A stretch of 64,000 nucleotides of DNA, from positions 1,551 to 65,550 of the forward strand of contig DAOTXW010000079.1 of the NCBI GenBank assembly GCA_034435035.1. The letters run 5' to 3'. The notes below the pieces were generated by a model. It made no database searches. It was not told the origin of the DNA and worked only from the letters and a program-made list of their open reading frames with translations. The translations under genes and the position numbers were made by a program. This stretch comes from Anaerolineae bacterium (GTDB taxonomy: Bacteria; Chloroflexota; Anaerolineae; Aggregatilineales; UBA3940). Each line of letters begins with the position of its first letter. Positions within the stretch are counted from its first letter, which is position 1. Positions 1 through 64,000 of this stretch are shown piece by piece.

Positions 1-2493
1 CCCTCGGGTTTCCCGGCAGCAGCCTCTCTGGCACGCGCAGGCCAAGCACCAGGGGGTGCGCGTCCGGCAGGAAGCCCGGGGCCGGCTGGCCCGGCTGCTC
101 GTCCGGCAGAGGATGAGGACGAGGAAGAAGATCAGGACGATGACAACGGCGGCCCATCCCCGGGCATCCAGCGACCCGGCACGTCTGCCACGGCTGGCCC
201 GCTGAGCGGACGCCCACCCACCCCTGGAGCGCCTGGCCCTATCCCGCGTCCGGGAGGCCCGCCGGGAGCAGGCTTGCCATCGGCGCCGCGTCCGGGTAGC
301 CCGGCAGGCACCGTGCCGGGTGGCAGTTCGAGCGCTCCACCGCGCCCTGGCGCGGAACGCTCCTTTGGCCCACCGCCTCCCGCCTCGATCGGCGGTAGCC
401 CTCTGTCGCGTCCCGGCCTTTCCTCTGCAAGCGGCGCCGCCAACAAGGCCAAGGAGGAGGACGAGGACGATATTTCATTTGACGATCTCCGGCAGGCGCC
501 CAGCCTTCTGGAAGAGATAGCAGACGAGGATGCCAGCGACAGCGCATCCGATGCAGCTATCCGCGATCTGGTGGAGGACGAAAAAGACCAGGATGAAGAA
601 CCACCCGGCAGAAACACGGGAAAAGTTGGTAGCGGCGGGAGCGACAGCCCGGCTGGACTCAATCCGGCTGGTCTGACTGCCGCCGCATCTGCCCCAACTG
701 TTCCCGTGTCGGCTTCGACACCAGCGCCGACCACGTCCGCCGGGGATCCCTCTTCAAGCAGGCCGGCAGTAGCCGACTCCGCACCGGCGGCGCCGCCGCG
801 CCCACCCCTGCCGGCTGCGTCCACCCCCTCTCCCAGCAGGCCTTCTGCCAGCCAGGTGGCGGCGCCTGACAGGCCGACGCCATCTTCCGGCGGCCCGGCG
901 AAAGTAGCCTCTGGCTCTACCAAGACCAAGATCGACTGGCGTCTGCCCGAGATCGAGAAGATGCTGGATCCGGGCGCAGCCAAGGCCATCAGCGACGAGG
1001 AACTGCGACGCCGTGCTGAGGTGATCGAACAGACCCTCTCAAGCTTTGGTGCACCGGGCCGGGTTGTGGAAGTAAACCAGGGGCCGGTAATCACACAGTT
1101 TGGCGTGGAGCCCGACTACATCGATGGGCGAGCCGGCAAGCGCATCAAGGTCAAAGTCGGTAAGATCAGCAGCCTGTCGGACGACCTGGCGCTGGCTCTG
1201 GCGGCTCCCTCCATCCGCATTGAAGCTCCTGTGCCGGGCAAAGGATTTGTTGGCGTCGAGGTCCCTAACTCAGAACCCAGCATCGTCACGCTGCGCTCAG
1301 TGATGGACACACCGGCCTTCCGCAATCTGGATGCTCCACTGGCAATGGCGCTCGGCCAGGATGTCTCAGGGCACCCCATCGTGACGGATCTCACTGCCAT
1401 GCCCCACCTGCTGATTGCGGGCACAACCGGATCCGGCAAGTCAGTCTGCGTCAACGGGATAATCTGCGGCATGCTCATGACGCATACCCCCGAAGACCTC
1501 AAGATGATCATGGTCGATCCCAAGCGGGTGGAGCTGACCAACTATAACGGCATCCCGCATCTGATGGCACCAGTAGTTACTGAGCTGGAGCGAATCGTGG
1601 GAGTGCTGAAGTGGGTTCAGCGCGAGATGGACGAGCGCTACCGGAGCTTCGCCATGGCCGGTGCGCGCAATATCACTGATTTCAATGAGAGAGTGGCTAA
1701 AGGCCAGATCAAAGATGGTAAGACGCTCCCCTATATCCTGGTGATCGTTGACGAACTGGCTGATCTGATGATGCTGGCTCCAGACGAAACAGAGCGCGTC
1801 ATTACCAGGTTGGCTCAGATGGCGCGGGCAACGGGAATTCATATCATCCTGAGCACTCAACGTCCCAGCGTGGATGTCGTCACCGGCCTGATCAAGGCCA
1901 ACTTTCCGGCCCGCATCGCTTTCGCTGTAGCGACCGGTGTTGACTCGCGGGTCATCCTGGATATGCCCGGCGCCGAGAAACTGCTGGGCCGGGGCGATAT
2001 GCTCTTCCAGGCCCCGGATGCCCCGCAGGCGATCCGCATGCAGGGTGTCTACGTCTCCGACCGGGAGATTCAACGCATCGTAGACTACTGGCGCGCTCAG
2101 GCTGCTGAACACGGCTATGCGCCGTCACAGGGGGCGTCCATCTTCGGTACAATCTCCTCGGGGACGGGCGGGCTGCGCTCACCCGTTGAAGACGCAGGCA
2201 GCCCCCGGCCTGTGCAAAAGGCGTTGTTTGACTCAGATGACGAAGAGGGCGATGCGGACGATATGTTCGACCAGGCCGTCGAACTGGTACGCGGCATGGA
2301 GAAAGCCTCCATTTCGCTTCTGCAGCGCCACCTGCGAATTGGCTACACCCGCGCTGCCCGCCTGATCGATCTGATGGAAGAGCGGGGTGTGATTGGGCCG
2401 CATGAAGGCGGCAGTAAGCCCCGTACGGTACTGGGCCCGGATGGACAGCCGCTGGGCGATGGCGGCGATGATGAAGAGGATCCAGGCGACTAG
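1..2493 (+). CDS. ftsK: DNA translocase FtsK/SpoIIIE (5' end lies outside the window)
   Basis: Frame 1 is open from nt 1; the ORF track starts at a TTG at 274 but no stop precedes it. Motor motifs are readable: Walker A AGTTGSGKS, Walker B ILVIVDELADLM, STQRPS. The C-terminal winged-helix gamma domain reads ISLLQRHLRIGYTRAARLIDLMEERGVIG. The first ~300 aa in the window are a P/A/S-rich linker with acidic patches. Confidence 0.9.
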   Translation, partial: PSGFPAAASLARAGQAPGGARPAGSPGPAGPAARPAEDEDEEEDQDDDNGGPSPGIQRPGTSATAGPLSGRPPTPGAPGPIPRPGGPPGAGLPSAPRPGSPAGTVPGGSSSAPPRPGAERSFGPPPPASIGGSPLSRPGLSSASGAANKAKEEDEDDISFDDLRQAPSLLEEIADEDASDSASDAAIRDLVEDEKDQDEEPPGRNTGKVGSGGSDSPAGLNPAGLTAAASAPTVPVSASTPAPTTSAGDPSSSRPAVADSAPAAPPRPPLPAASTPSPSRPSASQVAAPDRPTPSSGGPAKVASGSTKTKIDWRLPEIEKMLDPGAAKAISDEELRRRAEVIEQTLSSFGAPGRVVEVNQGPVITQFGVEPDYIDGRAGKRIKVKVGKISSLSDDLALALAAPSIRIEAPVPGKGFVGVEVPNSEPSIVTLRSVMDTPAFRNLDAPLAMALGQDVSGHPIVTDLTAMPHLLIAGTTGSGKSVCVNGIICGMLMTHTPEDLKMIMVDPKRVELTNYNGIPHLMAPVVTELERIVGVLKWVQREMDERYRSFAMAGARNITDFNERVAKGQIKDGKTLPYILVIVDELADLMMLAPDETERVITRLAQMARATGIHIILSTQRPSVDVVTGLIKANFPARIAFAVATGVDSRVILDMPGAEKLLGRGDMLFQAPDAPQAIRMQGVYVSDREIQRIVDYWRAQAAEHGYAPSQGASIFGTISSGTGGLRSPVEDAGSPRPVQKALFDSDDEEGDADDMFDQAVELVRGMEKASISLLQRHLRIGYTRAARLIDLMEERGVIGPHEGGSKPRTVLGPDGQPLGDGGDDEEDPGD

Positions 2494-2742
2494 AGCGCGG
2501 CAGCGCTTGCTGTGCCATGTCCCGACATTATTTCCCCAGGGATACGAGCCTATCACGCCCTGATGTTCCTTTCCTCTAAGGGAGAAGCGTCAGGGATGGG
2601 CGACAGGCCGGGCGAAAGCGCCTATTGCAGACGGCAGTCTCAGGCGCTATAGTCGCGAGGACTGGACAGTTACAATCGACCAACCCGGCAGGCGGAGACG
2701 GATTACAGCAATTCTCTGCCGAATCTACAAGGTAAACTGACA

Positions 2743-3450
2743 ATGGCCACCGGCTCAAAGCGAGTGCTCCTGGTATCCGACAGTACAGACATGGAGGTAC
2801 AGGGGCTCTCTGATGAACTGATGGGCGCTGGCTTTGAGGTAGTTCGAGTCGATGACGCCCTGGCCGCCCGCCGTCATATTGAGCGCACCGGGCTGCCCCA
2901 TCTGCTGATCGTTGATATGCGTCTACCCAGGCTGGAAGGCCTCAAGCTCTGCCAGGAGCTGTATGATGCGGCGGGTCTGCCGATCATTACGCTCTCCGGC
3001 CACAGCGATACTGCCGAAGCAGCGGTTGAAGCCCTGCAGTATGCAGATGACTTTATCAGGCGCCCATTTTCGCCTGTTGAGGCGACTGTCCGGGTCCGGC
3101 GGATCCTTTCGAGGATAGACAATTTTGCATACGCATCGGGGCCTGAGATCAGGATACATGACAATCTGTCACTCGATCAGGTCAACCGACAGATCAAGCT
3201 GCGAGGTGAGGTGCGCAAGCTCACGCCAACGGAGAACGCACTGTTAAGCGTGCTGTTGACGCATCGAGGGAAGATTGTAGACGCAGATACGTTGATCGAG
3301 CGTGTGTGGAGGTTGGATCCGACCATCAAGGACCGCAACGCCCTGCGCGTGCACATTCATCGGTTGCGCAACAAGATCGAGGATGACCCCGATCACCCTC
3401 ACCTGATTCTTACCGAGAGGGGCATCGGGTATAGCTTTGCTGAAAACTGA
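2743..3450 (+). CDS. OmpR/PhoB-family response regulator (receiver + winged-helix), atypical receiver
   Basis: Receiver with phospho-acceptor context LLIVDMRLP and ITLSGHSD. C-terminal trans_reg_C-like segment: LTPTENALLSVLL...RVHIHRLRNKIE...ERGIGYSF. The acidic pair is reduced (VSDS) and the conserved Lys is Arg (IRRPFSP). No histidine kinase is adjacent. Confidence 0.85.
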   Translation: MATGSKRVLLVSDSTDMEVQGLSDELMGAGFEVVRVDDALAARRHIERTGLPHLLIVDMRLPRLEGLKLCQELYDAAGLPIITLSGHSDTAEAAVEALQYADDFIRRPFSPVEATVRVRRILSRIDNFAYASGPEIRIHDNLSLDQVNRQIKLRGEVRKLTPTENALLSVLLTHRGKIVDADTLIERVWRLDPTIKDRNALRVHIHRLRNKIEDDPDHPHLILTERGIGYSFAEN

Positions 3451-3473
3451 GCACCGAATCACTCCGAATGCAA

Positions 3474-3508
3474 CAAGGGGCAGCCTGATCGGCGCCCCTT
3501 GCTGTTTA
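3474..3508 (+). terminator. Candidate intrinsic terminator after the response regulator
   Basis: Stem caaggggc / gccccttg (8 bp) with a 12-nt loop, followed by ctgTTTa. It sits 24 nt after the stop in a convergent gap. The T-tract is short. Confidence 0.35.
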
Positions 3509-3526
3509 CCTGCTGCATCTATCGCA

Positions 3527-5929
3527 TTACGGCGACCTATGGATCTGAAGCGTCCGCAACACCAGATGATCTTGGACCAGGTCTGACCCCGATACGCTGA
3601 CGGGCAGGCGTTCAAGCGAGGGCCAGCTGTAGATCACGACCCAGATCTGGTACTCGCCAGGAGGAAGTGTCTCCGGCAGAATGAAGCCATAGTTGTCGCG
3701 GATCGGCTCGCCGGGCTGCCATTGACTGGTCGGGGCAAACCCCATCACTGGCGCCCGATCCTGCTGGAGCACTACCTGTCCTGCCTCATTGATGAGATAC
3801 ACCGCGAAGGTGTAGTCAGCCTCAATGGCGCTGCCTGACCGCCATAGTAGCGACACACCCAGCCCAGCGCCGGGCTGCAGACGATCGAGCGATGCCTGCG
3901 GCTTATTCATCACCAGATCGTATCCTACCAGACGGATCGAGCTGCCAAAGCGTGCGGTTGAGGGGTTGGCGGGCGGAGCATCTGCCGAAGGAGCCCGCAG
4001 GGGCACATACTGCACGAGCCGCACCAGCGGGGTATAGTCCACTGCTCCTGCCGGAAACGCAGCGGTTGCCACGAAATGCTCCACCGGACGGGTAGCGCAG
4101 GGGACCAGCGGCCCATTATCCGAAACCAGCCAGCCAACCGGGTTCTGTTGCTGAACGCGCCCAATCATGCTCACTGAGACCGGATCGATCTGTTCGTCCA
4201 GTTTGTGTGAAAGCACGTCCGGGATGTGTTCGCAGCTGTAACGTTCGCCTGGAGAGAGGGGCAGGCTATACCACAGCGTGCGCCCTTTGAAGTAGTTCAT
4301 GAAGTGCGGCACATAGTGGGGTGTAGTCAGAAAGATCACGTCATCAGGCCCCGCCCTGGCCAGCAGATCGGCTCTCAGTGCATGCAGATCCTGGTTATGT
4401 CCCTCAAAGCGTGGATCGGGATAAGCCCGGGCCAGAAGGATCAGGGTCGCTCCAGCAGTCAGCAGCGGCAGCGATCCTGTGACCAGCCGGGACCTGTGTG
4501 ACAGGTCGCCCTGGAGGCGGAGCCTGGTCAGCCAGATCGCGGCAGCAGTTATGGAGATCGCGACCACAAATAGGGATACAAGGTCGGCCCGCGGCCACAA
4601 CCAGACTATATCCGGGGTTGCCAATGGCAAGAACAGCAGGCTGCCCAGGGCCTGAGACCAGCGCACGCTCCAGATAATCGCATCATTCCAGGGCGTCAGA
4701 CCGGTAGCCATCTGCTGATACCCATAATACTCGTGAACATTGACGTACAGGCCGCCTGCCTGAACCAGTAGCCCGCACAGCGCCAGGCCCCCCAGCAAGA
4801 CGCAGGGAAGTCTGCGGCGTGCGCTCAGGATGCGGTCAAGCAGCGGCAGGGCGCCCAGCATCAGAAACGGGGTGAGGGGCAGCATATAGCGTGCGCCCCA
4901 GCCGGCCCCTCCGTGCCACAGCTCTTGCCGGATGGCGCCATAGACCAGGGCGAATGCCAGCGCCAATATCAACGGGAGCCACGCCTCGCGCCAGCGGCTG
5001 CGCCCGGCAACAAGCGGCGCAGCCAGCGACATCATCAGCACCGGTGAGTACCAGAAGACTCCCTTGGCCGGGCTGAACAGATAACCCAGTGTGGGGTACC
5101 AGGCTTTGGGCAGACCTTCGGCAAAGTCGCTCAGCCGGGCAAGCACCTCATATCGGCCGGTGACTGCTTCCCACTGTTCACGGTAGAACACAACCCCCAG
5201 GGCCAGCCCTGTTATCAGAATGGCCAGCACTGCCGCGATGATGAATATCTCGCGTCGTCGGCTTGCCAGGATAGCCCCGCCGGGATAGGCCATCAGCAGC
5301 AGGACAGGCAGCGCGATTAGCGTCGCTTCCTTGCTGAGCAGTGCCAGCACCACCGTGAAAATCCCGATCGCCAGCCATTTCCAGTGCCGATGCTCATGTG
5401 CCTGAAACGCGTGTCGCCACCGGTCAAGGCAAAAAGCAGCCGCCAGCAGATTCAATGTAGTCAGGGGCTCGCGGAAGAAAGTCTTGGTATAGGGCACCGC
5501 AATAGTGGTCAGGCCAAAAAGCAGCGCGGCAGCCAGCGCTGTGCGTTCCCGGTAGCCCAACTCCAGTGCGAAGGCGAATACCAGCATGGCCGTGAGCGCC
5601 GTGATCGCCGGGTTGAACAGATAGATGGCATGGACGTTGCCGATCCAGGGGATCTGGTAAGCCAGCCAGTAAAGCGGAACGGCCAGGATAGGCTGAGCAG
5701 GCTCTACGTCAGTGGTTTGCAGGCCGCGGAGGTAGACGGTTTCGTTCAGCAGCAGCCTATCCGGCCCGGTGCGTACAGTGAAACTATCCGTTGTATCGAT
5801 GATGAACTGCTCATCGTCTGACCGGAACATGCCGGAGAAGCCCAGCATATAAACCATAAACAGCAGAACCCCGAGCGCCAGCGCGATCCAGGCATGCCGG
5901 GATCGATTAGAGGACAGAATAGCGATCAT
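3527..5929 (-). CDS. GT-C fold membrane glycosyltransferase (GT39/GT83, ArnT/PMT-like) with a large C-terminal soluble domain
   Basis: More than 10 hydrophobic helices. An acidic SDDE motif follows TM1 directly, as in the first external loop of GT-C enzymes. A ~300-aa C-terminal non-membrane domain follows. The ATGA start/stop overlap with the upstream gene (5926-5929) favours a start at 5929 over the ORF-track 5983. Confidence 0.6.
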   Translation of the reverse strand: MIAILSSNRSRHAWIALALGVLLFMVYMLGFSGMFRSDDEQFIIDTTDSFTVRTGPDRLLLNETVYLRGLQTTDVEPAQPILAVPLYWLAYQIPWIGNVHAIYLFNPAITALTAMLVFAFALELGYRERTALAAALLFGLTTIAVPYTKTFFREPLTTLNLLAAAFCLDRWRHAFQAHEHRHWKWLAIGIFTVVLALLSKEATLIALPVLLLMAYPGGAILASRRREIFIIAAVLAILITGLALGVVFYREQWEAVTGRYEVLARLSDFAEGLPKAWYPTLGYLFSPAKGVFWYSPVLMMSLAAPLVAGRSRWREAWLPLILALAFALVYGAIRQELWHGGAGWGARYMLPLTPFLMLGALPLLDRILSARRRLPCVLLGGLALCGLLVQAGGLYVNVHEYYGYQQMATGLTPWNDAIIWSVRWSQALGSLLFLPLATPDIVWLWPRADLVSLFVVAISITAAAIWLTRLRLQGDLSHRSRLVTGSLPLLTAGATLILLARAYPDPRFEGHNQDLHALRADLLARAGPDDVIFLTTPHYVPHFMNYFKGRTLWYSLPLSPGERYSCEHIPDVLSHKLDEQIDPVSVSMIGRVQQQNPVGWLVSDNGPLVPCATRPVEHFVATAAFPAGAVDYTPLVRLVQYVPLRAPSADAPPANPSTARFGSSIRLVGYDLVMNKPQASLDRLQPGAGLGVSLLWRSGSAIEADYTFAVYLINEAGQVVLQQDRAPVMGFAPTSQWQPGEPIRDNYGFILPETLPPGEYQIWVVIYSWPSLERLPVSVSGSDLVQDHLVLRTLQIHRSP

Positions 5930-6960
5930 AAAGGAGGCGGTACAGTGTGGATGTCGGCTGCGGAGGTGCTTTTGAACCGCCACTCAAGCCAGATCAACCC
6001 GGCGATGAAGGTGACTGCCAGGCCGGCGAGGATCAGACGGGCCTGCAATGGCGTGGCGTCGCGCAGCATCAGGGCAATCAGCCCCAGCGTGGCAGCTATA
6101 ATGTAGAGAGTCATCACGGCACGGGCAGGCGGCATTCCCATGACGGACATTAATCGATGCGAAAAATGATCTTTGCCGCCTTGATAGATGGGGGTGCGCC
6201 GCCGGATGCGCGAAAGCACCACCAGCGTGGTATCAAAGATGGGCAGGCCCAAGATGACAACAGGTATCATCCAGGTGACTTCGAGCGGGCGCCCCGTAAA
6301 CTCCAGCTTGATCCCCAGCACAGCCAGTACAAACCCCAGCAGCAGGCTGCCGGCGTCGCCCATGAACAAAGTCGCCGGACTGAAGTTGTAGTAGAGAAAT
6401 CCAACACACGCTCCCAGCGTGGCTGCTGCCAGGCTGGCTACCAGACCCAGCCCTTCTACTACCGCCACGGTGAAGAAGAAGCCACTGGCCACCATGGCGA
6501 TGCCCGCAGCCAATCCATCCATATTGTCCAGAAAGTTGAGCGCGTTGCAGATGCCGATCACCCAGAAGAAGGTCATCCCTACATTGAGCACATGAGAATG
6601 AAACAGGGTGACCTGAATGCCAGACCACACCAGTATACTGGCAGCCGCAAGCTGGCCTGCCATCTTGAAAAGTGGGCGCATCCCACGGCGATCATCCCAC
6701 AACCCAACCGCGGTTACAATCGTTGCTCCACCGAGCACTCCCAGCACTTCCTGATACTCACGGATGCTGCTCACGGCCATCGCGGTGACCAGGCCGATAT
6801 AGATCGCCACACCGCCAAGCATTGGCACCGGAGCGACGTGCAGCTTACGTGCCTCCGGGTTGTCAACAAAATTAATAGCCTGAGCCAGTTTGCGGATCAG
6901 GGGGGTGGCAATGAAGGAGATCAGGCCCGATGCAAGTATCACTGGGATGAACACACTCAT
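5926..6960 (-). CDS. Polyprenyl-phosphate HexNAc-1-phosphate transferase (MraY/WecA/TagO family)
   Basis: Polytopic protein with family motifs LWDDRRGM, NALNFLDNMDGLAAG and FMGDAGSLLLGF. It is the likely initiating transferase of the cluster. ATGA overlap with the upstream gene at 6957-6960. Confidence 0.85.
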   Translation of the reverse strand: MSVFIPVILASGLISFIATPLIRKLAQAINFVDNPEARKLHVAPVPMLGGVAIYIGLVTAMAVSSIREYQEVLGVLGGATIVTAVGLWDDRRGMRPLFKMAGQLAAASILVWSGIQVTLFHSHVLNVGMTFFWVIGICNALNFLDNMDGLAAGIAMVASGFFFTVAVVEGLGLVASLAAATLGACVGFLYYNFSPATLFMGDAGSLLLGFVLAVLGIKLEFTGRPLEVTWMIPVVILGLPIFDTTLVVLSRIRRRTPIYQGGKDHFSHRLMSVMGMPPARAVMTLYIIAATLGLIALMLRDATPLQARLILAGLAVTFIAGLIWLEWRFKSTSAADIHTVPPPL

Positions 6961-8204
6961 AGTCGCCTATCCTCAGCGGGATGGCCGTCCGGCACCGGAG
7001 AGCCCGCGTCTATTCCCTTCTGCGCCAGCAGCTCAGTATAGAGACTGCGAATATCTGATACCAGGCGCTCGACACCATATTGCGCCAGTGCCTGCCGGCG
7101 CGCCTCCGCCAGCCGCGCAGATTGATCTGATGCCAGAATGTGAATGACTGCCTGCGCCAATGCCCCGGCGTCGTCCGGCGGCACCAATTCGCCATAGGCG
7201 CCACCGCCCAGCACATCGGGAACCCCCCCGACAGCGGTTGCGATAACCGGGACGCCTGCCGCCATCGCTTCGATGATAGACACGGGGGTACCCTCGTTGC
7301 GCGACGAGATCACCAGTGCATCAAGGTCGGCATAGATGGCCGGCAAATCATCGCGCCAGCCAGTGAAGTACATACAGTCACTCAGGTTCAGTCTCTCTGC
7401 GAGCGCCTTCAGTTCATCAAGGCGTTCGCCCCCACCCACGACAACAAATCGGGCTTGGGTGATCTGGCTGCGAATTATCTGGGCCGCATTGAAAAAAAGG
7501 TCGTGGTTTTTGATCGGCACCAGCCGACCGATAATACCGATCAGCGGCGCTTCTGTCGAGATTCCCAGCTCGTTCCGGAGGGCGCCCTGCAGAGCATCGG
7601 CTCCCGCAAAGGGAGCCAGGTTCAGCCCGAGAGGCAAAACACGGATGCGTGTCGGCGGGGCGATCCGGAACGCCAGCAAATCGTCACGCAGACCATCGCT
7701 GATGGTCAGCACCGCATCAGACAGGCGGGCAGCCGCCCGTTCCAGCCACAGGAACATCTGTGTGCGCAGCGGGCCGAAGTAGCCGCGGAAGACATGTCCG
7801 TGAAATGTATGCACAATCACCGGCACGCGACACACGTAGGCTGCCAGTCGGCCGATCAGCCCGGCTTTGGCAGTATGTGTATGCACAACCTCCGGTCGCT
7901 CGCGCCTGATCAACCGGATCAGATCCACCAACGCGCGCAGGTCACTGAGCGGGGCGATTTCGCGCTGCATAGTAGAGATGATGATCGGCTCAATGCCCAG
8001 ATCATGGGCCAGGTAGGTCATGTCGCCTTCGTGCTCCCCGATCTGGCCGGTCACCAGGGTGGTCCAGAACTGCTCATCACGCAGGGCTCCGGTCAGCAGA
8101 GCCACGTGGATCGCTGGCCCGCCGATATTCAGCCGGGCAATAATGCGCATCACCCGGATAGGTCTGCCGGACCGGCAATCTGCTGTCTGGGCCTGACGGG
8201 TCAT
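6957..8204 (-). CDS. Glycosyltransferase, GT-B fold (GT4 family)
   Basis: N-terminal MRIIARLNIGGPAIHV and C-terminal EGTPVSIIEAMAAGVPVIATAVGG (E-x7-E-type donor-binding region). ATGA coupling at 8201-8204; an internal Met at 8150 is an alternative start. Confidence 0.8.
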   Translation of the reverse strand: MTRQAQTADCRSGRPIRVMRIIARLNIGGPAIHVALLTGALRDEQFWTTLVTGQIGEHEGDMTYLAHDLGIEPIIISTMQREIAPLSDLRALVDLIRLIRRERPEVVHTHTAKAGLIGRLAAYVCRVPVIVHTFHGHVFRGYFGPLRTQMFLWLERAAARLSDAVLTISDGLRDDLLAFRIAPPTRIRVLPLGLNLAPFAGADALQGALRNELGISTEAPLIGIIGRLVPIKNHDLFFNAAQIIRSQITQARFVVVGGGERLDELKALAERLNLSDCMYFTGWRDDLPAIYADLDALVISSRNEGTPVSIIEAMAAGVPVIATAVGGVPDVLGGGAYGELVPPDDAGALAQAVIHILASDQSARLAEARRQALAQYGVERLVSDIRSLYTELLAQKGIDAGSPVPDGHPAEDRRL

Positions 8205-9142
8205 TGTTTGCGATACCAGTCAACGGTAAGACGCACCCCTTCAAGGAAGGGAATCGTCGGCTCATATCCCATGCGCTGGCGCGCCTTGCTGATATCTGCC
8301 CGTGAGTGTCGGATATCACCGGAACGCGCCTCAGCATAGTGAGGCGCAATGCCGCAGCCTGTGATCTCCTGCAGGATCTCCACCAGCTGGTTCAGCGAGA
8401 CCTGCCCCCCGGCTGCCAGATTGAAGACCTCCCCGGACACCTGGTGGGCAGGCGCCCGCGCAGCCAGCAGATTAGCCGCCACAACGTTGCCAACATAGGT
8501 AAAGTCGCGGGTCTGCTCGCCATCCCCATAGATCACCGGTGGCTGCCCGTGGAGCAGTGCACTGATGAAACGTGGAATCACCGCTGCATAGGCGCTGCCG
8601 GGGTCCTGCCGCGGGCCAAACACATTGAAATAGCGCAGGCATACCGTCTCAAGACCGTAGACATGGGTGAACACCTGGCAGTATCGTTCAGCCGCCATCT
8701 TAGCCACCCCATAGGGTGAGATTGGCCGGGGGACCATCGTCTCGGTCTTGGCCAGATCAGGGTCTTGATCACCATAGATGGAGGAGGAGGAGGCGTAGAT
8801 CACGCGCCGTACGCCAGCTTCGCGGCTGGCCACCAGCACATGCAGCGTAGCGTTGACATTCGCCATGTTCGACTCGACCGGGTCAGATACTGAGCGCGGC
8901 ACAGAAGGGATCGCGCCGTGATGCAGTACCACCTCCATGTCGCGCACAGCCCGCCGGACGTCATCCAGCACGGTCAGATCGCCTTCCAGCAGATCGATCT
9001 GCCCAGTCACGTCGGCCAGGTTTTCCCGCTTACCCGTTGAGAAGTTGTCCAGCACCCGCACCGCATGGCCCTGCTCCAGCAGGGCCCGCACCAAGTTAGA
9101 TCCGATGAACCCTGCGCCGCCGGTTATCAGAAAGTTCGTCAC
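8201..9142 (-). CDS. NAD-dependent nucleotide-sugar epimerase/dehydratase (extended SDR)
   Basis: Rossmann motif ITGGAGFIGSNL, catalytic SSSSIYG...YGVAKMAAE (YxxxK), and FNVFGPRQDP typical of UDP-sugar 4-epimerases. Confidence 0.8.
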   Translation of the reverse strand: MTNFLITGGAGFIGSNLVRALLEQGHAVRVLDNFSTGKRENLADVTGQIDLLEGDLTVLDDVRRAVRDMEVVLHHGAIPSVPRSVSDPVESNMANVNATLHVLVASREAGVRRVIYASSSSIYGDQDPDLAKTETMVPRPISPYGVAKMAAERYCQVFTHVYGLETVCLRYFNVFGPRQDPGSAYAAVIPRFISALLHGQPPVIYGDGEQTRDFTYVGNVVAANLLAARAPAHQVSGEVFNLAAGGQVSLNQLVEILQEITGCGIAPHYAEARSGDIRHSRADISKARQRMGYEPTIPFLEGVRLTVDWYRKQ

Positions 9143-9167
9143 AGTAGATAGCGTCTCTTACTCAGGT

Positions 9168-11069
9168 TCAAGTGAAGTAGCGCTGCATCCACAGCTCAAA
9201 TGTCAGCAGGGCCCAGAGCGCCTGCCCGAGATCGCTCCTGCCCTGCTGATGCGCATCGAGCATGGCGCGCACGGACTGAATCTGCAAAATCCCACGCCCG
9301 GCCGCCGCCGGGCTCAACAGGGTCTGACGCGCAAAGGCTGCCAGCTCACCGCGAAACCAGGATCCCACCGGCACGCCGAAACCGTGTTTCTGGCGATGGA
9401 TAATCCCCTCAGGCAACAGACCGCGCAGCGCACGCTTCAGGATGTATTTCTTCACACCGTGCCTCAGCTTCAGGCGAAGGGGGATGCGCGCGGCGTATTC
9501 GAACAGAATATGATCAAGGAAGGGGGCGCGGGCTTCCAGCGAGACAGCCATGCTGCACCGATCGACTTTCACCAGCAGGTCTTCCGGTAGATAGGTTTTC
9601 AGGTTCACATCCAGCAGCTGCGCCACGGCTTCATCAGCGTGACGGTCATTGTGCGATGTGAAATAGGTTCGGTAATGCCCCTGAACGGCTTTCTCGCTGC
9701 CGGCTCCCACCAGGGCCACCACCCATCGCGAAGGCACATAGCGCACCCAGCTCAGGTAGCGCTCCGGCATTTCCAGCCCTACCGTCTGCGCAAACCGGCC
9801 TGCCCGCCGAATGAGCCCGCGATAGTGCGTCGTCTCGGGCAGTCTATCAAGAGTATGGGCAACGGCATGCTGCAGCGGCCGCGGTATCCGTTCATACAGC
9901 CGACTGAGCTGCGCCGCGCGGAATCGATCGTAGCCGGCGAACAGTTCATCTCCCCCATCCCCCGTCAACGCTACGGTGACATGCTGGCGCGCCAGCTTGC
10001 TGACCAGGTATGTGGGGATGGCCGATGAATCGCCAAATGGCTGGTCGTGGTGCCATACCAGCTCGCCAACCAGGTTCAGAACATCAGGCCGCACGATGAA
10101 CTCATGGTGTTCGGTGGCAAACTGCGCAGCGACCTGGCGTGCATAGGGAGTTTCATCAAACGAAGGCTCGTCTTCAAACCCGATCGAGAAAGTCCTGACC
10201 GCGTGAGAGCTGGCCTGCGCCATCAGAGCAACTACAGCCGCCGAGTCCAGGCCGCCGGACAGAAACGCACCCAGCGGGACATCAGCCAGCATCCGCATCT
10301 GCACGGCTTCCCGAAGCTGATTCAGCAAGCCGGAGGTGATTTCCTCCTCATCGACTGCTGCATCAACCACTGGATAGGGCGCTTCCCAGAAGGGTTTAAT
10401 ACTCACCTTTGCACTGCCATCGCCCAGATCGGCCGTCAGCAGCATTCCAGGGCTCAGTTGGTGAATCCCTTCAAACAGCGTATCAGGCGCAGGCGCGTAT
10501 CCATAGGCAAGATAGTGCGGGATCAGGGATCGGTTGAGGCGGGCTGTCACCGCGGGGTGCTGCAGAAGTGCCTTGATCTCTGAGCCGAAGACCAGCCAGC
10601 CGGTGTCCTGCCAGTAGTACAGCGGCTTCTCGCCCAGCCTGTCGCGCGCCAGCACTAGCCGGCGCCGCCGGGCATCCCAGATAGCCAGCGCAAACATGCC
10701 ACGAAACGGCTGGATAAAGGCCGGCGCACCATGCTGTATATAGGAGCGCAGGAGCGTCTCGGTATCAGAGTGCGAGAAGAAGCGGTGCCCGGATTCTTCC
10801 AGGGAAGCTCGCACACTGCCAAAGTTGTAGACCTCGCCGTTATAGGCGATCCAGGTATCCCCTGCTGGATGGACGACATGCATTGGCTGGTGGCCGGCTG
10901 CGCTGAGGTCAATCACAGCCAGCCGGGTATTGGCGAGGCCGCACGGTCCGCACACGACAGCACCGGAGTCGTCTGGCCCCCGGTGTGCCAGTGTCCGCAC
11001 CATGCGCTCCAGCACACTCTGATCGGCCTGTTGGCCATGGAAGGAAAGCATCCCGGCGATACCGCACAT
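9168..11069 (-). CDS. asnB: Asparagine synthase (glutamine-hydrolysing)-type amidotransferase, copy 1
   Basis: Begins MCGIAGM (Cys2 nucleophile), so the start is placed at the internal ATG 11069, not 11138. The synthetase domain carries the PP-loop-like FLSGGLDSAAV. Confidence 0.85.
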   Translation of the reverse strand: MCGIAGMLSFHGQQADQSVLERMVRTLAHRGPDDSGAVVCGPCGLANTRLAVIDLSAAGHQPMHVVHPAGDTWIAYNGEVYNFGSVRASLEESGHRFFSHSDTETLLRSYIQHGAPAFIQPFRGMFALAIWDARRRRLVLARDRLGEKPLYYWQDTGWLVFGSEIKALLQHPAVTARLNRSLIPHYLAYGYAPAPDTLFEGIHQLSPGMLLTADLGDGSAKVSIKPFWEAPYPVVDAAVDEEEITSGLLNQLREAVQMRMLADVPLGAFLSGGLDSAAVVALMAQASSHAVRTFSIGFEDEPSFDETPYARQVAAQFATEHHEFIVRPDVLNLVGELVWHHDQPFGDSSAIPTYLVSKLARQHVTVALTGDGGDELFAGYDRFRAAQLSRLYERIPRPLQHAVAHTLDRLPETTHYRGLIRRAGRFAQTVGLEMPERYLSWVRYVPSRWVVALVGAGSEKAVQGHYRTYFTSHNDRHADEAVAQLLDVNLKTYLPEDLLVKVDRCSMAVSLEARAPFLDHILFEYAARIPLRLKLRHGVKKYILKRALRGLLPEGIIHRQKHGFGVPVGSWFRGELAAFARQTLLSPAAAGRGILQIQSVRAMLDAHQQGRSDLGQALWALLTFELWMQRYFT

Positions 11070-11094
11070 GGTTAAGCCCTGTTCGCCTGCGCCA

Positions 11095-12213
11095 TCAGGC
11101 CGCAGAGAGCACGCTGCGATAGACATCCAGCGTGGCATCGACCATCCGTCGCACCGAGAACCCTGTCTGCAGGCGCCGGAGTCCGGCCTGTCCCATCGCG
11201 ATCCGCAGGCTGCTATCGCTCAGGAGGCGATTTAACGCCCCCGCCAGTTCTGCAGCATCTCCAGGCGCTACCAGCAGGCCCGTTTCCCCATCCACCACGA
11301 TCTCAGGCAATGCACTGGCGCGGCTGGCTACCAGCGGCACACTGCATCCCATTGCTTCCAGAGTGACCAGCCCGAAACCCTCCCATCGTGAAGGCACTGC
11401 GATCACATCACAGGCGGGCATTAGACGATATGCGCCCTCGACCCAGCCAGTAAAGCGCACCGCTTCACGGATAAGCAGCCGGTCAGACTGTGACTCGAGC
11501 GCCTTACGTTCCGGGCCATTTCCCACGATCACCAGCTGCGCACCCGGGTGATTCTGGCGAACCTGCCAGAATGCATCCAGGAGAACATCAACGCCCTTCT
11601 GGCGGATCAGCCGCCCGAAAAACCCGACCAGCAGGGGTTGATCGTCCAGTCCGAGCAGCGCCCGTGCGCCGGCACGCGCATCAGGGGGTAGCACCGGAGC
11701 GTCGAGGCCATAGTGTACCGTTACGAGCCTGTTGGGATCAATGCCTTCGACTTCCCGCACAAAATCGGTCAGCGCCCCGGAAATGGCGATCACCCGATCG
11801 GCATGGCGCATGGCACGCTGGTTCAGCCAGCGGATCGCGGGAAAGCGCCGGAAGCGGTCATCATTGTGGCGGGATGACACAGCATGAAGCACTCCAGCCT
11901 GGCGGGCAGCCGGAAGCCCGTAGAGATCGGCATGGAGCAAATGCGTGTGCACCAGGTCGGGCTGAAGAGCGCGCAGGTGATCTACCAGCCGCCGCATCAG
12001 GGTGGTATCGATATGCCCCCGAATAGCGATTGATGCAGCGGGCACCGCACAGCTTTGCAGCGCTTCCAGGAAAGCGGGAACCGGTCGATGCGGATCAACC
12101 AGCACCAGCATGCGCGCATCGATCCCCTGTTGCCGCAGGCCGGGCAGGAGGCGGAGCAGATGGCCCTCCGAGCCAGCGATGCCGGTCACTTTGCTCACAT
12201 GGAGAACGCGCAT
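11095..12213 (-). CDS. Glycosyltransferase, GT-B fold (GT4 family)
   Basis: Start moved to MRVLHVSKVTGIAGSEGH (ATG 12213), which forms a TGATG overlap with the stop of the upstream gene. C-terminal WEGFGLVTLEAMGCSVPLVASR...GETGLLV. Confidence 0.8.
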   Translation of the reverse strand: MRVLHVSKVTGIAGSEGHLLRLLPGLRQQGIDARMLVLVDPHRPVPAFLEALQSCAVPAASIAIRGHIDTTLMRRLVDHLRALQPDLVHTHLLHADLYGLPAARQAGVLHAVSSRHNDDRFRRFPAIRWLNQRAMRHADRVIAISGALTDFVREVEGIDPNRLVTVHYGLDAPVLPPDARAGARALLGLDDQPLLVGFFGRLIRQKGVDVLLDAFWQVRQNHPGAQLVIVGNGPERKALESQSDRLLIREAVRFTGWVEGAYRLMPACDVIAVPSRWEGFGLVTLEAMGCSVPLVASRASALPEIVVDGETGLLVAPGDAAELAGALNRLLSDSSLRIAMGQAGLRRLQTGFSVRRMVDATLDVYRSVLSAA

Positions 12214-13610
12214 CAGGCAGAGCGCTCCAGGGATGGCAGCCGCCCCGTTTGACCGGTCAGTTTGCCCCACAGCCGGACGCTGCCAAAAGCAGCCAGCACA
12301 GTGAAGGCGAACATTACGGGGAACAGATACCGGGGTTCGATGAGAAGGAGTGATAATATCGCGGTGCAATAGAGGATCCAGCCCGCCAGGGGCAGGGTAC
12401 TGCGCCACTGGCTGCGGCTGTAGACCGCGCCGATGACGCCGCCAAGCAAGCCCCAGAAATGCCAGATATACATCGCCGCCCGGCGGCCCAGGCCCGGGAC
12501 GCGTAGCAGGTCGCCGGCGTTAGCCTGCCCGGACAGCACGCCGTGTATCAGATCCCACACCCCGGTTGGCGCAGGATCGACCAGCAGGATGGTGCCGTAG
12601 GGCTGGAGATAGGCTTTCAGGGTGTCCCTGATGATGCGGGAGGCCCACCGGCCGGGAGACAACAGGATGTTGGCCAGCCCTGCACGCAGGTACTCATCTG
12701 ACCCTATCTCAGCCACGCTGGTGTTGGGTTCAGTCGTCCGCGTGTCCTCCATCGCGGTCTCCTCCAGCTCACCGCCGCCAAGCTCGCGGCCATCATCACG
12801 GCTGGAAAGCCACAGATGACTGAAGGCTGTGTCGGCTACAGGCAGCCACTCACCGGCATTGATTGCGGTCCGAACTGTCCAGGGTATGACCAGGGCTAGC
12901 ATCATCGCGGTCAGCTGGGTTACCCCAAGCAGGGCGCGCCGCTGCCCGGGCTGCAGCCAGGCATGAATTGCCAGCGCGGCGGGGAACAGTAGAGGAATGG
13001 GCCGGGTCAGCACAGCCAGGCCAAGCAGCACGCCAGCCCACCGGTACCCGGGAAGCGATCCATCGGCGCTGGCCTTCAGATACACAAGCATGAACGCGCA
13101 GAACAGCGCAATGAAGAGGGTCTCAGTGGCGATGGCGCCAACCTGGAAGATATAGCGAGCGTCAAACGCCTGAGCTACCAGCGCCACGCGCCCGGCCCGT
13201 TCGCCAAACAGGTGGGCTGCGATGCGGTAGATGAGCCATACCGAGAGCGTGTCCACCAGCGCCTGCAGCACGCGGAGGCTGATCAACTGCGCTGCGAGCT
13301 GGCTGCGCGGGATGATCGCCATAATCGGCGCCATGAATACAGGGTAAATCGGCCCGATCGACGTCACGGGGCCGCCGCGGCTATAAAGAAGCCACTTGGG
13401 ATGACGAGCGATATCGATGTAATACAGAGCATCGCTGGTATGGGGCTCTTCGGTTGCGAAGGCCAGCGCGACCACAACCAGCCGGAGCGCCAGCGCAGCC
13501 ACCAGGATGATGAAGATGGCGCGGTTCGCTCTGAGTGCCGTCAGCAGCCGTGTGCGCCACGTCGAGATGCTACTCACGTCGGGTTGAGTCAAGCTGGCGC
13601 TCCAACTCAC
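12213..13610 (-). CDS. GT-C fold membrane glycosyltransferase (PMT_2/ArnT-like)
   Basis: About 10 or more hydrophobic helices. An SDALYYIDIARH motif follows TM1, similar to the DE/DxxxY loop of the ArnT/PMT_2 families. It lies directly downstream of a GT2 polyprenol-P-sugar synthase and a DUF2304 gene. GTG start at 13610; downstream in-frame alternatives exist (13592, 13577). Confidence 0.55.
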   Translation of the reverse strand: MSWSASLTQPDVSSISTWRTRLLTALRANRAIFIILVAALALRLVVVALAFATEEPHTSDALYYIDIARHPKWLLYSRGGPVTSIGPIYPVFMAPIMAIIPRSQLAAQLISLRVLQALVDTLSVWLIYRIAAHLFGERAGRVALVAQAFDARYIFQVGAIATETLFIALFCAFMLVYLKASADGSLPGYRWAGVLLGLAVLTRPIPLLFPAALAIHAWLQPGQRRALLGVTQLTAMMLALVIPWTVRTAINAGEWLPVADTAFSHLWLSSRDDGRELGGGELEETAMEDTRTTEPNTSVAEIGSDEYLRAGLANILLSPGRWASRIIRDTLKAYLQPYGTILLVDPAPTGVWDLIHGVLSGQANAGDLLRVPGLGRRAAMYIWHFWGLLGGVIGAVYSRSQWRSTLPLAGWILYCTAILSLLLIEPRYLFPVMFAFTVLAAFGSVRLWGKLTGQTGRLPSLERSA

Positions 13611-13956
13611 GCACGCGCATGCCCAGCAGGGCGATATGCTGGGCAGCCTGTTTGTTTTCGCGGGTCAGACGCGTGATCACCATGGAGAACTGCAGGAGGA
13701 TAAGCATCAGCAGCCCGAAGCCAATCACAAACAGGGCGGCTGGCGGGTAAAAGATTCCCATCTGCTCTGCGATGATATAGAGTACCGTATCCCGGAAGAT
13801 GGTCAGGAAGATCAACAGCACACAGGTAGCCAGCCACAGTAGCGAATAATCTTCGCGGAGGCGGCGCCTCCGCACCAGTTCAATGACCAGGATGAACATA
13901 GCCGCCGGGACGGCCAGCATTAGAATCGCCGGTCGGGAAATCTCTTTAAGCGCCAT
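13570..13956 (-). CDS. DUF2304-like small membrane protein
   Basis: Start taken at MALKEISRP (ATG 13956). Pattern: TM, then RRRRLREDYSLLWL, two further TM helices, and a C-terminal amphipathic tail. This resembles DUF2304 proteins that accompany GT2 polyprenol-P-sugar synthases. Confidence 0.6.
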   Translation of the reverse strand: MALKEISRPAILMLAVPAAMFILVIELVRRRRLREDYSLLWLATCVLLIFLTIFRDTVLYIIAEQMGIFYPPAALFVIGFGLLMLILLQFSMVITRLTRENKQAAQHIALLGMRVRELERQLDSTRRE

Positions 13957-14743
13957 GGAACTCTCCCGCAACCCGTGGGCGTTCACGCAACAGATCAACC
14001 AGGATCGCCAGTATCACCTTGATCATGTAATAGGCGGAGCGCATCGGAGTGATCGATGACTGGCCACCGTAGCGCGGGTTCATCGTTACCGGAATCTCAT
14101 GAACCTGCATGCCGATGCGCTTGAATAGCACAACCGATTCTGGCTCCGGGTAGTCAAAGGGATACTCCGCGGCACAGAACACAAGAGCCCGCCGGTTGAA
14201 CGCTCGAAACCCCGAGGTGGGATCGGTGACTCGCCGCCCTATAAGCAATGAGATCAGCTTGGAAAGAACCAGGATCCCGGCGCGACGCGGCCACGGTGTG
14301 ATGTATCCGCGATCCTCAATATACCGTGACCCGATGACAATATCCGCCCCGGAACGATCCATCTGCGCGATCAGCTGATTGATCTCCGATGGGTCGTGCT
14401 GCCCATCGCCATCGACCTGAACTGCCACGTCATACCCATAGTCACGAGCGTAGATGAATCCTGTCTGCATCGCCGACCCGATGCCAAGGTTGTACGGCAG
14501 GCTTAACACAGTCGCGCCGGATCGCTCTGCGACCAGCGCCGTGGCATCTGCTGAGCCGTCATCAACCACCACGACATCAGCAGCCGGAACTGCCTCGTGC
14601 ACCTGCTGAATCACGCGGCCCAGGCTCTCTTCCTCATTAAACGCAGGGATGATGACCAGGATGCTCAACGGTCGAGCCTCCACCTGTAGAGCCAGCAATG
14701 GGCCAGTCGGGTTCGGTGAGGCTTCATGTCGATGCCTTTTCAC
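13946..14743 (-). CDS. GT2 polyprenol-phosphate sugar synthase (DPM1/GtrB/ArnC-like)
   Basis: ILVIIPAFNEEESL, VVVVDDGSADAT and VQVDGDGQHDP motifs. A more likely start is the in-frame TTG at about 14668, preceded by GGTGGAGG 8 nt upstream. Confidence 0.8.
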   Translation of the reverse strand: MKRHRHEASPNPTGPLLALQVEARPLSILVIIPAFNEEESLGRVIQQVHEAVPAADVVVVDDGSADATALVAERSGATVLSLPYNLGIGSAMQTGFIYARDYGYDVAVQVDGDGQHDPSEINQLIAQMDRSGADIVIGSRYIEDRGYITPWPRRAGILVLSKLISLLIGRRVTDPTSGFRAFNRRALVFCAAEYPFDYPEPESVVLFKRIGMQVHEIPVTMNPRYGGQSSITPMRSAYYMIKVILAILVDLLRERPRVAGEFHGA

Positions 14744-15920
14744 TGAGAACTTCAGCCAACGCGGCTATTACCTGCATGAAGCGCCCGCGCCAGGTATGGC
14801 GCTGCGCTTCGGCCATGCGTCGGGCGCTCAATGCATTTCCGTCTGTGAGGGCTTGTTCCACCATGGCGATGAACTGGTCAGCGCTGCTCGCGACGGCTAT
14901 TATATCGCCAAACTGGCGGGCCTCGGGCATGTCGACCGAGACAACCGGCTTACCGGTGGCAAGGTATTCGTACAGCTTAAGCGGACTGCAGTGCTCGGCG
15001 ACGCCATCAAGTACATACGGATTGACGCAGACGTCGAATGCCTTCACATAGCGCGGCACTTCCTCGTAGGGAACGCGACCGGTGGTGACAAAATTCGGCA
15101 GACCTTCCAGAGGCGCGGTATTTGCCAGCAGATCGCGCGGTCCCACATGGACAATGGTCCAATCGGGATGCTCGCGAGCGATACGGCCCAGCAGAGCGGT
15201 ATCAATCCAGTAGTTCAGGCTGCCCAGATACCCAACAATCGGATGCCTGAGGCCGGCCAGTGCCTCCGCCACCGGTGTGGCAGGATCGGCCGCCCGGGCA
15301 AAATGATCGGCCTCAACCCCATTCGGAATCAGCGCCACACGTCGTGCGCCGGCCTGCCGGGAATCTCGGAGTGCGGCGGCTGTAACGATCAGCAGATCGC
15401 AAACAGCGATCAGCCGCTGTTCCATAGCCTTAATGACCCGCGAGTTGACCAGCCCGCGCGCGGCTGTGAAATCGTCCACACATTCATAAACGGCAGCGCA
15501 TTCGCCCATCCGACCCACGAAGTCAGCAGAGTGGGGCGTGTAAGTCCACAGCACGGGCGCGCGGAAGCCCAGCCTGCGCAGTTGCATCCTCACAACAGGC
15601 CGCAGGAGAAGATTGTTGATCGTATTGATGAGGCAGGACATCTGGAAGAAAGGCAGCACCACCGGCAGCGTGTAGACCCACAGGTTAGGGGCAACCTGCC
15701 GTGGCCCCTTCAGCCAGCGCCACGGCCGCGCGAATTGCCGCCGCAGGTCTACCAGCCATCCTGCCCAGTGCATCTGCTGCTCCACATACAGCACGCGGTT
15801 TCCACTTTCTGCCCACCAGCGGGCGAAGCGGTGTTTGCGCGTCGGCAGAGCATCCCAATCCTGCGTCGAGAGGATCAGGAAGTCCCGTCCTTCGATGAGC
15901 GGAACAGAATACTCAGCCAT
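14724..15920 (-). CDS. Glycosyltransferase, GT-B fold (TuaH-like)
   Basis: Start placed at MAEYSVPLIEGRDFLILSTQDWDALPTRKHRFA (ATG 15920, 8-nt overlap with the upstream stop). The N-terminus matches the GT1/TuaH-type pattern (F-x-I-x-S-x-x-W), and the C-terminal half has a Rossmann-like layout. Confidence 0.65.
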   Translation of the reverse strand: MAEYSVPLIEGRDFLILSTQDWDALPTRKHRFARWWAESGNRVLYVEQQMHWAGWLVDLRRQFARPWRWLKGPRQVAPNLWVYTLPVVLPFFQMSCLINTINNLLLRPVVRMQLRRLGFRAPVLWTYTPHSADFVGRMGECAAVYECVDDFTAARGLVNSRVIKAMEQRLIAVCDLLIVTAAALRDSRQAGARRVALIPNGVEADHFARAADPATPVAEALAGLRHPIVGYLGSLNYWIDTALLGRIAREHPDWTIVHVGPRDLLANTAPLEGLPNFVTTGRVPYEEVPRYVKAFDVCVNPYVLDGVAEHCSPLKLYEYLATGKPVVSVDMPEARQFGDIIAVASSADQFIAMVEQALTDGNALSARRMAEAQRHTWRGRFMQVIAALAEVLSEKAST

Positions 15921-18057
15921 CTGCGGCCCCAACCGAATCGATCGGCAGCCAGAAACCCTGGCCGGAGCGTATGCTTTCCATAGCGGCCAGTGCAAGCCGG
16001 GTTGCCCGCAGCCCATCCCGCCCGGTGACAGTCAGCTCCTGCTCACCCCGGATGGCCGCCCCGAACTGATCCAGCAGAGCACGGTGACCTTTATCCTGCC
16101 GTCCACGTACCGATTCGCCGGCCATCCCCGTCAGGCTGAGCGAGCGAAAGTCGTCCAAGACAGCAGTCCCTCCGCCGGCAAAGACCTCAATCCGCTCCTT
16201 CCCAGTGTCAGGGCTGCCCTGAGCGGTGTAGACGATCATCCCCAGTGACCCGTCAGGAAAACGCAGGTTGATGGTGAAATCCTGCCCATCCGGGTTGCCC
16301 TGTGCGCTCACAGCCACCGGGTCACTGTCCAGAATGCCACAGATGAAGTCGATGAAGTGCACCCCTTCACCCAGCAGCCGCCCGCCGCCTTCACGGGGAT
16401 CGTTCAGCCAATGTTCAGCGGGGATCGCGCCGGCATTGATGCGATAGATCACCACTTTTTTGCGCGTGGTGACGCCGCCTAGCGCCAACTTCAGTGCCCG
16501 GGCTGTCGGCGCCAGCCGCCGGTTAAAACCGACCGTCAGCAGGACGCCGGACTCTGCGGCTGCGCCTATCATCGTCTCGCAGTCTTCCACCCGGAGCGCC
16601 ATAGGCTTTTCAACAAACACATGCTTTCCCGCCTGGGCCGCCGCAATAGCCTGGGCAGCATGGAGATCGTGGCGCGTCGCGATCAGCACCGCTTCGACCC
16701 CGGGATCTGCAAGCGCTGCCGTCAGATCAGTTGCAGCTAAGGGAGCGCCCGCCTTTCGCGCAGCCTGTACCGCGGACGCTCCGCCGCTGACCACGGCAAC
16801 TGTGCGAAAGTATGAGCTGGCCTTGAGGTTGGGCAGGTGCACACTCCGCGCAAAGCTGCCTGCACCAACCAGCGCCACCCCGATCTGCCCACGCTTCTGA
16901 ACGGCCCCTCGTAGCACAAAGTGACGCGGTAACCGGGGGGCATCTGACTCCTGGCCGTATGTCAGCAGGACTGCCAGCGCCCCCTGGCGGACCGCGTCAT
17001 AAGCCCGATCGGCCTGCTCAACCGGATACTCAGCCGTGATGAGCGATTCGACATCGATCTTTCCATCGGCTATCAGTCGCAGAAAAGCGCCCAGGTTGCG
17101 CTGCTCAGTCCAGCGGACGTAGCCCAGCGGATAGTCGACTCCCTGTTCCTCGTAGCGGCGGTCGTAGCGGCCTGGGCCCGCCGAGCGCGACATCACAAAG
17201 TCGAGCTCCCGGTTGTAAAAATCCGTGCGCTCCAAGTCCATACCCATTGCCCCCACCATCACGACCCGGCCCCGCTCGCGGCACATCCTGAAAGCTTCAT
17301 TGGTAGGGCTGCTGCTATGGGTGGAAGCGCACAGGATGACCCGATCGGCACCATGCCCGCCCGTGAGTGCACGCACCTGCGCCGCTGCATCACCAACCGT
17401 GGGGTCGAGGGTATGTGCTCCTGCCAGGCGAGCGGCCAGCTCACGGCGGCCGGCGATCGGATCTGAGCCAATTACCTGGCAGCCCGCTGCGTCCAGTATC
17501 TGCGCGGTGAGCTGCCCGATTAGCCCCAGACCAACCACCACTACGGTTTCGCCCAGCGTAGGCTCCGCGCGGCGCACCCCCTGGAGGGCGATGGCGCCCA
17601 GGGTGGCAAACGCGGCTTGCTGGTAGGTCAGCCCGTTCGGAATCCGGGCCAGCAGATTCCCGGGCACCGCATCGTACTCAGCGTGATTGGCGAAGCCAGC
17701 ACCTGAGCAGGCAACCCGATCCCCGGGTTGCAGATCAGCTGCCAGGGCGCCTGCCCCGACCACAACCCCAGCCGCGCTGTAGCCAGCCGGGAACCATTGC
17801 TCCGAGATACCCTGCACTGCCTCTGCTGTGAAGCGAATCCCTTCACGCAGGGCCAGCTGCACGGCCCTGGCGATCAGTTCAGGATTCTCCAGTGCCTTGC
17901 GGATCAGACTCCCACCCCCGGATGCCTGCATTGTCTCAGTCCCACTGGAGATCAGCGAGGCGTAGACCCGCACCAGTACACCTTCGGCGGGCACAGCGGG
18001 AGCAGGCACTTCCTGTATCAGCAGCTTACCTTTGCCATCAAAGAAAACCTGTTTCAT
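15913..18057 (-). CDS. Bi-domain oxidoreductase: N-terminal MDR/zinc-type alcohol dehydrogenase fused to C-terminal Gfo/Idh/MocA
   Basis: The N-terminal half reads VRVYASLISSGTE...VVVVGLGLIGQL (MDR Rossmann). The C-terminal half reads IGVALVGAGSFARSVHLPNL...EKPMAL (Gfo/Idh/MocA signature E-K-P). Confidence 0.8.
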   Translation of the reverse strand: MKQVFFDGKGKLLIQEVPAPAVPAEGVLVRVYASLISSGTETMQASGGGSLIRKALENPELIARAVQLALREGIRFTAEAVQGISEQWFPAGYSAAGVVVGAGALAADLQPGDRVACSGAGFANHAEYDAVPGNLLARIPNGLTYQQAAFATLGAIALQGVRRAEPTLGETVVVVGLGLIGQLTAQILDAAGCQVIGSDPIAGRRELAARLAGAHTLDPTVGDAAAQVRALTGGHGADRVILCASTHSSSPTNEAFRMCRERGRVVMVGAMGMDLERTDFYNRELDFVMSRSAGPGRYDRRYEEQGVDYPLGYVRWTEQRNLGAFLRLIADGKIDVESLITAEYPVEQADRAYDAVRQGALAVLLTYGQESDAPRLPRHFVLRGAVQKRGQIGVALVGAGSFARSVHLPNLKASSYFRTVAVVSGGASAVQAARKAGAPLAATDLTAALADPGVEAVLIATRHDLHAAQAIAAAQAGKHVFVEKPMALRVEDCETMIGAAAESGVLLTVGFNRRLAPTARALKLALGGVTTRKKVVIYRINAGAIPAEHWLNDPREGGGRLLGEGVHFIDFICGILDSDPVAVSAQGNPDGQDFTINLRFPDGSLGMIVYTAQGSPDTGKERIEVFAGGGTAVLDDFRSLSLTGMAGESVRGRQDKGHRALLDQFGAAIRGEQELTVTGRDGLRATRLALAAMESIRSGQGFWLPIDSVGAADG

Positions 18058-18100
18058 AGCAGGAGCTCGTGAGCCAGATGGGGGTAGTTCAGCCAGGATT

Positions 18101-20422
18101 CTACACCGGCTCGAGTCTGCCGGAGACGCCGGGCGTCCGAACGCTGGTCGCCCACATCCTGCGGAAGTTAGTCAGGGCGTTGCGCCCGGCAGCACGCACA
18201 ACCTGAAAATCAGGCGCAGCCTGGTGAGGATACAGGATCAGCACCAGGTCGGCGGGGAGTCTAACGCGCCCGGTGAATTTGACAACCGGGCTGCGCTGCC
18301 GCACGCCGTAGCGGGGAGAGTGCCACGCATCCTCCAAAGAAGCACGGAGCGGGAACTCCCCCAGAGGCATCACCAAGAGACCAGCGCCGGCGCTGCCTTC
18401 GCACACAGCTGCGTTGTTGCCGCGATCGATTCGTACAGGCAGGGGGGCGAAGTGAAAGTGCAGGTTGATCTGCACCTCCGAAAGGCTATCCGCAGGATTC
18501 GGATGATGCGCCTTAGACAGGCTGACGTTATCGTGCAGAATCCACAGGCGGGCGATTTTGTCAAACCAGATCTGCCGGTGATGGATCACACTGGGATGCA
18601 GCCGTGAGTACCCGTCGTGGGATGCGTCAAGTAGATCGTAAGCAGGCTGCGATATCCAGCGATGCACCGTTACATGGGCATCCGCCTTCAGCCGAAAGAG
18701 CTCGCCGTTTTCCGGAAAGCCGTTGATCTCCTCATCGCCGATCTGCAGGGTATTGTGATAGGCGGTCGAGCGGAACAGGTTCCGCATTTCAGGGTTGGAG
18801 GTGTAAAGGTAGCTGCCGGGATCGACCAGGAACTGCTGGCTATATGCGCAGACCGTCAGACTGAGCGTGTCATTATGGGCATGGCCACCGGCACCCTGCT
18901 GACCCACTTCGCCCGCGTCGATGGCCATATAAAGATCCTGGTGGCGCATGATATACCATCCACCAGCCTCAAAGCCACGTGAGTTGGCGATGTCGGCTAC
19001 CCGAAGCGCACGGCGGGCGAGCGCCCGTGCCCGCACTCGCATCCCTGGCAGCACCTCCACCCAGCTGTCCATCTCTACCCCTTCAGGTCGGGTCGTTGTA
19101 TGGAGCACCAGATCGGTATAGCGGGCTGCAGCATCGACGGGGAAACACCAGAAAGCATCCTGCCACTCATGCCCGGCTGTCACGGACCAGCCGGTGGCCA
19201 GCGGATCGATATAGCCTGCCCATTCAGGTGACTCGCGCTCTAACACCAGGGATCCCAGCGCCAGCAGATGACGATGATCCCGGGCTGTTCTCACAGGGTC
19301 ACGGTGTACGGTCAGAGGGTGCAAACGCCCATCATCGGCATCGCCGATCTGCGGCGCCAGCCCATCCGGCTGTGTGTAGGCCATAATCACATCAAGCATT
19401 GCTCTAAGCCGGGCAATCGTTGGCTCTGGCAGCGCTATTCCGTTGATCAGCGCCAGCGCCGCCACGCTGAGAACCATCTCCGTCACCAGCCGATGGTAGG
19501 ATACAGACGCCTCATAATCCACACCGTCCGCGTAGATCTGGCGATCCATCTCCTGGGTCAGCCGCGTCAGGGCGATTTCCTTCCAGCGAGCCGCTTCCTT
19601 GAATTCCGGGAATAGGATGCCCAGATAGGCCAGGCCGGCAAGATTCGCGATCAGATGATTGGTGCGCGGCCAGCCATCTTCAAGATGTTGAGCCAGGTAT
19701 TCCCCATGCTGCTTCAGGCTGGCAAGCCACACGGCCAGAAAAGGCTCGCTCAGTGCATCCGATTCGAAGATTGCGTAGATCGCCCAGATCCAGTTCACGG
19801 CCCGGATGGCGACATCCATTGGCCCCGCCCAGTTGACGCCGAATTCATAGGGGTTGCTGGTGATCCAGTGGCTAATCTGAGCGACTAGCTCGGCGGCATA
19901 GCGCTCATCCTGCGTATACAGATATGCCTGTCCCAGCCGAATGCCATGATGGAACCGGCTCAACTCCCAGGGGATCTTGACATCGAACCGCCCGCCGGGC
20001 GACGTCAGGGCCAGTCGGGTATGATGCTCCACCGGCCACCGGTGCCCGCTCTGAAAATCCAGATGCCAGTCTATCGCATCGCCCAGATGCACCTCTCCTG
20101 ATCCCAGCAGATCAAACCGATGGGCCATCACCCGATCCGCCTCTTCAATGGCAAGATCCGCTGCCTCAGGGAAGAACTGCGCGATCATCAAGGCATGCTC
20201 CCCGGCAAGGCTGAAGAAGCGCGGCCGTTTCCGGCGCCGGAATCCACGGGCTATTTCCTCAATGCTGCCACCGATCTCCAAAGTATGAGGCCGGCGTGGG
20301 GCAGTACGGGTGCGCAGTTCACGTACCAGACGCTGCCAGGCAACCCGCGGAAGCTCACGTGGCGGGATCGATTGAGTCTTGATCATGCTGCCGCTCAGTT
20401 CTATCGCATCCTGTTCAGCCAC
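18101..20422 (-). CDS. Heparinase II/III-like (alginate-lyase-type alpha/alpha toroid + beta-sandwich) protein, no signal peptide
   Basis: Family-typical segments WPRTNHLIANLAGL, YADGVDYEASVSYH and GGHAHNDTLSLTV. The N-terminus is hydrophilic, with no signal or TM. GTG start at 20422; ATG alternative at 20386. Confidence 0.75.
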   Translation of the reverse strand: MAEQDAIELSGSMIKTQSIPPRELPRVAWQRLVRELRTRTAPRRPHTLEIGGSIEEIARGFRRRKRPRFFSLAGEHALMIAQFFPEAADLAIEEADRVMAHRFDLLGSGEVHLGDAIDWHLDFQSGHRWPVEHHTRLALTSPGGRFDVKIPWELSRFHHGIRLGQAYLYTQDERYAAELVAQISHWITSNPYEFGVNWAGPMDVAIRAVNWIWAIYAIFESDALSEPFLAVWLASLKQHGEYLAQHLEDGWPRTNHLIANLAGLAYLGILFPEFKEAARWKEIALTRLTQEMDRQIYADGVDYEASVSYHRLVTEMVLSVAALALINGIALPEPTIARLRAMLDVIMAYTQPDGLAPQIGDADDGRLHPLTVHRDPVRTARDHRHLLALGSLVLERESPEWAGYIDPLATGWSVTAGHEWQDAFWCFPVDAAARYTDLVLHTTTRPEGVEMDSWVEVLPGMRVRARALARRALRVADIANSRGFEAGGWYIMRHQDLYMAIDAGEVGQQGAGGHAHNDTLSLTVCAYSQQFLVDPGSYLYTSNPEMRNLFRSTAYHNTLQIGDEEINGFPENGELFRLKADAHVTVHRWISQPAYDLLDASHDGYSRLHPSVIHHRQIWFDKIARLWILHDNVSLSKAHHPNPADSLSEVQINLHFHFAPLPVRIDRGNNAAVCEGSAGAGLLVMPLGEFPLRASLEDAWHSPRYGVRQRSPVVKFTGRVRLPADLVLILYPHQAAPDFQVVRAAGRNALTNFRRMWATSVRTPGVSGRLEPV

Positions 20423-20654
20423 TTATGTGGGACATACAGAAAGGATAATACAGCCGCAACTAGGGTCAGCGGCTGCTCCGACTCACTTCAGGTCATCTAT
20501 TATCCTAAACAATTTCGGCTCTCCGTACCACCAGCCGCCCACCCTCATCCTGTCCGCGCTGTGTGCGCCGGCAAATCCCTTACGGAGCCAGATGCCCCTC
20601 ACCTCCGCATGTGGATGTGCACATTTGCGGTGCGCCGGGGCTGGCAGAATACTG

Positions 20655-21884
20655 CTACGATTCAGGCTGGTTCGCAAAGATCTCTTCGTAAACAGCGGCT
20701 GTCGCCGCCGCATTGGCACGGGCTTCAAATAGCCCACATGCCCGGTGATAGGCAGATTCCCCCAGCAGACGCGCCTGCACCGGGTTAGTGAGGAGACCTG
20801 CCAATGCGCTGACCAGAGCAGCCGGATCGCCCGGGGCTACCAGCAGGCCCGTCTCCCCCGGTACAATCAGCTCACGGGGTCCGCCCACATCGGAGGCTAC
20901 CGCCGGGACGCCCATCGCGGCAGCCTCGATGATCGGGCGTGCAAAGTGCGGCACCGTCGACGGAAACACCAGACAGGTGCTGGCTGCGAGCAGCCGGGGT
21001 ATATCCTCACGGATGCCAACAAACTGGACAGCGCCCTGGACATCAGGACCAGCGGCGTCCAACACAGCCTGTACCCGGCGAGCATATAAGTCAGCGCCCA
21101 GCAGGCGGCGCAGCGGGGCTTTCCAGCCACCCCCGCCGGGCCGAAGGGCCGGGCCGGCCACGATGATCCGCACCCCGGGCACCGCTGCGAGCAGATCGGG
21201 CAGGGCCTGCACCAGCACCAACGTTCCCTTGGGCTCTGCGACCCCGCCAAGCATCAGCACTACCGGAGAATCTTGTGCGATGCCCAATTCCTCCCGAACG
21301 CCTGCGCCATCGATCGCGCGGTCGAAGCGGGTGAAGTCCACAAAATTGTAGATGACCCGAATCCGCGGGCTGGGGATAAGCTGATCGGCGTCATACTGGC
21401 TGATGGCAACTACCCGGTCAGCAAACCGGTCAACCGCTCGACGCAGCAGCGCCCGGCGCAGACCGATCAGGCCCTGCGCGAGCGGTTCGCGGATATGCCA
21501 GACCACGGGCACACCGGCTCTCCACGCGGCTGCGGCGCAGGCAGCCAGAGTCGACGAATTCAGATGCACCAGGTCGGGCTGGAGGTCCCGGATCAGGCGG
21601 CTGGTTCGCAGCGCTGAAGGGGCAAGCCGCAGCAGCTTACCCGGCAGTCGCCACCAATCACGCTCGCCATACCACTCGAGCGTTGTGTGGCTGAAATCGC
21701 TGATGCCCGGTTCAACTCGGACTTCAATATCCTCTGCGCGGTACCGATCGACCACCGGGCCAGGTCTGAGGGTAACCACGACGGGCTCATAGCGTGAGCG
21801 ATCCAAATGTTGAATGAGATACAGCAGGCTGAGAGGCGCGCCGCCGATTTCGCCGCCATGGTGAATGTACAGGATGCGCTTCAC
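20655..21884 (-). CDS. Glycosyltransferase, GT-B fold (GT4 family)
   Basis: MKRILYIHHGGEIGGAPLSL N-terminus; C-terminal FARPIIEAAAMGVPAVASDVGG...GETGLLV. GTGA overlap with the upstream stop at 21881-21884. Confidence 0.8.
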   Translation of the reverse strand: MKRILYIHHGGEIGGAPLSLLYLIQHLDRSRYEPVVVTLRPGPVVDRYRAEDIEVRVEPGISDFSHTTLEWYGERDWWRLPGKLLRLAPSALRTSRLIRDLQPDLVHLNSSTLAACAAAAWRAGVPVVWHIREPLAQGLIGLRRALLRRAVDRFADRVVAISQYDADQLIPSPRIRVIYNFVDFTRFDRAIDGAGVREELGIAQDSPVVLMLGGVAEPKGTLVLVQALPDLLAAVPGVRIIVAGPALRPGGGGWKAPLRRLLGADLYARRVQAVLDAAGPDVQGAVQFVGIREDIPRLLAASTCLVFPSTVPHFARPIIEAAAMGVPAVASDVGGPRELIVPGETGLLVAPGDPAALVSALAGLLTNPVQARLLGESAYHRACGLFEARANAAATAAVYEEIFANQPES

Positions 21885-22852
21885 GCCGCCTCCCCGGAAC
21901 GTGCCCGCGCAATGCGTCGCTGCCGGAGGATCTCTCGGCAGCCATCCCAGTAGCCAATGGCGGTAGCTGCCATCTCAATCAGCCGCGACCAGGTGAACGG
22001 CACTAGATCGCGCAGTCCTCGCTCAGAATAGCCTACCAGCCTGGCCGCATAGATAACTGCCGGGATCACCAGTGCAGTCAGCGCCAGAGTCCCCAGTGTG
22101 GAACGCGCCACGGCCCCCCAGCGCAGAGGCCGGCGTTCCTGGACATACAGAACGTAAGCACCGCCACGTCCACGCCCCAGCCGCTGACGCCAGTACACTG
22201 CGAACTCACCCGGCATCACATGCGGTACCACGATGGAGAAGTCCGCCACCCGCCGAAAATGCTCGGCCAGCCGCCCTCCGAAGATCGCGTCCTCACCGGC
22301 CGTGTTCGCCGCAAACTCTTCGGGAAAGCCTCCTGCCGCCAGCGCCGCAGCGCGGCGGCAGGAGAATCCCTCGGTCCACTGAAGCTGATCGCGCGTGAAC
22401 TGCAGGTTGTAGAGATGCTGCGCCTGGAGATAGCGCGGGAAAAGACTCTCTGTATTGATAACCTCAGAGTCAACCAGAACATAATCCGCCCCGGCGCGGT
22501 AGTGCACCATGATACGATCCACAAAATCAGGGGGCGGCAGGACATCTGCATTCAGGATAACAACGATCTCCCCCCGGGCCGCCTTGAGGCCGGCATTACG
22601 CGCCGCCGATACCCCCGGCCTGTCTCCCTGAGGAATCAGCTGCAGTCCCGGGACTTTCCCGCTGAAGCTCTGCACGATCTCAGGGGTGCGATCTCTTGAG
22701 GCATCCACGACGATCACTTCGAGGGGGCGATACGCCAGGGCTGCCAGGGCCTGCATTGTAAGCCCGATATCCCGCTCTTCGTTATAGGTAGGCATCACGA
22801 TGCTCACCAGCGGGTGGGGGTCTTCAGCCAAATGTATCAGCCTCCCTGCCAC
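21881..22852 (-). CDS. GT2 family glycosyltransferase (paralog A)
   Basis: VSIVMPTYNEERDI, EVIVVDASRDRT and RNAGLKAARGEIVVILNADV motifs, with C-terminal hydrophobic helices. About 70-75% identical by eye to the next gene over the catalytic core. Confidence 0.8.
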   Translation of the reverse strand: MAGRLIHLAEDPHPLVSIVMPTYNEERDIGLTMQALAALAYRPLEVIVVDASRDRTPEIVQSFSGKVPGLQLIPQGDRPGVSAARNAGLKAARGEIVVILNADVLPPPDFVDRIMVHYRAGADYVLVDSEVINTESLFPRYLQAQHLYNLQFTRDQLQWTEGFSCRRAAALAAGGFPEEFAANTAGEDAIFGGRLAEHFRRVADFSIVVPHVMPGEFAVYWRQRLGRGRGGAYVLYVQERRPLRWGAVARSTLGTLALTALVIPAVIYAARLVGYSERGLRDLVPFTWSRLIEMAATAIGYWDGCREILRQRRIARARSGEAA

Positions 22853-23783
22853 GACTCTGGAGGGCCTTTCGATCCCGGGCGATATCCCGGCAGCCGTCCC
22901 AGTAGCCGATCGCCCGGGCTGTGATCTCGATCATCCGTGCCCAGGCGAATGGCAGGATGTCCCGCCAGCCCCGCGACGAGAATTTCGTCAGCCACCGGGC
23001 GTAACGCAGCACCGGGAACAAAGTCATCATGATCGCCAGCGTGCCGATGACGGATCGAGCCACCGCCCCCCAGCGCAACGGGCGCCCCTCATATGCATAC
23101 AGCCGGTAGGCCCCTCCCCGACCACGCCCTAATCGCTGCACCCAGTAGGTACGGAAATCGACCGGGGCGGTATGCCTGACCACGATGGACAGGTCGGCAG
23201 CTCGGCGGAATGGTCGCATCCGTTCGCCAAAGATGACATCCTCTCCCGCGCTGTTGCGCCCGAATGCTTCTGGAAATCCGCCGACGCTCAGCGCCAGCTC
23301 TCGCCGGCACGAGTAGCCTTCAGTCCAGCCAGCCTCCTGCTCGAAATAGTGAGCCATCTTGTATTCGTGCTGTGCCTGGAGGTAGCGGGGGAAGACGCCC
23401 TGATCCGTATTGACAATCTGCGACTGGATCAGCAGGTAGTCTGCGCCTGCGTGGTAATGCGGCAGGATGCGGTCGATAAAATCGGCGTCAGGGAAAACAT
23501 CGGCATTGAGAATCACCACGATCTCGCCCCGGGCGGCGCGCAGCCCGGCATTCCGGGCTGCCGAGACCCCCGGCCTGTCGCCCTGTGGGATCAGACGCAA
23601 CCCCGGAATCCGGCCCGTATATGAAAGCACGATCTCCGGCGTGCGATCGCGCGACTTATCGACCACGATCACTTCCAGCGGACGGTAAAACAATGCCGCC
23701 AGAGCATCCAGGGTGCGCGCAATGTCCTTTTCCTCATTGTAGGTGGGAACAATGATACTGACCAGGGGCTGCTCAGGCATCAT
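22824..23783 (-). CDS. GT2 family glycosyltransferase (paralog B)
   Basis: VSIIVPTYNEEKDI, EVIVVDKSRDRT and RNAGLRAARGEIVVILNADV motifs. Start taken at the MMPEQPLVS Met pair (23783/23780), aligned with paralog A. The ORF-track start 23870 would overlap the upstream gene by ~100 nt. Confidence 0.8.
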   Translation of the reverse strand: MMPEQPLVSIIVPTYNEEKDIARTLDALAALFYRPLEVIVVDKSRDRTPEIVLSYTGRIPGLRLIPQGDRPGVSAARNAGLRAARGEIVVILNADVFPDADFIDRILPHYHAGADYLLIQSQIVNTDQGVFPRYLQAQHEYKMAHYFEQEAGWTEGYSCRRELALSVGGFPEAFGRNSAGEDVIFGERMRPFRRAADLSIVVRHTAPVDFRTYWVQRLGRGRGGAYRLYAYEGRPLRWGAVARSVIGTLAIMMTLFPVLRYARWLTKFSSRGWRDILPFAWARMIEITARAIGYWDGCRDIARDRKALQSRGREADTFG

Positions 23784-25671
23784 GTGTTCGCCCCCTGCCA
23801 TCAATGAATGCTCGCATCCACAGTTCAAGCACGACCAGCGCCCACACGCGCAGATACGGGCCGTTGCCATTCAGGAAGGCCTGGTAGATCGCCCGCACCT
23901 GCTCCGGGCGAAACAGCCCACGGCGCAGGACAGAGGCCTCGGAAAGTGTATCCTCCACGATCTCGCGCAGTTCCATCTGCATCCAAGACGCAACCGGCAT
24001 CTCAAACCCCCGCTTGGGCCGATCCACCACCTCCGGGGGGAGGACATCCTGCAGTGCGTGGGCAAAAATCCACTTGGTGCGCCCTTCGCGCAGCTTCAGG
24101 GTCGGCGGGATGCGCGAGGCGAACTCAACCAGCCGGTGATCGATCAGCGGAACCCGGACCTCAAGCGAATGGGCCATGCTCATCGCATCGGTATCGCGCA
24201 GCAGGGTATTCGCCATATAGTGCTGTAGCTCAAGGCGGGTGAGCTGGATGACCGGATCATGTTCGCCGGGATGTACATAGCGGCTGAGCGTCTCGCGCGA
24301 GGGATCAGGAGCGCCCAAGCCGAAGATTGTATCCGGGGTGTAGAGAGCCAGCTTGGCTTGCTCATCAAACAGGATGCGGACGCGCTCGTAGCGGTCCAAC
24401 AGATCGCCTTCCAGCCAGGTAACGACCCGGCGAGTCGGCGCAAAAGCCGCAGTGATGCCTCGTGCCAGCGCGCGAGCGGGCGACGGGATCCCACGCCAGA
24501 TCCGAGCCGCATGGGCTGCCTGCTGAAACATTCGGAACTGCGGATAGCCCGCAAACAGCTCATCGCCGCCTAATCCCGACAGGGCTACCTTGACATGCCG
24601 GGCAGTTGCCTGCGAGACCAGGTAGGTATTGAGGCCATCGCCGGTGGGCTGATCCATTGCCCGGATGATGGCATCCATCTGGCTCAGCACATCCTGGCCG
24701 GTCACAATGACCTCAGTGTGATCCGTATGGTAGTGGTTGGCCAGTACGCGGGCGGCCGAGCGCTCATCCAGTGTGGCGCCCTCTTGCCCAAAGCCGATGG
24801 AGAAGGTCTTAAGCCGCTCGCCGCTGGCGCGCGTCATCAGCGCGACTACCGCGCTGGAATCGACGCCGCCCGAAAGAAACGCGCCCACCGGCACGTCGGC
24901 GATCATCCGAAGCCGAATCGACTCCTCCAGCAGGCGACGCAGTTCATGTGTTATCTCTTCTTCAGTCATAGGCAGCGCATCCGGCGCCGGGATGTTCCAG
25001 TACTGCCGCAGACTTACCCGCCCATCCTGGTAAGTCAGGCTGTGGCCGGGCGGCAGAGTCTCCACTCCCTGTAGGATGCTATACGGAGAAGGCACCGAGT
25101 AGAATGACAGATAGTGATGAAGAGCCGGGCCATTCAGGGTCGGGCTGGCCAGATCGGTAGCTAGAAGCGCCTTCAATTCTGAGGAAAACGCCAGGGTGCG
25201 CTCCCCGCCAGGAGCGCGGCCCTGCACATAGTAAAGCGGCTTGATACCCAGCCGGTCACGGGCAGCAAACAGCCTGGCCTCCACTGTGTCCCAGACTGCA
25301 AAGGCAAACATCCCGCGGAAGTATTCCACACACCGTTCGCCCCATTGCTGGTAGGCATGGAGAATGACCTCTGTATCGGTGTGCGAAGCGAATCGGTGGC
25401 CAGCGTCGATTAGCAGCGCACGCAGTTCAGCAAAGTTATAAACCTCGCCGTTGTAAACAATCCAGTAGCGGCCTTCTTCGCTGGTCATGGGTTGGTGGCC
25501 AGCCGGCGACAGATCGATGATCGCCAGCCGCGTGTTGACCAGAGAGACCGGCACCGGGTGCGTGGTCACATAGGTGCCGTAATCATCCGGGCCCCGGTGC
25601 CGCATCGCCCGTGCTGCGGCGTCAGCCATCTGCTGGCTGGCGATATTCACAACGCCCCAGATCCCGCACAT
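23773..25671 (-). CDS. asnB: Asparagine synthase (glutamine-hydrolysing)-type amidotransferase, copy 2
   Basis: Starts MCGIWGV (Cys2 nucleophile). Carries FLSGGVDSSAVVALM (PP-loop-like). Collinear with copy 1 (9168-11069). Confidence 0.85.
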   Translation of the reverse strand: MCGIWGVVNIASQQMADAAARAMRHRGPDDYGTYVTTHPVPVSLVNTRLAIIDLSPAGHQPMTSEEGRYWIVYNGEVYNFAELRALLIDAGHRFASHTDTEVILHAYQQWGERCVEYFRGMFAFAVWDTVEARLFAARDRLGIKPLYYVQGRAPGGERTLAFSSELKALLATDLASPTLNGPALHHYLSFYSVPSPYSILQGVETLPPGHSLTYQDGRVSLRQYWNIPAPDALPMTEEEITHELRRLLEESIRLRMIADVPVGAFLSGGVDSSAVVALMTRASGERLKTFSIGFGQEGATLDERSAARVLANHYHTDHTEVIVTGQDVLSQMDAIIRAMDQPTGDGLNTYLVSQATARHVKVALSGLGGDELFAGYPQFRMFQQAAHAARIWRGIPSPARALARGITAAFAPTRRVVTWLEGDLLDRYERVRILFDEQAKLALYTPDTIFGLGAPDPSRETLSRYVHPGEHDPVIQLTRLELQHYMANTLLRDTDAMSMAHSLEVRVPLIDHRLVEFASRIPPTLKLREGRTKWIFAHALQDVLPPEVVDRPKRGFEMPVASWMQMELREIVEDTLSEASVLRRGLFRPEQVRAIYQAFLNGNGPYLRVWALVVLELWMRAFIDGRGRTHDA

Positions 25672-25673
25672 AG

Positions 25674-27569
25674 TCAGTCCTCTCCGCGCCAGCCATCAAT
25701 CTGATAGAGGCGCGCCCGTTCTCCATCGTAGATCAGAGTGGTGTGCGCCTGCAGGAATGCGGGCTGCATATAGAGCGCCTCGTCCTGTCGGCGGGTTTTG
25801 AATATCAGAATGTAACTGATATCGCGCTCATGTAGCGCGGCCAGCAGAGCCTGTTCGTCCACGATTGCCCGGTAGGACAACCGATCTCCCCAGATATCGG
25901 AGACCATCTGCGGTGAGAGATAAAGTAAGTTGTTGGTGTTGGCCGTGAGTACCCGAGCATTCGGTGTAAGCTGTGTATTCAGCACGGTGATGAGATCCCA
26001 GTCGGGGAAATTAGCGCCCGCCACCTCGTCATGCCAGCGCTGCAGATATTCCTGCCGGTCTTCTATCCCCAGCGCAACCCGATAGGCCCCGCTCCAGTAC
26101 ATAACGCCGAGCCACACAATCAGGTTGCCGGCTAGCACCAGCAGGGCGGCGCTACGAAGCACTTTGCCCGTCCACCACGGCGCCTTATCCAGTCGATGCA
26201 ACAGCAGACCCGTCACCACCGACAGAAGCGCCAGTCCCGGCAGAAAGTGGCGCGCGGCCTGTTTGACCAGGAACCATATTACCGAGAAAGCAAAGGCATA
26301 CCCCAGCATCCGCCAGGCAGCGCGCTGCCCGCGCAGGTAGCCCATGATCAGGCCGATCGGGATGGTCAGCAGAAAGATCGGTCCGGCAATGAACCCCAGG
26401 TAGAAACGGCGGCCATGCCCCAGAGACATATTCCACAGATTGGTCAGATAGCCGCCCACCGACCACGAGTAAAAAATCTCAGTCCCCAGCTCGCTGCGTG
26501 GGGAGGTCGTCCCGTTCAGCAGCGGTGCCAGCCAGTCAGCAAATACCGGGTAGAACGGGTTGTGGTGCAAAACCGCGTTGGTTAGGTAATAGGGAAGGGC
26601 CGCCGCCAGGATGGCGATTCCGAAAGCAGCGCTGTTCCGAGCCAGGCCACGCCAGTCCCGCCGGCGAATCAGCCGGGCCACCAGCCAGATTCCCAGCAGA
26701 GCGATGCTGATCAGAGTCTGGTTCTTGGATCCGGCTGCCCACCCCAGGCAAACCCCGGCCACAATCAGCCAGCCGTCAGCACGCGCAGCGCCGCTATCCC
26801 GCCGATCCAGCCAGTGCAGAAAGGCGGCCAACGCCAGCACTTCAAAGAATGCCCAGCCCATATCCACTTTGGCGGACTGGGCAAGGTAGCCGGCATCCGG
26901 CATGGTATAGGCTGCCACCATGGCCAGAGCCGCTGCCGCGCGTCCGAAATATAACCGGCTCAGTGCATAGATGCTCAGGCACAGAAAAAGGCTCATCCCG
27001 AACCCGGTTACCAGCGTGGCCAGACTGAAGCTTGGCCGGATTAGCAGGGCCCAGGCTGAGAGCATCATCATGTTACCTGGCAGTGTCGAAGCCCAGATGT
27101 ATGCCGGCTGAATATAACGCCCTGCGGCAACCCACTCCCGGGGTACCAGCAGATACTGGTTAACCGTATCCCCTTCAATGGGAGGGGCCAGATCCGCGGC
27201 CAGGTTCATAATCAGGAAACAGGTGGCAAGCAGGGCGGCCAGCCTGACAAACCACGAGGCACCGCGCAGTTGGCCCACCAGCAGCCAGATTGCCGTCACA
27301 TCCTGCCGCAGATTGCGAATATGAGCGGCTGCCAGCGCGACGCCGAGCACTACCAGCCCCCAGCCCATTGCTGGCAAAAGCAGGCCCAGTAGCGCCAGCA
27401 CAAACAACGCTGTCACCAGCGTGCCCAGACCCAGTGCCAGCGCAAAAGCCAGATCGGCAGCCCGGCACCATGCCTTCAGCCCGACCAGCGGCCGCAGGGT
27501 GCGCCCAACACCATAAATGGCCAGCAGTATCAGCGCAGCCAGTACGAGATCGGTCAACAGATCGATCAT
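25674..27569 (-). CDS. Large polytopic membrane protein, probable GT-C fold glycosyltransferase
   Basis: About 14 hydrophobic helices followed by a ~130-aa soluble C-terminal domain. The architecture and cluster context resemble ArnT/PMT_2-type enzymes, but the motif match is weak. ATGA overlap at 27566-27569. Confidence 0.5.
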   Translation of the reverse strand: MIDLLTDLVLAALILLAIYGVGRTLRPLVGLKAWCRAADLAFALALGLGTLVTALFVLALLGLLLPAMGWGLVVLGVALAAAHIRNLRQDVTAIWLLVGQLRGASWFVRLAALLATCFLIMNLAADLAPPIEGDTVNQYLLVPREWVAAGRYIQPAYIWASTLPGNMMMLSAWALLIRPSFSLATLVTGFGMSLFLCLSIYALSRLYFGRAAAALAMVAAYTMPDAGYLAQSAKVDMGWAFFEVLALAAFLHWLDRRDSGAARADGWLIVAGVCLGWAAGSKNQTLISIALLGIWLVARLIRRRDWRGLARNSAAFGIAILAAALPYYLTNAVLHHNPFYPVFADWLAPLLNGTTSPRSELGTEIFYSWSVGGYLTNLWNMSLGHGRRFYLGFIAGPIFLLTIPIGLIMGYLRGQRAAWRMLGYAFAFSVIWFLVKQAARHFLPGLALLSVVTGLLLHRLDKAPWWTGKVLRSAALLVLAGNLIVWLGVMYWSGAYRVALGIEDRQEYLQRWHDEVAGANFPDWDLITVLNTQLTPNARVLTANTNNLLYLSPQMVSDIWGDRLSYRAIVDEQALLAALHERDISYILIFKTRRQDEALYMQPAFLQAHTTLIYDGERARLYQIDGWRGED

Positions 27570-28924
27570 GGGAACCGGCCCACAAGGGGATCCAGGAACT
27601 GCGCGCGCAGCGCTTCAGCATGCAACGCCAGCTGATGCTGCACATAAGACGCCAGGATCAGCAGGGCCCAGCCTGCTGCCAGCAGCTCACGCAGCAGAGC
27701 GCGTCGAGGCGGCCCGGCCTGCAGCGCCGCATAGGCATCCCGCATGTGCTCTGATACGACTGGCAGCGCGAAGGTTCTTTCGGCAAAAGAACGACAGTTC
27801 TCTCGCATCTGCGCCAGCCGATCCGGATCGCGCAGCAGAGAGCGTATTGCTGCTGCCATCTCGCCCGGATCTTGCAGATCGCTGACGAGCCGCCCGGTTT
27901 CTCCATCGATCACCAGGTCTTCCGGCCCACCGCAGCGAGTTACCACAACCGGTATGCCGCAGGCCATGGCCTCCAGCAGGACGATCCCCAGCCCTTCCTG
28001 CGTCGAGGGCAGCACAAACAGTTGCGCTCCCTGATAGAGGCGGAGCAGCTCCTCCGAATAGTGGGGCAAGGAATCGAGCATAACCACTGAGCCGCCCAGG
28101 CCAAGCTCCTGCACCAGAGTAGCAGCGCGCCCGTGGGGATTATCGCCCACCAGCACCAGCCGCAGTGACGGGTATTCTCGGCGAATTTCGACAAATGCCC
28201 GCAGCAGCAGGCCGACATTCTTGCGGCTGTCGTTATAGCGCGCTGCCATTAACAGGTAATCGCCATGGGGCAAAGATCCGCGCTGCGCCGGGTCCGGGCA
28301 GAAGTGCCGGGTATCGATGGGGTACAGCATGGTCTGTACGCGCTCTGCAGCGTCTGGAACTGCCTGGCGAACCCAGCGTGCTGCATAATCACTTAATGTC
28401 AGGATCCGACCGGCTCCGCGCAGCGCAGCGCGCTCCTGAGCCAGCAAGAAGTGCCACAGCGGACTCGTCAGTATGTCCTGAGCCCACCGATCTCCCACCT
28501 GGACTTTCGACTCGAGTTCAGCCTGATAGCCTGTTGCAATCCACAATACATAAGGGATCCCGCGCAGTGCCAGCGGCAGGGCGACATGGGCGCTCCCGGA
28601 GATGACGAATACAGCCGAATGCTGCCCCATCAGCGGCCCAAGCAGGAAATAAGGGTTGAGATAGAAAAGCCAGATCGGCAGGCCCAGCGGCGGCGTCAGC
28701 ACCGTTCGCCGCCCATTCTCGTCAACCTCTCGCGGGGAGATATTCCGAATGACGGCTTTCAGTCGCGCCCATCGGCTGAGCGTAAGGCCAATCTCAGCCC
28801 GGTAGACAACCGGCTTGTAGCCCCATTCCTCCATCAAACGGTAGACAGCGTCGACCATCGAGGGAACACCACCGATCGGGGCTTCGACGTCAATGGTCAG
28901 GATTGCCGCGCTTCTGCTCATCAT
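27566..28924 (-). CDS. Glycosyltransferase, GT-B fold (GT4 family), paralog A
   Basis: C-terminal QEGLGIVLLEAMACGIPVVVTRCGGPEDLVIDGETGRLV. The N-terminus ILTIDVEAPIGGVPSMVDAVYRLMEEWG is shared with the next gene. Confidence 0.75.
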   Translation of the reverse strand: MMSRSAAILTIDVEAPIGGVPSMVDAVYRLMEEWGYKPVVYRAEIGLTLSRWARLKAVIRNISPREVDENGRRTVLTPPLGLPIWLFYLNPYFLLGPLMGQHSAVFVISGSAHVALPLALRGIPYVLWIATGYQAELESKVQVGDRWAQDILTSPLWHFLLAQERAALRGAGRILTLSDYAARWVRQAVPDAAERVQTMLYPIDTRHFCPDPAQRGSLPHGDYLLMAARYNDSRKNVGLLLRAFVEIRREYPSLRLVLVGDNPHGRAATLVQELGLGGSVVMLDSLPHYSEELLRLYQGAQLFVLPSTQEGLGIVLLEAMACGIPVVVTRCGGPEDLVIDGETGRLVSDLQDPGEMAAAIRSLLRDPDRLAQMRENCRSFAERTFALPVVSEHMRDAYAALQAGPPRRALLRELLAAGWALLILASYVQHQLALHAEALRAQFLDPLVGRFP

Positions 28925-28937
28925 CGTGCCCGATCAT

Positions 28938-30155
28938 CTACCCCCGCCTGATAGCGTCCTGAACTCGCTCAAATGCCTGCCGCATCATGGGCTCAATCGC
29001 CTGCCAGGAACAGTATGTCTGCACAAACTCCACGCAGGCCCGACGCATAGGCTCCAACTGCGCCGGGTTTTCAAGGAGATCGACGATCGCCCTGGCCATA
29101 GCGTCGGGATTGTCCCGCGGCACAAGCCTGCCCGTCGCGCCATCGCGGACAATGGTTTCCGGTCCGCCGGAACGCGTTGAAACGACCGGTGTACCGCAGG
29201 CCATCGCCTCAAGCAGCACAATCCCCAGCCCTTCCTGCTGCGAGGGCAGTACGAACAATGCTGCCTGCTGGTAGAGTCTCAATAACTCCTCCCGCGGCAC
29301 CACGCCTCTGAGGCTAACCACGTCCTCAAGCCCGAGCGATTTTATCAGCATCCGGATAGGATCGCCGGGCTGCTCTCCAACGAGTACCAAACGCACATCC
29401 GGCAACCTGGCCCGGACGCGGGCAAAGGCCTGGATAAGCAGATGGACATTCTTGCGTGCATCACCCGCCCGCCCCACCATTAACAACAGGCGCTCACGGG
29501 CTTTGTCACCGCGGGGGCCATCTGCAGGCCGGAAGAAAGTAGTATCCAGAGGGAAATGTGCGATCTGGATGTAATCAGCGGCTTCCGGGACCCGGCCAGC
29601 GATGCTCTCAGCCGTGTACCGGCTGAGCGCGAGGATGCATGTGGCCCGCCGGAGGGCCAGACGCTCCTGTGCCTGCAGAAGCGGCCATGTCGGGCTGTGC
29701 AGCACACGCTGCGCCCATTTCTCCCCTGCATCAGCCCGCGCGCAGATTTCATCTTCGTACAGGGTGGCAGTCCAGAGAGCGTAGGGGATCCGCCGCAGTG
29801 CCAGCGGAAGTGCGACGTGAGCACTGCCGGAGCAGACAAACACCGGTGTAAGCCGGCTCAGCACTGTGCCAGACAGATAATGCGGTACCAGGTAGCTCAG
29901 CCAGAAGGGTACCGGCATAGCCGGCACCAGCAAGATGCGCTGGCTGCCTCGTTCGTGGCTGATCCACGGCCTGCGCCGCTGATAGGTGATCGCCAGCCGT
30001 TGCCATGGGCTGACATCCCCCAGCACAGATTGTGCCCAGGTGATGGTCGGTGCCAGCCCCCACGACTCCATCATCCGGTAGATCGTGTCAACCAGCGACG
30101 GTACGCCACCCAGGTGAGTTGTTTCGATCGTCAGGATAGTGGCAGAACTACCCAT
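28938..30155 (-). CDS. Glycosyltransferase, GT-B fold (GT4 family), paralog B
   Basis: C-terminal QEGLGIVLLEAMACGTPVVSTRSGGPETIVRDGATGRLV. The N-terminus ILTIETTHLGGVPSLVDTIYRMMESWG is collinear with 27566-28924. Confidence 0.75.
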   Translation of the reverse strand: MGSSATILTIETTHLGGVPSLVDTIYRMMESWGLAPTITWAQSVLGDVSPWQRLAITYQRRRPWISHERGSQRILLVPAMPVPFWLSYLVPHYLSGTVLSRLTPVFVCSGSAHVALPLALRRIPYALWTATLYEDEICARADAGEKWAQRVLHSPTWPLLQAQERLALRRATCILALSRYTAESIAGRVPEAADYIQIAHFPLDTTFFRPADGPRGDKARERLLLMVGRAGDARKNVHLLIQAFARVRARLPDVRLVLVGEQPGDPIRMLIKSLGLEDVVSLRGVVPREELLRLYQQAALFVLPSQQEGLGIVLLEAMACGTPVVSTRSGGPETIVRDGATGRLVPRDNPDAMARAIVDLLENPAQLEPMRRACVEFVQTYCSWQAIEPMMRQAFERVQDAIRRG

Positions 30156-30164
30156 CGAGGCCGG

Positions 30165-31235
30165 TCATTCGCGGGAGGCGCGCTCCGCCAGCTGAGCGCG
30201 AGCGCGCAGCAGCAGATCGCGGTTCTGCTGAGCCCAATCAAACAGACGTCGGACCCCGTCCTGAACACGAACAGATGGCTGCCAGCCCAGCACCCGCCTG
30301 GCTTTGCCGATGTCACTAACATAGACCCGCTGATCGCCAGGGCGCCAATCATCATAGCGGATCTGCATCGATCTACCCCTCAGCGCCTCAAGCATGGCGA
30401 TCAGGTCGAGCAGCGAGATCACCTGCCCCGCCCCTCCGCCGATATTGAATATTTGCCCGACAGCGGCCTCAGGCTTAGCGATCACAGCCTGATAGGCATC
30501 CACCAAGTCGTCGATGTACAGGACATCCCGCACCTGCCTGCCGTCGCCAAACAGAGTCAGTGGCAGGTCCAGCACTGCTGCCAGCGTGAAATAGGCCAGC
30601 CAACCCTGATCTTCGACCCCAAACTGCCAGATGCCATAGATGCAGGACTGCCGGAAAACAGTCGTGCGCAGGCCGTAAATGCGTGCATAGTCACGCATGT
30701 ATTGATCGCCGGTCCCTTTCGAACAACCATAGGGGGAGTGAAAATCTACAGGCTGACTCTCCGGTACGCCATCCAGTAGCCCGACATACTGATAGCGCCC
30801 CTCGATCAGCTCCGTCCCGATATCCTCCATGCCACCATACACCTTGTTAGTCGACGTGTACAGGATGATCGGGTTGTGGGTCTCGCTCAGGGTCTCACGC
30901 GCTGCTTCCAGCACATTGAAGGTTCCCAGGGCATTGGCTTCAAAGTCATGGCGGGGGTTGGTCACCGACTTGGTCACCGCGGTCTGCCCTGCTGCATGCA
31001 GAACCGCATCTGCCGCAGCCACATGGGGCAGCAGGGCAGCATAATCCCTGACATCTGCCTCTACAAAGGTCAGAGCAGCAGCCGACGGGTGCTGGCGGAT
31101 CCAGTCCAGATTCAGGCTCGCGCCAATCCGCGACATGTTGTCGAACACGGTGACTGCCCAGCCCATCTCCAGAAAGCGTCGTGCCGTGTGACTGCCGATA
31201 AACCCGGCGCCGCCGGTGACCAGTAAACGCGGCAT
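30165..31235 (-). CDS. Extended-SDR nucleotide-sugar epimerase, CDP-paratose 2-epimerase (RfbE)-like
   Basis: VTGGAGFIGSH, FDNMSRIGASLNLDWI, DFHSPYGCSKGTGDQYMRDYARIYGL and GDGRQVRDVL match, from memory, the CDP-tyvelose/paratose 2-epimerase subfamily pattern. Confidence 0.75.
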   Translation of the reverse strand: MPRLLVTGGAGFIGSHTARRFLEMGWAVTVFDNMSRIGASLNLDWIRQHPSAAALTFVEADVRDYAALLPHVAAADAVLHAAGQTAVTKSVTNPRHDFEANALGTFNVLEAARETLSETHNPIILYTSTNKVYGGMEDIGTELIEGRYQYVGLLDGVPESQPVDFHSPYGCSKGTGDQYMRDYARIYGLRTTVFRQSCIYGIWQFGVEDQGWLAYFTLAAVLDLPLTLFGDGRQVRDVLYIDDLVDAYQAVIAKPEAAVGQIFNIGGGAGQVISLLDLIAMLEALRGRSMQIRYDDWRPGDQRVYVSDIGKARRVLGWQPSVRVQDGVRRLFDWAQQNRDLLLRARAQLAERASRE

Positions 31236-31237
31236 AG

Positions 31238-31906
31238 TCAGTTCTGCCCCATTCGTTCGCCAACGTAGATGATATCGGGGGCCACCTGCTGGTTATGGAA
31301 GACCCCGATCCGGTGCAGCCCGGTCAGCAGATAGCGGGCTGCCTGGCGGGCCACCCGGCCTCCACGCACAAACTCGGCCAATGCCAGCAGGATCGTCTGG
31401 CTCCCTTCCAGGGTAACGAGCAGCGTGTGGAAGCCAAACGCTTCGACAACCCCGCGCAGCCTGTCCGGAGTGTATTCCCGCACATGCGTCCTGTCGATGT
31501 AATGCAAATAGGTCAGCCCATAAATCGGCAGGGGGCCAGCGTCACTGTGCGGCACCGAGATAATCACACGCCCGCGGCACACCCGCGAAACTTCCCGCAG
31601 GATGCCACTTTCGTCCTGAAGATGCTCCAGAATGTCGTACATTACGACGACGTCGAATGCCTGGTCTGGAAAGGGCAGCGGCGCAGTGATCTCGCGCTCC
31701 AGCATCTGGATACGCGGATCCTCCACACGATTCGTCTGGTCGATCCCGGTGACCTGAAAGCCTGCGTCAGCCAGGGCACTGGCATACCACCCTCGCCCGC
31801 AGCCGAGATCCAGCGCAGTCCTGCCCGTTGCGTAGCGGTGCAAGTATTTCATCTTAGCATTCGAGGGGCTGTTCATCCAGCCAACATTCTGAGGAACCAT
31901 AGACAT
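31238..31906 (-). CDS. Class I SAM-dependent methyltransferase
   Basis: SAM-binding motif I ALDLGCGRGWYASALADAGFQVTGID and a post-I acidic residue. Size and layout are typical of Methyltransf_11/23-type enzymes. Confidence 0.75.
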   Translation of the reverse strand: MSMVPQNVGWMNSPSNAKMKYLHRYATGRTALDLGCGRGWYASALADAGFQVTGIDQTNRVEDPRIQMLEREITAPLPFPDQAFDVVVMYDILEHLQDESGILREVSRVCRGRVIISVPHSDAGPLPIYGLTYLHYIDRTHVREYTPDRLRGVVEAFGFHTLLVTLEGSQTILLALAEFVRGGRVARQAARYLLTGLHRIGVFHNQQVAPDIIYVGERMGQN

Positions 31907-31946
31907 CCATCAGGCGGCAGGTCTGCGTGGGCGTTGCACCCGTGCG

Positions 31947-31974
31947 ATTGTAACATGCTGACTTATTCCTGCAA
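31947..31974 (-). promoter_or_regulatory. Candidate sigma70-type promoter inside the cluster (upstream of the methyltransferase gene)
   Basis: Minus-strand reading: TTGCAG, a 16-nt spacer, then TGtTACAAT (extended -10). It lies in a 227-nt AT-richer gap. Sequence pattern only. Confidence 0.3.
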
Positions 31975-32065
31975 CCCTGATGCGCTCTCTCAGATTAAAC
32001 AGCTCAGTCGCATTTAGGGATGCCCCGGTTTCCGCTGGGCGCATATTCCCATTCCATGCTGCCAG

Positions 32066-32091
32066 AAATCAAAACAGGCGGCCAGAGCCTG
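32066..32091 (-). terminator. Weak candidate intrinsic terminator after the GT pair
   Basis: Minus-strand reading: caggc-tctggcc-gcctg followed by TTTTGATTT. The stem is only 5 bp. Confidence 0.3.
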
Positions 32092-32133
32092 GTAAAGTAT
32101 CGCCAGGGTGCAACGCCCTATCGACTGGTGTGG

Positions 32134-33297
32134 TTATGCGTCATCAGCTGTACTTGGTGCTTCTGCCGCCAGCGTGCGGTAGTGACCGGCTAGCTCCCGT
32201 TGATAAGCCTGCCACGTGAACTGCTGGACGTAGCTATGCGCCGATCGGCCCATCTCGCGGCGTAGATGTTCATCTCTGTAAAAGCGCAGCAGTCGATCCG
32301 CCAGGGCGTCAGGGTCCCGTATGGGGATCACATATCCATCCTGCCCGTCGCGAATGGCAGCGCCGACATTCTCTGTGACGATGACGGGCAGGCCGCAGGC
32401 AGCAGCCTCATACACCACCATACCGAAGCCTTCCTCGATGGATGGCAGAGCCAGCACAGAAGCCGAGTTGTACAGCGCGGGAAGCTGCTCCTGTGGCACA
32501 AAGGGCACGTGCCGATAGAGTCCCTCGTAGCGGGGCAGAAATACCCGGCTGTCGGCACCTTTCCATCCGACCAGAACCAGTTCCGCATCTGGCAGATTCA
32601 GGCGCCGAAAAGCTTCCAGCAGATACTGGACGCCCTTGCGGAGGCAGATCAGGCCGACAAACATCACCCGGAACGTGCGGTTGGTGCGGGCTGCCGGGCT
32701 AAAACGCGCCGGATCAAATCCGAGGTGGACCCGGCGCAGACGCGCCTCAGGGATGCCCTGCGACAGCATCGTCCGGGCAACAAAGTCTGAACAGACTGCG
32801 ATGGCATCAGCTTCTTCATACTCCTGCATATGGCGGCGTATCAGCCAGTGCATACCAGCAGGATAAGGAATGCCATAGCGGTCGAACTCCTCGCGCATCA
32901 GCGAGTCCTGCACCAGGGGGTGGGCGCTGGATCGCTCGATCAGGATGCGAGCGCCCATCCGGCGAGCCCGTCGGAGCGAGTAGAGACTCATGTGATTCCA
33001 GCCGTGGAACACTTCTGCGGGCACTAGATGCTGGCTCGCCAGCCAATCATAGAGGCGGTCACGGATCAGGTAGGAGAAGTACTGGCTGTTGGGGCTGGGG
33101 AAGTACTGGATGGCCTGGCCGATCAGGTTGGGCAGCGGCACACGACGGATCAGCGCCGGATCAATTCCGCGTTCACGTGGATCAGCGATGCCGATAATGA
33201 AACGACGCAGATACCCCGCAGCCGCGGCACCCCGGGCAGCATGATAGGCATGGAACACCCCGCCTGAGGAGATCACGACACGGATATCTGAGGTCAT
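32134..33297 (-). CDS. Glycosyltransferase, GT-B fold (group 1), paralog A
   Basis: C-terminal EEGFGMVVYEAAACGLPVIVTENVGAAIRDGQDGYVIP. Collinear with the next gene, ~75% identical by eye in the C-terminal half. Confidence 0.75.
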   Translation of the reverse strand: MTSDIRVVISSGGVFHAYHAARGAAAAGYLRRFIIGIADPRERGIDPALIRRVPLPNLIGQAIQYFPSPNSQYFSYLIRDRLYDWLASQHLVPAEVFHGWNHMSLYSLRRARRMGARILIERSSAHPLVQDSLMREEFDRYGIPYPAGMHWLIRRHMQEYEEADAIAVCSDFVARTMLSQGIPEARLRRVHLGFDPARFSPAARTNRTFRVMFVGLICLRKGVQYLLEAFRRLNLPDAELVLVGWKGADSRVFLPRYEGLYRHVPFVPQEQLPALYNSASVLALPSIEEGFGMVVYEAAACGLPVIVTENVGAAIRDGQDGYVIPIRDPDALADRLLRFYRDEHLRREMGRSAHSYVQQFTWQAYQRELAGHYRTLAAEAPSTADDA

Positions 33298-34454
33298 CGG
33301 CGATCACTCGACTCCGCACACAGGTTGTCATAGTGCGCCTTCAGCTCCTCATGATAAGCCTGCCAGGTGAACCGCTGGACAAACTCGCGGGCAGACTGCC
33401 CCATTTCATGGCGGAGGCGCTCATCGCGGTACAGGCGCAGCAGGCGGTCGGCCAGGGCATCAGAGTCGCGGATGGGCACAACGAAGCCATCCTGCCCATC
33501 GCGGACCGCGGCGCCGACGTTCTCCGTGATGATGACTGGCAGCCCGCAGGCTGCGGCTTCATAAACCACCATGCCAAACCCATCTTGCAGGGAGGGTAGC
33601 ACAAACACGGACGCGCTGCTGTACAGCTCGGGCAGCTGATCCTGGGGTACGAACCAGATATGGCGGAACAGACCCTGGTAGCGGGGCAGGAACGATCGGC
33701 TGTCCGGGTAGGCCCCGCCGACAAATACCAGCTCGGCATCAGGCAGATTCAGCTGCCGAAAGGCTTCGAGCAGATACTGCACGCCTTTCTGGAGGCTGAC
33801 TGACCCCACGAATAGAATACGGAACGGGCGTGCGGTGCGGACACCGGGGACGGGTGCGAAGCGCTCCGGCGCAAAGCCCAGATGCACCCGGCGCAGCTTG
33901 GTCTCCGGGATGCCGCTGGCAACCATCGTACGCCAGACAAAATCCGAGGGCACCATAATGGCATCGGCCAGGGCGTACTCGTCCAAATGCTTCTGAATAA
34001 CCAATCTGTCGCCCTGCGGGAAACGTAGGCCGTAGCGGGCGTATTCTTCGGCCAGCAGGTTGTGCGTTAGAACCGGGTGGGCCGACGAACGCTCGACAAT
34101 GGTTTTCATCCCCAGCTGCCGTGCCCGGCGCATTGAGTACAAGCCAAAGTGATTGAAGACATGGAAAATATCGCCGCCGTCTACATAACGACGCGCTAGC
34201 CAGTCATAGAGGTTGTCACGGACGTAATACTGGATATACAGGCTGAGGCCGCCCGGCAGTCGGCGTATTATCTGCCCGAGCAGCTCCGGCACGATCACCT
34301 GGCGGACACGCGAGCGGTCGATGCCGACCTCATGCCGATCATAGAAGCCGGTGATGAAGCGTTTCAGGTAGCCGGCTTTCTGTGCACCGCGAGCGAGATG
34401 GTAGGCATGAAACTGCCCGCCTGAGGAGACGATGATATCGAGCGCATGCCGCAT
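33294..34454 (-). CDS. Glycosyltransferase, GT-B fold (group 1), paralog B
   Basis: C-terminal QDGFGMVVYEAAACGLPVIITENVGAAVRDGQDGFVVP. ATGA overlap with paralog A at 33294-33297. Confidence 0.75.
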   Translation of the reverse strand: MRHALDIIVSSGGQFHAYHLARGAQKAGYLKRFITGFYDRHEVGIDRSRVRQVIVPELLGQIIRRLPGGLSLYIQYYVRDNLYDWLARRYVDGGDIFHVFNHFGLYSMRRARQLGMKTIVERSSAHPVLTHNLLAEEYARYGLRFPQGDRLVIQKHLDEYALADAIMVPSDFVWRTMVASGIPETKLRRVHLGFAPERFAPVPGVRTARPFRILFVGSVSLQKGVQYLLEAFRQLNLPDAELVFVGGAYPDSRSFLPRYQGLFRHIWFVPQDQLPELYSSASVFVLPSLQDGFGMVVYEAAACGLPVIITENVGAAVRDGQDGFVVPIRDSDALADRLLRLYRDERLRHEMGQSAREFVQRFTWQAYHEELKAHYDNLCAESSDRR

Positions 34455-34470
34455 GGGGCTATCCCCGGCT

Positions 34471-34504
34471 CAAAGCGGAGGGGCCGTGCAAATGCCGGCC
34501 CCTC
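34471..34504 (-). terminator. Candidate terminator/attenuator hairpin after the DUF5989 gene
   Basis: Stem gaggggccg / cggcccctc (9 bp) with a 9-nt loop. On the minus strand it is followed by cgcTTTg, a short T-tract. Confidence 0.35.
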
Positions 34505-34551
34505 TCCGGTAAATCCAGGTCAGCTTGCCCCTCACCGGGCTGCCGGCGGCT

Positions 34552-34734
34552 TTAGAACAGCGTGTAGATAAACGGCCCAACACCCGAAGCCGAGGCAAAA
34601 ATCAGGAGAAAGCCGAACAGCAGCAGCACAACCACCATCGGGATCAGCCACCACAGCTTGCGGGCCCACAGGAACTTAAGAAACTCCCCCACGATGCCGA
34701 GATTATTGCCCATATTCTTGAAAAACTGGATCAT
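34552..34734 (-). CDS. Small membrane protein, DUF5989-like (carbamoyltransferase-associated)
   Basis: Start taken at MIQFFKNMGNNLGIVGEFLKFLWARKLWWLIPMVVVLLL (ATG 34734), preceded by GGAGTGGAGA. It has one TM and sits directly downstream of a NodU/CmcH carbamoyltransferase, the usual context recalled for this family. Confidence 0.6.
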   Translation of the reverse strand: MIQFFKNMGNNLGIVGEFLKFLWARKLWWLIPMVVVLLLFGFLLIFASASGVGPFIYTLF

Positions 34735-34783
34735 CGTCTCCACTCCTGCCGGGAGCCAACCCGGCCCCAATCATCTACCCCCG

Positions 34784-36568
34784 TTACTTGAGGGCATCCT
34801 TGAAGATCATGAAATGGTCCATTACCAGCAGCTCCAGCGCGCCCTTGTAGAATGTATTGAATGCGTTCTGGGGGGTCGTGACGATCGGCTCGCCACGCAG
34901 GTTAAAGCTGGTGTTCAGCAAGACAGGGACACCTGTAGCCTGGCCAAAGCGCTCAATCAGCCCATAGTACCACGGGTTATCGCTGCGCCTGACCGACTGC
35001 AGGCGGCCTCCGCCGTTAACATGCGTTACCGCCGGAATCAAGCTCTGCTTGTCCGCCGGGATCGGGCGTACCACCAGCATGAAGCGGGGTGTATGCTGGC
35101 CCTCGTACTTGCCCATATCAAAGAACTCTGCGGCTCGCTCTTCCGCCACCACCGGCGCAAAGGGGCGGAAAGGCTCGCGGAACTTAATCTTGAGGTTGAC
35201 GATCTCTTTCATCTCAGGGCGGCGTGGGTCGGCCAGAATGCTGCGGTTGCCAAGCGCCCTGGGACCCCATTCAAAGCGGCCCTGGCTCCAGCCCACCACA
35301 CCACCGTTGACCATAGTCTCGACGGTGCGGTCAAGCAGCTTATTCTCATCCTCGACATATTCATAGGGGATGTTCTGGCTGTCGAGGAAAGCCCTGATCT
35401 CGGCGGCCGAATACTCCTTGCCCCAGTAAGCATTGTCCATGATCAGCTTACGCGGCTGATTGAGGAGCACGTGATAGGCATACAGCGCCGCGCCCAGGGC
35501 TCCGCCTGCATCACCGGCTTCGGGCTGAATGTACATTTCTTCAAAGGGAGTTTCGTCCAGGATGCGACCATTGGCGACGCTGTTGAGCGCCACGCCCCCA
35601 GCCATCACTAGCCGCTTGGAGCCAGTGCGCTGGTAAGCATAATTAGCCATACGGATCATGGCTTCTTCCGTGACCACCTGGATGCTGGCAGCGATGTCAG
35701 CAAAACGTTCGTTTTCCTTGACTTCGGCCCCATTCCGTCCCGGGTGGGTCTTGGAGGTGAAAAACTCCGATTCACGTTTGCGCTGCGGCCCGAAAAGATC
35801 CACAAAACGGCGGTTGTACGTATATCGGGGCGAGTAGTGGAAGCTAAAGTAATCCATGTTCAGGCGGAAGCTGCCATCATCGGCGAGGTGGAAGGTCTTA
35901 TAGACCTTATCCGTATAGCGCGGCTCGCCAAAGGGCGCCATGCCCATCACCTTGTACTCACCCTCATTGACTTCAAAGCCCAGATAAGCAGTGAAGGCGG
36001 AGTACAGCAGCCCAAGTGAGTGGGGGAAGCGAGTCTCACTGAACAGCTCGATATGGTTAGGCTGTGTGCCATCAAAGCTCCCGGTAGCATGGCCGATGGT
36101 GGCGGTCGTCCACTCCCCCACGCCATCAATAGTCACCACCGCTGCCTCGTCGAAGGGCGAAGCAAAGAATGCGCTCGCGGCATGCGACATGTGATGCTCG
36201 GCAAACAGGAGCTTCTCAGACGGTATCCTGAGCTTGTCCAGAAGCTGGCTCTTGATCCACAGCTTTTCATTGAACCAGGCAATCATTGATTCACGAAACA
36301 CGCCGATGGACTGCGGATAAGTGCCAAGAGTGCTTAAAAGGATGCGCTCGAACTTGAGGAGGGGCTTCTCATAGAATACCGCATAGTCAAGATCGTTCGC
36401 GGTGATGCCGGCCGCTTCCAGGCAGAAATCGATGGCCAGGTTGGGGAAGCCGGAGTCATGCTTCTTGCGGGAGAAGCGTTCCTCCGCTGCCGCGGCGATC
36501 AGCTCGCCATCTTTGAGGATGCAGGCCGCCGCATCGTGATAATAGCAGGATATTCCCAGAATATACAT
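34784..36568 (-). CDS. Carbamoyltransferase, NodU/CmcH family
   Basis: MYILGISCYYHDAAACILKDGELIAAAAEERFSRKKHD N-terminus (ASKHA/Kae1-like fold). C-terminal YrdC-like carbamoyltransferase region NTSFNLRGEPIV. Confidence 0.9.
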   Translation of the reverse strand: MYILGISCYYHDAAACILKDGELIAAAAEERFSRKKHDSGFPNLAIDFCLEAAGITANDLDYAVFYEKPLLKFERILLSTLGTYPQSIGVFRESMIAWFNEKLWIKSQLLDKLRIPSEKLLFAEHHMSHAASAFFASPFDEAAVVTIDGVGEWTTATIGHATGSFDGTQPNHIELFSETRFPHSLGLLYSAFTAYLGFEVNEGEYKVMGMAPFGEPRYTDKVYKTFHLADDGSFRLNMDYFSFHYSPRYTYNRRFVDLFGPQRKRESEFFTSKTHPGRNGAEVKENERFADIAASIQVVTEEAMIRMANYAYQRTGSKRLVMAGGVALNSVANGRILDETPFEEMYIQPEAGDAGGALGAALYAYHVLLNQPRKLIMDNAYWGKEYSAAEIRAFLDSQNIPYEYVEDENKLLDRTVETMVNGGVVGWSQGRFEWGPRALGNRSILADPRRPEMKEIVNLKIKFREPFRPFAPVVAEERAAEFFDMGKYEGQHTPRFMLVVRPIPADKQSLIPAVTHVNGGGRLQSVRRSDNPWYYGLIERFGQATGVPVLLNTSFNLRGEPIVTTPQNAFNTFYKGALELLVMDHFMIFKDALK

Positions 36569-36648
36569 TGCGTGCTCGAGGCGCCCCCACAGTTTAAGAC
36601 AGCATGACTATGCCCCGCGATCACCGCCGAGGCGGCTGCCGGCGCGCT

Positions 36649-36677
36649 ATTATAACGGCTGGCATCCGCTCTGTCTA
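36649..36677 (-). promoter_or_regulatory. Candidate sigma70-type promoter for the carbamoyltransferase/glycan cluster
   Basis: Minus-strand reading: TAGACA, a 17-nt spacer, then TATAAT, about 80 nt upstream of the ATG at 36568. Sequence pattern only. Confidence 0.4.
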
Positions 36678-36748
36678 CTTGCGGCTCTTGCAGGGTGCAT
36701 CGAACTACGTGTCAGGGTGCTGGGCGCTATGCCAGGTAATTTATGCTG

Positions 36749-36757
36749 TGTTATAAT
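36749..36757 (+). promoter_or_regulatory. Candidate extended -10 promoter element for the nuclease/dnaB unit
   Basis: TGtTATAAT on the plus strand, ~60 nt upstream of the start at 36820. There is no good -35. A GC hairpin gcgccc-cgatc-gggcgc lies in the leader. Confidence 0.35.
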
Positions 36758-36819
36758 CGACTAAACAGTTTTCCACCATCTTCAGGCAGGCGCCCCGATC
36801 GGGCGCTCAGGGACAACGT

Positions 36820-37353
36820 ATGATCAGGGTAGAAATTGACAGTATCCGCGTTAGCCTGATGACTCAGGATCGAGTAGTGATTCTCAAGGATCCGGAAACC
36901 GACCGCTACCTGGCTATCTGGATCGGGCCGTTCGAGGCGGATGCCCTGCGCGTGCAGTTGGCAGGAATGGAAGTGACCCGCCCCCTTACGCATGACCTGC
37001 TTAAATCGGTCATCACGGAGATGGGTGGTAAGATTGAGAGCGTCATCGTGACCGATCTCAACAACGATACGTACTTCGCCCGCATCAACATCATGGCTAA
37101 TGGGCGTAAGCTGGAAGTGGATGCGCGGCCAAGCGATGCTATCAACCTCGCAGTGCGGGCCAGAGTGCCGATCTACGTTGAAGAGTCAGTGATGGAGCGC
37201 GCCATGATCCGCCCGGAGGACGAGATCGAAGGCGAGCCCGAAGCAGTCGACAAGCCGGCCGCTGAGGCGTCTGAGCCTGATGATGAAAAAGACCTCGACG
37301 TGTTCAAGGACTTCCTGAATTCACTGGATCTCGACGACCTGGGCGATGAGTAA
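36820..37353 (+). CDS. Bifunctional nuclease (BFN/DUF151 domain) protein with acidic C-terminal tail
   Basis: VVILKDPETDRYLAIWIGPFEADAL, THDLL, VIVTDLNNDTYFARI and DARPSDAINLAVRARVPIYV are the family-typical blocks. Confidence 0.8.
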   Translation: MIRVEIDSIRVSLMTQDRVVILKDPETDRYLAIWIGPFEADALRVQLAGMEVTRPLTHDLLKSVITEMGGKIESVIVTDLNNDTYFARINIMANGRKLEVDARPSDAINLAVRARVPIYVEESVMERAMIRPEDEIEGEPEAVDKPAAEASEPDDEKDLDVFKDFLNSLDLDDLGDE

Positions 37354-37396
37354 GCCGCTCCGCACTCTGGCAGAATCGTCGCGACGCAGACACCGA

Positions 37397-37428
37397 AGCG
37401 GGGCAGCAGGCCCCGCTCTTCTTTACTT
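37397..37428 (+). terminator. Candidate intrinsic terminator after the bifunctional nuclease gene
   Basis: Stem agcggggc / gccccgct (8 bp), loop agcag, followed by cTTcTTTacTT. Confidence 0.5.
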
Positions 37429-37492
37429 GCCCCGGCGGTGAAACTGGCGCAGGGCAGGGATCATCAGTGAGCACCCCGGACTGAGGACGCCT

Positions 37493-38857
37493 ATGTCACA
37501 AGCCGCTTCAGGTGATCTGCGCTCCGAGCAGCTGGCTCCCCACAGCGTGGAAGCCGAGGAGGCTGTGCTGGGATCGATTCTGATCAATCCCGAAGCACTT
37601 TTCGAAGTACTCTCGTTCCTGCATGCCGAGGACTTCTTCATCGTCCGGCATGGCTGGATATGGGAAGCAATGCTGAGCCTTCATGAACGCCGCGATCCCA
37701 TTGACTACCTCACGGTGGTGAACGAGCTTGAGCAGTTGGGGCGGCTGTCCGAGGTCGGCGGCGCAGCCTACATCCTGAGCCTGATTAACAAGACCCCCTC
37801 GGCTCTGAACATCGAGGGTTACGGACGGATCGTCGAGCGCATGGCTGTCCGGCGGCGGCTGATCGACGCCGCCGGACAGATCGCCCGGGTGGCACATTCT
37901 GAAGAACCGGATATAGAGACCGTCGTCAGCAAAGCCGAGCAGGCGATCTTTGAAGTTACCGAACGCCGCCTGTCCCGTGAGCTGGTGCCGATACGCAACG
38001 CGGTCAGCGAGTATTTTGACCATGTCAGCTTCATGGCCCGCCATCAGGAAGAGGTGCTGGGTGTTCCCACCGGCTTCATTGATCTTGACCGGATGCTGGG
38101 CGGCCTCCAGCGCTCTGACCTGCTGATCATCGCCGCCCGCCCCGGCATGGGGAAATCAAGCTGGCTGAACAGTGTGGTGATGAATGCTGCCCGCTCGAAT
38201 CAGCGGGTTGCGATGTTCAGCCTCGAGATGAGCAACGAGCAGTTGGTGCAGCGTTTTGTTAGCGCCGAGACCAACATCCCTTCGCATAAGCTGCGCGAGG
38301 GCAAGCTGGATGAAAAGGATTGGGCTCAGTTCCTGGCAGCAACCCAGTACATTGGTACGCTGCCCATTTATATGGATGATACCCCCGCTCTGAGCACTTC
38401 CGACCTCCGCACCAAGGCCCGCCGGCTGCATCTGGAGATGGGGCTGGACCTGGTAGTCATTGACTATCTGCAGCTCATGACCACGCCCTATCGCTCCGAG
38501 AACCGCGTGCAGGAGATCTCCTATATCTCCCGCTCGCTCAAACAGCTGGCGCGTGAGCTGAATGTTCCCGTGGTGGCTGCCGCCCAGCTCTCGCGGGCTG
38601 TGGAGCAGCGCACCGATAAACGCCCACTGCTGTCCGACCTGCGCGAGTCCGGCAGCATTGAACAGGACTCCGATGTCGTGATGTTCATCTACCGCGATGC
38701 CTATTACAACCCTGAGACACCTGAGGGAAACAAGGCGGAAATCCACATTGCCAAGCATCGCAACGGGCCCACCGGCGTGGTGGAGCTGATCTTTATCCCC
38801 GCGCTGACGCAGTTCCAGAACGCGGCGCGCCACAGCATCGACCTGGACAAGATCTGA
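37493..38857 (+). CDS. dnaB: Replicative DNA helicase DnaB
   Basis: N-terminal PHSVEAEEAVLGSILI; Walker A ARPGMGKSS; Walker B VVIDYLQLM; AQLSRAVEQR; IAKHRNGPTG. No intein (454 aa). Confidence 0.95.
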   Translation: MSQAASGDLRSEQLAPHSVEAEEAVLGSILINPEALFEVLSFLHAEDFFIVRHGWIWEAMLSLHERRDPIDYLTVVNELEQLGRLSEVGGAAYILSLINKTPSALNIEGYGRIVERMAVRRRLIDAAGQIARVAHSEEPDIETVVSKAEQAIFEVTERRLSRELVPIRNAVSEYFDHVSFMARHQEEVLGVPTGFIDLDRMLGGLQRSDLLIIAARPGMGKSSWLNSVVMNAARSNQRVAMFSLEMSNEQLVQRFVSAETNIPSHKLREGKLDEKDWAQFLAATQYIGTLPIYMDDTPALSTSDLRTKARRLHLEMGLDLVVIDYLQLMTTPYRSENRVQEISYISRSLKQLARELNVPVVAAAQLSRAVEQRTDKRPLLSDLRESGSIEQDSDVVMFIYRDAYYNPETPEGNKAEIHIAKHRNGPTGVVELIFIPALTQFQNAARHSIDLDKI

Positions 38858-39543
38858 TGCAGGGCTTCAATGGCTTCCCGTCGCGGGGTCGGCTGATCAA
38901 GGTGCCTGCGCTTTTCTTCAGCGACCTGTTGCCACAGATTGACAGCCTGGCGGAGCTGAAGGTCACCCTTTACTGTCTATGGCGCGTGCAGTACCTGGAA
39001 GGGCATCGCGTGTTTGTACGCAGGCACGAGATTGCTGCCGATGAGGCCTTCATGGCCGGTCTGGGAACACGGGACGATCAACGCCGCCTGGCGCTGGATG
39101 ATGGCCTGGAGCGCGCCGTGGCCCGCGGTAGCCTGCTGCATGTTCATGTGGAATACAATTCTCAGGAAGATGACCTTTACTTTGTCAACACCGAGCGCGG
39201 CCGGGCCGCTGTGAGAGCTATCGAGGAGGGTTCGTGGTTCCCTGAGCGCGACGGCAGCCTGCCGGCCAGCGTCACGGTGGAGCGGCCGGCGGTATTCACT
39301 CTGTACGAGCAGAACATTGGCGCGCTGACGCCTCTGCTGGCCGAGAACTTGGCCGACCTCGAACGCGAATATTCCTATGAGTGGCTGGCCGATGCGATCG
39401 AAGCAGCGGTGAACAACAACGTGCGTAAGCTGTCCTATATCTCGGCCATCCTCAAGCGCTGGCGCGAGCAGGGTCGCCCTGCTCAGCCTCGTTCGGGCGA
39501 CTGGTATATCAGCGGCAAGTACAGCGACGAAATCGAGTATTGA
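38857..39543 (+). CDS. DnaD-domain replication protein (DnaD/DnaB_2-like)
   Basis: The C-terminal block YEQNIG-LTPLLAENLADLEREYSYEWLADAIEAAVNNNVRKLSYISAILKRWREQG matches the DnaD/DnaB_2 C-terminal domain pattern. TGATG overlap with the dnaB stop. Confidence 0.6.
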   Translation: MQGFNGFPSRGRLIKVPALFFSDLLPQIDSLAELKVTLYCLWRVQYLEGHRVFVRRHEIAADEAFMAGLGTRDDQRRLALDDGLERAVARGSLLHVHVEYNSQEDDLYFVNTERGRAAVRAIEEGSWFPERDGSLPASVTVERPAVFTLYEQNIGALTPLLAENLADLEREYSYEWLADAIEAAVNNNVRKLSYISAILKRWREQGRPAQPRSGDWYISGKYSDEIEY

Positions 39544-40901
39544 GCATGAGCTACTCCGATCAACATTATGGCGCGGGAGATCCCGCCTGCCCGATCTGCG
39601 GCGGGGTCGGATATCTATGCTACGATGTCCCTGAGAGCCATCCGCACTTCGGCAGGGTCTTCAGCTGCCAGTGCCGCAAAGCCGATCAGCTCGCGGAACA
39701 GCAGGCTTATCTGCGGCGGCTCGGCGGGCTGGAGAATCTGGCCAGCAAGACATTCGCGACCTTCAACCCGCAAGGTGCCGGGCTGAGCCTGATCGAGCGC
39801 GATCGGGTCAACCTGCAGTTAGCCTATGAACTGGCGCGCTCTTACGCCGATCAGCCGCATGGGTGGTTGATCTTGATCGGCGGCTATGGCTGTGGCAAGA
39901 CTCATCTGGCGGCTGCCATCGCTAACGCTCAGGTCGAGGCGGGGCGCCCGGTCCTGTTCGTCACAGCCCCCGATCTGCTCGACCACCTTCGCGCTTCATA
40001 TCAGGAGGATGTCGACCAGGAATCCGGTTATGCCGCCCGCTTCGACGAGGTCCGCACTATCCCGCTGCTCGTGCTGGATGATGTGGGTACCGAGAGCCCC
40101 ACTCCCTGGGCCATGGAGAAGCTCTACCAGATCCTGAATCACCGCTACAATGCCCAGCTCCCAACGGTGATCAGCACCAACCAGAGCCTTGAGGAGTTTG
40201 ATCCCCGCATTCGCTCCCGCCTCTCCGATCCGGATATCAGCCAGATCGTAAGCATTACCGCGCCCGACTATCGCCGGGCCATCAGCAGCGCGCAGAGCGA
40301 TCTGAACACACTGGGGCTATATAAAACCAAGACGTTCAGTTCCTTTGATGCAGATCGCGGCCTGCCCAGGAAAGAAGCAGACAACCTGAGGTTGGCTTAT
40401 CAGGTCGCCCGCAGCTTCGCAGACAGCCCCGATGGCTGGCTGATCCTGACCGGGACCTATGGCTGTGGAAAGACCCATCTGGCAGCAGCCATTGCCAATG
40501 AACAGGTCATCCGCAACACTGGCGTGATGTTTGTGACGGTTCCCGATCTGCTCGATCATCTCCGCGCCGCCTATGCACCGAACAGCCCGGCATCGCCCGA
40601 CCGGCGATTCTCGGAGGTCAAGACCGCGCCGCTGCTGGTGCTGGACGATCTGGGCACCGAATCTGCCACCCCCTGGGCCAGCGTCAAGCTCTATCAACTG
40701 CTGAACTACCGCTACGAGGCGCGCCTCCCCACCGTAGTGACCACAGCGTACCGCGTTGATGAGCTGGAATCCCGGATCGACCCCCGGCTGGCCATCCGCA
40801 TGCGTGATAAACGCATCAGCAAAGTGCTGGCCATCCTGGCCCCGGCTTACCTGGGCGAGCGCACTCGCCCTCCACGTGAAGCAGCGTCGGGTGCGAGGTA
40901 A
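39540..40901 (+). CDS. Tandem-duplicated DnaC/DnaI (IstB-like AAA+) helicase-loader ATPase with N-terminal Cys cluster
   Basis: N-terminal CPICGG...C...CQC. Two collinear ~185-aa AAA+ modules follow, at aa 62-246 and aa 255-438. Each has a Walker A (GGYGCGKTHLAAAIAN / GTYGCGKTHLAAAIAN) and a Walker B (LLVLDDVGTE / LLVLDDLGTE). Confidence 0.75.
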   Translation: MSMSYSDQHYGAGDPACPICGGVGYLCYDVPESHPHFGRVFSCQCRKADQLAEQQAYLRRLGGLENLASKTFATFNPQGAGLSLIERDRVNLQLAYELARSYADQPHGWLILIGGYGCGKTHLAAAIANAQVEAGRPVLFVTAPDLLDHLRASYQEDVDQESGYAARFDEVRTIPLLVLDDVGTESPTPWAMEKLYQILNHRYNAQLPTVISTNQSLEEFDPRIRSRLSDPDISQIVSITAPDYRRAISSAQSDLNTLGLYKTKTFSSFDADRGLPRKEADNLRLAYQVARSFADSPDGWLILTGTYGCGKTHLAAAIANEQVIRNTGVMFVTVPDLLDHLRAAYAPNSPASPDRRFSEVKTAPLLVLDDLGTESATPWASVKLYQLLNYRYEARLPTVVTTAYRVDELESRIDPRLAIRMRDKRISKVLAILAPAYLGERTRPPREAASGAR

Positions 40902-40957
40902 TATCCAGGAGCCTGACAGCGACAGGGTTACAGCACAGCAGACAAGGAGAAGGCAGA

Positions 40958-41548
40958 TTGCGAGGACACCATCAACACGTCGGCATCCTGCTGGTGATAG
41001 CCACCCTGGCCGTTTCCGGGTGCAGCGCAGAGTTTGCCCCTGCCGGAGCCGCTCCATCTCCTGAACCAGTAGAGGGGGATGCGACAGATCCCAATGCGGT
41101 ATCCGTTGATGGCCCGGCTGACCCCGTGCCACAGGCCGCGCCATCTCAGAGGTCAGCGCCAGAAGAGACGGCTCCGCCGGATATCCCGCCGCGCCCTGGC
41201 GCCCCGGCCGGGACCGATGCGGGCTTTCGCCCCGACTCACCGCTGCAGGTGGCAGCGACCGACAGCCCCCAGCTCATCGAGTTCTTTGCCTTCTGGTGCA
41301 CAACCTGCAATGCGATGAAGCCCATGGTCCATGGGCTCGAAGCAGAGTATTGGAGCCAGATTGATTTCGTCTACCTCGATATTGACGATCCCAGCACTAA
41401 CCCTGTTAAGGAGCGGTATGGGTTCCGATCACAACCGACGTTCGTGCTGATCGCTCCGGATGGCACGCCGATCCAGACCTGGTTCGGTTATGTGGACGCA
41501 GATGAGTTCCGCCGGGCTTTTGACGACTACCTGGCAGCCAGCTCGTAG
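40958..41548 (+). CDS. Thioredoxin-fold lipoprotein (extracytoplasmic thiol:disulfide oxidoreductase-like)
   Basis: TTG start preceded by AAGGAGAAGG. Signal peptide with lipobox LAVSGC, then a P/A-rich linker. Thioredoxin core LIEFFAFWCTTCNAMKP (CxxC) ... QPTFVLI. Confidence 0.7.
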   Translation: MRGHHQHVGILLVIATLAVSGCSAEFAPAGAAPSPEPVEGDATDPNAVSVDGPADPVPQAAPSQRSAPEETAPPDIPPRPGAPAGTDAGFRPDSPLQVAATDSPQLIEFFAFWCTTCNAMKPMVHGLEAEYWSQIDFVYLDIDDPSTNPVKERYGFRSQPTFVLIAPDGTPIQTWFGYVDADEFRRAFDDYLAASS

Positions 41549-41559
41549 ACGACCGGCAG

Positions 41560-41599
41560 CGACACAGCCCCGCCTTAGCAGACGGGGCTGTGTCGTTTG
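41560..41599 (+). terminator. Intrinsic terminator in the convergent gap
   Basis: Perfect 13-bp stem cgacacagccccg / cggggctgtgtcg with a 10-nt loop, followed by TTTGG. It starts 12 nt after the stop. Confidence 0.6.
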
Positions 41600-41626
41600 G
41601 GGTGCGCCAGGGCCCCGAGCTGCGGC

Positions 41627-42583
41627 TTACTTTTCGTAAATCTTGCCGTCAGCCGCCGGCGGCATGGCACGCCCCACAAACCCGGCCAGCACCAGCATGG
41701 TCAGAATGTAAGGAGCCATCACAAGGAACTGGTAGGGAATCTGCCACCCCAGCACCTGCCCCTTGATCTGAAAAGCCTGAGCCAGCCCGAATAACAGAGC
41801 CGCCCCGAAGCTACCGAACGGCGTCCACTTCCCGAAGATCATAGCGGCCAGCGCGATATAGCCGCGCCCGCCGGTCATCAGCAGATTGAAGACGTCTACC
41901 CACTCCAGCGTGAACCAGCATCCGGCCAGCCCGGCCAGCCCGCCGCCGATCATCACGTTGAGATAGCGTGTGCGGAAGACGTCCACCCCGAGCGTATCGG
42001 CAGCCCGCGGATGTTCGCCAACTGCGCGTGTGCGCAGCCCCCACGGGGTATAGAACAGCACATAATGAGACAGCAGGGTCATGATCAGCATCGCATACAC
42101 GATCGGCTGATTGCGGAACAGCACCGAGCCGATCACCGGTATCTCGCTGAGCACCGGGATGGCGATTGGCGGGAACGTGCCCGGGCTGATCGGGACTCCG
42201 CCAGCCACCCCACCAGCCAGAAACAGGTTATACATCAGCCCGGTGAAGCCGATTGCCCCAATGTTGATGACCATACCGCTGATGATCTGCTCAACCCGGA
42301 AGCGGATCGACATGACCGCATGCAGCCAGCCGAGGAAGACGCCCGTCAGCACCCCCACCCCCACGCCAACCGGCAGAATGTATGGCTCAAGCGGCGTCTC
42401 CATCCAGCCAATATATCGCACGGCCAGCTGGGCAGTCATGGCCGCTGTGAGCATCATCCCTTCGATGGCGATGTTCACCACCCCCGCGCGCTCTGAGAAC
42501 AGCCCGCTGTAGGCGCCCAGGGCAATCGGCGTGGCGGCGATCACCGCCGCGCTGAGCAGTCCCTCGATGATTTCCGTCGTCAT
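41627..42583 (-). CDS. ABC transporter permease (BMP/nucleoside-type, YufQ/NupQ-like)
   Basis: Polytopic Bpd_transp_2-type permease within a BMP lipoprotein / ATPase / two-permease operon. Confidence 0.85.
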   Translation of the reverse strand: MTTEIIEGLLSAAVIAATPIALGAYSGLFSERAGVVNIAIEGMMLTAAMTAQLAVRYIGWMETPLEPYILPVGVGVGVLTGVFLGWLHAVMSIRFRVEQIISGMVINIGAIGFTGLMYNLFLAGGVAGGVPISPGTFPPIAIPVLSEIPVIGSVLFRNQPIVYAMLIMTLLSHYVLFYTPWGLRTRAVGEHPRAADTLGVDVFRTRYLNVMIGGGLAGLAGCWFTLEWVDVFNLLMTGGRGYIALAAMIFGKWTPFGSFGAALLFGLAQAFQIKGQVLGWQIPYQFLVMAPYILTMLVLAGFVGRAMPPAADGKIYEK

Positions 42584-42594
42584 GGATGTTCTCC

Positions 42595-43908
42595 TCAGCT
42601 CCCCCAGCCGCGCGTGAGTGGCACTTCTTCCAGCTCGCCTTTCGGCAGTCTGAGCCGGTAGATCCAGCGCACCATGGCCGGAGCGGCCACAAACAACAGG
42701 ATGAGCGCCTGAATCACAGAGACCATGTGCCGGGACACACCCGTGCGGATCTGCAGCACATCAGACCCCACGCGGAGCGCGCCAAAGATGATGGCCGAGG
42801 GGATCACGGCGATAGGATGGTTGGACGAGAGCAGGGCGACCGCGATGGCGTCAAACCCGTAGCCGGCCTGGAAGAAAGCCGGCATATAACGGCTCACGCC
42901 CTGTATCTCGATGGCTCCGGCCAGACCGGCCAGTGCGCCGGATAGCCCCATCGCCAGCACGGTGGTCCAGCCTGCGCGTATGCCGGCATAACGGGCTGCG
43001 TCAGGATTAGAGCCGGTTGTCCGCAGCTCAAAGCCCACGGTAGTCTTCCACAGCAGCCACCAGACGGCGACCGTCAGGATCAGCGCGATAACAAAGCCGA
43101 GATGCAGCCGGTCGCCGCGCGGGAACAGTCCGGGCAGGATTTCACTGAAGATCGGCAGGTTGGCGCCAGGCAGGATGTAGGGCGTTCGGATAGTTGATGA
43201 AGCACCAGATGTATCGCGCATGGGGCCGTTAACCAGCCAGTCGGCCATAAAGATCGCGATCCAGTTCAGCATGATCGTGTTGATGACTTCATGGGCGCCC
43301 AGCCGTGCCTTGAGAACGCCGGGTATGGCACCCCACAGCGCACCTCCCAGCGTCCCGCCTAGCAGAGCGACGATGGCATGCAGAACAGGCGGTAGGGGCA
43401 GGGCATATCCGATGAACGCTGCACAGATCGACCCGACCATGAACTGACCCTCGGCGCCGATGTTGAACAGCCCGGCACGAAAGGCCAGCGCGACGGCCAG
43501 CCCCATCAGGATCAGCGGCGTGGACGCAACCAGGGTGTTGGTCAGAGCGTTGGTCTTCAGGAGCGACCCGTCCACCATCGCCGCATACCCGCGTACCGCC
43601 AGCGCCAGCCGATCAATGAACGAGGTGTCCTGGCCCGCAAAGAGGATGATCATCAGCGCCCCGGCCAGGAAAGCGCTCAACACCGCCAGCAGAGGGATGA
43701 TCAGGCCGCGCCCGCCGTCGGGCTGGCGCCACACCCAGTAGCCCCAGGTGCCTGCCATCAACAGAAGGGCCACAATACGCCCCGGCCCAAACGACCCTGC
43801 GCTGACACCGGATATGACCAGCCCGAGTATCAGCAGGGCGCCGATCACCCATTGCATGATACCGGGTTTGAAGGTGAAGCCTTTAGATGGCTGCTCGGTT
43901 GTTGCCAT
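42595..43908 (-). CDS. ABC transporter permease (BMP/nucleoside-type, YufP/NupP-like)
   Basis: Polytopic permease with FNIGAEGQFM and INTIMLNWIA blocks typical of this family. Operon context as above. Confidence 0.85.
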   Translation of the reverse strand: MATTEQPSKGFTFKPGIMQWVIGALLILGLVISGVSAGSFGPGRIVALLLMAGTWGYWVWRQPDGGRGLIIPLLAVLSAFLAGALMIILFAGQDTSFIDRLALAVRGYAAMVDGSLLKTNALTNTLVASTPLILMGLAVALAFRAGLFNIGAEGQFMVGSICAAFIGYALPLPPVLHAIVALLGGTLGGALWGAIPGVLKARLGAHEVINTIMLNWIAIFMADWLVNGPMRDTSGASSTIRTPYILPGANLPIFSEILPGLFPRGDRLHLGFVIALILTVAVWWLLWKTTVGFELRTTGSNPDAARYAGIRAGWTTVLAMGLSGALAGLAGAIEIQGVSRYMPAFFQAGYGFDAIAVALLSSNHPIAVIPSAIIFGALRVGSDVLQIRTGVSRHMVSVIQALILLFVAAPAMVRWIYRLRLPKGELEEVPLTRGWGS

Positions 43909-43934
43909 GAGGTTCCCATTCCCAGCTGCATCGA

Positions 43935-45758
43935 TCAGGGTGTAGTCTGCAGCGCCGGCTGCTTGTCGTGTTCTATGCCGGCCATCAGCAGCCCGAGTCG
44001 CTCGCGCGTTGCCTCGGAGGCAGGCATTTCTGCCACCAACTGACCATGGTAGATCACGATGATCCGGTCGGACAGAGACATAATCTCATCCAGCTCAGCC
44101 GAGACCAGCAGCACCCCGGCACCCGCATCGCGAGCCGCCACGATCTCGTTGTGGATGAACTCAATCGAGCCAATATCAAGGCCTCGGGTGGGCTGGCTGG
44201 CGATCAGGAGCCTGGGTTTACGCGTCAGTTCGCGAGCGACAATGACTTTCTGCTGATTGCCCCCGGAGAGGTTACCAGCCGGAATGAACAGGCTCGGTGT
44301 GCGGATGTCAAACTCGCTGATCAGCTGCTGGGCATGGTCAGCGATGTGCGCTTCGTCAAGGATGATGCCCTGGCTGAACGGTGGGTGGTAGTAATCAGAA
44401 AGGATCAGATTGTCTGCTACCGGGTAGGTTAGCACCAGCCCATAGCGCTGGCGATCTTCGGGAATATGCCCCGTGCCCAGGCTGGTCACCATGCGAGGCG
44501 GCCGCTGCGTGACATCCTGGCCCAGCACATGAATCGTACCGCCTTTGACCTCGCGCAGCCGCGTGATGGCTTCCACCAGCTCGGTCTGCCCATTGCCCTG
44601 CACCCCGGCTACCCCCACGATCTCGCCAGCTCGCAGTTGAAAGGATATTCCCTTAACAACCCGATGATGCCGATCGTCGTCAACCTGCAGGTTCTGCACA
44701 TCCAGCACCACATCTGTCGGGTTGGGCTCGGACTTGCGTACCTGGAGCAGCACTTCACGCCCGACCATCATGCGCGCCAGCGATTCACGCGTCGCTTCAG
44801 CCGGCACGGTCACTCCCACTACCTGCCCCCGGCGTAGCACGGTGATGCGATCTGCGATCGCCAGCACCTCCCGCAGTTTATGGGTGATGAAGATGATCGA
44901 GACTCCGCGCTCTGCCAGCCGCCGCATGACCTTGAACAGGTCGTCAGCTTCCTGCGGCGTGAGCACCGCAGTGGGTTCGTCGAGGATTAACACCTCCGCA
45001 TCACGGTACAGCGCCTTGATGATCTCGACGCGCTGCTGCGCCCCCACGGGCAAGGCACTGACCAGCGCCTGCGGGTTGACGTCCAGGCCGAATTCGCGTG
45101 ACAGAGCTTCGACGCGGCGGGCGACGCTCTGCTTGTCGAGCCAGCGCAGGTTGGCGATCCCGCCGATCAAGGCTCCAATCGCGGGCCAGGCCGGGATGGC
45201 AAACGGGCTGGCCAGCACCCTGCGTGAGAGGATCTCGTACAGCACGCCGAACCCGACTCCTGTCAGCACGCCCATCAGGAAGTGTCCGATCCGGAGCTTC
45301 AGCCTGAGAAGGCCCAGCAGCAGGTAGACGGCGGTGACGATCACCCAGTAGATAGCGGCAGGCATGCCGCCCAGCAGCCACGCTATCCCGCCTCCGATGG
45401 CAGCTGCGGCTGCCGCACTGAGCAGCACACTCCCTGTTGTCGTCTCTTCGCCGATCATGATGTTCTCAGTCACGGTCATGACGGGCACCAGCATGAAATG
45501 CTGGTGAACCATGCCAATGCCGTGGCGGATAGCATCGCGGGGATCATGAAATCGAACGACCTTGCCCCGGACCAAAATATCGCCTTCGTCCTGGTGGTAT
45601 AGACCGTACAGAATGTTCATCAGGGTGGATTTCCCCGCCCCGTTCTCGCCCAGCAGGGCATGAATCTCGCCCTTCTCAAGGGCATAATCGATCTCTCTGT
45701 TGGCGATGACTCCGGGGAATCGCTTGGTGATGCCTCGGGCTTCAATGACAGGGGTCAT
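43935..45758 (-). CDS. ABC transporter ATP-binding protein with duplicated NBDs and a hydrophobic insertion in NBD1
   Basis: NBD1: Walker A GENGAGKST, Q-loop HQHF, signature-region QQRVEI, Walker B LILDEPT. NBD2: LSGGNQQKV, LLIASQPTRGLD. Between NBD1 aa ~106 and ~206 lie about 4 hydrophobic helices absent from canonical homologues of ~510 aa. Confidence 0.9.
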   Translation of the reverse strand: MTPVIEARGITKRFPGVIANREIDYALEKGEIHALLGENGAGKSTLMNILYGLYHQDEGDILVRGKVVRFHDPRDAIRHGIGMVHQHFMLVPVMTVTENIMIGEETTTGSVLLSAAAAAAIGGGIAWLLGGMPAAIYWVIVTAVYLLLGLLRLKLRIGHFLMGVLTGVGFGVLYEILSRRVLASPFAIPAWPAIGALIGGIANLRWLDKQSVARRVEALSREFGLDVNPQALVSALPVGAQQRVEIIKALYRDAEVLILDEPTAVLTPQEADDLFKVMRRLAERGVSIIFITHKLREVLAIADRITVLRRGQVVGVTVPAEATRESLARMMVGREVLLQVRKSEPNPTDVVLDVQNLQVDDDRHHRVVKGISFQLRAGEIVGVAGVQGNGQTELVEAITRLREVKGGTIHVLGQDVTQRPPRMVTSLGTGHIPEDRQRYGLVLTYPVADNLILSDYYHPPFSQGIILDEAHIADHAQQLISEFDIRTPSLFIPAGNLSGGNQQKVIVARELTRKPRLLIASQPTRGLDIGSIEFIHNEIVAARDAGAGVLLVSAELDEIMSLSDRIIVIYHGQLVAEMPASEATRERLGLLMAGIEHDKQPALQTTP

Positions 45759-45850
45759 GAGCTTCTCCCTCGGTCAAGGGCTCAGGTTGAGGGGCAACGA
45801 CCGTTCCGGCCTCAGCGCATTATAGTATGAAAGCGGGGCAAAGACCAACT

Positions 45851-45885
45851 ATAAGAAAGGGGCTGCTCTTGGGCAGAACAGCCCC
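45851..45885 (-). terminator. Intercistronic terminator/attenuator between the binding-protein and ATPase genes
   Basis: Minus-strand reading: ggggctgttc-tgcccaa-gagcagcccc (10-bp stem, 1 mismatch) followed by TTTCTTAT. It sits 29 nt after the lipoprotein stop. Such hairpins commonly raise binding-protein stoichiometry. Confidence 0.45.
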
Positions 45886-45913
45886 TCCATATCCATACTG
45901 GATGCGGGAAAGG

Positions 45914-46984
45914 TTAATCCTCCCAGCCGGTGTCTACTGTGCCGGCAGCCAGGCCCTCACGCGCTGCGTCGACAGCATCCTTACATTCCTGAGGGATCTT
46001 GTCTTCCCAGTCGTGGTAGGGAGCCAGGCCCACACCGTTGTTGGCCACAGTTGCCAGGTTGACGCCTGCCTGGATCTCACCGGCCGCGAAGGCCTTGACG
46101 GCCTGGTTAGCCGCCACGTCCATGTTCTTGGCTGCGCTGGTCAGCAGCGACGAGGCTACTTCCGGATAGGTGAAATACTGGTCCACGTCAACGCCGATAG
46201 CCATCAGCCCGGCCTCATGCGCCGCCAGCAGACCGCCGTTGCCCGTGTTGCCGCCAACGCCGAAGATCACGTCGGCATTGTTCGCCAGCTGCTCCTGGCC
46301 TGCCTGCTTCCCGGTGGCCGGGTCGTTGAAGTCGGGGATGTAGACGTTCAGCGTCTCAACTTCGGGGTTCACCGAGCGGGCGCCGGTCTGGTAGCCGGTG
46401 ACGAACTTCTGTACCGGAGGGATTTCCATGCCCGAGACTGACCCGATGACGTTGGTCTCGGTCATGCAGCCAGCCAGCACCCCGGCCAGGTAGCCAACCT
46501 CGTCCTCGGCGAACATCAGACTGGTGACATTCGGCAGCACATCCGCGTAGCAGTCGTCCGTCACAGTCTCGGCATCCCCCAAGCACTTCCCGTCAGCATC
46601 CGGGAAGTAAGCAAAATCGATGATCGCGAAGTGCACATCCGGATGGGCCACAGCTGCCTTGGCTGTGGCATCGCCCATCAGGAAACCCACTGTGATGATC
46701 AGGTTGTAGCCTTCGCTCACGAAGTTCTCGATGTTTCGATCGTAGTCGGTTGGCGATTCAGACACAACGTAGGCGAAGTCCAGCCCGAGTTCTTCGGCAG
46801 CCTCGCGAGCGCCCTTGAGGGTGTATTCGTTGAAGCTGCGATCATTCTCGCCGCCGGTATCCAGTACCACCGCTATTCTAGCCTCGGCAGGCCCCTCTTC
46901 AGTGGCCGAGGTGGCTGTGCAGGCGCCCAGCAGCGCTGACAGCGCAAGCAGTACTGCAGCAAAAATCAGGATGCGCTTAGGCAT
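45914..46984 (-). CDS. BMP-family ABC substrate-binding lipoprotein (PnrA/Med/NupN-like)
   Basis: Signal peptide with Cys (LSALLGAC). Family blocks IAVVLDTGGENDRSFNE and GVDVDQY. Strong SD GGAGGAG 7 nt upstream. Confidence 0.9.
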   Translation of the reverse strand: MPKRILIFAAVLLALSALLGACTATSATEEGPAEARIAVVLDTGGENDRSFNEYTLKGAREAAEELGLDFAYVVSESPTDYDRNIENFVSEGYNLIITVGFLMGDATAKAAVAHPDVHFAIIDFAYFPDADGKCLGDAETVTDDCYADVLPNVTSLMFAEDEVGYLAGVLAGCMTETNVIGSVSGMEIPPVQKFVTGYQTGARSVNPEVETLNVYIPDFNDPATGKQAGQEQLANNADVIFGVGGNTGNGGLLAAHEAGLMAIGVDVDQYFTYPEVASSLLTSAAKNMDVAANQAVKAFAAGEIQAGVNLATVANNGVGLAPYHDWEDKIPQECKDAVDAAREGLAAGTVDTGWED

Positions 46985-47137
46985 GTCCTATTCTCCTCCA
47001 GGTCCTCAATGATAGGTAAAGAGTAGACTTGCCAACAGATTGCGTCGCAGTAGATCCAGACAATCTAGGAGCAGGCACCTCCTCGGGGACAGGGCTCGCC
47101 ATTCACTCAATTGCGAGCGAAGCGGAACGGCAAATCC

Positions 47138-47166
47138 AGTATAAGTCTCTTTTTGCCTGTGGGCAA
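47138..47166 (-). promoter_or_regulatory. Candidate sigma70-type promoter of the BMP ABC operon
   Basis: Minus-strand reading: TTGCCC, a 17-nt spacer, then TATACT. It predicts a ~145-nt leader before the ATG at 46984. It lies in the AT-richest stretch of the window. Confidence 0.4.
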
Positions 47167-47322
47167 GTACTCTGCTCTCTCAGATCAAATGCGACTCGCG
47201 CGATAGAGGAGGTCGCATGGATTCATGAGAACATTCTGCTGCCAGGACACTCGCAAGCTGCGAAAACGCAAATGCTCCCCGATCAATATATTTCTATATC
47301 AGAGTCTTGCAGTTAGTATGTG

Positions 47323-48990
47323 CTATGCTTCGCCAATGCGAATGCTGAGGGTTTCACTCCATGGGCCGGCGTGGCTGCCGGCAGTGGCCCGGATCCGGTA
47401 ATATAGCCGACCGGTCCGCCCCCACACCGGATGCCAGCGCGTGTCATCAGGCTTGACGCGGAACTCTTTCGCCGGGTTGAACCTCGGATTGTCAGCCTCC
47501 TGAATCTCGTAGCCACCTGCCCCCGGCGATTCCGACCACACCAGATGAGGTCGGTTGCGACTGTCCACGTGGCTGAGATCCAGCACCGGCCGGATCAGCC
47601 CGCCAACCGCTTCGCTCATATCCGCCGGTGCTGCATCGGATGACATATCCGGCCCGGGCTGCACAGGTGGCCGCTGATCCTGCTCACCCGCAGTACTAAC
47701 GCCTGATATCTGCTCAGACACCAACGTCTGGACAGCCGGTGAAGCCGGGAGGGATTCGCTGCTGCCGTTGCTTGCCGGGGCCGCATCCGGGCCGCCTGCC
47801 TGCGGCACTATCAGCGGGCGCCACTCCACCACTGGGCCGCTGATCGCAGGCGCCTCAATTGCAGTAGGTCCGGGAGGCGGTGTCGCTGACCCGATCGGCC
47901 GGCTGGGAATCCAGACGGGCAGAGTCTTCTGGGCGGGCATCGCAGCAGGCGCAGAACGCTGCGCCTCGGGCACCGTTGGAGCGAGAGGCTCAGCAGGAAG
48001 CGGCGAGACAGCTGGAGGCTCATCGGCCACAGCAGGGCTTCCACCCGGCAGGATAGGTTGCCAGTCGCTGACCACCCGCGACAGCGATTCGCGGTGGTAC
48101 AGCTCATTGATCACCTCGTACCAGGCTTTCATCGGCGGGCAGGCTTCGAGGTTTTCAGACGACCAGGCCTGTTCGAAAAGCTGTGCCAGCTGGCTGTGCA
48201 GGCCAGCCAGCACAGTATGCATCAGCTGGTAACGTGCGCAGTCCTGCTGCATCTCAGCAGCGCCGAAGAAGTGCTCCTCATCCGACTCTTTGCGGATACG
48301 CGGATCATGCCAGGCCGCCATCTCACTGATCAGGATCGCGCCTGCGAAGCGGTCGGCAGTTGGCTTCCATAAGCCCTGTGAGGCTGTGCGGTGCGCATAG
48401 CCGTCTGTACCGGCTGGCAGCGCTGCCGGCGGCATAAAATCAGGTGAGTAAAGGTCCTCCACATCGATCAGATGCGCTCGCCGGGTAGTACCGTTGATGA
48501 TGACATTCGGCCCGGCGATATCACAATGCGCCAGGCCTGACTCCTCCAGCGCAGACAGCACTTGGGCAGTCGCATTGGCAAAGGTCAGTGCATCCAGCCG
48601 GTTCAAAGGCGTGGCATTGATCACCATATCATACCAGGTCGAGCCGGTGATCCACGGCATCAGCACGGCATATTCAAGATCAGGGTAGTCCTCGAGCACG
48701 TCATCGTGCCTGCCATAGTGCAGACACTCACGTGCACACACCTCAAGGCCGGGCCACTGGGAGAAGCGAGCCAGCGCGTCACATACATTCACCAGCTCCT
48801 GCAGGCGATAGGCTTCTTTGAACTTCTTGAGCGCATACAGCCCTCCGTCAGAGCCGGAGACCTGATAAACAAACGCCTTGCGCCCTTCCTGGCCAAACGC
48901 AAACCGAGGTACTGAGGGATGCGGTCTGATTTGGTAAACCTGCCCACCGATCACGATCCGGTCATTGGGGTCCGGGTTGAATGCTTTCAT
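47323..48990 (-). CDS. Atypical Ser/Thr protein kinase-like protein with Pro-rich linker and one C-terminal FN3-like module (soluble)
   Basis: Kinase-core residues: YALKKF (beta3 Lys), LAHCDIAGPNVII (HRD-like HCD plus Asn), LIDVEDLY (DFG-like DVE). The C-terminal 85 aa read W..SPGAGGYEIQ...RLYYRIRA...GPWS (FN3-like). Start taken at MKAFNPDPN (48990; GAGGAA upstream), which aligns with the paralog start MFNPTLG. The ORF-track start is 49077. Confidence 0.7.
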   Translation of the reverse strand: MKAFNPDPNDRIVIGGQVYQIRPHPSVPRFAFGQEGRKAFVYQVSGSDGGLYALKKFKEAYRLQELVNVCDALARFSQWPGLEVCARECLHYGRHDDVLEDYPDLEYAVLMPWITGSTWYDMVINATPLNRLDALTFANATAQVLSALEESGLAHCDIAGPNVIINGTTRRAHLIDVEDLYSPDFMPPAALPAGTDGYAHRTASQGLWKPTADRFAGAILISEMAAWHDPRIRKESDEEHFFGAAEMQQDCARYQLMHTVLAGLHSQLAQLFEQAWSSENLEACPPMKAWYEVINELYHRESLSRVVSDWQPILPGGSPAVADEPPAVSPLPAEPLAPTVPEAQRSAPAAMPAQKTLPVWIPSRPIGSATPPPGPTAIEAPAISGPVVEWRPLIVPQAGGPDAAPASNGSSESLPASPAVQTLVSEQISGVSTAGEQDQRPPVQPGPDMSSDAAPADMSEAVGGLIRPVLDLSHVDSRNRPHLVWSESPGAGGYEIQEADNPRFNPAKEFRVKPDDTRWHPVWGRTGRLYYRIRATAGSHAGPWSETLSIRIGEA

Positions 48991-49040
48991 AAACTGGGCT
49001 TCCTCAAACGACTCGCAGCCATCCTCGAGTGGAGGGATGG

Positions 49041-51833
49041 CTACGCCATGATATCCACAGAGAGAGCATCGCTCCACAGGCTGTACTCACCCTGATCATC
49101 AACCGACCTCACGCGAAAGTAGTAACGCCCTGCTTCGTGAGGCCCCATCTCAAACTTCTGCACCGGGTGGAAAATCCTCTGCGTCCCCATAGTCAGTGAA
49201 GTGAACTCCGGACTGGCTGACTCCTGTAGCTCGTAATAGACACACCCCGGCAGGCCGTGCCAGGTGATCTCGAAGGGAATGGCCGCCTTCACCGGACCAG
49301 GGCCCCAGAGAGTTGGCGGCGCAGGGCGGCTTACCTGCACCGAGACAGGTTGGCTTGGCTGCCCTACCTGTGTGCGATCCGCAGCCTTAACGCGGAACCA
49401 GAAGCGCCCGCTGGTAGGAGCATTATAGGTGATGGCGGTTTCGTTCAGCGGGATCGTGGCGACTGTATCGACAAACGCCTCATCACGGGCGACTTCCAAC
49501 ACATAATGCGTTGCGCCGCTGACCGGCCCCCAGCCCAGATGGACAGCATGGGGCTTCTCAAGTGCATGATCGACCAGCACCGGCGCCCCGGGTGCCGCCC
49601 TCAGAATCAGCACATCACCGGACTGCCAGGCGCCCGGCACGCCTGACACTTCAGCCCGAACCCGGAACTGCACCGCATCCAGCCCTGACGGCCTTGCCAT
49701 CTCAAACTGAGTATCCCCACCCTGGTAAACCGTCACACCACCCGCCTCTTCCCGGGCAGGATCGAGCATCTCGACGCAGTAGGCAACCCGCCCGCCAACC
49801 GATCCCCATGACACGGCCAGGCGCCGCCCGCCCTCAGTCAGGGTTGTTTCCATCCACCCTGGCATCCCGGGTGCTATGGTAATGGTGGATACATTGCTCC
49901 AGGGCCCCTGACCGCTGCTGTTTGAGCCGCAGACTCGCACAAACAGCATGCCCGGCTCGCGTCTGGCAATCTCCATAGTAGTGTCGGCTTCAACATGCAC
50001 ACGGGCATTGCGAAAGCCACTGTCATCGGCTGTCTCGATAATGTACTCATCTGCTCCGGGGACCGCAGACCATTGCAGGTGGATCATCTGCAGGGTATCC
50101 GGACCCTCGATGCTTAGCTCAGGCGCTGAGGCCGGCGCAGGCGGGGCAATCGCCAGCATCTGCTCATTGCTCCACTCGCTGCAGGCATAATCGTTGCAGG
50201 CCCGAACCCGAAAGACAAATTGGCCAACGCCAAGTTCCGGCAGCGTGTAGAGGGTGTCCGTCAGCGAGATGATTGATTCCTCGCCGCTGTCTCGGCTCAC
50301 CTGCTGCAGCTCATAGCGGACAGCTCCCGGCACCGGCTGCCAGCGCAGTTCGACAGAGGCCCCGAACGAATAGCGCCCCATAGCCAGGTGGGGACGTGGC
50401 GGTGGTGGAATGCGGACCTCAACCGCCTGTGTGCTGCTCCAGGGCCCCGGCCCGCCGTCCGATATGGCTCGAACCCGATAGAAGAGATGCCCGGGCTCGG
50501 TGCTCGCCAGCGGAATGCTCCAGGATGTGCTCCGCCCGGCGTAGACGATCTCAGGCTCGCGGAAATCCGGATCACGCGCCTGTTCCAGCGTATACTCCAG
50601 TGAATCACCCTCTGCCGACCAGTTCAGGATCGGGGAGCGATCAGCATCAGACAGGCTGATCTGTGGCGCAGGGGGTGGCGGATAGGCCACCCGCGTCTGC
50701 CGCAGCTCACTCCACGGCGACATCCCGCCATGACGCCTAACTGCCCGGACGCGATAGTAATAGTGCCCCGGCGCTGGCGGAAAAGAGGGCCGCCATGTAG
50801 TTCCAGGGCCCGGCACTTCAATCACCTGTGAATCCGCGAGGGCGGGGTTGGTTGTCTGCTGGATCACGAAGCGATCGCGGTCCGAACCTTTCCAGTTCCA
50901 GCGCAGCTCATAATTACTGGCGCCGGTCGGGTTCCAGATCTGTTCTAGCCAGGGGCATTCAGCATTGGGATCCGGCATGGAGGGATCTGTATGGCCTTCA
51001 TACAGAGGTGTCCGCAAAACCACGTCGATGAAAGCCACGTCATCACTGGTCGGCAGCCGTGCGCCGGCATGAATCTCCCGGTCGAGCTGGCTGTCCCCAT
51101 AGTCCAGCACTTTGCTGGAATGAGTGCTCAGGCCATCGGTGAAGGCCGCGATGCGGCTTATTCCCGCCATCTCGCCCATCCAGGCATTCATCTGACCTTT
51201 GGTGCCATGAACGGTTGACCAGCGGTTGCTGTTGTCCCAGACGCCACCGATATCGACGGGTTTTCCCTCCTCATCACGCACATGGACCTGGGTGTCGCCC
51301 ATCCAGCAAAGCGAAACGAGGCCTTCCGGGAATAGAGGACCCGGATGGTCAATGCGGGCTGCGGCGAAGATCGCCTCACTGCCGTAGGCGCGCTGGGCCT
51401 CCAATGCCTGCCTGACCAGCCCCGATATTTCATCCGGGATCTGATAAGCAGCGACTTCGTGCTGAGCCTGCTTCTGCAGACGGTTGAGATAGCTGGATGC
51501 TGCTTCGCTCAGAGCCATAGCACCACCCAGGTACGCCACTTCAAGCGCCCAGAGCCACTCAAGCAGCCCGTCGCCGAGAATCCGCGCAGCCAGATTGCCA
51601 CAGAATGACGAGCCCACTCCGTCGCACACAACGAATACCAGCCGTTGATCATTGTGCTGGAAGCAGAGATAATCCTGCCCTTCGATCTGGCTGCTCATGC
51701 TGTCGCTGGAGCGCGAGTAGGCATAGCGGATATAAGCGCCGGGCACCGAGACAAAAGACACCCCGGTCTCTATAGTCTGCGGCACGCGCTGCGTGCGGAT
51801 CGGTACAACCTCAGAACGTCCGGGGAAGTTCAT
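49041..51833 (-). CDS. PP2C-like phosphatase fused to seven FN3-like modules (no signal peptide or TM seen)
   Basis: PP2C motifs in order: GQDY, VVCDGVGSSF, WMGDTQVHV, FTDGLS, SDDVAFIDVV. They are followed by 7 repeats each ending in [YF]xx[RV]V[RKC][AG]...W[SQ]. Start taken at MNFPGRSEV (51833), which overlaps the upstream kinase stop by 23 nt. The ORF-track start is 51911. Confidence 0.7.
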   Translation of the reverse strand: MNFPGRSEVVPIRTQRVPQTIETGVSFVSVPGAYIRYAYSRSSDSMSSQIEGQDYLCFQHNDQRLVFVVCDGVGSSFCGNLAARILGDGLLEWLWALEVAYLGGAMALSEAASSYLNRLQKQAQHEVAAYQIPDEISGLVRQALEAQRAYGSEAIFAAARIDHPGPLFPEGLVSLCWMGDTQVHVRDEEGKPVDIGGVWDNSNRWSTVHGTKGQMNAWMGEMAGISRIAAFTDGLSTHSSKVLDYGDSQLDREIHAGARLPTSDDVAFIDVVLRTPLYEGHTDPSMPDPNAECPWLEQIWNPTGASNYELRWNWKGSDRDRFVIQQTTNPALADSQVIEVPGPGTTWRPSFPPAPGHYYYRVRAVRRHGGMSPWSELRQTRVAYPPPPAPQISLSDADRSPILNWSAEGDSLEYTLEQARDPDFREPEIVYAGRSTSWSIPLASTEPGHLFYRVRAISDGGPGPWSSTQAVEVRIPPPPRPHLAMGRYSFGASVELRWQPVPGAVRYELQQVSRDSGEESIISLTDTLYTLPELGVGQFVFRVRACNDYACSEWSNEQMLAIAPPAPASAPELSIEGPDTLQMIHLQWSAVPGADEYIIETADDSGFRNARVHVEADTTMEIARREPGMLFVRVCGSNSSGQGPWSNVSTITIAPGMPGWMETTLTEGGRRLAVSWGSVGGRVAYCVEMLDPAREEAGGVTVYQGGDTQFEMARPSGLDAVQFRVRAEVSGVPGAWQSGDVLILRAAPGAPVLVDHALEKPHAVHLGWGPVSGATHYVLEVARDEAFVDTVATIPLNETAITYNAPTSGRFWFRVKAADRTQVGQPSQPVSVQVSRPAPPTLWGPGPVKAAIPFEITWHGLPGCVYYELQESASPEFTSLTMGTQRIFHPVQKFEMGPHEAGRYYFRVRSVDDQGEYSLWSDALSVDIMA
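49044..50960 (-). repeat. Coding tandem array of seven ~85-90-aa FN3-like modules
   Basis: Module ends read HYYYRVRAV, LFYRVRAIS, FVFRVRACN, LFVRVCGSN, VQFRVRAEV, FWFRVKAAD and YYFRVRSVD. Each is preceded by W..(V)PGA..Y.L/I and followed by (P)W(S). The repeats diverge at the DNA level. Confidence 0.65.
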
Positions 51834-53022
51834 GATGTTTGTTTGCCCACCACATGATGCTTGCCAGCGGCAGACCCAGTGCTGCCGCGCCCGTCCCGCA
51901 CGGAAGGACATCTTGAATGGCCGACCACTCGAGGGCCAGCCCGGTCACCACACAGCATGCCAGCCCGACTACGCCTGCAATGACGAAGGCGCGTAAACAC
52001 CCCTCCAGCCGCGAGCGAGGGCCGCGCCCCGCCGCCAGCCCGGGGGCCGCCCCGGAAGCGGTTCTTACAGGGTCCGCTGCGGGCTCGACAAAGATGCGAG
52101 TGTCGATCGGCGCCCACTTCGCTACCGGCGCACGCGGCAGGGCATCCAGCAGATCGTACCATGTTTTCAAAGGTGGGCAGGATTCCAGGGATTGAGCCCA
52201 CCAGGTCTCCTCAAAGAGCTCCGCAAAACCCGCATCGTAGACCTGCAGGGCACGACACAGAATGTCGAAGCGCTCGCTTGGCTGCTGCAGCTCACTCGGG
52301 GCGAAGTAGCTCTCCCCGTAGGCGTTTTTTCGGACGTCGGGATGCGGCCAGCTGAGCATCTCAGCCATCAGGATAGCCCCGGCAAATCGATCTCCCAACG
52401 GCCCCCACTGCCCGGTTTTAACGACCTGAGAGTGCTGATAGCCGCTTGAGCCTGCGGGCACCATCGGGGGAGGCGTAAGCCACGGGCTGTACAGATCTTC
52501 TACGTCCACCAGATGTATCTGGTCAAGCCGCGGGTCGATAATCACGTTGCCGCTGGAGAGGTCGCAGTGAGCCAGGCTGTTGAGCTCCAGCGCGTGCAGC
52601 ACCCAGGCCATGCTCTCCGCCACGGCGCGGCCCTGATCCAGCGTCAGACGCTGGCGGTGATTCAGATAGTCAAACCAAGTCTTGCCCTCAATCCAGGGCA
52701 TTACCATAGCATAATTGAGATCCTCATACTCCGCGACCAGATCGGGAAATGACTCGGCAGTGATGATGGCCTGCTGGCAAACTCGCATCCCCGGCAGTTC
52801 ATGATAGGTCCACAGTGCCTGTGCCGTGCTGAGCAGCCCTTCATGCCGGAAAGCCGGCTTGAAGACCTTCAGTGCATAGTCTTCGCCGTGATCCTGCATC
52901 CGGTAAACAATCGCATGCCGGCCTTCCTGCCCCCAGACGAGTGAAGGAGCTGCCGGGTGCGGAGCAAAGCGATATTCTCGCCCATTGATGATAAGCCGTG
53001 TTCCAAGAGTTGGGTTAAACAT
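51811..53022 (-). CDS. Atypical Ser/Thr protein kinase-like protein, C-tail membrane-anchored (paralog of 47323-48990)
   Basis: YALKVF, LAHCDLSSGNVII and LVDVEDLY, collinear with the other kinase. The C-terminus has two hydrophobic helices (AFVIAGVVGLACCVVTGLAL; AAALGLPLASIMWWA). Confidence 0.7.
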   Translation of the reverse strand: MFNPTLGTRLIINGREYRFAPHPAAPSLVWGQEGRHAIVYRMQDHGEDYALKVFKPAFRHEGLLSTAQALWTYHELPGMRVCQQAIITAESFPDLVAEYEDLNYAMVMPWIEGKTWFDYLNHRQRLTLDQGRAVAESMAWVLHALELNSLAHCDLSSGNVIIDPRLDQIHLVDVEDLYSPWLTPPPMVPAGSSGYQHSQVVKTGQWGPLGDRFAGAILMAEMLSWPHPDVRKNAYGESYFAPSELQQPSERFDILCRALQVYDAGFAELFEETWWAQSLESCPPLKTWYDLLDALPRAPVAKWAPIDTRIFVEPAADPVRTASGAAPGLAAGRGPRSRLEGCLRAFVIAGVVGLACCVVTGLALEWSAIQDVLPCGTGAAALGLPLASIMWWANKHHELPRTF

Positions 53023-53048
53023 AATCTCAAGCTACCGCTGGCTCTTGT

Positions 53049-54260
53049 TCAGGCAGGCGGCTTCGGCTCCGGCGACGAGTGCCCCTCCCCGCCAGCCGCC
53101 TGCTCATCAATCAACCGTTCCAGCATCAGCATAGCGAGCGCCGCGCTTGTCAGCCCCAGCAGAGCAGCCTGCTGCCAGACCTGGATCTGCTGCTGAGTCG
53201 AGATGCCGCCGCTACCCGCACTCGGCCGTCGAGTCGATTCAGAAAGCGGGCGCCATTCCTGCACCGCAGGACTACTGGCCGGCGGCTCGGCGCGGATTGG
53301 TTCGATGCCGGTCACCGGCGTGCGAGGCTTCTCATCGATTACAATGGGCCCTGTATATTCGGAGACGAAGAATACTGGCTCAGTATCGGGCGGCCTGATG
53401 GCGGCTGGCAGCGCCAGAATCCGCCGGGCGTCCGGTGTGTCGGTCGCTCCGACGGTCTGCGGGCTGTAGGCTAACCTCACATCGAACAGAGAGGCATCGT
53501 CCGCCGGCGGATTCTGCTGCCAGCGCGCCATCAGATCAGCCAGGTCTGCATCCGTTGGCACATGTCCGGTCGACAGGCCATCCGTGTAGCCAGCCACCCG
53601 GGCCACCTTGTGGCTGCTACCAATCCATGTGTGTATCTGGCCCTTGACGCCGGTGGTCGCATTCCAGCGTTCCGAGGTGTGGCCATGTGGGCCCAGATCC
53701 AGCAGCTGCCCGTCAATGTCGATTGCAGCAACAGGCGCATCGCCCAACCAGCATAGGGCTACCAACGGATCATCCCCGTCCAGTGACAGCCGGCCCGCCA
53801 CAAACATCGCCTCGCTGCCATATTGTCGCTGCATCTCCAGTGCCTGCACCAGTATTGGTGGCAGATGGTCAGGCAGCTGGTAGGCCGATACATGATGGGC
53901 TGAAGCTATGGCTGCTTCATTGAGCGACTCAGTTACCTGTCGGCTAAATGCATCGGCATCGGATGGGCGAGACGCGCTCCACAGCCAGCTAACGAGATGG
54001 TCGCCCAGCAGTCTGGCTGCCAGATCGCCCATGAAGGATTGGCCGACCCCGTCACAGACAGCAAATGCCAGGCTGGCTGCTCCATACCGGAACGCCACGT
54101 AGTCCTGACCCACTGTTCTGCTGCTGACGCTGTCAGCCGAGCGCACATACAGGTACAACACCGTGCCAACCGGCGTCTTAAGCGGGGTCAGAGGCGTTTC
54201 GGTATCCTGTGGTAGGCTAACCTGGCCTTCCGGATGGTCTGGTTGCTGGGCTTTAACCAT
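53049..54260 (-). CDS. PP2C-like phosphatase, C-tail membrane-anchored (paralog of the N-terminal domain of 49041-51833)
   Basis: GQDY, AVCDGVGQSF, WLGDAPVAAI, YTDGLS and ADDASLFDV motifs. A Pro-rich linker precedes one C-terminal TM (AALLGLTSAALAMLML). Confidence 0.7.
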   Translation of the reverse strand: MVKAQQPDHPEGQVSLPQDTETPLTPLKTPVGTVLYLYVRSADSVSSRTVGQDYVAFRYGAASLAFAVCDGVGQSFMGDLAARLLGDHLVSWLWSASRPSDADAFSRQVTESLNEAAIASAHHVSAYQLPDHLPPILVQALEMQRQYGSEAMFVAGRLSLDGDDPLVALCWLGDAPVAAIDIDGQLLDLGPHGHTSERWNATTGVKGQIHTWIGSSHKVARVAGYTDGLSTGHVPTDADLADLMARWQQNPPADDASLFDVRLAYSPQTVGATDTPDARRILALPAAIRPPDTEPVFFVSEYTGPIVIDEKPRTPVTGIEPIRAEPPASSPAVQEWRPLSESTRRPSAGSGGISTQQQIQVWQQAALLGLTSAALAMLMLERLIDEQAAGGEGHSSPEPKPPA

Positions 54261-54301
54261 GAATTACTGTGCCTTGCTGCCGGTGGGACGCGGTTGCCAA
54301 A

Positions 54302-54334
54302 CAGGCGGGCAGGGAAGCTCGCCCTACCCGCCTG
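54302..54334 (-). promoter_or_regulatory. GC-rich intercistronic hairpin between the vWA and PP2C genes
   Basis: 13-bp stem caggcgggcaggg / ccctacccgcctg (one G-U pair) with a 7-nt loop, in the 114-nt gap. On the minus strand it is followed by TTTGG. It could be an attenuator or an RNA stability/processing element. Confidence 0.35.
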
Positions 54335-54374
54335 CCGGGAGGTGTCATACTGCCTGCCAGAGGGCGACGGTGTT

Positions 54375-55139
54375 CTACGGCGTCACCGGGGTAACCGGTG
54401 TCGCACCGCTCATTGCAAAGCCAAGCTCGACAATGGCTGGCTCGTTACCCGGGAAGAACATCCGCGCCCCGGGAGAGAGCCGATAGCCCATCTCGGCCAT
54501 CACGCTGCCGTAGGTCGGCGGAATAGTTGAAGACATCCGGAATAGCGTCTCCGCATAGGGAGAGGCCAGCGGCGTTTCATCTGTGACGCCATCCCATCCC
54601 TTCGGATCGGCGATCGTCTGGGTCAGTGCCTTATCTGTCACAAAGATATTCTCGATCAGCACATTGCCATCCGGGACGGCCATCTGCATGATACGCCGGG
54701 CAATCGGCTCCGGATCGCCGCCGCTGTTGTACTCACCATCGGTCATGTGGCACACCAGCGGGGCCGGGCAATCCTGCAGATTACCAAGCTCAGCGGCCAG
54801 CAGGCGCTCGGCCTCGCGGAAAGCCGCCGCGGTATCCGTAGCGTCCATCGGCTGCAGGCGCGGCACACCCATCTGCGCCAGCTCGGCAACCGTCTTGATC
54901 CCACCGAGCAGGTCGGTCACCTGCGAGCTGTACGCATACATAGCAATCCGATAGCGGGGCGCGACTGTGGTGCCCTTGGTGCTGCGCTGAACCATCCGGA
55001 CGGCTACTTGGTGCAGGGCGTCTGAGACCACCTCGATCTTGGTCTTACCCCCCAGATCCTCGCCCATCGAGCCGCTGACATCCAGAAGATAGATGATCAG
55101 CGCAGGCGTTTTGCTCGTAGCAGGTACAGTATATGGCAT
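54375..55139 (-). CDS. von Willebrand factor A (vWA) domain protein, TerY-like, cytoplasmic
   Basis: MIDAS DVSGSM (DxSxS), plus a downstream Thr and HMTDGE. No signal or TM. Start taken at MPYTVPATS (55139), preceded by GGAAAGAGGGG. The ORF-track start is 55211. Confidence 0.8.
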   Translation of the reverse strand: MPYTVPATSKTPALIIYLLDVSGSMGEDLGGKTKIEVVSDALHQVAVRMVQRSTKGTTVAPRYRIAMYAYSSQVTDLLGGIKTVAELAQMGVPRLQPMDATDTAAAFREAERLLAAELGNLQDCPAPLVCHMTDGEYNSGGDPEPIARRIMQMAVPDGNVLIENIFVTDKALTQTIADPKGWDGVTDETPLASPYAETLFRMSSTIPPTYGSVMAEMGYRLSPGARMFFPGNEPAIVELGFAMSGATPVTPVTP

Positions 55140-55274
55140 GGCGTTACCCCTCTTTCCTCGCGAATATTCATAACTGTGATGGATGTCCGGCCGCTGCCGG
55201 CGCGTCATCACTTTCTATTACGCGGATTAGTCTGGATCGTTTCAACTCTCGCCAGTCTGGGCCAGCCAGCATAT

Positions 55275-55709
55275 TCAGCCTTCGGCCAGTGCCGGCTCAT
55301 AGGCTGCCATCCTCTCGCGCCATGCAGCCGGGATAGGGATGGCGACCGACCGAATGTAGTCGTAAGCCACCTGCACTGTGCTGCCTTCGGCTGCCACTGC
55401 GCCGTCTCCCTCGCGGATCAGGGTATATGTGAAATCGAAACTCTTACCGCCCAGCCGCGAGGCGCGCAGATAGACCCGCACGCGGTCGCCAAATATCAGT
55501 GGGAGCTTGTACTGGCAGGTAGCCTGGGCGATAATCACGCCCAGCTCGCTCAGGTGCCCATCCCAGCCGATGACCTCCTTTGCATAGTGCAGGCGAGCTG
55601 TCTCCATGTAGGTGAAGTACTTGGCATTGTTAACATGCTGGAGCACATCCAGGTCAGCATACCGGACATCGATCAGGTAGGAGAAGCGGTAAGCGGACAG
55701 ATCAGTCAT
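55275..55709 (-). CDS. Acyl-CoA thioesterase, 4HBT/YbgC-like hotdog fold
   Basis: VRYADLDVLQHVNNAKYFTYMETARLHY is the family-typical N-terminal catalytic block; 144 aa. Confidence 0.75.
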   Translation of the reverse strand: MTDLSAYRFSYLIDVRYADLDVLQHVNNAKYFTYMETARLHYAKEVIGWDGHLSELGVIIAQATCQYKLPLIFGDRVRVYLRASRLGGKSFDFTYTLIREGDGAVAAEGSTVQVAYDYIRSVAIPIPAAWRERMAAYEPALAEG

Positions 55710-55828
55710 AGGCGCCTCGAATCAGGTAGCAGCAGGTGGTATTATTGCATGCCATCTTCATGATTCTAGCATAAGTCGGCTTTACGCCGCCTGTGCAGCC
55801 ATTACCATGACAGAGGGAGAACAAAACC

Positions 55829-56500
55829 GTGGCCAGAAGTCTCAACGAGCTTCAGCAGCAGCTTGCCAGCTACGACTGGAAGGTGCGCGCCCGGGCTGTC
55901 GACAGCCTGAGCGAAGCGCGCGATCCCAGAGCAATTCCGGCCTTGACTGAAGCGCTCGCAGATGAGAGCCAGTTTGTGCGGATGGCGGCCGCGAGGGGTC
56001 TGGGGACCATCGGCGACGCTAAAGCACTGCCCTCTCTGATCGCCGCTCTGGATGATCCGGTATTCATGGTGCGTCAGAATGCTCTCTGGGCACTGGGCGA
56101 GATTGGAGACCCCGGGGCAATCCCGGCTCTTCAGCAATTTGTCAATGACGGGACCATGTTTGCAGAGCGCTCCATTACCGTTGGCCGTCTGGCACAGCTG
56201 GCCATCGACCGCATCCATGCAGCAGTTGAAGCGGCACAGACAGCTTCTGCATCAGCAGCAGCGGCTCCCACCGAAGGCGGCGGGTTGACCCCCGAGGAGC
56301 GTGCCGCCAAGCGAGCCGCAGCGCTGGCGCGCAAGGCAGGCAGGGCAGAATCTGGCGATACCCCGTCAGAAGCCTCGCCGCCGGCTCCCAGCAGCCTCGC
56401 TCCCGCTGAAGGCGGTGGGCTTAGCGCCGAAGAGCGCGCCGCCAAACGCGCCGCGGCTCTGGCCCGCAAGGCAGCCGCCAAGAAAGGCGGCGAGGGCTAG
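55829..56500 (+). CDS. HEAT-repeat (PBS-lyase HEAT-like) protein with duplicated basic C-terminal motif
   Basis: At least 3 HEAT-like units (VRARAVDSLSEARDPRAIPAL / VRMAAARGLGTIGDAKALPSL / VRQNALWALGEIGDPGAIPAL). Then comes a twofold AP(T/A)EGGGL(T/S)xEERAAKRAAALARKA repeat. GTG start. Confidence 0.7.
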   Translation: MARSLNELQQQLASYDWKVRARAVDSLSEARDPRAIPALTEALADESQFVRMAAARGLGTIGDAKALPSLIAALDDPVFMVRQNALWALGEIGDPGAIPALQQFVNDGTMFAERSITVGRLAQLAIDRIHAAVEAAQTASASAAAAPTEGGGLTPEERAAKRAAALARKAGRAESGDTPSEASPPAPSSLAPAEGGGLSAEERAAKRAAALARKAAAKKGGEG

Positions 56501-56517
56501 AAAGGGCTCGGATTCCG

Positions 56518-57381
56518 GTGGATGGCAGCAGCAGCCACGTAGCGGATCGCCTGCCCTTTGATCCTGATTTCAATGACTGCGCTTGGACAGATGAATGGAC
56601 TCGCATCCCCGTGATGCAGGTGCTGCCGGGGCGCTACGAGTCCTTTTCTGTTCGCAGCTGGCAGTTAACTGAAGCGGAGGTCTGCGGCCGCCACCTGACG
56701 CTGGACCCACCGCTGGCCGTGCGCGGACTGGTGACAGATGACGGCGTGCTGTGGATGTCAGATGTCCCCCAGGAACGTCTGATGATGTTCAACAATGCAC
56801 GCCGGTCACGGGGGCATATCCTGATTGGCGGGCTGGGGCTCGGCCTCTACCTGCAGTACGCGCTGCCGCATGCAGACCGCATGACCGTCATAGAAGCCAG
56901 CCCGGCTGTTGCCGCACTGGTTCAGCCAGTGATCGAAGTGGCGGCGCAGTCCAGCGGCATTCCCATCGAAGTGCAGATTGCGCGCATCGAGGATGTTCTG
57001 GCTGCGCCGCCTGTTGCTTCCTACGACACCATTTTCCTCGATACCTGGGACACCCTTGATGCAGTGCAGCTCCCTGACATCAATCATCTGCGCGATCTGG
57101 CAGTTTGCCACCTGGCCCCGGGCGGCCGCGTGCTCCTGTGGGGCTATCAGTGGATGGTGCGTCTGTTCGAAGAGGCGTGTGTGCGCCTGCTCACCCCGGC
57201 GCCGGGTGAGCGCCAGCGCTGGTTGGAGGCGGCAGCAGGCCAGCACTCGAACACCTGGCGGCTTCTGCTGCCGGTGCTGTCACATTTCCGTGGCAAGAAT
57301 GTCACTCAGATGGATGCGGCTCTGGACTGGTGCCGCCAGTATATCACACAGGTAACACTGGGCGATCTGGCAGGAGGATGA
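56518..57381 (+). CDS. Spermidine-synthase-like / class I methyltransferase-fold protein
   Basis: [16 protein letters not shown]...MTVIEASP...[10 protein letters not shown] resembles the spermine/spermidine synthase-like SAM-fold layout. Assignment is tentative and the start is uncertain. Confidence 0.45.
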
Positions 57382-57385
57382 TTCG

Positions 57386-57826
57386 GTGCGGGTGCTGCTG
57401 CAGCGGGTCTTACAGGCATCAGTGGCAGTTGACGGACAGACTGTGAGCCAGATCGGCCGCGGATTCGTCGTGCTGGTCGGCGTAGGCCATGCCGACAGCA
57501 GCGAACAGGCAGTCTGGTTGGCGCAGAAAGTGGCAGGGTTAAGGGTTTTTGAGGATCGGGAGGGTAAGTTTAACCTGTCGATCCGCGAGGTAGGCGGCGC
57601 CGCGCTGGTAGTGTCGCAGTTCACACTCTATGCTGATGCCCGCAAGGGCAGGCGGCCGGCTTTTGTGGATGCCGCTCCGCCGGAGGTCGCTGAGCCGCTT
57701 GTGTTGCGCTTCGCCGAGCTTCTGCGGGCGGAGGGCGTCCCCGTTGAAATGGGCGTATTTGGTGCTCACATGCTGGTTAAGATTCACAATGACGGCCCGG
57801 TGACGATCTGGCTTGAGCGTGAATAG
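57386..57826 (+). CDS. dtd: D-aminoacyl-tRNA deacylase
   Basis: MRVLLQRV...[16 protein letters not shown]...[20 protein letters not shown]...NDGPVT; 146 aa; canonical Dtd blocks. Confidence 0.9.
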
Positions 57827-57849
57827 GTACCCGCGTTCCCTGATCTCCG

Positions 57850-58884
57850 TCACGGTTTGTCATCCGGGCGGGTCGTCTGGAACGGATCGATCGGGCGGAA
57901 TTCAATCCCCGGGGGCGGGCCGGCCGGTGTCGGAGGCGGAGGCGCTGGCTGTGTGGCAGCCGCCGGCGAGCTGCCGGTGGCTGCTGGCGTTGCGGCCGGC
58001 ATCGAAGCCGCCGGAGGTGCCACCTGTCTCTGTTGCCTCGTAGTGCGGGTCACCTGCCGGTAGATAATATACGCACCGAGTGCGAGAGCGCTCAGCCCCC
58101 AGTTGGCCGCTGAAGGATACCAGTAGGACAGAGCCGCGGCACCGGCCAGCCCTGCAGCCAGCCACAGTGCCCAGTTGAGCTCCATCCCCTGGATGCCGGT
58201 GCGGCGCTGAAGAGCGCGCCCGAGCAGCCACAGCGCGATCAGCGCAGCGCCCAGCGTAACATCCAAGACCATGAAGAAGGTTCTGGTCCCGGGCTCCAGT
58301 ATATTGAAGAACACCAGAATGCCGGCGCCCGCGACACTGAGTAGACCAGCTCCGGCTGCGACCCACACACCCCGACGGCTAAGTGCAAGAATAAGCCACA
58401 GGGGCAAAGAGGCCATCAGCAGGGCCGCACCGGCCAAAACTTCCAACCCCACATTCAATGCCGTCAGCGCAACCAGCCCGCCCAGCGCCAGCAGCAGATA
58501 GGCAGGCAAAAGCAGCCACCAGCGCCACCTGTTCATTCCGGACAAAACGAACAGCGATAGCGCAATGACTATCAGCAGCGTTGATAGCACCAGCTGAGGC
58601 TCGCGGGGCGCCAAGTAAAGCACCACCAGCAGCAGGGACAGAGATGTGAAGATCCATGCAGTAAGGAGCGCCCAGGTGTCGCGCCGCCCACATAAGACCC
58701 AGCGACCCAGAAACGGCACCCCCACTGCAGCGACCGCGGCCGCTACTACCGGCAGCAGCGGTCCGCTGTAGGCAACCAGCCCGGTGTTGAATACCAGGAA
58801 AAGGGCGCCGCCGATCATGAGGAACCCTCCCCATGTCCAGGCGAGGAAGGATCGGATGCTGTCAGACGATTGCGGCAGCGTCAT
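57850..58884 (-). CDS. Hypothetical polytopic membrane protein with Pro/Ala-rich C-terminal tail
   Basis: About 9 hydrophobic helices, then QQRQVAPPAASMPAATPAATGSSPAAATQPAPPPPTPAGPPPG. I recognise no family. Confidence 0.5.
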   Translation of the reverse strand: MTLPQSSDSIRSFLAWTWGGFLMIGGALFLVFNTGLVAYSGPLLPVVAAAVAAVGVPFLGRWVLCGRRDTWALLTAWIFTSLSLLLVVLYLAPREPQLVLSTLLIVIALSLFVLSGMNRWRWWLLLPAYLLLALGGLVALTALNVGLEVLAGAALLMASLPLWLILALSRRGVWVAAGAGLLSVAGAGILVFFNILEPGTRTFFMVLDVTLGAALIALWLLGRALQRRTGIQGMELNWALWLAAGLAGAAALSYWYPSAANWGLSALALGAYIIYRQVTRTTRQQRQVAPPAASMPAATPAATGSSPAAATQPAPPPPTPAGPPPGIEFRPIDPFQTTRPDDKP

Positions 58885-58956
58885 GGCCGCCTCCTCTACT
58901 CACCGCTTCTAACCGGTATTACGCAGATCGGCCTGCTCGCGTTGTAGGATCAGGCG

Positions 58957-58990
58957 AACAAAAGAGCCGGGCGGCCCATTGCCCGGCTCT
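58957..58990 (-). terminator. Intrinsic terminator after the CNNM/CorC transporter gene
   Basis: Minus-strand reading: agagccgggc-aatgggcc-gcccggctct (10-bp perfect stem) followed by TTTTGTT. It sits 18 nt after the stop. Confidence 0.55.
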
Positions 58991-59007
58991 CTGCACAGGC
59001 TGATAAA

Positions 59008-60342
59008 TCAAGTATTGCTTCTTATCACCTGAATACGAAGCAGGTCAATACGCATGCCGTCAATCTGCTCAACGCGGAAGTGAATATCGCCTGCCTGAAC
59101 CTGATCGCCTTTGACCGGGATGCGTTCAAGTCTGCCCATCACAAACCCGCCGATGGTGTCGTAATTCTCATCGATCAGATCGACCCCCAGTGCCGCGTTA
59201 ACATCTTCGATCTGAGCCAGGCCGCTGACCAGCCAGCTTCCATCCGGTACCTGAACAATCTCCGGAGATCCCTGCTCAAACTCATCCGGAACCTCGCCCG
59301 AGATCTTCTCAAGAATATCCTCAAGTGTCACCAGGCCCCCTGTGCCGCCATATTCATCAAGCACGATTGCGATATGCTGGCGACCTTCGCGCAAAGCGCG
59401 CAAGGCGTTAAAAATCCGCGCGCTCTCCGGCAGGAAAAGCGCCTGTCGAATGTAGGGACGTATCGGCGCCGACAGATCCCCGGATGCCAGCCCACCAACC
59501 AGGTCCCGCATATGGAGGATCCCCACGATATGATCCGGATCCTTTTCGAAGACAGGCAGCTTGGTGTACTGCGACTCGTGCAGGGTTTCGAGCACCTGTT
59601 GAAGCGTCGCCCCTGCCTGAATCGTGATCATCTCAGTGCGCGGAACCATAACCTGACGCACCGTCAGGGCACGCAGATCAAAGATGGCGCTTAACATGTC
59701 GTGCTCGCTTTCACCCAACACGCCATGTGTCTTGCTGGCGTCAACCAGCATGCGGATTTCCTCAAAGGAATGGGCCATCTCGTGCCCTGAGGCCAGCCGA
59801 AAGCCAAGTGCCCGGAGCACCGCATTACCGGCCCCATTCAGCGCCCAGATGCCGGGGCGGAAGAGCGTCTCCGCAATCATAGTTGGTCCGGCCACGAACA
59901 GAGAGGTTTCTTCCGGGCGCTGCAGCGCGATCGATTTGGGTGCAAGCTCGCCGATCACCACGTGCAGGAACGTGATCACGGTGAAGGCAATCGCTGCAGA
60001 GATCGTATGGGAGGTGGTCGCAGCCCACGAAGCGGGCAGTGGCAGGATTGCAATCACCGGATCGATCAAGTGTGACAGAGCCGGCTCGCCCACCCAGCCC
60101 AGCCCCAGACTGGCGAGCGTGATCCCCAGTTGAGTTGCGGCGATGAACTGATCGGGGTTATGAATCGCCTTGCGGACGGTGCTGGCGGATTTGACCCCCT
60201 GGGCAATCAGTTCCTCAATCCGGGTCCGCCGCACGCTGACCAGCGCAAATTCAGCGGCGACGAAGAAGGCGTTGAGCAAAACCAGCACGCCAACTGCCAG
60301 CAGACCCAAAGCAATCCCCATCGCAGTGCCGCTTTCAGGCAT
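59008..60342 (-). CDS. Hemolysin-family / CNNM (DUF21)-CBS-CorC_HlyC transporter-associated protein
   Basis: N-terminal 4-TM DUF21 ([20 protein letters not shown]), a CBS pair ([11 protein letters not shown]..., [10 protein letters not shown]) and a C-terminal CorC_HlyC domain ([16 protein letters not shown]). Confidence 0.85.
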
Positions 60343-61219
60343 GATCAGTGCCTGCTATCTCCGTAGCGGCGGACTCAGCCTTCGCCCTCTGAACCAGCAC
60401 CGCGGCCCCGTAACCTACCACGCGCCGGGTGTCTCCAGTCGCATCGGCCGATGTCCCATAGCCGACAATCTCGGCATGGGTACCGCCAAGTCTGCGAGCT
60501 GCCACCATGACGGCTGCAATGGCAGCGCGCCCACAGGCAAAGCCCTTGCCTTCATCCTCAATGCGGATCACCCCTTCAGGGTCAAAGGCCGCGACACGCG
60601 CCAGCATGGTGTGATCAAGCACCTCGGCTTCTTCCACCGTATAGAAATGGGATAGGTCACTGCTGGCAACCAGCAGCGTTGTTTCGTGTGGAGGAAGCAC
60701 CAGCGCGAGCGCCTCTCCCACTCTGGCTGCGGTATCGTAGCTCTGATCCCTCAGCATCAGCGGTACCAGCGTGAAAGGGCTGCGCAGCGCTCGCTGCAGA
60801 AACGGAAGTTCGATCTCCAGGGAATGTTCCGGATCACGACGCACAGCCTTCAATGGGATATGCTGCTGGAGTGCCTGAACGGTTCTCCCATCAACAGGGA
60901 TAACACCCAGAGGGGTTTCATAAGCGTCATGGCTGCTGGTCAGCACGTTGCCCGGGTAGGGATGATGCATCGGAGAGATCACAACAACACGCGCAAATTC
61001 CATCCCCTGAACCAGACGAAACGCACGCGCAGCGATCTGGCCCGAGTAGCGGTGCCCAGCATGGGGGACAACCAGTGCCTTGATTAATCCCTCAATAGCG
61101 GGTACGGAGGCAGCTTCCAACAACCTGTCAATACTGTCGGCCAGTTCGCTTCGCCGGCCGGGGTACCATGTCCCCGCGATGGGTGATGGACGTATATCAT
61201 GAATAGCAAAGGCGCTCAT
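60335..61219 (-). CDS. MEMO1-family protein (AmmeMemoRadiSam system protein B-like)
   Basis: RPSPIAGTWYP and LVVPHAGHRYSG, with later SSDLSHF and ACG blocks typical of the Memo/AmmeMemoRadiSam B family. 8-nt overlap with the downstream gene start. Confidence 0.8.
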   Translation of the reverse strand: MSAFAIHDIRPSPIAGTWYPGRRSELADSIDRLLEAASVPAIEGLIKALVVPHAGHRYSGQIAARAFRLVQGMEFARVVVISPMHHPYPGNVLTSSHDAYETPLGVIPVDGRTVQALQQHIPLKAVRRDPEHSLEIELPFLQRALRSPFTLVPLMLRDQSYDTAARVGEALALVLPPHETTLLVASSDLSHFYTVEEAEVLDHTMLARVAAFDPEGVIRIEDEGKGFACGRAAIAAVMVAARRLGGTHAEIVGYGTSADATGDTRRVVGYGAAVLVQRAKAESAATEIAGTDHA

Positions 61220-61318
61220 TTCTGGCTGCCCCTGTCACTCAATAAACTGGATACACTCATTGTATCACAGCCGCCAGCTCGCGTTGCATGCCAGCCGATA
61301 CCGGAGGCAGCAAAGCGA

Positions 61319-62137
61319 TCAGCTGCGCAGCCAGAAAACGATGAATAACATCCAGAGGAGCACGATGCTGACTGCGCCGAAAGATAAGGTGGTCAGCGCG
61401 GGTGAGGTCTGGTCAACCACACGGACAGGCCGTCCTTCGAAGTCTGACTCGACTTTATATCGTGGAGTCGTGAGCCAGGCCAGAGCGAGCCCCCCCAGCA
61501 GCCCACCGATATGTCCCCAGTTGTCAATGCGCGGAATGGTGAAGCCGATAACCAGATTGATGATGATCACCTGGATAATGCTGCTGATGTGGCGCTGGGT
61601 ATGAGCCAGCACATGCCTGTTCCGGTACAGGAGAGGGATCAGGGCGCCCACCAGGCCGAACAGCGCCCCGCTGGCCCCGATCGAGGCGCCAGGGCTCAGC
61701 GCAAAACTTGCAATCGAACCAGCAAGCCCGGCCAGCAAATAAATACCCAGGAAGCGCATATGTCCGAAGGCACGTTCCACCTGAGGCCCGACTACGTACA
61801 GAAAGTAGCTGTTGAGCCCCAGATGAACAATGCCCCCATGCAGAAAAAGCGGAGAAATCAGACGCCAGTACTGGCCGCTCAGGATGGCGTCATTCTGCTT
61901 GGCTCCTACTGCTGTCAGCCAGCCGCGAAAAATGAAGGTATCCAGCAGAAAAACGACGATGTTGGTGCCAAGCAGAGCGTAGGAAAAGATGGGCGCGCTC
62001 TGGGGTATCTCGATTCGCCTTATGGGGATAGCCGGCATCGGTGGAGTGGGTGGAGGCACCGGTGCCGGGCGCTCCAATGGATGAATAGGCCGACTGCCCG
62101 GTGGGGTAGGCTCCGTAGGATTCACGGGAGCATTCAT
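61319..62137 (-). CDS. Rhomboid-family intramembrane serine protease
   Basis: WRLISPLFLHGGIVHLGLN and the catalytic GASGALFGLVGA, plus a downstream His (NWGHIGGLLGG). Pro-rich N-terminal tail. Confidence 0.85.
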   Translation of the reverse strand: MNAPVNPTEPTPPGSRPIHPLERPAPVPPPTPPMPAIPIRRIEIPQSAPIFSYALLGTNIVVFLLDTFIFRGWLTAVGAKQNDAILSGQYWRLISPLFLHGGIVHLGLNSYFLYVVGPQVERAFGHMRFLGIYLLAGLAGSIASFALSPGASIGASGALFGLVGALIPLLYRNRHVLAHTQRHISSIIQVIIINLVIGFTIPRIDNWGHIGGLLGGLALAWLTTPRYKVESDFEGRPVRVVDQTSPALTTLSFGAVSIVLLWMLFIVFWLRS

Positions 62138-62207
62138 AAATAAGCTGCCATTTGACCTTGTCGAGCAACCATTCGCAGATTATACTGCACCGGGTGGAGG
62201 AATCACT

Positions 62208-62597
62208 GTGCCGCGCTACGACTATCGGTGCCGGGAGTGCCGGCATACTTTCACACTAACGTTCGCCACGTACCGGCTGGTCGATGAATCAACCCCGGCC
62301 TGCCCTCGCTGCGGCTCGCTTTCGCTCAGCCGGCTGATCCGGCGTGTGGCGCTGATGACAGGCGAAGAGACACGGCTTGAGCGGCTGTCGGATCCCGCTC
62401 GCCTGGCCGGAATCGACGAGGATGATCCCCGTGCTATGGCGCGCTTCATGCGTGAAATGGCAGGAGAGATCGGTGAGGACTCCGGCCCGGAGTTCAACGA
62501 GGTCGTCGAACGCCTGGAAGCCGGCGAAAGCATGGAATCGATAGAAAACTCGCTGCCGCCACCTGACGCTCCGGCGTCAGCCGGGCAGGACATCTAA
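62208..62597 (+). CDS. FmdB-family zinc-ribbon protein
   Basis: MPRYDYRCRECRHTF...CPRCGS (CxxC...CxxC) is the family-defining N-terminus, followed by an acidic C-terminal tail. Confidence 0.7.
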   Translation: MPRYDYRCRECRHTFTLTFATYRLVDESTPACPRCGSLSLSRLIRRVALMTGEETRLERLSDPARLAGIDEDDPRAMARFMREMAGEIGEDSGPEFNEVVERLEAGESMESIENSLPPPDAPASAGQDI

Positions 62598-63229
62598 ACG
62601 GCGGAACCTGCCAGCCTGTTCAGAGCTAACGCCCTGATCTCTGCCTGCACGGCCTCAATGTCCCGGGCGGCATCGATGACAAGCCAGCGGTCCGGCTCTG
62701 CCGCCGCCAGCTTCCGGTAGCCGCTGTGCACTCGCCGGTGAAAATCCAGAGCCATTTTGTCCAGTCGGTTCCACTCGGCGGCTTCATCACGCTGGCGGCG
62801 GCGCAGCCCTTCCACCGGGTCGATATCCAGGTAGAATGTCAGATCCGGGCGCAAGCCGCCGGTGGCAAACCGGGTGATCTGCTGAAGTGCTGCCAGATCA
62901 AGCCCATGTCCATAGCCCTGATAGGCGAATGTGCTGTCATAAAACCGGTCGCACAGAACGACCTGACCGCGTTCAAGCGCAGGTCGCAGAACCTCCGCTA
63001 CCAGCTGAGCGCGTGAAGCAGAATACAGGAGTATCTCTGCCTGTGGGCTCATGGCTTCATGGGCAGGATCGTGCAGCACTTCCCGGATGCGCTCGCCGAT
63101 CACCGTGCCGCCTGGCTCTCGTGTCTGCATAACTGGCAGGCCCTGCTGGCCCAGATAATCTGCCAGCAGGGCGATCTGAGTGGTTTTCCCACAGCCGTCA
63201 GGCCCCTCAAAAGTGATCAGCATGCGCAT
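62594..63229 (-). CDS. tmk: Thymidylate kinase
   Basis: ITFEGPDGCGKTTQ P-loop, TREPGGT, and the DRFYDSTFAYQG (DRY-like) motif; 211 aa. Confidence 0.9.
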   Translation of the reverse strand: MRMLITFEGPDGCGKTTQIALLADYLGQQGLPVMQTREPGGTVIGERIREVLHDPAHEAMSPQAEILLYSASRAQLVAEVLRPALERGQVVLCDRFYDSTFAYQGYGHGLDLAALQQITRFATGGLRPDLTFYLDIDPVEGLRRRQRDEAAEWNRLDKMALDFHRRVHSGYRKLAAAEPDRWLVIDAARDIEAVQAEIRALALNRLAGSAV

Positions 63230-64000
63230 CTATTCCCGGTAGATCCGGACATAGCGCTCTGGCTCCTTGCCATAACTGTGCGACATGAGGTTAGCCTGGC
63301 GCACCATTTCATGCTGCTGCCGCCGAATGCTGGACTTCTGCGGCTGGAGGTCCACTGCACTCGCCGCTCCGGTCAGAACGGTGTCGATCCCCTCCTGCGC
63401 TTCGCGCATGGCTCTGGCCAGCGGATCGTCCTGATCCATCTTGATCCCGAACAGGTCAACCAGAAAGTCCTCCATCTGCGTTACCGTATTGGAACGCAGG
63501 ACATAGATCGGTATCCCCCGCTGCTCCGCGTCGGATACCAGGCGCGGACGGCGACGGTAGAAGTTCTTGAGGGTCAGGAGTGCATCAGCCTCATTGAGTG
63601 AATCAACCACGCTCAACGATAGCCTGAACCGCCGGGCGGACTCGATCAGGCGGTTGCGTGCTACGCCATAGGCATAGACACGCAGCATCTTCTGGCTGGT
63701 TGGGCTGGTCGATGCGCCAGCAACAGCTTCCGGATCAACCGGAGCGACCCGGTTATTCTCCCGAACGGCCGGAGGAGCCTGGCTCAAACGCCCCGCCGGA
63801 GGATAGGATGCATCCTGGCCCGCGCCCTTGCGCCCCTTGCGGCCATTACCGTAAGCGGCTTCCGGTGGCTCCGGAGCTTTAGTGATGCTTATCTGCCCAT
63901 CCGCCCCGCGCTGCCGGATTTCGGGTAGCAGCGGCCGACCCCGCAGCAGCATATCAACGGCCAGCGCCACATCATGGTGAATATGCAGAAGCGTACGCTC
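63230..64000 (-). CDS. R3H-domain nucleic-acid-binding protein, C-terminal part (N-terminus outside the window)
   Basis: The frame stays open from the GTG at 63970 to the window edge (ERTLLHIHHD upstream). The C-terminal R3H-like motif reads IRRQQHEMV...SHSYGKEPERYVRIY (RxxxH ... G-x-EP-x-R-x-V). The upstream part may be a SpoIIIAA-like ATPase, but that is not visible here. Confidence 0.55.
   Translation of the reverse strand, partial: ERTLLHIHHDVALAVDMLLRGRPLLPEIRQRGADGQISITKAPEPPEAAYGNGRKGRKGAGQDASYPPAGRLSQAPPAVRENNRVAPVDPEAVAGASTSPTSQKMLRVYAYGVARNRLIESARRFRLSLSVVDSLNEADALLTLKNFYRRRPRLVSDAEQRGIPIYVLRSNTVTQMEDFLVDLFGIKMDQDDPLARAMREAQEGIDTVLTGAASAVDLQPQKSSIRRQQHEMVRQANLMSHSYGKEPERYVRIYRE

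Follow-up and report, generated by a model that had tools for sequence, protein, structure and literature searches.

The analysed stretch of DNA (the window, 64 kb), which comes from an uncultured Chloroflexota bacterium, probably of the class Anaerolineae, holds an unbroken chain of 25 genes at positions 3527-36568, all on the minus strand, and a family match was obtained for every one of them (Table 1). This one-strand run had been claimed from the sequence before, and it agrees with the ORF listing, the Pfam scans and the gene calls of the source record, which lie on a single strand throughout the 15.6-37.5 kb half. Large plus-strand ORFs in that half are absent from the source calls and are read as antisense shadows in 61% GC DNA. 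All seven start/stop overlaps quoted in the original prediction were found on the minus strand: ATGA at 5926-5929, 6957-6960, 8201-8204, 27566-27569 (GT4d with the downstream GTC631 gene) and 33294-33297, GTGA at 21881-21884, and TGATG at 12211-12215 (start of GT4b with the stop of GTC465). The remaining junctions are mostly overlaps or gaps of <50 bp, and the larger gaps are Hepar/GT4c (268 bp), MT/GT4f (233 bp) and GT4g/DUF5989 (97 bp). The coding density of 98% (with refined starts) and the tight overlaps fit co-transcription, and the locus is a large, real gene cluster. A promoter-like site (36677-36649, minus strand, 11/12 matches) adjoins the carbamoyltransferase gene and a terminator-like hairpin (32091-32075) lies immediately 3' of GT4f; with this hairpin and the two gaps of >230 bp, the locus could form two or three transcription units.

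Table 1. Genes of the cluster, from the promoter-like site downward (window positions; E-values after family names)
Gene	Product	Position	Strand	Match
Carbamoyltransferase	O-carbamoyltransferase, NodU/CmcH type	34784-36568	-	Carbam_trans_N 2.3e-82, Carbam_trans_C 3e-64
DUF5989	membrane peptide, 60 aa, single helix	34552-34734	-	called and marked PF19451 in source record
GT4g	GT4 (GT-B) glycosyltransferase	33294-34454	-	Glycos_transf_1 4e-34
GT4f	GT4 (GT-B) glycosyltransferase	32134-33297	-	Glycos_transf_1 7e-30
MT	SAM-dependent methyltransferase	31238-31900	-	Methyltransf_23 4e-17, Methyltransf_11 9e-16
SDR2	NDP-sugar epimerase/dehydratase, extended SDR	30165-31235	-	Epimerase 6e-46
GT4e	GT4 glycosyltransferase	28938-30155	-	Glycos_transf_1 9e-43
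GT4d	GT4 glycosyltransferase	27566-28924	-	Glycos_transf_1 3e-35
GTC631	GT-C glycosyltransferase, 631 aa	25674-27569	-	ArnT profile match, AF2 model
AsnB2	glutamine-dependent AsnB-type amidotransferase	23773-25671	-	Asn_synthase 1.9e-96, GATase_7 2.8e-47
GT2x2	membrane-anchored GT2	22824-23783	-	Glycos_transf_2 2e-28
GT2x1	membrane-anchored GT2	21881-22831	-	Glycos_transf_2 2e-26
GT4c	GT4 glycosyltransferase	20655-21884	-	Glycos_transf_1 2e-26, Glyco_transf_4 5e-21
Hepar	heparinase II/III-like protein	18101-20386	-	Hepar_II_III_N 1.2e-43, Hepar_II_III_C 2e-39
OxRed	bi-domain oxidoreductase	15913-18057	-	ADH_zinc_N 1.2e-18, GFO_IDH_MocA 2.7e-26
TuaH	TuaH-like GT-B glycosyltransferase	14724-15920	-	Glyco_trans_1_4 2e-12
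GT2_Ppg	short GT2, polyprenyl-phosphate sugar synthase (PpgS/GacI/DPM1/ArnC type)	13946-14743	-	NCBIfam, PDB
DUF2304	small membrane protein, three helices (GacJ/Rv3632 family)	13570-13956	-	DUF2304 7e-20
GTC465	GT-C glycosyltransferase, 465 aa	12213-13610	-	PMT_2 1.4e-11, 45.3 bits (cutoff 26.1)
GT4b	GT4 glycosyltransferase	11095-12213	-	Glycos_transf_1 1e-42
AsnB1	AsnB-type amidotransferase	9168-11069	-	Asn_synthase 6.5e-110
SDR	TviC/WbpP-like UDP-HexNAc(A) 4-epimerase	8201-9142	-	Epimerase 2e-66
GT4a	GT4 glycosyltransferase	6957-8204	-	Glycos_transf_1 2.5e-37
WecA	WecA/TagO-like polyprenyl-phosphate HexNAc-1-phosphate transferase	5926-6960	-	Glycos_transf_4 4.6e-33
GTC818	GT-C glycosyltransferase, 800 aa	3527-5929	-	PMT 8.7e-7, 29.2 bits (cutoff 22.7)

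By family, the cluster encodes one WecA-like phosphotransferase (Glycos_transf_4), eight GT-B, three GT2 and three GT-C enzymes, two AsnB amidotransferases, two SDR proteins, one ADH_zinc_N plus GFO_IDH_MocA oxidoreductase, one heparinase II/III (N and C) protein, one methyltransferase and one carbamoyltransferase. The earlier inventory was correct in these families, and its total of 25 holds, although DUF2304 and DUF5989, which are needed to reach it, had been left undescribed. All NCBIfam matches are far below the curated cutoffs except that to the generic asparagine synthase TIGR01536, and thus the identity of the sugars is not established. The initiator matches WecA (1.6e-33) and MraY (2.5e-15), both below cutoff, and the best sub-cutoff matches elsewhere are teichuronic acid TuaH (3.6e-30) for the TuaH-like GT-B, dTDP-glucose 4,6-dehydratase (9.6e-52) and GalE (4e-44) for SDR2, the mycofactocin oligosaccharide methyltransferase MftM (1.2e-12) for the methyltransferase, and NodU (3.9e-38) for the carbamoyltransferase. 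SDR is closest to TviC (3.3e-78), with 263 bits where the cutoff is 760. AsnB1 and AsnB2, 42% identical to each other, reach 600 and 503 bits, respectively, with the XrtA/PEP-CTERM amidotransferase TIGR03108 (cutoff 817), which is the best match of AsnB2. In OxRed, the N-terminal half is MDR/zinc-ADH-like, and the C-terminal Gfo/Idh/MocA half matches sugar oxidoreductases in PDB. Hepar matches heparinase III (4mmi/5jmd) and is probably cytoplasmic, since neither a hydropathy scan nor inspection of the N-terminus revealed an N-terminal hydrophobic stretch.

A 19-gene core is syntenic in many Anaerolineae/Chloroflexota MAGs at about 40-75% identity (mostly 50-75%; 40-55% for the GT4d/e copy), in the order MT-SDR2-GT4d-GTC631-AsnB2-GT2x-GT4c-Hepar-OxRed-TuaH-GT2-DUF2304-GTC465-GT4b-AsnB1-SDR-GT4a-WecA-GTC818, and the recurrence of this order argues that selection keeps the genes together. 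The pair that opens the core, MT-SDR2, is kept in four relatives (L003, L013, L016 and L017), GT4c in nearly all of them (56-69% identity), and OxRed shows 60-72% identity. At the other end, the GT4a homologue adjoins the 800-aa GT-C gene, the last of the cluster, or lies one gene away from it, in every relative examined; locus L027 has the order GT4-GT4-GT-C, and in locus L025 GT4a and GTC818 are fused (P0144, 1187 aa), so that a step in the cytoplasm is linked to one outside the membrane. In contrast to the core, the accessory block opened by the carbamoyltransferase gene, which DUF5989 (one hydrophobic helix in translation) accompanies, is variable, and in relatives the carbamoyltransferase gene is inverted or missing. 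What had been described as a single cluster thus consists of this block and the 19 genes of the conserved core.

The three polytopic proteins are outward-facing GT-C glycosyltransferases and not transporters, as had been proposed, on the basis of Pfam and profile matches, two AlphaFold models and hhalign. In GTC631, an ArnT-like membrane core is followed by a small C-terminal alpha/beta domain. Its PMT_2 match alone is below the Pfam threshold, whereas a profile of 35 homologues matches ArnT (5ezm, 2.4e-6), and its AF2 model (pLDDT 91.4) retrieves with Foldseek ArnT at the top (1.9e-9), with STT3, AglB/PglB, AftA, ALG9 and PMT; among its acidic loop residues, D134 is invariant, and D126 and E132 are nearly so. 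GTC465 passes the PMT_2 cutoff, and hhalign relates it to the GTC631 family with a probability of 94.7% (E 6.4e-8). In GTC818, the membrane core precedes an alpha/beta domain on the extracytoplasmic side and a beta-sandwich at the C-terminus. After TM1, the acidic loop residue D39 is invariant and E40 almost so, and the model of GTC818 (pLDDT 91.7) matches ArnT, STT3, DPY19, Pmt4, EmbA/B and ALG12. The sandwich (residues ~625-796) resembles Wzt carbohydrate-binding domains (~5e-4, TM ~0.5), a modest similarity, as unrelated Ig-like sandwiches score alike. Carbohydrate-binding domains are found at the C-terminus of Emb-type GT-C enzymes too, and the Wzt-like sandwich together with Emb among the membrane-domain matches points, in the model, to a glycan rather than a protein as acceptor of GTC818. 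None of GTC631, GTC818 and GTC465 matches the flippase, polymerase or ligase families, and no flippase or polymerase profile fits them better than GT-C.

The three GT2 enzymes appear to be of two kinds. The GT2x1/GT2x2 pair, with a C-terminal TM helix, looks more like the cellulose-synthase-like membrane GT2 enzymes: chondroitin synthase is the best match of the family profile, and the longest are PcManGT (6yv7, 6-216) and BcsA (6-228). GT2_Ppg is closest to PpgS (6.8e-31), then to AglJ, Dol-P-hexose transferase and ArnC, and its top seven PDB sequences, all polyprenyl-phosphate glycosyltransferases, cover the whole catalytic domain (residues 22-248; DPMS 5mlz at 2.5e-17, ArnC and GtrB among the matches). 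Its gene overlaps that of DUF2304, and GTC465 lies directly downstream of the pair. GacJ, a DUF2304 member, associates with GacI and makes it far more active, and Rv3632 binds and activates PpgS in the same way (bioRxiv 10.1101/180810); a partner of this family marks the adjoining GT2 as a polyprenyl-phosphate sugar synthase. By homology and gene order, GT2_Ppg, DUF2304 and GTC465 form a module of the GacI/GacJ/GacL (PpgS/Rv3632) type, in which a polyprenyl-phosphate sugar is made and then transferred outside the membrane. This module, whose DUF2304 partner had gone unrecognised, is the main addition to the earlier reading. The GT2-DUF2304 pair is kept in L021-L024 and L026, and GTC465 was found in L023 and L024 and is missing in L026, so its pairing with the GT2 is not obligatory.

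No match to MOP/Wzx, MurJ, Wzy_C, Wzz, GtrA or ABC2_membrane (E ≤ 0.01) was obtained in any ORF of the cluster or elsewhere in the window. No translocase, no polymerase or ligase of the Wzy/WaaL families, no chain-length regulator and no LCP-type ligase was found in the 64 kb, and none turned up in the scanned polytopic neighbours and Pfam-annotated loci of relatives. The sole ABC system in the window is a Bmp/BPD_transp_2 importer (41627-46984). The earlier negative finding on a flippase, Wzy, Wzz, ligase and ABC-2 pair thus holds, and the translocation and final anchoring steps are left without a gene in the searched loci. Of the two explanations offered earlier for export and transfer, genes elsewhere or GT-C enzymes that act outside the membrane, the former is the operative one, since GT-C enzymes cannot replace a flippase.

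Biosynthesis of a complex, lipid-linked cell-envelope glycan by the following route is the account we somewhat favor. At the inner membrane face, the WecA-like enzyme would load a presumed HexNAc-1-phosphate onto polyprenyl phosphate, and up to eight GT4/GT-B and the two membrane-anchored GT2 enzymes would extend the chain. Judging from their families, the TviC/WbpP-like 4-epimerase, SDR2, OxRed and Hepar (which may be a uronate C5-epimerase-like enzyme) would tailor the precursors or the growing chain, AsnB1 and AsnB2 would convert uronic acids to uronamides as in the WbpS/WbtH pathways, and the methyltransferase and carbamoyltransferase would add further groups. The lipid-linked chain would then need a flippase or ABC exporter encoded outside the locus. 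In parallel, GT2_Ppg, aided by DUF2304, would make a polyprenyl-monophosphate sugar, the putative donor from which the three GT-C enzymes, with outward-facing active sites, would add residues to the exported glycan; GTC818 would hold the polymer by its carbohydrate-binding-like sandwich. Finally, the glycan would be anchored to peptidoglycan or, alternatively, lipid.

The best reading of the product still follows the original prediction, whose enzyme families are confirmed, of a lipid-linked glycan with amide, methyl and carbamoyl groups. In more detail, it would be an envelope glycan that is initiated by WecA, bears uronamides as well as methyl and carbamoyl groups, is translocated by genes at another locus and is completed beyond the membrane by GT-C enzymes. 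SDR, AsnB and GT4 together are the known recipe for GalNAcA-amide glycans, as in Pseudomonas aeruginosa O6 (WbpP/WbpS) and Francisella (WbtF/WbtH), and the cluster is a well-preserved, fairly ordinary case of a known kind of pathway. Against this, the cluster has no UDP-HexNAc 6-dehydrogenase, a gap that weakens the uronamide assignment, and the three GT-C enzymes are accompanied by a single clear polyprenyl-phosphate sugar synthase, which counts against the mechanism. Of the proposed destinations, a cell-wall glycan fits the phylum, as Chloroflexota are generally regarded as monoderm, whereas an S-layer or protein glycan has no specific support.

Three glycosyltransferase pairs are recent tandem duplicates: GT4f/GT4g (61% identity), GT2x1/GT2x2 (64%) and GT4d/GT4e (48%), the last mostly represented by a single copy in relatives. 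GT4d also has a C-terminal TM segment near residue 410.

Long ORFs with family matches form a single uninterrupted chain on the minus strand between 3527 and 36568 of the window (GC content 61%). With refined starts, the chain comprises 25 genes and 98% of this region is coding. The ORF listing and the Pfam scans bear out the original prediction that all genes here lie on one strand; all seven of the gene overlaps that it quoted were verified on the minus strand, and its list of genes proved correct in the Pfam and NCBIfam scans. GC3 failed to distinguish the coding strand from antisense shadow ORFs, and strands were assigned from homology and, for 15.6-37.5 kb, from the gene calls of the source record. 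The remaining junctions are mostly overlaps or gaps of less than 50 bp. Longer gaps separate the heparinase-like gene (Hepar) from the GT4-family gene GT4c (268 bp), the methyltransferase gene (MT) from GT4f (233 bp) and GT4g from the DUF5989 gene (97 bp); the first is far shorter in related loci of other genomes (0-150 bp in L003, L008 and L019). Promoter- and terminator-like sites were overall no commoner than in shuffled sequence. Only two of them are placed where the boundary of a unit is plausible, namely, a promoter-like site (11 of 12 matches) upstream of the first gene of the cluster and a terminator-like hairpin inside the 233-bp gap. Neither tRNA genes nor Rfam families were found in the 64-kb window.

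The cluster encodes one WecA-like phosphotransferase, eight GT-B, three GT2 and three GT-C glycosyltransferases, two AsnB amidotransferases (AsnB1 and AsnB2), two extended SDR proteins (the best match of one being TviC), an oxidoreductase with ADH_zinc_N and Gfo/Idh/MocA domains (OxRed), a heparinase II/III protein that has both the N- and the C-terminal domain and lacks a hydrophobic segment at its N-terminus, a SAM methyltransferase and a NodU/CmcH-type carbamoyltransferase. Two small genes that the original prediction did not describe, for a DUF2304 protein and a single-helix DUF5989 peptide of 60 aa, are needed to reach the count of 25; the sole other match of the latter is a weak one to YnfA (E-value = 5e-4, 20 bits versus 114). 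The WecA-like protein, with about eight TM segments, scores 114.9 bits against Glycos_transf_4 (cutoff 27) and is nearer to WecA (116 bits) than to MraY (57 bits), both scores being under the equivalog cutoffs. NCBIfam scores are in fact all far under cutoff, with the sole exception of the generic asparagine synthase model (TIGR01536); the AsnB proteins reach 600 and 503 bits against TIGR03108, the cutoff of which is 817. TuaH is the best NCBIfam match of one glycosyltransferase, and TuaC and TuaG are among the matches of others. Three tandem pairs of paralogues, GT2x1/GT2x2 (64% identical), GT4f/GT4g (61%) and GT4d/GT4e (48%), are represented by single copies in most relatives, which suggests that the glycan diversified recently in this lineage.

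Positions of features in the window and in related loci (window coordinates unless a locus is named)
Feature	Position	Strand	Remark
Left boundary: convergent response regulator, with FtsK	2743-3450		position of the response regulator
GTC818 (GT-C)	3527-5929	-	800 aa
ATGA overlaps	5926-5929, 6957-6960, 8201-8204, 27566-27569, 33294-33297	-	read from the sequence
TGATG overlap	12211-12215	-	read from the sequence; GT4b/GTC465 junction
GTC465 (GT-C)	12213-13610	-	
DUF2304 gene	13570-13956	-	
Short GT2 gene	13946-14743	-	
TuaH-like glycosyltransferase gene	14724-15920	-	
Hepar/GT4c gap	20387-20654		
GTGA overlap	21881-21884	-	read from the sequence
GT2x1/GT2x2 pair	21881-23783	-	
GTC631 (GT-C)	25674-27569	-	
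GT4d/GT4e pair	27566-30155	-	
MT/GT4f gap	31901-32133		
Terminator-like hairpin	32091-32075		
GT4f/GT4g pair	32134-34454	-	
DUF5989 gene	34552-34734	-	
Promoter-like site	36677-36649	-	
Right boundary: divergent bifunctional-nuclease gene and DnaB helicase/loader set			
DnaB helicase and loader-like genes	37493-40901	+	
Bmp-binding-protein/BPD_transp_2 importer	41627-46984		
Signalling-type run	47323-55211	-	
P0144, fusion protein	L025 10001-13564		ERZ25039513 contig_6098, 4.18 Mb
Class A PBP	L023 15737-18670; L024 13532-16435; L026 15926-18559		
Protein of 848 aa	L026 12413-14959	-	no Pfam family at E ≤ 0.1
Protein of 524 aa	L014 6999-8573	+	no Pfam family at E ≤ 0.1; about 7 TM
Protein of 495 aa	L020 11981-13468	+	no Pfam family at E ≤ 0.1; about 8 TM

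The lack of a flippase, polymerase or exporter, noted already from the sequence, extends beyond the cluster. With Pfam and NCBIfam matches judged at E ≤ 0.01, Wzx/MurJ, Wzy_C, Wzz, GtrA and ABC2_membrane are absent from every ORF of the 64 kb, and no MOP-type family (Polysacc_synt, MurJ, MATE-like) matches an ORF of the cluster or of the window, the one ABC system of which is an importer. No GtrA-, Wzx- or SMR-type flippase for a polyprenyl-phosphate sugar was found in the cluster either. A flippase hidden in small ORFs was considered and rejected, given the coding density, the membership of DUF2304 in an activator family and the single helix of DUF5989. A flippase adjoining the cluster in relatives was likewise rejected: the polytopic neighbors there are a CitMHS transporter, a lactate permease, an SBF symporter, an MBOAT protein, a weak PMT_2 match and three proteins without a family. 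Among the Pfam-annotated or scanned genes of the relatives examined, no flippase, ABC-2 exporter or polymerase was recognizable. The missing linked translocase is thus a real and conserved feature. Because unlinked flippases are common, we do not take it as a sign of a new mechanism; the mechanism is ordinary, and a linked flippase is often missing from such loci. Three large proteins without a Pfam family at E ≤ 0.1 adjoin the cluster or homologues of GTC631 in relatives, and the two polytopic ones, from L014 and L020, could be further divergent GT-C enzymes or something else.

The GT-C assignment of the three polytopic proteins was supported by different kinds of evidence. GTC631 matches PMT_2 only below threshold (E-value = 0.0013) and has no NCBIfam match. 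However, a profile built from 35 homologues matches ArnT (5ezm, E-value = 2.4e-6), and the AlphaFold model (pLDDT 91.4, pTM 0.92) has ArnT 5f15 (1.9e-9) as its best PDB match; the best 36 matches are nearly all GT-C enzymes (ArnT, STT3/AglB/PglB, AftA, ALG9, Pmt4, DPY19, EmbB and PimE), with transporters ranking below them at low probability, all at E > 0.2. GTC818 passes the PMT Pfam cutoff, and the membrane part of its model (pLDDT 91.7) matches ArnT 5ezm (1.2e-5), followed by STT3, DPY19, Pmt4, EmbA/B and ALG12/9. Its C-terminal beta-sandwich (residues ~625-796) matches the carbohydrate-binding domains of Wzt (~5e-4 to 2e-3, TM ~0.5), generic Ig-like sandwiches scoring alike; the match is restricted to this soluble part and includes no ATPase. 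GTC465 scores 45.3 bits against PMT_2 (cutoff 26.1) and aligns to the GTC631 family with an hhalign probability of 94.7%. A search of PDB sequences with the family profiles of GTC818 and GTC465 gave no match, and GTC818 was instead placed by structure and GTC465 by profile-profile comparison. Immediately after TM1, GTC818 has an invariant D39 and an almost invariant E40; D60 of GTC465, invariant among three sequences, aligns with this D-E pair; and GTC631 has an invariant D134, with D126 and E132 almost so, in the loop at 128-180. These acidic residues of the first long extracytoplasmic loop sit at the expected catalytic positions of GT-C enzymes and are candidate catalytic residues.

That one of these proteins is the missing flippase, polymerase or ligase, misread as a GT-C enzyme, is hardly credible. 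Such a reading could draw on the sub-threshold PMT_2 match of GTC631 and on the failure of the GTC818 profile to find a PDB sequence. However, the significant membrane-domain matches of the confident GTC631 and GTC818 models are to GT-C enzymes only, and the significant fold matches include no chain of MurJ, Wzx, WaaL, Wzy or Wzm; GTC631 is tied to ArnT by profile and GTC465 to PMT_2 and to the GTC631 family; and no flippase or polymerase family of Pfam matches at E ≤ 0.01. The original prediction would have given way to a better flippase or polymerase match in any of the three, and GT-C is the best fit for each of them.

In NCBIfam the short GT2 enzyme best matches PpgS (polyprenyl-phospho-GalNAc synthase), at 107 bits against an equivalog cutoff of 370, followed by AglJ, Dol-P-hexose transferase, PgfS and ArnC, all under their equivalog cutoffs, and the seven PDB sequences ranking highest belong to DPMS, ArnC and GtrB, aligned across the whole catalytic domain. 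The products of all these enzymes are polyprenyl-monophosphate sugars, and the short GT2 matches this type of synthase rather than any orthologue. Its gene overlaps by 11 nt with that of the DUF2304 protein (7e-20, 71.7 bits versus a cutoff of 25.5). In Streptococcus pyogenes, the DUF2304 protein GacJ associates with GacI in a complex, brings its Km for undecaprenyl phosphate down from 18.7 to 1.1 uM and increases its Vmax more than 300-fold; Rv3632, also a DUF2304 protein, has the same effect on PpgS, and the GT-C enzyme GacL then moves the sugar onto the acceptor outside the membrane (bioRxiv 10.1101/180810). By analogy, the short GT2, DUF2304 and GTC465 genes constitute a putative GacI/GacJ/GacL-type (or PpgS/Rv3632-type) module that had been overlooked. 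GTC465 directly follows the GT2-DUF2304 pair in the window, L023 and L024, so that, on this analogy, a dedicated supply of donor for one GT-C enzyme is plausible, and from the GT-C gene beside this pair we infer that the glycan is assembled at least partly outside the membrane. The donor is probably not reserved to GTC465, since L026 keeps the pair and lacks GTC465. The idea that three GT2 enzymes feed three GT-C enzymes found no support: the best match of an eight-sequence GT2x profile is chondroitin synthase, its longest matches are to PcManGT (6yv7) and BcsA, and its alignment to DPMS, GtrB and ArnC is limited to the first ~120 residues.

A protein identical to GTC631 is encoded on contig CAYVJV010000003.1 (387,846 bp) of NCBI GCA_964451875.1, positions 1507-65506 of which correspond to the window. 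All named homologues of GTC631 and GTC818 come from Anaerolineae or Chloroflexota MAGs. In many MAGs the order of a 19-gene core recurs, namely, MT-SDR2-GT4d-GTC631-AsnB2-GT2x-GT4c-heparinase-like-oxidoreductase-TuaH-like-GT2-DUF2304-GTC465-GT4b-AsnB1-SDR-GT4a-WecA-GTC818, with protein identities of mostly 50-75% (40-55% for the GT4d/e copy). Relatives share the convergent response regulator at which the cluster ends, and the WecA-like gene lies beside GTC818 in the window and all close relatives. The block of carbamoyltransferase and GT4f genes is inverted or absent in relatives. More distantly, L025 contains a five-gene mini-module of WecA, SDR, GT4 and a split AsnB followed by P0144, a 1187-aa GT4::GTC818-type fusion that joins a cytoplasmic glycosyltransferase and an outward-facing GT-C enzyme in one polypeptide. 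L027 has GT4-GT4-GTC818 alone, without WecA, and the GTC631 family is also found without other cluster genes (L011, L020). Next after the response regulator, relatives carry a class A PBP (Transgly, Transpeptidase and Big_7 domains) and the window carries FtsK.

From these families, folds, adjacencies and syntenies, the cluster probably directs the synthesis of a polyprenyl-linked envelope glycan that is built inside the cell and decorated outside by GT-C enzymes; its chemistry and the order of its steps might be as follows. The WecA-like enzyme would form a polyprenyl-diphosphate-HexNAc primer, which GT4 and GT2 enzymes would lengthen in the cytoplasm. Residues would be tailored by epimerization, oxidation, amidation, methylation and carbamoylation, the amidation presumably giving uronamides, by analogy with WbpS/WbtH. 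An unlinked translocase would carry the chain across the membrane, outside of which the three GT-C enzymes would add residues from polyprenyl-phosphate sugars, with the beta-sandwich of GTC818 binding the polymer. This supports, with refinements, the earlier interpretation of a lipid-linked, amidated, methylated and carbamoylated glycan whose export depends on genes elsewhere and whose GT-C enzymes act outside.

Each of several known systems resembles a part of the locus. The short GT2, the adjoining DUF2304 gene, the GT-C gene and the WecA/GacO-type initiator recall GacI/GacJ/GacL, which provide the group A carbohydrate of S. pyogenes with its GlcNAc side chain, and the same GT2/DUF2304/GT-C set occurs with PpgS/Rv3632 in Mycobacterium tuberculosis, where GalN is added to arabinogalactan. 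However, the locus lacks a GacK-type Wzx and a GacD/E-type ABC exporter, has three GT-C enzymes instead of one, and in one relative retains GT2-DUF2304 without GTC465. The presence of several GT-C enzymes, proposed to complete an envelope polymer on the outer side of the membrane with polyprenyl-phosphate donors, would parallel the mycobacterial EmbA/B/C and AftA-D. Emb-type enzymes carry C-terminal carbohydrate-binding domains, and the large extracytoplasmic part at the C-terminus of GTC818 contains a comparable carbohydrate-binding-like sandwich, EmbA/B and AftA being among the structural matches. The nearest structure is nevertheless ArnT rather than Emb or Aft, sequence identity is 12-16%, genes for arabinose or decaprenyl-phosphate-arabinose synthesis are absent, and the phylum and the cytoplasmic enzymes are different.

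A TviC/WbpP-like 4-epimerase, AsnB and GT4 enzymes beside a WecA-type initiator are also reminiscent of the pathways for GalNAcA-amide O-antigens (WbpO/WbpP/WbpS of Pseudomonas aeruginosa O6 and WbtE/WbtF/WbtH of Francisella) and for the Vi antigen (TviB/TviC/TviE). In contrast to them, the cluster contains no UDP-HexNAc 6-dehydrogenase, Wzx, Wzy or WaaL, and all scores are under equivalog cutoffs. Synthesis of teichuronic acid, the anionic wall polymer that tuaA-H make in the monoderm Bacillus subtilis, likewise starts from a polyprenyl-phosphate sugar-phosphate transferase and includes a TuaH-like enzyme. The tua operon has its own Wzx-like TuaB and Wzy-like TuaE, however, whereas the cluster has no counterpart of either; its scores are far under the cutoffs, and tua contains no GT-C enzyme. 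Finally, TIGR03108 and stp1-3, from PEP-CTERM/XrtA exopolysaccharide (EPS) loci, are the best NCBIfam models for both AsnB proteins and several GT4 enzymes, but again below cutoff, and the window contains neither an exosortase nor a PEP-CTERM protein. A literature search for the combination of heparinase, bi-domain oxidoreductase and AsnB gave unrelated papers only. Judged by the sub-cutoff NCBIfam scores (TIGR01536 excepted) and by the transport and polymerase genes absent here, the locus is orthologous to none of these systems.

Other products were weighed against the polyprenyl-linked envelope glycan. Glycosylation of S-layer or secreted proteins, with a lipid-linked oligosaccharide made by the cytoplasmic enzymes and one GT-C enzyme acting on envelope proteins as an oligosaccharyltransferase or a PMT-like O-glycosyltransferase, is unlikely. 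It would explain why neither a Wzy nor a chain-length regulator is needed, both of which the locus lacks, and GTC818 passes the PMT model, the structures that best match GTC631 and GTC818 include STT3, AglB and PglB, and AglJ, second among the NCBIfam matches of the short GT2, belongs to S-layer N-glycosylation. However, the WWD motif is absent from all three GT-C proteins, and the two models fit ArnT better than STT3; the only STT3-family sequence match is that of GTC465 (E-value = 1.4e-4, 20 bits versus a cutoff of 450). The C-terminus of GTC818 is a carbohydrate-binding-like sandwich, neither the window nor the relatives have a linked gene for an S-layer protein or a large secreted protein, and fold likeness among GT-C enzymes says nothing about the type of acceptor. 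A lipoglycan of the mycobacterial LM/LAM or PIM kind, in which a glycolipid primer made by a cytoplasmic GT4 is brought outside and extended there by GT-C enzymes from polyprenyl-phosphate sugars while anchored in the membrane rather than on polyprenyl diphosphate, is slightly less likely still. The GT4 gene beside GTC818 is the most widely conserved unit, being fused in L025 and lacking WecA in L027, a polyprenyl-phosphate sugar synthase is encoded, and the structural matches include EmbA/B and AftA; to our knowledge, flippases are likewise unassigned in the mycobacterial LM/LAM/PIM pathways. Nevertheless, the WecA-like initiator adjoining GTC818 points to a polyprenyl-diphosphate-linked intermediate, and the abundance of cytoplasmic glycosyltransferases and tailoring enzymes is more in keeping with a complex repeat or oligosaccharide than with a simple mannan-like extension.

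It is also quite improbable that the 33 kb hold two to four co-located modules with separate products. Candidate modules would be WecA-SDR-GT4-AsnB-GT4-GT-C, which stands alone in distant L025 and L027, GT2-DUF2304-GT-C, oxidoreductase-heparinase-GT-AsnB-GT-C and the carbamoyltransferase block. The variable behavior of this last block and the 233-bp gap with a hairpin that sets it off, the 268-bp gap ahead of the heparinase-like gene and the solitary members of the GTC631 family all favor a division. Against it, the order and orientation of the 19 core genes are constant over many MAGs despite protein identities of ~40-75%, genes overlap at the module junctions (8 nt for TuaH/OxRed, 20 nt for GT2/TuaH and TGATG for GT4b/GTC465), and a single initiator serves 11 elongating glycosyltransferases. 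Very improbable, in our view, is a non-canonical translocation, in which a membrane-anchored GT4/GT-C pair or an unrecognized protein encoded elsewhere couples synthesis inside to transfer outside without Wzx, ABC exporter or synthase, the product being the outer polysaccharide layer of Anaerolineae-type Chloroflexota. Such coupling is conceivable because the relatives examined have no recognizable linked flippase or exporter, each GT-C gene lies within one gene of a GT4 gene (two of them adjacent) and GT4 and GT-C are fused in P0144.

The host phylum is generally taken as monoderm and without LPS, which sets it apart from the hosts of GalNAcA-amide O-antigens; Chloroflexota give a Gram-negative stain and have neither LPS nor BAM genes, and it is still debated whether the layers outside their membrane are made of polysaccharide or of protein or are, in some species, diderm-like (PMC13319060). 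The conserved 19-gene core is a concrete candidate locus for one such layer, and the locus as a whole is a useful, well-conserved candidate for the envelope of Anaerolineae, which is poorly understood (PMC13319060). In a cultured relative, the genes to target are those for the WecA-like enzyme, for the three GT-C enzymes and for the GT2-DUF2304 pair. The result is one of annotation, and streptococci and mycobacteria already provide examples of both the enzyme families and the logic of assembly inside followed by GT-C action outside. Activated sludge and sediments commonly harbor Anaerolineae, and surface glycans there shape the behavior of filaments and flocs.

Two other groups of genes in the window may be mentioned. 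Beside the cluster, a DnaB replicative helicase is encoded together with a DnaD-like protein of 228 aa that carries a DnaB_2 domain and an IstB/DnaC-like ATPase of 453 aa that has two separate AAA stretches, such a doubled loader-like ATPase being unusual. Farther on, a signalling-type run consists of a 584-aa ORF without a Pfam match, a 956-aa protein with PP2C_2 and fn3 domains, a weak Pkinase match, a second PP2C_2 protein and a VWA_2 protein.

What the first reader, a model, noticed from the sequence alone, without database searches (positions are those of the whole stretch)
39540..40901. Helicase-loader candidate is a covalent tandem of two complete DnaC/DnaI-type AAA+ modules
Seen: after an N-terminal Cys cluster (CPICGG..C..CQC) the protein has two collinear ~185-aa modules, at nt 39723-40277 and 40302-40853. 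Walker A is nearly identical in both (G(G/T)YGCGKTHLAAAIAN), as is Walker B (LLVLDD(V/L)GTE) and the block (P/S)TPWA...LYQ(I/L)LN(H/Y)RY...LPTV. Both ATP sites look intact. The gene follows dnaB and a DnaD-domain gene with overlapping stops and starts. Established: DnaC and DnaI act as single-AAA+ protomers that oligomerise on the DnaB hexamer. Inference: a fused dimer would load as a trimer of dimers and could allow division of labour between the two sites. I do not recall this being described.
Basis: partly seen in the sequence, partly recalled or inferred. Interest (0 to 1): 0.6.

Follow-up and report, generated by a model that had tools for sequence, protein, structure and literature searches.

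The report
Double-module helicase loader of Chloroflexota
The gene is real: it is the chromosomal replicative-helicase loader of Anaerolineae bacteria, built from two fused DnaC/DnaI-type ATPase modules of which only the first keeps every residue needed to hydrolyse ATP, an arrangement found in hundreds of species that I could not find described in the literature.

Summary
ORF 39546-40901 (451 aa) has a four-Cys zinc ribbon followed by two DnaC/DnaI-type AAA+ modules. Pfam IstB_IS21 matches twice, and the halves are 56% identical (E 8e-66). It is not an assembly artefact. The halves share only 60% nucleotide identity (43% at third codon positions). The identical gene occurs in two independent assemblies. 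All 80 best species-level genome loci (Anaerolineae lineages) carry a two-module gene. A DnaD-domain gene lies just upstream in 78 of these 80 loci, and dnaB lies upstream of that in 47.

Module 1 keeps every residue shown to be essential in E. coli DnaC. Module 2 keeps Walker A, Walker B, the Arg finger and the ssDNA contacts, but it has Ala at sensor I (Asn in only 2 of 80 species) and, in this sub-lineage, Leu at sensor II. Module 2 probably binds ATP but cannot hydrolyse it.

The "trimer of dimers" idea is untested, and one covariation test leans against alternating modules. Related loci carry 3-4-module, reversed-order and viral single-module forms. I found no prior description. This is a new variant of a known kind, of moderate interest.

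The parts
37493..38857 (+). dnaB replicative helicase (454 aa). Its stop overlaps the next gene's start by 1 nt.
   Evidence: Pfam DnaB_C E 1.8e-105 and DnaB N-terminal domain E 6e-31. Junction sequence. dnaB lies upstream on the same strand in 47 of 80 related loci.
38857..39543 (+). DnaD-domain gene (228 aa), a probable co-loader or adaptor.
   Evidence: Pfam DnaB_2 (PF07261) E 1.2e-7 and NCBIfam DnaD_dom E 9.8e-10. A homologue was found upstream of the loader in 80/80 loci by tblastn and lies within 400 nt in 78/80.
39546..40901 (+). Tandem helicase-loader gene (451 aa from the ATG; an alternative TTG start lies at 39540; stop TAA at 40899-40901).
   Evidence: An identical protein is encoded in two independent assemblies.
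39582..39725 (+). N-terminal four-Cys zinc ribbon plus long helix (aa 13-60), the presumed helicase-binding domain. The Cys residues are C15, C18, C41 and C43.
   Evidence: The four Cys are conserved in 116-119 of 120 homologues. The AF2 model has two short strands followed by helix 42-60. NCBIfam PRK08116 covers this region from aa 15. Phage and viral single-module loaders align from about aa 10-15.
39738..40286 (+). AAA+ module 1 (aa 65-247), catalytically complete. Residues: Walker A K118, Walker B D178/D179, sensor I N212 (nt 40179-40181), Arg-coupler R221, Arg finger R225, sensor II R243, ssDNA contacts R149/Y152/T186/W188.
   Evidence: Mapped onto E. coli DnaC residues that were tested by mutagenesis. 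K, DD, N, Arg finger and sensor II are each 80/80 in species-level loci. The fold matches DnaI 2w58 and DnaC 6qem.
40266..40316 (+). Inter-module hinge (aa 241-257). It carries a shorter copy of the pre-AAA+ 'L..L..KTF..F' linker motif.
   Evidence: Residues 241-250 are the lowest-confidence internal block of the model (pLDDT 62). The family consensus shows the duplicated linker motif.
40317..40862 (+). AAA+ module 2 (aa 258-439), degenerate. It keeps Walker A K309, Walker B D367/D368, Arg-coupler R414, Arg finger R418 and ssDNA contacts R340/Y343/T375/W377. Sensor I is Ala (A401, nt 40746-40748) and sensor II is Leu (L436, nt 40851-40853).
   Evidence: Module 2 sensor I across 80 species: A 63, S 10, T 2, N 2. 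Module 2 sensor II is Arg in 66 of 80 species, but Leu in this sub-lineage (41 of 120 close clusters).

Best explanation
This is the chromosomal DnaI/DnaC-type replicative-helicase loader of an Anaerolineae (Chloroflexota) bacterium. It is co-transcribed and translationally coupled with dnaB and a DnaD-domain gene.

Origin. The protein is a phage-type single-module loader (zinc-ribbon helicase-binding domain, linker, one AAA+ module) whose linker-plus-AAA+ unit was duplicated long ago.

Module 1 sits directly after the zinc ribbon. It keeps every residue needed for ATP hydrolysis, so it is the working ATPase.

Module 2 still has an intact P-loop, Walker B, Arg finger and the four ssDNA-contact residues. 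It has lost the sensor I Asn (Ala here), and in this sub-lineage also the sensor II Arg (Leu). It most likely binds ATP and ssDNA and takes part in ATP-dependent assembly, but does not hydrolyse ATP. In effect it is a built-in ATP-locked partner.

Proposed steps:
1. The zinc-ribbon domain docks on the C-terminal face of DnaB (inferred from homology).
2. ATP-bound modules assemble into a DnaC-like open spiral that holds DnaB open and grips ssDNA (inferred).
3. Hydrolysis in module 1 releases the loader (inferred).

Quaternary arrangement is the weakest step. I lean slightly towards six chains per DnaB hexamer. In that picture the six module 1 copies form the canonical spiral through M1-M1 contacts, and the module 2 copies form a second, non-hydrolysing layer or extension of the spiral. 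The alternative is three chains with alternating modules.

My probabilities: identity as the helicase loader about 0.9; module 2 hydrolysis-deficient about 0.7; six-chain like-with-like arrangement about 0.4, against about 0.35 for three chains. The overall confidence given (0.65) refers to identity plus functional asymmetry, not to the arrangement.
For: Shown:
- Two IstB_IS21 hits, and PRK08116 above its cutoff.
- The halves are 56% identical at the amino-acid level and 60% at the nucleotide level, with 43% identity at third codon positions.
- The same gene occurs in two independent assemblies.
- The 120 best 90%-clusters are full-length tandem proteins (414-498 aa, 85-100% of the query covered). 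More than 100 of the best 150 50%-cluster representatives are also full length. All 80 best species-level loci have two modules.
- A DnaD-domain gene lies just upstream in 78 of 80 loci, and dnaB lies upstream in 47 of 80.
- Each module matches DnaI 2w58 (TM 0.74) and DnaC 6qem (TM 0.68).
- Viral and phage relatives are single-module with the same zinc ribbon, and 11 of 12 examined keep the sensor I Asn.
- One tree split separates 176 of 194 first modules from second modules. Canonical single-module proteins fall on the M1 side.

Residue mapping. E. coli DnaC K112, E170, N203, R220 and R237 are each essential for ATPase, and N203A is the mutant most defective in loading (PMC8213410). Module 1 has K118, DD, N212, R225 and R243, each 80/80 across species. 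Module 2 has K309, DD and R418 conserved, but A401 at sensor I (Asn in 2 of 80 species) and L436 at sensor II.

Arrangement. Among representatives with a live M1 and a degenerate M2, the trans-acting Arg-coupler of M1 is kept in 46 of 47, while that of M2 is kept in 27 of 47. The M1 coupler co-varies with M1's own sensor I (OR 42, p 5e-7).
Against: - No biochemistry exists for any family member.
- A polar Ser or Thr at sensor I, seen in 12 of 80 species, could still support hydrolysis in those proteins.
- Sensor II Arg is retained in module 2 in most species (66 of 80), so module 2 is less degenerate family-wide than it is in this window.
- The coupler test is confounded by generally relaxed constraint on module 2 and by shared ancestry among the sequences.
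- I could not inspect the coordinates of the AF2 model. Its pTM is only 0.64 and the hinge has low confidence.
- The four-module relative (P0121) fits neither a simple 6x2 nor a simple 3x2 scheme.
- More distant subfamilies, mainly Dehalococcoidia/SAR202, lack the sensor I Asn in both modules or have the order reversed. The 'M1 live, M2 dead' rule is therefore not universal.
Confidence: 0.65

Rival explanations
1. Three tandem chains bind one DnaB hexamer and their six modules alternate M1-M2-M1-M2-M1-M2 in a single DnaC-like spiral. Only three zinc-ribbon domains engage DnaB, and live and dead ATP sites alternate.
For: - Two modules times three chains gives the six AAA+ positions seen in E. 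coli DnaB6-DnaC6 (PMC8213410).
- The Arg finger is invariant in both modules (R225 and R418, each 120/120). This is expected if each finger completes the other module's ATP site.
- The predicted arrangement of the two modules is not a p97-like D1/D2 stack (rmsd 12-18 A).
- A three-module variant (P0122) would also divide six evenly.
Against: - The coupler test points the other way. The coupler that would face the live M1 site (R414 of M2) is the less conserved one, and the coupler that would face the dead M2 site (R221 of M1) is nearly invariant.
- Three of the six loader-binding sites on DnaB would be left empty.
- The four-module variant P0121 does not divide six.
- No direct structural evidence was obtainable here.
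Confidence: 0.35
2. Module 2 is an intramolecular regulatory pseudo-protomer. It packs against module 1 of the same chain, supplying or withholding R418. This would pre-form a composite ATP site, or auto-inhibit oligomerisation until DnaB, DnaD or ssDNA is engaged. It would not be a stoichiometric building block of the spiral.
For: [quoted passage not shown] Control at that surface therefore has precedent.
- Module 2 keeps its Arg finger while losing its own catalytic sensors.
- The model has high local confidence in both modules and a single hinge between them.
Against: - Module 2 also keeps an invariant P-loop, Walker B and all four ssDNA-contact residues. A pure regulatory cap would not need these.
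- pTM 0.64 does not indicate a rigid intramolecular dimer.
- The 3- and 4-module variants are hard to explain as caps.
Confidence: 0.12
3. A rival on origin only. The tandem arose by fusion of two already distinct loader lineages, an M1-type and an M2-type that had already lost sensor I, and not by internal duplication.
For: - Stand-alone zinc-ribbon proteins with a single M2-like module exist. One is L086 3926-4750, with sensor I Ala and sensor II Gly, next to its own DnaB on a viral contig. P0214 and P0245 are similar.
Against: - M1 and M2 of the window protein are more similar to each other (56%) than either is to the best viral relatives (48-50%).
- The pre-AAA+ linker motif is duplicated along with the module.
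- The M2-like stand-alone genes could equally be captured host genes that lost M1.
- The NJ tree is poorly rooted.
Confidence: 0.2
4. The tandem is an artefact, either an assembly duplication or a read-through of two adjacent genes. Or it is not a replication protein at all but an IS21 IstB-type transposition helper.
For: The best Pfam hit is named IstB_IS21. The window comes from a metagenome-assembled genome.
Against: - The halves share only 60% nucleotide identity, so they cannot have been collapsed or duplicated by an assembler.
- The reading frame is continuous, and the gene is identical in two independent assemblies.
- The two-module gene is present in all 80 species-level loci examined.
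- No transposase is adjacent. The context is the conserved dnaB-dnaD cluster.
- The NCBIfam IS21 helper model scores 149 against a cutoff of 200.
Confidence: 0.01

Closest known systems
Bacillus/Geobacillus DnaI and the PRK08116-type 'DnaC-like' loaders of Firmicutes and their phages
   Same: N-terminal zinc-binding helicase-interaction domain, a linker, and a DnaC/DnaI-type AAA+ module with Walker B 'DD'. Works alongside a DnaD-domain protein and a DnaB-family helicase. Best sequence hit among solved structures is G. kaustophilus DnaI 4m4w (E 2e-16). Best single-module fold hit is DnaI 2w58 (TM 0.74). PRK08116 scores above its cutoff.
   Different: DnaI and the phage loaders have one AAA+ module per chain (phage and viral matches span 800 nt or less). 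This protein has two, the second without a sensor I Asn. The NCBIfam DnaI equivalog scores 139 against a cutoff of 228, so it is not a DnaI orthologue by that model. The zinc site here is a four-Cys ribbon, and Pfam DnaI_N was not detected.
E. coli DnaC (DnaB6-DnaC6 complex, PDB 6QEL/6QEM)
   Same: The AAA+ fold matches (TM 0.68, rmsd 2.7 A). Every catalytic and ssDNA-contact residue of DnaC (K112, D169/E170, N203, R216, R220, R237, K143/F146/S177/Y179) has an equivalent in module 1.
   Different: DnaC has a short helical N-terminal domain without zinc, and a single module. The NCBIfam DnaC equivalog scores 112 against a cutoff of 357. Module 2 naturally carries the equivalents of the N203A and R237 loss-of-function mutations.
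IstB, the IS21 transposition helper ATPase (PDB 5BQ5, 8Q3W)
   Same: Same Pfam family (PF01695) and the same initiator/loader AAA+ clade.
   Different: No IstA transposase is adjacent. The gene sits in a conserved chromosomal dnaB-dnaD context. The IS21_help_AAA model scores below its cutoff (149 against 200). IstB has a single module.
Type II AAA+ proteins (p97/Cdc48, NSF, Rix7) and other assemblies with built-in inactive AAA+ sites (dynein or midasin concatenated rings, clamp-loader delta/delta' subunits). The comparison with dynein, midasin and the clamp loader rests on my own knowledge plus PMC7973254.
   Same: Two AAA+ modules in one chain, one catalytically weak but nucleotide-binding. 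The general principle is the use of degenerate sites for assembly.
   Different: A different AAA+ clade (classic clade, not the initiator/loader clade). The whole-chain Foldseek superpositions are poor (rmsd 12-18 A, TM 0.3-0.39), so the predicted module arrangement is not a D1/D2 stack. Helicase loaders act as switches, not as processive motors (PMC7973254).

Membership tests
DnaC/DnaI-type AAA+ helicase loaders (Pfam PF01695, initiator/loader clade) | AAA+ domain matching the family profile above the curated threshold | tested here: met
   PF01695 scores 124 bits against a cutoff of 24.1, with two stretches. Both modules also match the solved DnaI and DnaC AAA+ domains by sequence, and the model matches those folds.
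DnaC/DnaI-type AAA+ helicase loaders (Pfam PF01695, initiator/loader clade) | Complete ATPase motif set: Walker A Lys, Walker B acidic pair, sensor I Asn, Arg finger, sensor II Arg | tested here: met
   Met by module 1: K118, D178/D179, N212, R225 and R243, each 80/80 across species. Not met by module 2: A401 at sensor I and L436 at sensor II.
DnaC/DnaI-type AAA+ helicase loaders (Pfam PF01695, initiator/loader clade) | One AAA+ module per polypeptide, oligomerising on DnaB | tested here: not met
   There are two modules per chain here and in all 80 related species loci. Relatives with 3-4 modules also exist.
DnaC/DnaI-type AAA+ helicase loaders (Pfam PF01695, initiator/loader clade) | N-terminal helicase-binding domain that contacts DnaB | not testable with these tools
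   A conserved four-Cys zinc ribbon plus helix (aa 13-60) occupies the right position and is shared with phage DnaC-like loaders. Binding to DnaB was not tested.
DnaC/DnaI-type AAA+ helicase loaders (Pfam PF01695, initiator/loader clade) | Initiator-specific helical insertion between beta2 and alpha2 that carries ssDNA contacts | tested here: inconclusive
   The model has two helices (141-150 and 162-171) between strands 136-140 and 174-178. Equivalents of DnaC K143/F146 (R149/Y152 and R340/Y343) are conserved. The geometry could not be inspected.
DnaC/DnaI-type AAA+ helicase loaders (Pfam PF01695, initiator/loader clade) | Genomic and functional association with the replicative helicase | tested here: met
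   The dnaB-dnaD-loader cluster has overlapping or abutting stops and starts. dnaD is adjacent in 78 of 80 loci and dnaB is upstream in 47 of 80.
NCBIfam PRK08116 subfamily | Whole-protein score above the curated cutoff | tested here: met
   235.3 bits against a cutoff of 189. The first stretch covers aa 15-252 of the protein and positions 17-259 of the 269-position profile.
NCBIfam equivalogs DnaI (PRK08939) and DnaC (PRK07952) | Whole-protein score above the curated cutoff | tested here: not met
   DnaI scores 139 against 228. DnaC scores 112 against 357.
IS21 IstB transposition helper | Score above the IS21_help_AAA cutoff, and an adjacent IstA transposase | tested here: not met
   149 bits against a cutoff of 200. 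The neighbours are DnaB, a DnaD-domain protein, a BFN-domain protein and a thioredoxin-like protein, with no transposase.
Type II stacked-ring AAA+ proteins (p97/NSF-like) | Two AAA+ modules arranged as a D1/D2 stack | tested here: not met
   Two modules are present, but whole-chain superpositions on p97, Cdc48 and Rix7 give rmsd 12-18 A and TM 0.30-0.39. The caveat is that the model's pTM is 0.64.

The most novel reading that the evidence does not exclude
The tandem works as a covalent live/dead heterodimer. Three chains would build a pseudo-hexameric loader spiral on DnaB, with alternating hydrolysing and non-hydrolysing ATP sites and only three helicase-binding domains. That would be a helicase-loading stoichiometry and ATP-use pattern not seen in DnaC, DnaI, lambda P or DciA systems. 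The 3- and 4-module relatives would be further steps towards a single-chain loader.
Probability: 0.3. Interest if true: 0.7.

Novelty: new variant of a known kind. Interest (0 to 1): 0.55.

Why it matters
Open questions for bacterial helicase loaders include how many ATP sites must fire, how many loader-helicase contacts are needed to crack the DnaB ring, and what the AAA+ spiral adds beyond the helicase-binding domain. In E. coli these are studied with engineered point mutants such as N203A and R237D.

Chloroflexota provide a natural, conserved, covalently linked pair in which one module carries the wild-type set and the other carries the loss-of-function states. There are also lineages with the reverse order, with neither module carrying the sensor I Asn, and with three or four modules. 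This gives an evolutionary series for testing which sites and what stoichiometry matter.

It also corrects annotation. These genes are labelled only 'ATP-binding protein' or 'DnaC'. It adds detail to the account of phage-derived dna[CI] domestication in Chloroflexi.

It does not overturn how loaders are thought to work.

Tried and rejected
- Assembly or duplication artefact: rejected. The halves are 60% identical at the nucleotide level and 43% at third codon positions. The gene is identical in two assemblies. The tandem is present in 80 of 80 species loci.
- IS21 IstB helper: rejected. It scores below the NCBIfam cutoff, has no transposase next to it, and sits in a conserved dnaB-dnaD context.
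- p97-like stacked arrangement: not supported by Foldseek.
- N-extended single-module relatives (P0253, P0258, P0261, P0267, P0268, P0218) as DnaD-loader fusions: no Pfam domain in the extensions. Dead end.
- NJ tree rooted on short E. coli DnaC and G. kaustophilus DnaI fragments: an uninformative ladder. Replaced by a best-split analysis of the unrooted tree.
- My first hmmalign column map was shifted by one residue and was corrected. The hmmalign counts for the module 2 Arg finger and sensor II were partly misaligned and were re-checked by motif search. This showed that the sensor II Leu is specific to this sub-lineage, not family-wide.
- AFDB fold search, intended to find named cultured organisms: the library was unavailable.
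- Cluster-name look-ups gave only MAG names and no cultured species.
- I could not access the model coordinates, so the intramolecular M1-M2 interface was not measured.
- Six full-text literature searches found no description of a tandem DnaC/DnaI loader. Subscription-only papers were not searchable.
- No second loader-like gene was found in the 64-kb window. The rest of the genome was not available.
Full report
**1. What is in the sequence**

The ORF runs from 39540 (TTG) or 39546 (ATG) to 40901 on the + strand. The identical database protein starts at the ATG and is 451 aa, and I use its numbering.

- Pfam IstB_IS21 (PF01695) matches with two stretches, E 7.8e-36.
- NCBIfam PRK08116 matches with two stretches, 235 bits against a cutoff of 189. 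The first stretch covers aa 15-252 and almost the whole profile. So the zinc ribbon plus module 1 looks like a complete ordinary loader, and module 2 is an added copy.
- The two halves align over 180 aa at 56% identity, E 8e-66.
The one slip is that the third block reads PTPWA / ATPWA.
- The upstream genes are a BFN-domain gene, dnaB (DnaB_C, E 1.8e-105) and a DnaD-domain gene.
- The dnaB stop overlaps the dnaD start by one base. The dnaD stop is 2 nt before the loader ATG.

**2. Not an artefact**

- Codon-aligned nucleotide identity between the halves is 60%, and 43% at third positions. Only 48 of 99 identical residues use the same codon. This is an old duplication, not one created by an assembler.
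- The identical gene and neighbourhood occur in an NCBI MAG (GCA_964451875.1) and in an independent Logan assembly of SRR10095374.
- The 120 best 90%-identity clusters are all 414-498 aa and cover 85-100% of the query, nearly all at least 92%.
- An exhaustive search of 50%-identity representatives gave 702 hits below 1e-30. More than 100 of the best 150 are full-length tandem proteins, with identity down to about 33-40%.
- A scan of one genome per species gave 460 relatives. The best 80 loci come from Anaerolineae, Anaerolineales, Caldilineales or Thermoflexales, or from records labelled only Chloroflexota, Chloroflexi or uncultured bacterium. All 80 encode exactly two modules.

**3. Context**

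- A DnaD-domain gene was found upstream of the loader in 80 of 80 loci by tblastn, and lies within 400 nt in 78 of 80.
- dnaB is upstream on the same strand in 47 of 80. In 20 loci with enough upstream sequence dnaB is elsewhere, and 13 loci are cut by a contig end.
- A divergent tandem on a 3.3-Mb contig sits in rplI-dnaB-dnaD-loader order.
- No transposase is nearby, and the IS21 helper model scores below its cutoff.
- Brezellec et al. 2016 list one or more dna[CI] genes and no dciA for every Chloroflexi genome they surveyed. They count this as one phage-gene domestication and do not mention the architecture.
- Together this identifies the gene as the chromosomal replicative-helicase loader.

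**4. The two ATP sites are not equivalent**

Puri et al. 2021 (PMC8213410) define for E. coli DnaC:
- Walker A K112, Walker B E170, sensor I N203, Arg-coupler R216, Arg finger R220 and sensor II R237;
- the ssDNA tetrad K143/F146/S177/Y179.

K112R, E170Q, N203A, R220D and R237D each abolish ATPase, and N203A is the mutant most defective in loading.

HMMER alignments to DnaC, DnaI and Aquifex DnaC and a three-way alignment map these residues as follows:

| Element | Module 1 | Module 2 |
|---|---|---|
| Walker A Lys | K118 | K309 |
| Walker B | D178/D179 | D367/D368 |
| Sensor I | N212 | A401 |
| Arg-coupler | R221 | R414 |
| Arg finger | R225 | R418 |
| Sensor II | R243 | L436 |
| ssDNA contacts | R149/Y152/T186/W188 | R340/Y343/T375/W377 |

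Across the 80 species-level loaders:
- Module 1 has K, DD, N, Arg finger and sensor II Arg in 80 of 80.
- Module 2 has K in 80 of 80 and DD in 79 of 80. Its sensor I is A 63, S 10, T 2, N 2 and other 3.
- The module 2 Arg finger is 120/120 in the close family.
- Sensor II Arg is kept in module 2 in 66 of 80 species. It is Leu in the sub-lineage that contains this window (41 of 120 close clusters, and L004).

So module 2 of this protein carries natural equivalents of two ATPase-dead DnaC mutations. Its nucleotide-binding, trans-acting and ssDNA-contact residues remain under strong constraint. The simplest reading is that it binds ATP and ssDNA but does not hydrolyse ATP.

**5. Structure**

- AlphaFold2 with a 70-sequence alignment gave mean pLDDT 89 and pTM 0.64. 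The model shows a zinc ribbon plus long helix, two alpha/beta modules, and a low-confidence hinge at aa 241-250.
- Foldseek matched single modules to DnaI 2w58 (TM 0.74, rmsd 2.9 A) and E. coli DnaC 6qem (TM 0.68, rmsd 2.7 A).
- Two-module p97, Cdc48 and Rix7 chains superpose poorly as wholes (rmsd 12-18 A), so the predicted arrangement is not a D1/D2 stack.
- I could not read the coordinates, so the M1-M2 interface was not measured.

**6. Evolution**

- A single split of a neighbour-joining module tree separates 176 of 194 first modules from second modules.
- Canonical single-module proteins (sensor I Asn, sensor II Arg) fall on the M1 side.
- The extra modules of P0121 and P0122 also fall on the M1 side, and the last module of each falls on the M2 side.
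- About a dozen proteins have both modules on the M1 side, which suggests later independent duplications. P0143's two modules are each other's nearest neighbours. In P0109 only module 2's nearest neighbour is its partner.
- In GenBank phages (860 records hit) and IMG/VR (561 relatives), every match I examined spans 800 nt or less, i.e. one module. These proteins carry the same zinc ribbon, and 11 of 12 examined have the sensor I Asn. The best is 50% identical to the query.
- This fits domestication of a phage-type single-module loader followed by duplication of the linker-plus-AAA+ unit.

**7. Wider variation**

Among 86 complete two-module representatives:
- about 50 have Asn at sensor I in module 1 only;
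- 4 have Asn in both modules;
- about 5 have Asn in module 2 only;
- about 27 have Asn in neither, for example (S,R) and (R,S).

Source names place the (R,S) class and the reversed-order class in SAR202, Dehalococcoidia or unclassified Chloroflexota. The clean 'M1 live, M2 degenerate' rule therefore holds for the Anaerolineae family that includes this window, not for every tandem loader.

**8. Quaternary arrangement (inference only)**

In DnaC the Arg-coupler sits next to the Arg finger and acts in trans on the neighbour's gamma-phosphate and sensor I.
- An alternating M1-M2-M1 spiral (three chains) predicts that the M2 coupler, which faces the live M1 site, is conserved, and that the M1 coupler is relaxed.
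- The data show the opposite. Among representatives with live M1 and degenerate M2, the M1 coupler is kept in 46 of 47 and the M2 coupler in 27 of 47.
- The M1 coupler tracks M1's own sensor I (OR 42, p 5e-7). The M2 coupler tracks M1's sensor I only weakly (OR 2.1, p 0.12).

This leans towards M1-M1 contacts, meaning six chains with module 2 as a second layer or as an extension of the spiral. It is confounded by generally relaxed constraint on module 2 and by shared ancestry. I put about 0.40 on the six-chain arrangement, about 0.35 on the three-chain alternating model, and about 0.12 on an intramolecular regulatory role for module 2.

**9. Novelty and verdict**

- The gene family is already counted as the Chloroflexi dna[CI] loader.
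- The tandem architecture, the conserved asymmetry and the multi-module variants were not described in any paper I could search.
- Source names are only 'ATP-binding protein' or 'DnaC'.
- It is a new variant of a known kind: a real, widespread and mechanistically informative loader, not a new class of system.
- Interest 0.55.

Noticed in passing
L083:5001-7484 (protein P0121, 827 aa): A four-module loader (zinc ribbon, then M1, M1', M1'' and M2) in the same dnaB(intein)-dnaD-loader locus on a 64-kb contig. Two contigs carry it. Its modules are 40-65% identical with about 37-45% identity at third codon positions, so the extra copies are old. Sensor I reads N, N, N, F. Four modules do not divide six.
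   Followed up: partly
protein P0122 (792 aa, ENA contig of 5.7 kb): A loader with at least three modules, all with Walker B 'DG' in place of 'DD' and with sensor I A, A, Q. Another 150 aa at the C-terminus are unassigned. It may be a degenerate paralogue or a truncated four-module form.
   Followed up: no
proteins P0188, P0207, P0269 (order reversed) and P0139, P0146, P0138 (neither module with sensor I Asn): Divergent tandem loaders in which the first module lacks the sensor I Asn and the second is complete, or in which both lack it. For the clusters that carry names (P0146, P0188, P0269), the sources give SAR202, Dehalococcoidia or unclassified Chloroflexota, including marine (Tara) samples. 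P0138 sits in an rplI-dnaB-dnaD-loader cluster on a 3.3-Mb contig (L084).
   Followed up: partly
L086:3926-4750 (IMGVR_UViG_3300035136_000050, 57.6 kb): A viral contig encodes a 274-aa zinc-ribbon protein whose single AAA+ module is M2-like (sensor I Ala, sensor II Gly). It is flanked by an AAA_25 protein, a pol-beta-thumb protein and its own DnaB helicase. Either a mobile element captured the host loader and lost module 1, or an M2-type loader lineage exists on its own.
   Followed up: partly
L083:2433-4259; also L032, L038, L039, L041, L043, L057, L063, L065, L072, L076: The DnaB helicase in L083 is 608 aa with a Pfam Intein_splicing hit. In the other listed loci the best tblastn match to DnaB stops near residue 389-407 and lies more than 1 kb before dnaD, which suggests intein-containing dnaB genes in many Anaerolineae. 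The window's own dnaB has no intein.
   Followed up: no
window 36820-37353 (+): A BFN-domain (bifunctional nuclease, PF02577) gene lies directly upstream of dnaB. It is found in the same position in 38 of the 80 related loci, so the conserved cluster is BFN-dnaB-dnaD-loader. Any link between this nuclease-domain protein and replication was not examined.
   Followed up: no
proteins P0253, P0258, P0261, P0267, P0268 (397-536 aa): Single-module canonical loaders (Asn and Arg sensors) with N-terminal extensions of 150-300 aa that match no Pfam family. They are not DnaD fusions.
   Followed up: partly

Follow-up and report, generated by a model that had tools for sequence, protein, structure and literature searches.

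A vWA-phosphatase-kinase array with a doubled enzyme pair in Anaerolineae: a putative phospho-switch related to TerY-P and T7SSc modules

In this work we asked what a single vWA protein encoded beside two PP2C phosphatases and two Ser/Thr kinases might do in an Anaerolineae bacterium, and to which of the known vWA-PP2C-kinase systems such a locus belongs. Triads of this kind span tellurite/conflict islands, CoCoNuT restriction, T7SSc and E. coli yegL-pphC-yegI. By analyzing a 64-kb stretch of DNA (the window) together with related loci, we find that the doubled array elaborates, in an as yet undescribed form, a switch known from T7SS clusters, anti-phage systems and E. coli. Its new details are a hairpin conserved 3' of the vWA gene, a common EWRPL linker motif and a vWA protein at 90% median identity. 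The lineage offers a natural dissection of the switch: one hub stands beside two enzyme pairs that differ in location, and no machine is encoded alongside.

Layout of the array and its proteins

Analysis of open reading frames (ORFs) placed five co-oriented genes on the minus strand at 47323-55139, in the order MIDAS-vWA, PP2C with a TM segment (PP2C1), kinase with TM segments (KIN1), PP2C with seven FN3 modules (PP2C2), and kinase with a Pro-rich linker and one FN3 module (KIN2) (Table 1). Gene calling on the source contig, done independently, returned the identical five genes. The co-oriented genes, the gaps of 26 nt and 50 nt and the 23-nt overlap that an earlier note on this DNA had described were all confirmed. 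These spacers lie between PP2C1 and KIN1, PP2C2 and KIN2, and KIN1 and PP2C2, respectively, and their size suggests that the five genes are co-transcribed. The vWA-PP2C1 spacer, of 114 nt, was absent from the gap list of that note. A scan of 46900-55900 for consensus promoters and terminators gave counts no better than chance, and RNA folds of the two flanks, before the vWA gene and past KIN2, did not improve on shuffles.

Table 1. Coordinates of the array and of its features within the window.
Feature	Position	Strand	Details and evidence
vWA (TerY/TscE-type, cytoplasmic)	54375..55139	-	254 aa; VWA_2, PADLOC TerY, AF2/Foldseek
MIDAS motif D-V-S-G-S, aa 20-24	55068..55082	-	invariant among 50 homologues
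vWA C-terminal tail M-S-G-A-T-P-V-T, aa 243-250	54390..54413	-	column conservation, low pLDDT
GC-rich stem-loop, ~14-15 bp, in vWA-PP2C1 spacer	54302..54336	-	RNA fold and clade conservation
PP2C1 (PP2C-TM)	53049..54260	-	403 aa; PPM phosphatase aa ~46-285; PP2C_2
PP2C1 linker motif V-Q-E-W-R-P-L	53244-53264	-	motif conservation
PP2C1 C-terminal hydrophobic anchor	53109-53177	-	hydropathy; sequence conserved
KIN1 (kinase-TM)	51811..53022	-	403 aa; Hanks-type Ser/Thr kinase aa 1-310; Pkinase
KIN1 strong TM	51925-51996	-	hydropathy
KIN1 weaker second hydrophobic segment	51847-51909	-	hydropathy
PP2C2 (PP2C-FN3)	49041..51833	-	930 aa, start = M27 of long ORF; PPM phosphatase aa 1-275
PP2C2 seven FN3 modules	49044-50948	-	repeat HMM, AF2 model, Foldseek
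KIN2 (kinase-Pro-FN3)	47323..48990	-	555 aa; kinase aa 1-320; KIN1 paralogue
KIN2 Pro/Ala/Ser-rich linker	47587-48030	-	20% Pro
KIN2 linker motif V-V-E-W-R-P-L	47812-47832	-	motif conservation
KIN2 C-terminal FN3	47326-47586	-	one FN3 in each orthologue (repeat HMM)

The vWA protein, whose ATG start codon is preceded by GAGGAAAGAGGGG, was assigned to its family by VWA_2 of Pfam (1.9e-7) and TerY of PADLOC (7.7e-27); close homologues are called 'YegL' in their source records. Its MIDAS is complete (D20-x-S22-x-S24 with T101 and D134), and all five residues are invariant in 50 homologues. A sequence search against the PDB gave no match, so a fold search was needed; the AF2 model (pLDDT 91) returned Foldseek matches to vWA folds at ~1e-8, ArnB of Sulfolobus among them. 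Hydropathy revealed no hydrophobic segment. The protein ends in a family-specific C-terminal extension of ~80 aa followed by a disordered tail, with a mean pLDDT of 57 over the last residue block. In this tail T247 is invariant and the other columns of aa 243-250 are invariant or near-invariant in the 50 homologues; on sequence grounds, T247 is a candidate phospho-acceptor.

Both phosphatases match PP2C_2 of Pfam (PP2C1, 2.4e-8; PP2C2, 1.2e-8) and are 40% identical over their domains (E 3e-53); the metal-binding Asp residues of PP2C1 are conserved. KIN1 matches Pkinase (Pfam, 2e-8), and its catalytic loop aligns to Bud32/TP53RK in a PDB alignment. KIN2 has no Pfam match, and its assignment comes from paralogy with KIN1 (41% identical, E 3e-81) and from matches to PADLOC kinase models. 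The K, HxD, N and DFG-equivalent D of KIN1 are kept in 17-18 of 18 orthologues and the catalytic residues of KIN2 in 15 of 15, and each of the four enzyme groups, like the family at large, keeps its catalytic residues. As judged from these residues, KIN1, KIN2, PP2C1 and PP2C2 are all catalytically intact. In NJ trees the two PP2C clades are sisters, but the clade of KIN2 clusters with FN3-bearing kinases from loci L021, L022 and L024, so that the trees agree only partly with a simple tandem duplication; the FN3 pair may instead have been acquired from an L021/L022-like triad.

The two pairs differ in their predicted location. From hydropathy, the only basis for membrane segments here, PP2C1 has one moderate hydrophobic segment (score 1.69) and KIN1 a strong (2.54) and a weaker one (1.56), whereas neither the vWA protein, PP2C2 nor KIN2 has a membrane segment after its catalytic domain, and PP2C2 has no signal-like segment. 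Pair 1 (PP2C1 and KIN1) thus has C-terminal hydrophobic anchors, essentially without an ectodomain, and pair 2 (PP2C2 and KIN2) is soluble. Since anchoring of both enzymes in the membrane is the usual state in the vWA-PP2C-kinase family, the FN3-decorated soluble pair is the unusual part of the array. PP2C2 matches fn3 (Pfam, 6.3e-8), and a repeat HMM counts seven FN3 modules in it against a single one in KIN2. The AlphaFold model of PP2C2 (pLDDT 85) consists of the PP2C domain and seven beta-sandwiches, and its Foldseek matches include FN3 arrays of titin, gp130 and fibronectin, with E down to 2.5e-25. The length of PP2C2 is constant (924-945 aa) down to 39% identity. The linker of PP2C1 is unconserved except for its V-Q-E-W-R-P-L motif, the Pro-rich linker of KIN2 is a disordered tether, and V-x-E-W-R-P-L is common to both linkers.

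The earlier note had proposed most of these assignments from the letters alone. The cytoplasmic vWA protein with a MIDAS (VWA_2, TerY, invariant MIDAS, no hydrophobic segment), the seven and one FN3-like modules (repeat HMM, AlphaFold model, Foldseek) and the paralogy of the PP2C domains and of the kinase domains (~40% identity each) were all borne out. Profile searches of Pfam upheld the vWA protein, both PP2Cs and KIN1, but not KIN2, for which KIN1 paralogy and PADLOC had to serve.

Conservation and kinship of the triad

Doubling of the enzyme pair is real, old and conserved. The five-gene layout, always with seven plus one FN3 modules, is found in ~20 species-level Anaerolineae MAGs, and the clade comprises 21 loci from different Anaerolineae MAG species, of which 15 are complete and 6 are truncated or rearranged. 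The earlier claim of one TerY-type vWA protein with a doubled enzyme pair holds, the doubling being syntenic across these loci and the exact layout with its seven plus one FN3 modules occurring in the 15 complete ones. That note did not recognise the architecture as described, and we found no published description either. The genes inserted into the cluster of L009 and of L003 turned out to be unrelated cargo (a HEAT/cNMP-binding protein, methyltransferases) and not T7SS genes.

We further surveyed loci retrieved by the vWA protein alone, fetching ~80 species loci of the 260 species with matches. Synteny of vWA, PP2C and kinase holds around the vWA homologues in these ~80 loci, and the adjacency spans Chloroflexota, Bacillota, Longimicrobium and Entotheonella. 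This synteny disfavours the view that unrelated eukaryote-like kinase/phosphatase pairs lie beside a vWA gene by chance and have no common function. Bacterial Hanks kinases and PP2Cs often adjoin, and the Pfam scores are all modest; however, the adjacency is kept across those taxa, Hanks kinases occur fused to close homologues of the vWA protein (P0325, P0332), and 15 species share one order of the five genes, which makes coincidence very improbable.

The closest relatives of the vWA protein (52-56% identical) are the TscE proteins of T7SSc-type loci in Paenibacillus and Brevibacillus, loci that also encode an FHA-less EssC, WXG100, EspG-like and YukD-like proteins, a membrane kinase and a PPM phosphatase. 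The T7SSc core, TscA-G, consists of a WXG100 protein (TscA), a YukD-like protein (TscB), an FHA-less EssC ATPase (TscC), a membrane Ser/Thr kinase (TscD), a cytoplasmic vWA protein (TscE), a PPM phosphatase (TscF) and an EspG-like protein (TscG) (Garrett et al., microLife 2024, PMC11217815). The earlier note had limited the kinship to TerY-P and did not consider TscE/TscF/TscD, the closest relatives by vWA identity. In agreement with this core set, 23 of 60 non-clade loci, and 6 more in weaker form, have EssC, WXG100, YukD or EspG genes next to the triad or within it. In L066, L070 and L075, EssC and WXG100 genes sit between PP2C and kinase, and one kinase-vWA fusion is encoded in a T7SS locus that also has genes for a PP2C and another kinase. 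T7SS linkage is also seen in the Chloroflexota loci L043, L045, L051, L053, L059 and L063. T7SSc-type clusters with the triad thus exist in Chloroflexota, whereas the full text of the defining paper places T7SSc only in Bacillota and leaves Chloroflexota unmentioned (PMC11217815). In L084, a 253-aa gene after an EssC-kinase fusion was rejected as a vWA relative.

[quoted passage not shown] It is conceivable, if doubtful, that the five genes are the TscE/TscF/TscD equivalents of a T7SSc-like system elsewhere in the genome, gating secretion of WXG100, LXG or Rhs-type proteins, and the vWA identity, the linkage in Chloroflexota, the interposed EssC/WXG100 genes and the fusion within a T7SS locus all favour this. 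However, EssC, WXG100, YukD, EspG and the 129-aa family were absent from the 64-kb window (phmmer and family HMMs), EssC, WXG100, YukD and EspG from the 10 kb around the 21 clade loci, and T7SS genes from the fetched DNA of 31 non-clade loci, many of them on short contigs. TscA, TscB, TscC and TscG genes are accordingly missing from window and clade loci. The window's only FtsK-family ORF (1-2490) was rejected as a T7SS ATPase, being a housekeeping FtsK with alpha and gamma domains. As weak evidence, a Chloroflexota EssC searched against a large protein database had none of its best 120 matches on contigs that equal known clade contigs in length or bear Kow00124 locus tags. The array further departs from T7SSc in having two kinase-phosphatase pairs where T7SSc has one, tail-anchored kinases without the ectodomain typical of TscD, one phosphatase anchored in the membrane and the other carrying seven FN3 modules, and a Chloroflexota host. 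Within the DNA examined, the 64-kb window and the clade loci, the best reading is a switch detached from T7SS genes.

TerY-P triads offer the second comparison. Their phosphorylation-switch logic was proposed by Anantharaman, Iyer and Aravind in 2012 (as cited in PMC11090510), and a TerY-P triad with a kinase-OB fusion has been reported to act as a stand-alone defence against T7-like phages (Gao et al. 2020, as cited in PMC11090510 and PMC7699616). Like them, the present array unites a TerY-type vWA protein, PP2C and Ser/Thr kinase in one operon. By analogy, infection might shift phosphorylation of the vWA protein and bring about growth arrest or death. The protection against T7-like phages, the PADLOC match to TerY and the matches of the kinases to the STK_OB, PD-T4-6, MkoA and PglW kinase models are consistent with such an anti-phage or abortive infection role, as are TIR-vWA and CHAT-vWA fusions among very close vWA homologues, on contigs too short to show neighbours; one TIR-vWA gene adjoins an integrase fragment. 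We nevertheless consider the defence role unlikely. The PADLOC kinase matches are restricted to the generic catalytic core, that to STK_OB covering only positions 106-216 of 562, and PP2C1 and PP2C2 match no PADLOC model. TerY-P kinases are fused C-terminally to a zinc ribbon (PMC11090510), which also occurs in related triads with a single pair, L040 for instance, whereas KIN1 and KIN2 have neither OB fold nor zinc ribbon by Pfam and PADLOC. None of the five genes encodes a recognisable effector domain. Where upstream DNA exists, it holds syntenic housekeeping genes (4HBT thioesterase, HEAT protein, Dtd). The vWA gene is the most conserved of its neighbourhood, with a median identity of 90% across clade species; the value for D-Tyr-tRNA deacylase is 79% and that for the four enzymes 53-60%. 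Conservation above that of housekeeping neighbours is unusual for a fast-turnover defence island. The array also differs from the known TerY-P triads in its duplicated enzyme pair and in the absence of Ter, CoCoNuT and restriction genes within 10 kb.

In E. coli, the two-pass membrane kinase YegI is a substrate of the phosphatase PphC (YegK), and the vWA gene yegL adjoins (bioRxiv 10.1101/303594, 10.1101/819920). The gene order, vWA, PP2C, kinase, is that of our array, and the two-pass topology of YegI is the one suggested for KIN1, yet E. coli has a single pair and no FN3. BLASTP of YegL, PphC and YegI against the window proteins gave no significant pairwise similarity, and hhalign of YegL to vWA profiles gave a weak match (70.8% probability over only 51 columns). 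The E. coli proteins are therefore probably analogues or very remote relatives rather than orthologues. Together with the anti-phage triad of Gao et al., the YegL/PphC/YegI biochemistry outdates the statement in the earlier note that the class lacks experimental characterisation. The interpretation in that note is thus partly supported, as a TerY-P-class triad but not of an uncharacterised class; its ideas of sub-functionalised pairs and of one vWA partner for both stand as proposals.

Two further systems resemble the array in mechanism. In Sulfolobus, the cytoplasmic vWA protein ArnB is a substrate of Hanks-type kinases and its complex state shifts on phosphorylation; with the FHA/zinc-ribbon protein ArnA, the kinases ArnC and ArnD and the phosphatase PP2A it controls archaellum expression (PMC6509490, PMC12852372). 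That system is archaeal, however, and has neither PP2C nor an operon-level triad, so the likeness is in mechanism only. In T6SS, a membrane Ser/Thr kinase and a PP2C likewise gate a machine post-translationally, with a vWA domain in the module. The vWA domain of PpkA of the T6SS is periplasmic. Threonine phosphorylation, set by the membrane kinase and the PP2C phosphatase together with an FHA protein, gates the secretion machine (PMC11217815). Unlike our array, T6SS is Gram-negative, has its vWA as a periplasmic kinase domain and uses an FHA readout.

A proposed two-input switch

We consider it probable that the locus encodes a reversible Ser/Thr phospho-switch of the TerY-P/T7SSc-TscDEF class, with two inputs onto one vWA hub. 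In this model the vWA protein would be a common docking platform, a phospho-substrate, or both, with T247 as candidate site; the precedent for a vWA protein as kinase substrate is ArnB/ArnC (PMC6509490, PMC12852372). The kinases would turn the vWA protein on and the PP2Cs would reset it, and each phosphatase probably acts on its cognate kinase as well, in the manner of PphC on YegI. The membrane pair would report a membrane-proximal state, and the FN3 pair would tie this chemistry to a rigid scaffold or to a large partner in the cytoplasm. Conservation of V-x-E-W-R-P-L suggests a common docking peptide that would cross-wire both pairs and possibly give a Glu to the MIDAS metal. The output is the least certain step. 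Because of the orthology with T7SSc, the switch would most likely control how an export or conflict machine at the membrane assembles or works; in the Anaerolineae lineage that machine would be encoded away from the switch. Should the switch prove autonomous in this lineage, the triad would be a portable regulatory cassette and not a dedicated secretion component. A more speculative idea, to which we give little weight, is that in this lineage the triad no longer depends on a secretion or restriction machine and has become a two-channel cytoplasmic scaffold (a membrane-anchored pair, a soluble pair on a fixed-length seven-FN3 'ruler', a MIDAS-vWA hub and EWRPL docking). It would then control a housekeeping process of these filamentous bacteria, for instance the state of envelope or septum or a regulated form of cell death, and neither phage defence nor T7 secretion.

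The invariant tail threonine, the common EWRPL motif and the intercistronic hairpin provide testable handles on the two-input switch. Lying 3' of the vWA gene, the hairpin would uncouple vWA abundance from enzyme abundance. It is probably an intercistronic attenuator or RNA-stability element; alternatively, it could be a full terminator, in which case the array would form two transcripts. Folded whole (126 nt), the vWA-PP2C1 spacer is not significant (z = -1.2), and the local hairpin and its conservation alone stand out: a strong hairpin is present in this spacer in 20/20 clade loci although their sequences differ, and it reaches -28 kcal/mol or lower in 14 of these 20, compared with 3% of random 175-nt windows.

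The five-gene array and its enzymes

The array consists of a vWA protein, a phosphatase with a predicted C-terminal membrane segment (PP2C1), a predicted membrane kinase (KIN1), a phosphatase with FN3 modules (PP2C2) and a kinase with a linker and an FN3 module (KIN2). The earlier note had described five co-oriented minus-strand genes, and both the open reading frames and a separate gene prediction for the public source contig bear this out. From vWA to KIN2 the genes are separated by 114 nt, 26 nt, a 23-nt overlap and 50 nt; the last three spacings had been read correctly and the first is added here. Profile searches supported every domain assignment: the vWA protein matches VWA_2 at 1.9e-7 and the PADLOC TerY model at 7.7e-27, PP2C1 and PP2C2 match PP2C_2 (2.4e-8 and 1.2e-8), and KIN1 matches Pkinase (2e-8). 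KIN2 had no Pfam match in this search, and its assignment comes from PADLOC kinase models and from an alignment of 312 residues with KIN1 at 41% identity (E 3e-81). Between PP2C1 and PP2C2 the phosphatase domains share 40% identity (E 3e-53). Both pairs are paralogous, as proposed.

A repeat HMM counted seven FN3 modules in PP2C2 and one in KIN2, as first claimed, and in the AlphaFold model of PP2C2 (pLDDT 85) seven beta-sandwiches come after the PP2C fold, with the FN3 arrays of titin, gp130 and fibronectin as fold matches. Hydropathy agrees with the proposed membrane segments, namely one moderate C-terminal segment in PP2C1 and two in KIN1, one strong and one weaker; no such segment was found in vWA, PP2C2 or KIN2. 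The KIN2 linker is indeed proline-rich (20%). Across 86 aligned kinase domains and 91 aligned PP2C domains of related loci, KIN1 orthologues, KIN2 orthologues and the wider family keep the kinase Lys, HxD, Asn and DFG-equivalent Asp, and the PPM metal-binding aspartates (QD, DG, GD, TDG, DD) are likewise conserved. Judged from sequence, pseudo-enzyme status looks unlikely for all four enzymes. KIN1 can also be aligned with the catalytic loop of Bud32/TP53RK (PDB).

Features of the array and its surroundings
Feature	Position	Strand	Remarks
FtsK ORF	1-2490	+	housekeeping; truncated by window edge; FtsK_alpha, FtsK_SpoIIIE, FtsK_gamma domains
ABC ATPase, tandem-NBD	43935-45758	-	adjoins Bmp-type lipoprotein
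Hydrophobic insertion in ABC ATPase	about 45126-45443		aa 106-211
KIN2	47323-48990	-	
V-x-E-W-R-P-L in KIN2	47812-47832		aa 387-393
V-x-x-W-x-P-I after the kinase domains	48052-48072 and 52105-52125		related motif, one after each kinase domain
PP2C2	49041-51833	-	
KIN1	51811-53022	-	
PP2C1	53049-54260	-	
PP2C1 C-terminal hydrophobic anchor	53109-53177		
V-x-E-W-R-P-L in PP2C1	53244-53264		aa 333-339
Stem-loop	54302-54336	-	GC-rich, ~14-15 bp; within 114-nt vWA-PP2C1 spacer
vWA gene	54375-55139	-	254 aa; good ribosome-binding site
HEAT-repeat protein	55829-56500	+	

Distribution and conserved elements

Searching with the vWA protein, one genome per species, we found relatives in 260 species and fetched loci for 80 of these. 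The window-type array recurs in 21 Anaerolineae/Chloroflexota MAG species (vWA identity at least 87%; clade loci), being complete in 15 and rearranged or cut by contig ends in the other 6. The doubled pair and the FN3 fusions are syntenic in the complete loci, with seven FN3 modules in PP2C2 and one in KIN2 in 15/15. In a large protein database, PP2C-7xFN3 proteins as distant as 39% identity are still 924-945 aa long; the module number is therefore under constraint. Unrelated cargo interrupts the array in two related MAGs (L009, 12225-18978; L003, 3964-6032), comprising a HEAT and cNMP-binding protein, methyltransferases and proteins that match nothing in Pfam; in a third locus, L017, a kinase gene is inverted.

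Outside the clade, as a rule just one PP2C and one kinase follow the vWA (single triads). An Entotheonella locus (L022) has two PP2Cs, three or four kinases and FN3 modules, and five others (L024, L045, L050, L053, L068) have two or three kinases each, some bearing TPR, periplasmic-binding-protein or FGE-sulfatase ectodomains. Since a hydrophobic anchor terminates both enzymes in most single triads, membrane anchoring is the norm for such a pair, and what is unusual here is the soluble pair with FN3 modules. In neighbour-joining trees without support values, the PP2C1 and PP2C2 clades are sisters, and KIN2 clusters with FN3-bearing kinases of L021, L022 and L024; on these sequences, the second pair may have arisen by duplication or acquisition. 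While the vWA-PP2C-kinase triad is already known, the conserved form with a tail-anchored pair, PP2C-7xFN3, kinase-linker-FN3 and one vWA appears to be new: we found no description of it, nor had the earlier note recognised one.

The vWA gene is the most conserved of the neighbourhood, with a median identity of 90% across clade species, compared to 79% (Dtd), 62% (thioesterase) and 53-60% (the four enzymes of the array). Its model (AlphaFold, pLDDT 91) has a vWA fold, a C-terminal extension of ~80 residues that is peculiar to the family, and a tail modelled with low confidence, M-S-G-A-T-P-V-T, that includes T247, invariant among 50 homologues. The spacer behind this gene contains a strong hairpin in 20/20 clade loci, with differing sequences, and its energy is -28 kcal/mol or lower in 14 of the 20 compared to 3% of random windows; in single triads the reading frame of PP2C adjoins or overlaps that of vWA. 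The hairpin probably acts as an attenuator or stabiliser between cistrons. The PP2C1 and KIN2 linkers, otherwise unconserved, have in common a V-x-E-W-R-P-L island, conserved at 80% or more among clade orthologues, and we regard it as a candidate docking motif common to the two proteins, one a membrane phosphatase and the other a soluble kinase. The PP2C1 anchor also keeps its sequence (QQAALxGLTSAALAM at 80% or more in 18 orthologues), far above the KIN1 anchor, which may mean that it makes a specific contact with another helix and is more than a passive tether.

Relatives and possible targets

The triad belongs to the broader TerY-P class, as the earlier note held, but it has closer and better-studied relatives than were named there. 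When all ORFs of the fetched loci were clustered, genes of type VII secretion came to light next to the triad: a triple-FtsK EssC ATPase (1.9e-75), WXG100 (4e-17), EspG-like and YukD. EssC or at least two such markers occur in 23/60 non-clade loci, and YukD or WXG100 only in 6 more; in L066, L070 and L075, PP2C and kinase genes flank EssC and WXG100. The Paenibacillus/Brevibacillus-type clusters, in which the Paenibacillus EssC has no FHA domains, are the seven-component T7SSc of Garrett et al. (PMC11217815), where TscE is a cytoplasmic vWA protein, TscF a PPM phosphatase and TscD a membrane Ser/Thr kinase whose active site is conserved. The window vWA shares 52-56% identity with its counterparts in these loci. 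Garrett et al. place T7SSc in Bacillota only and do not mention Chloroflexota; we observed T7SSc-type clusters with triple-FtsK EssC, WXG100, YukD, EspG-like and the triad in Chloroflexota MAGs (L043, L045, L051, L053, L059, L063). Separately, four EssC ATPases of 1634-1703 aa (P0207, P0214, P0218, P0222) end in a Hanks kinase domain, in T7SS loci without this vWA (L084, L085); this is an independent fusion tying Ser/Thr phosphorylation to the T7SS ATPase.

The orthology with T7SSc raises the idea that the switch targets a T7SSc-like machine encoded elsewhere. We found no T7SS genes in the 64-kb window or within 10 kb in any of the 21 clade loci, and none of the best 120 matches of a Chloroflexota EssC search lay on a contig matching those of the clade, which is weak evidence; we consider this idea rather doubtful. 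The window's only FtsK-family ORF was considered as EssC and rejected, its alpha and gamma domains marking a housekeeping FtsK.

Passages of PMC11090510 and PMC7699616 credit the TerY-P prediction to Anantharaman et al. 2012, describe CoCoNuT systems that contain the triad with a kinase-zinc-ribbon fusion, and cite a kinase-OB TerY-P as a stand-alone anti-phage system (Gao et al. 2020). The vWA family is compact (190 clusters at 50% identity and E <=1e-30, among 1.84 billion representatives), and several of its close members carry a fused Hanks kinase, TIR, CHAT or zinc-ribbon domain. An anti-phage or abortive role would fit such company; within 10 kb of the array there are no genes of Ter, restriction or effector type, and we hold this role to be unlikely. 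The individual fusions, very close to the window vWA (profile E between 1e-79 and 1e-110), carry TIR (P0324, P0343, P0082), CHAT (P0327, P0367), a Hanks kinase (P0325, P0332) or zinc ribbons (P0323). P0325 is encoded in L088, a T7SS locus that also has FHA-EssC, two genes for WXG100, a PP2C gene and another kinase gene.

A proposed two-input phospho-switch

We favour, with some reserve, a reversible phospho-switch with two inputs and one vWA hub. What is established is that its components exist and are intact, that they constantly occur together, and that they are predicted to lie in different places. The vWA protein would be docking platform, substrate or both, for which ArnB/ArnC offer a precedent of a vWA phospho-substrate (PMC6509490, PMC12852372), and T247 would be the best candidate phosphosite. 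The PP2Cs may reset vWA and their own kinases, by analogy with PphC acting on YegI; E. coli yegL-pphC-yegI has the gene order of the window triad, and YegL, PphC and YegI have no significant sequence similarity to the window proteins. The EWRPL motif could serve as a docking peptide shared by PP2C1 and KIN2, and the hairpin could set the stoichiometry of vWA versus enzymes. The output is the weakest step: orthology suggests that the switch would act on an export or conflict machine associated with the membrane.

We also think it unlikely that the array is, in this lineage, a housekeeping switch that works autonomously. Upstream of it lie genes for a 4HBT thioesterase, a HEAT protein, a 287-aa protein and Dtd, and their synteny extends to 5-8 clade loci. 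The HEAT-repeat protein itself has a C-terminal region with two near-identical copies of GGL(T/S)(P/A)EERAAKRAAALARKA, and the tandem-NBD ABC ATPase has a hydrophobic insertion of ~105 aa inside its first nucleotide-binding domain.
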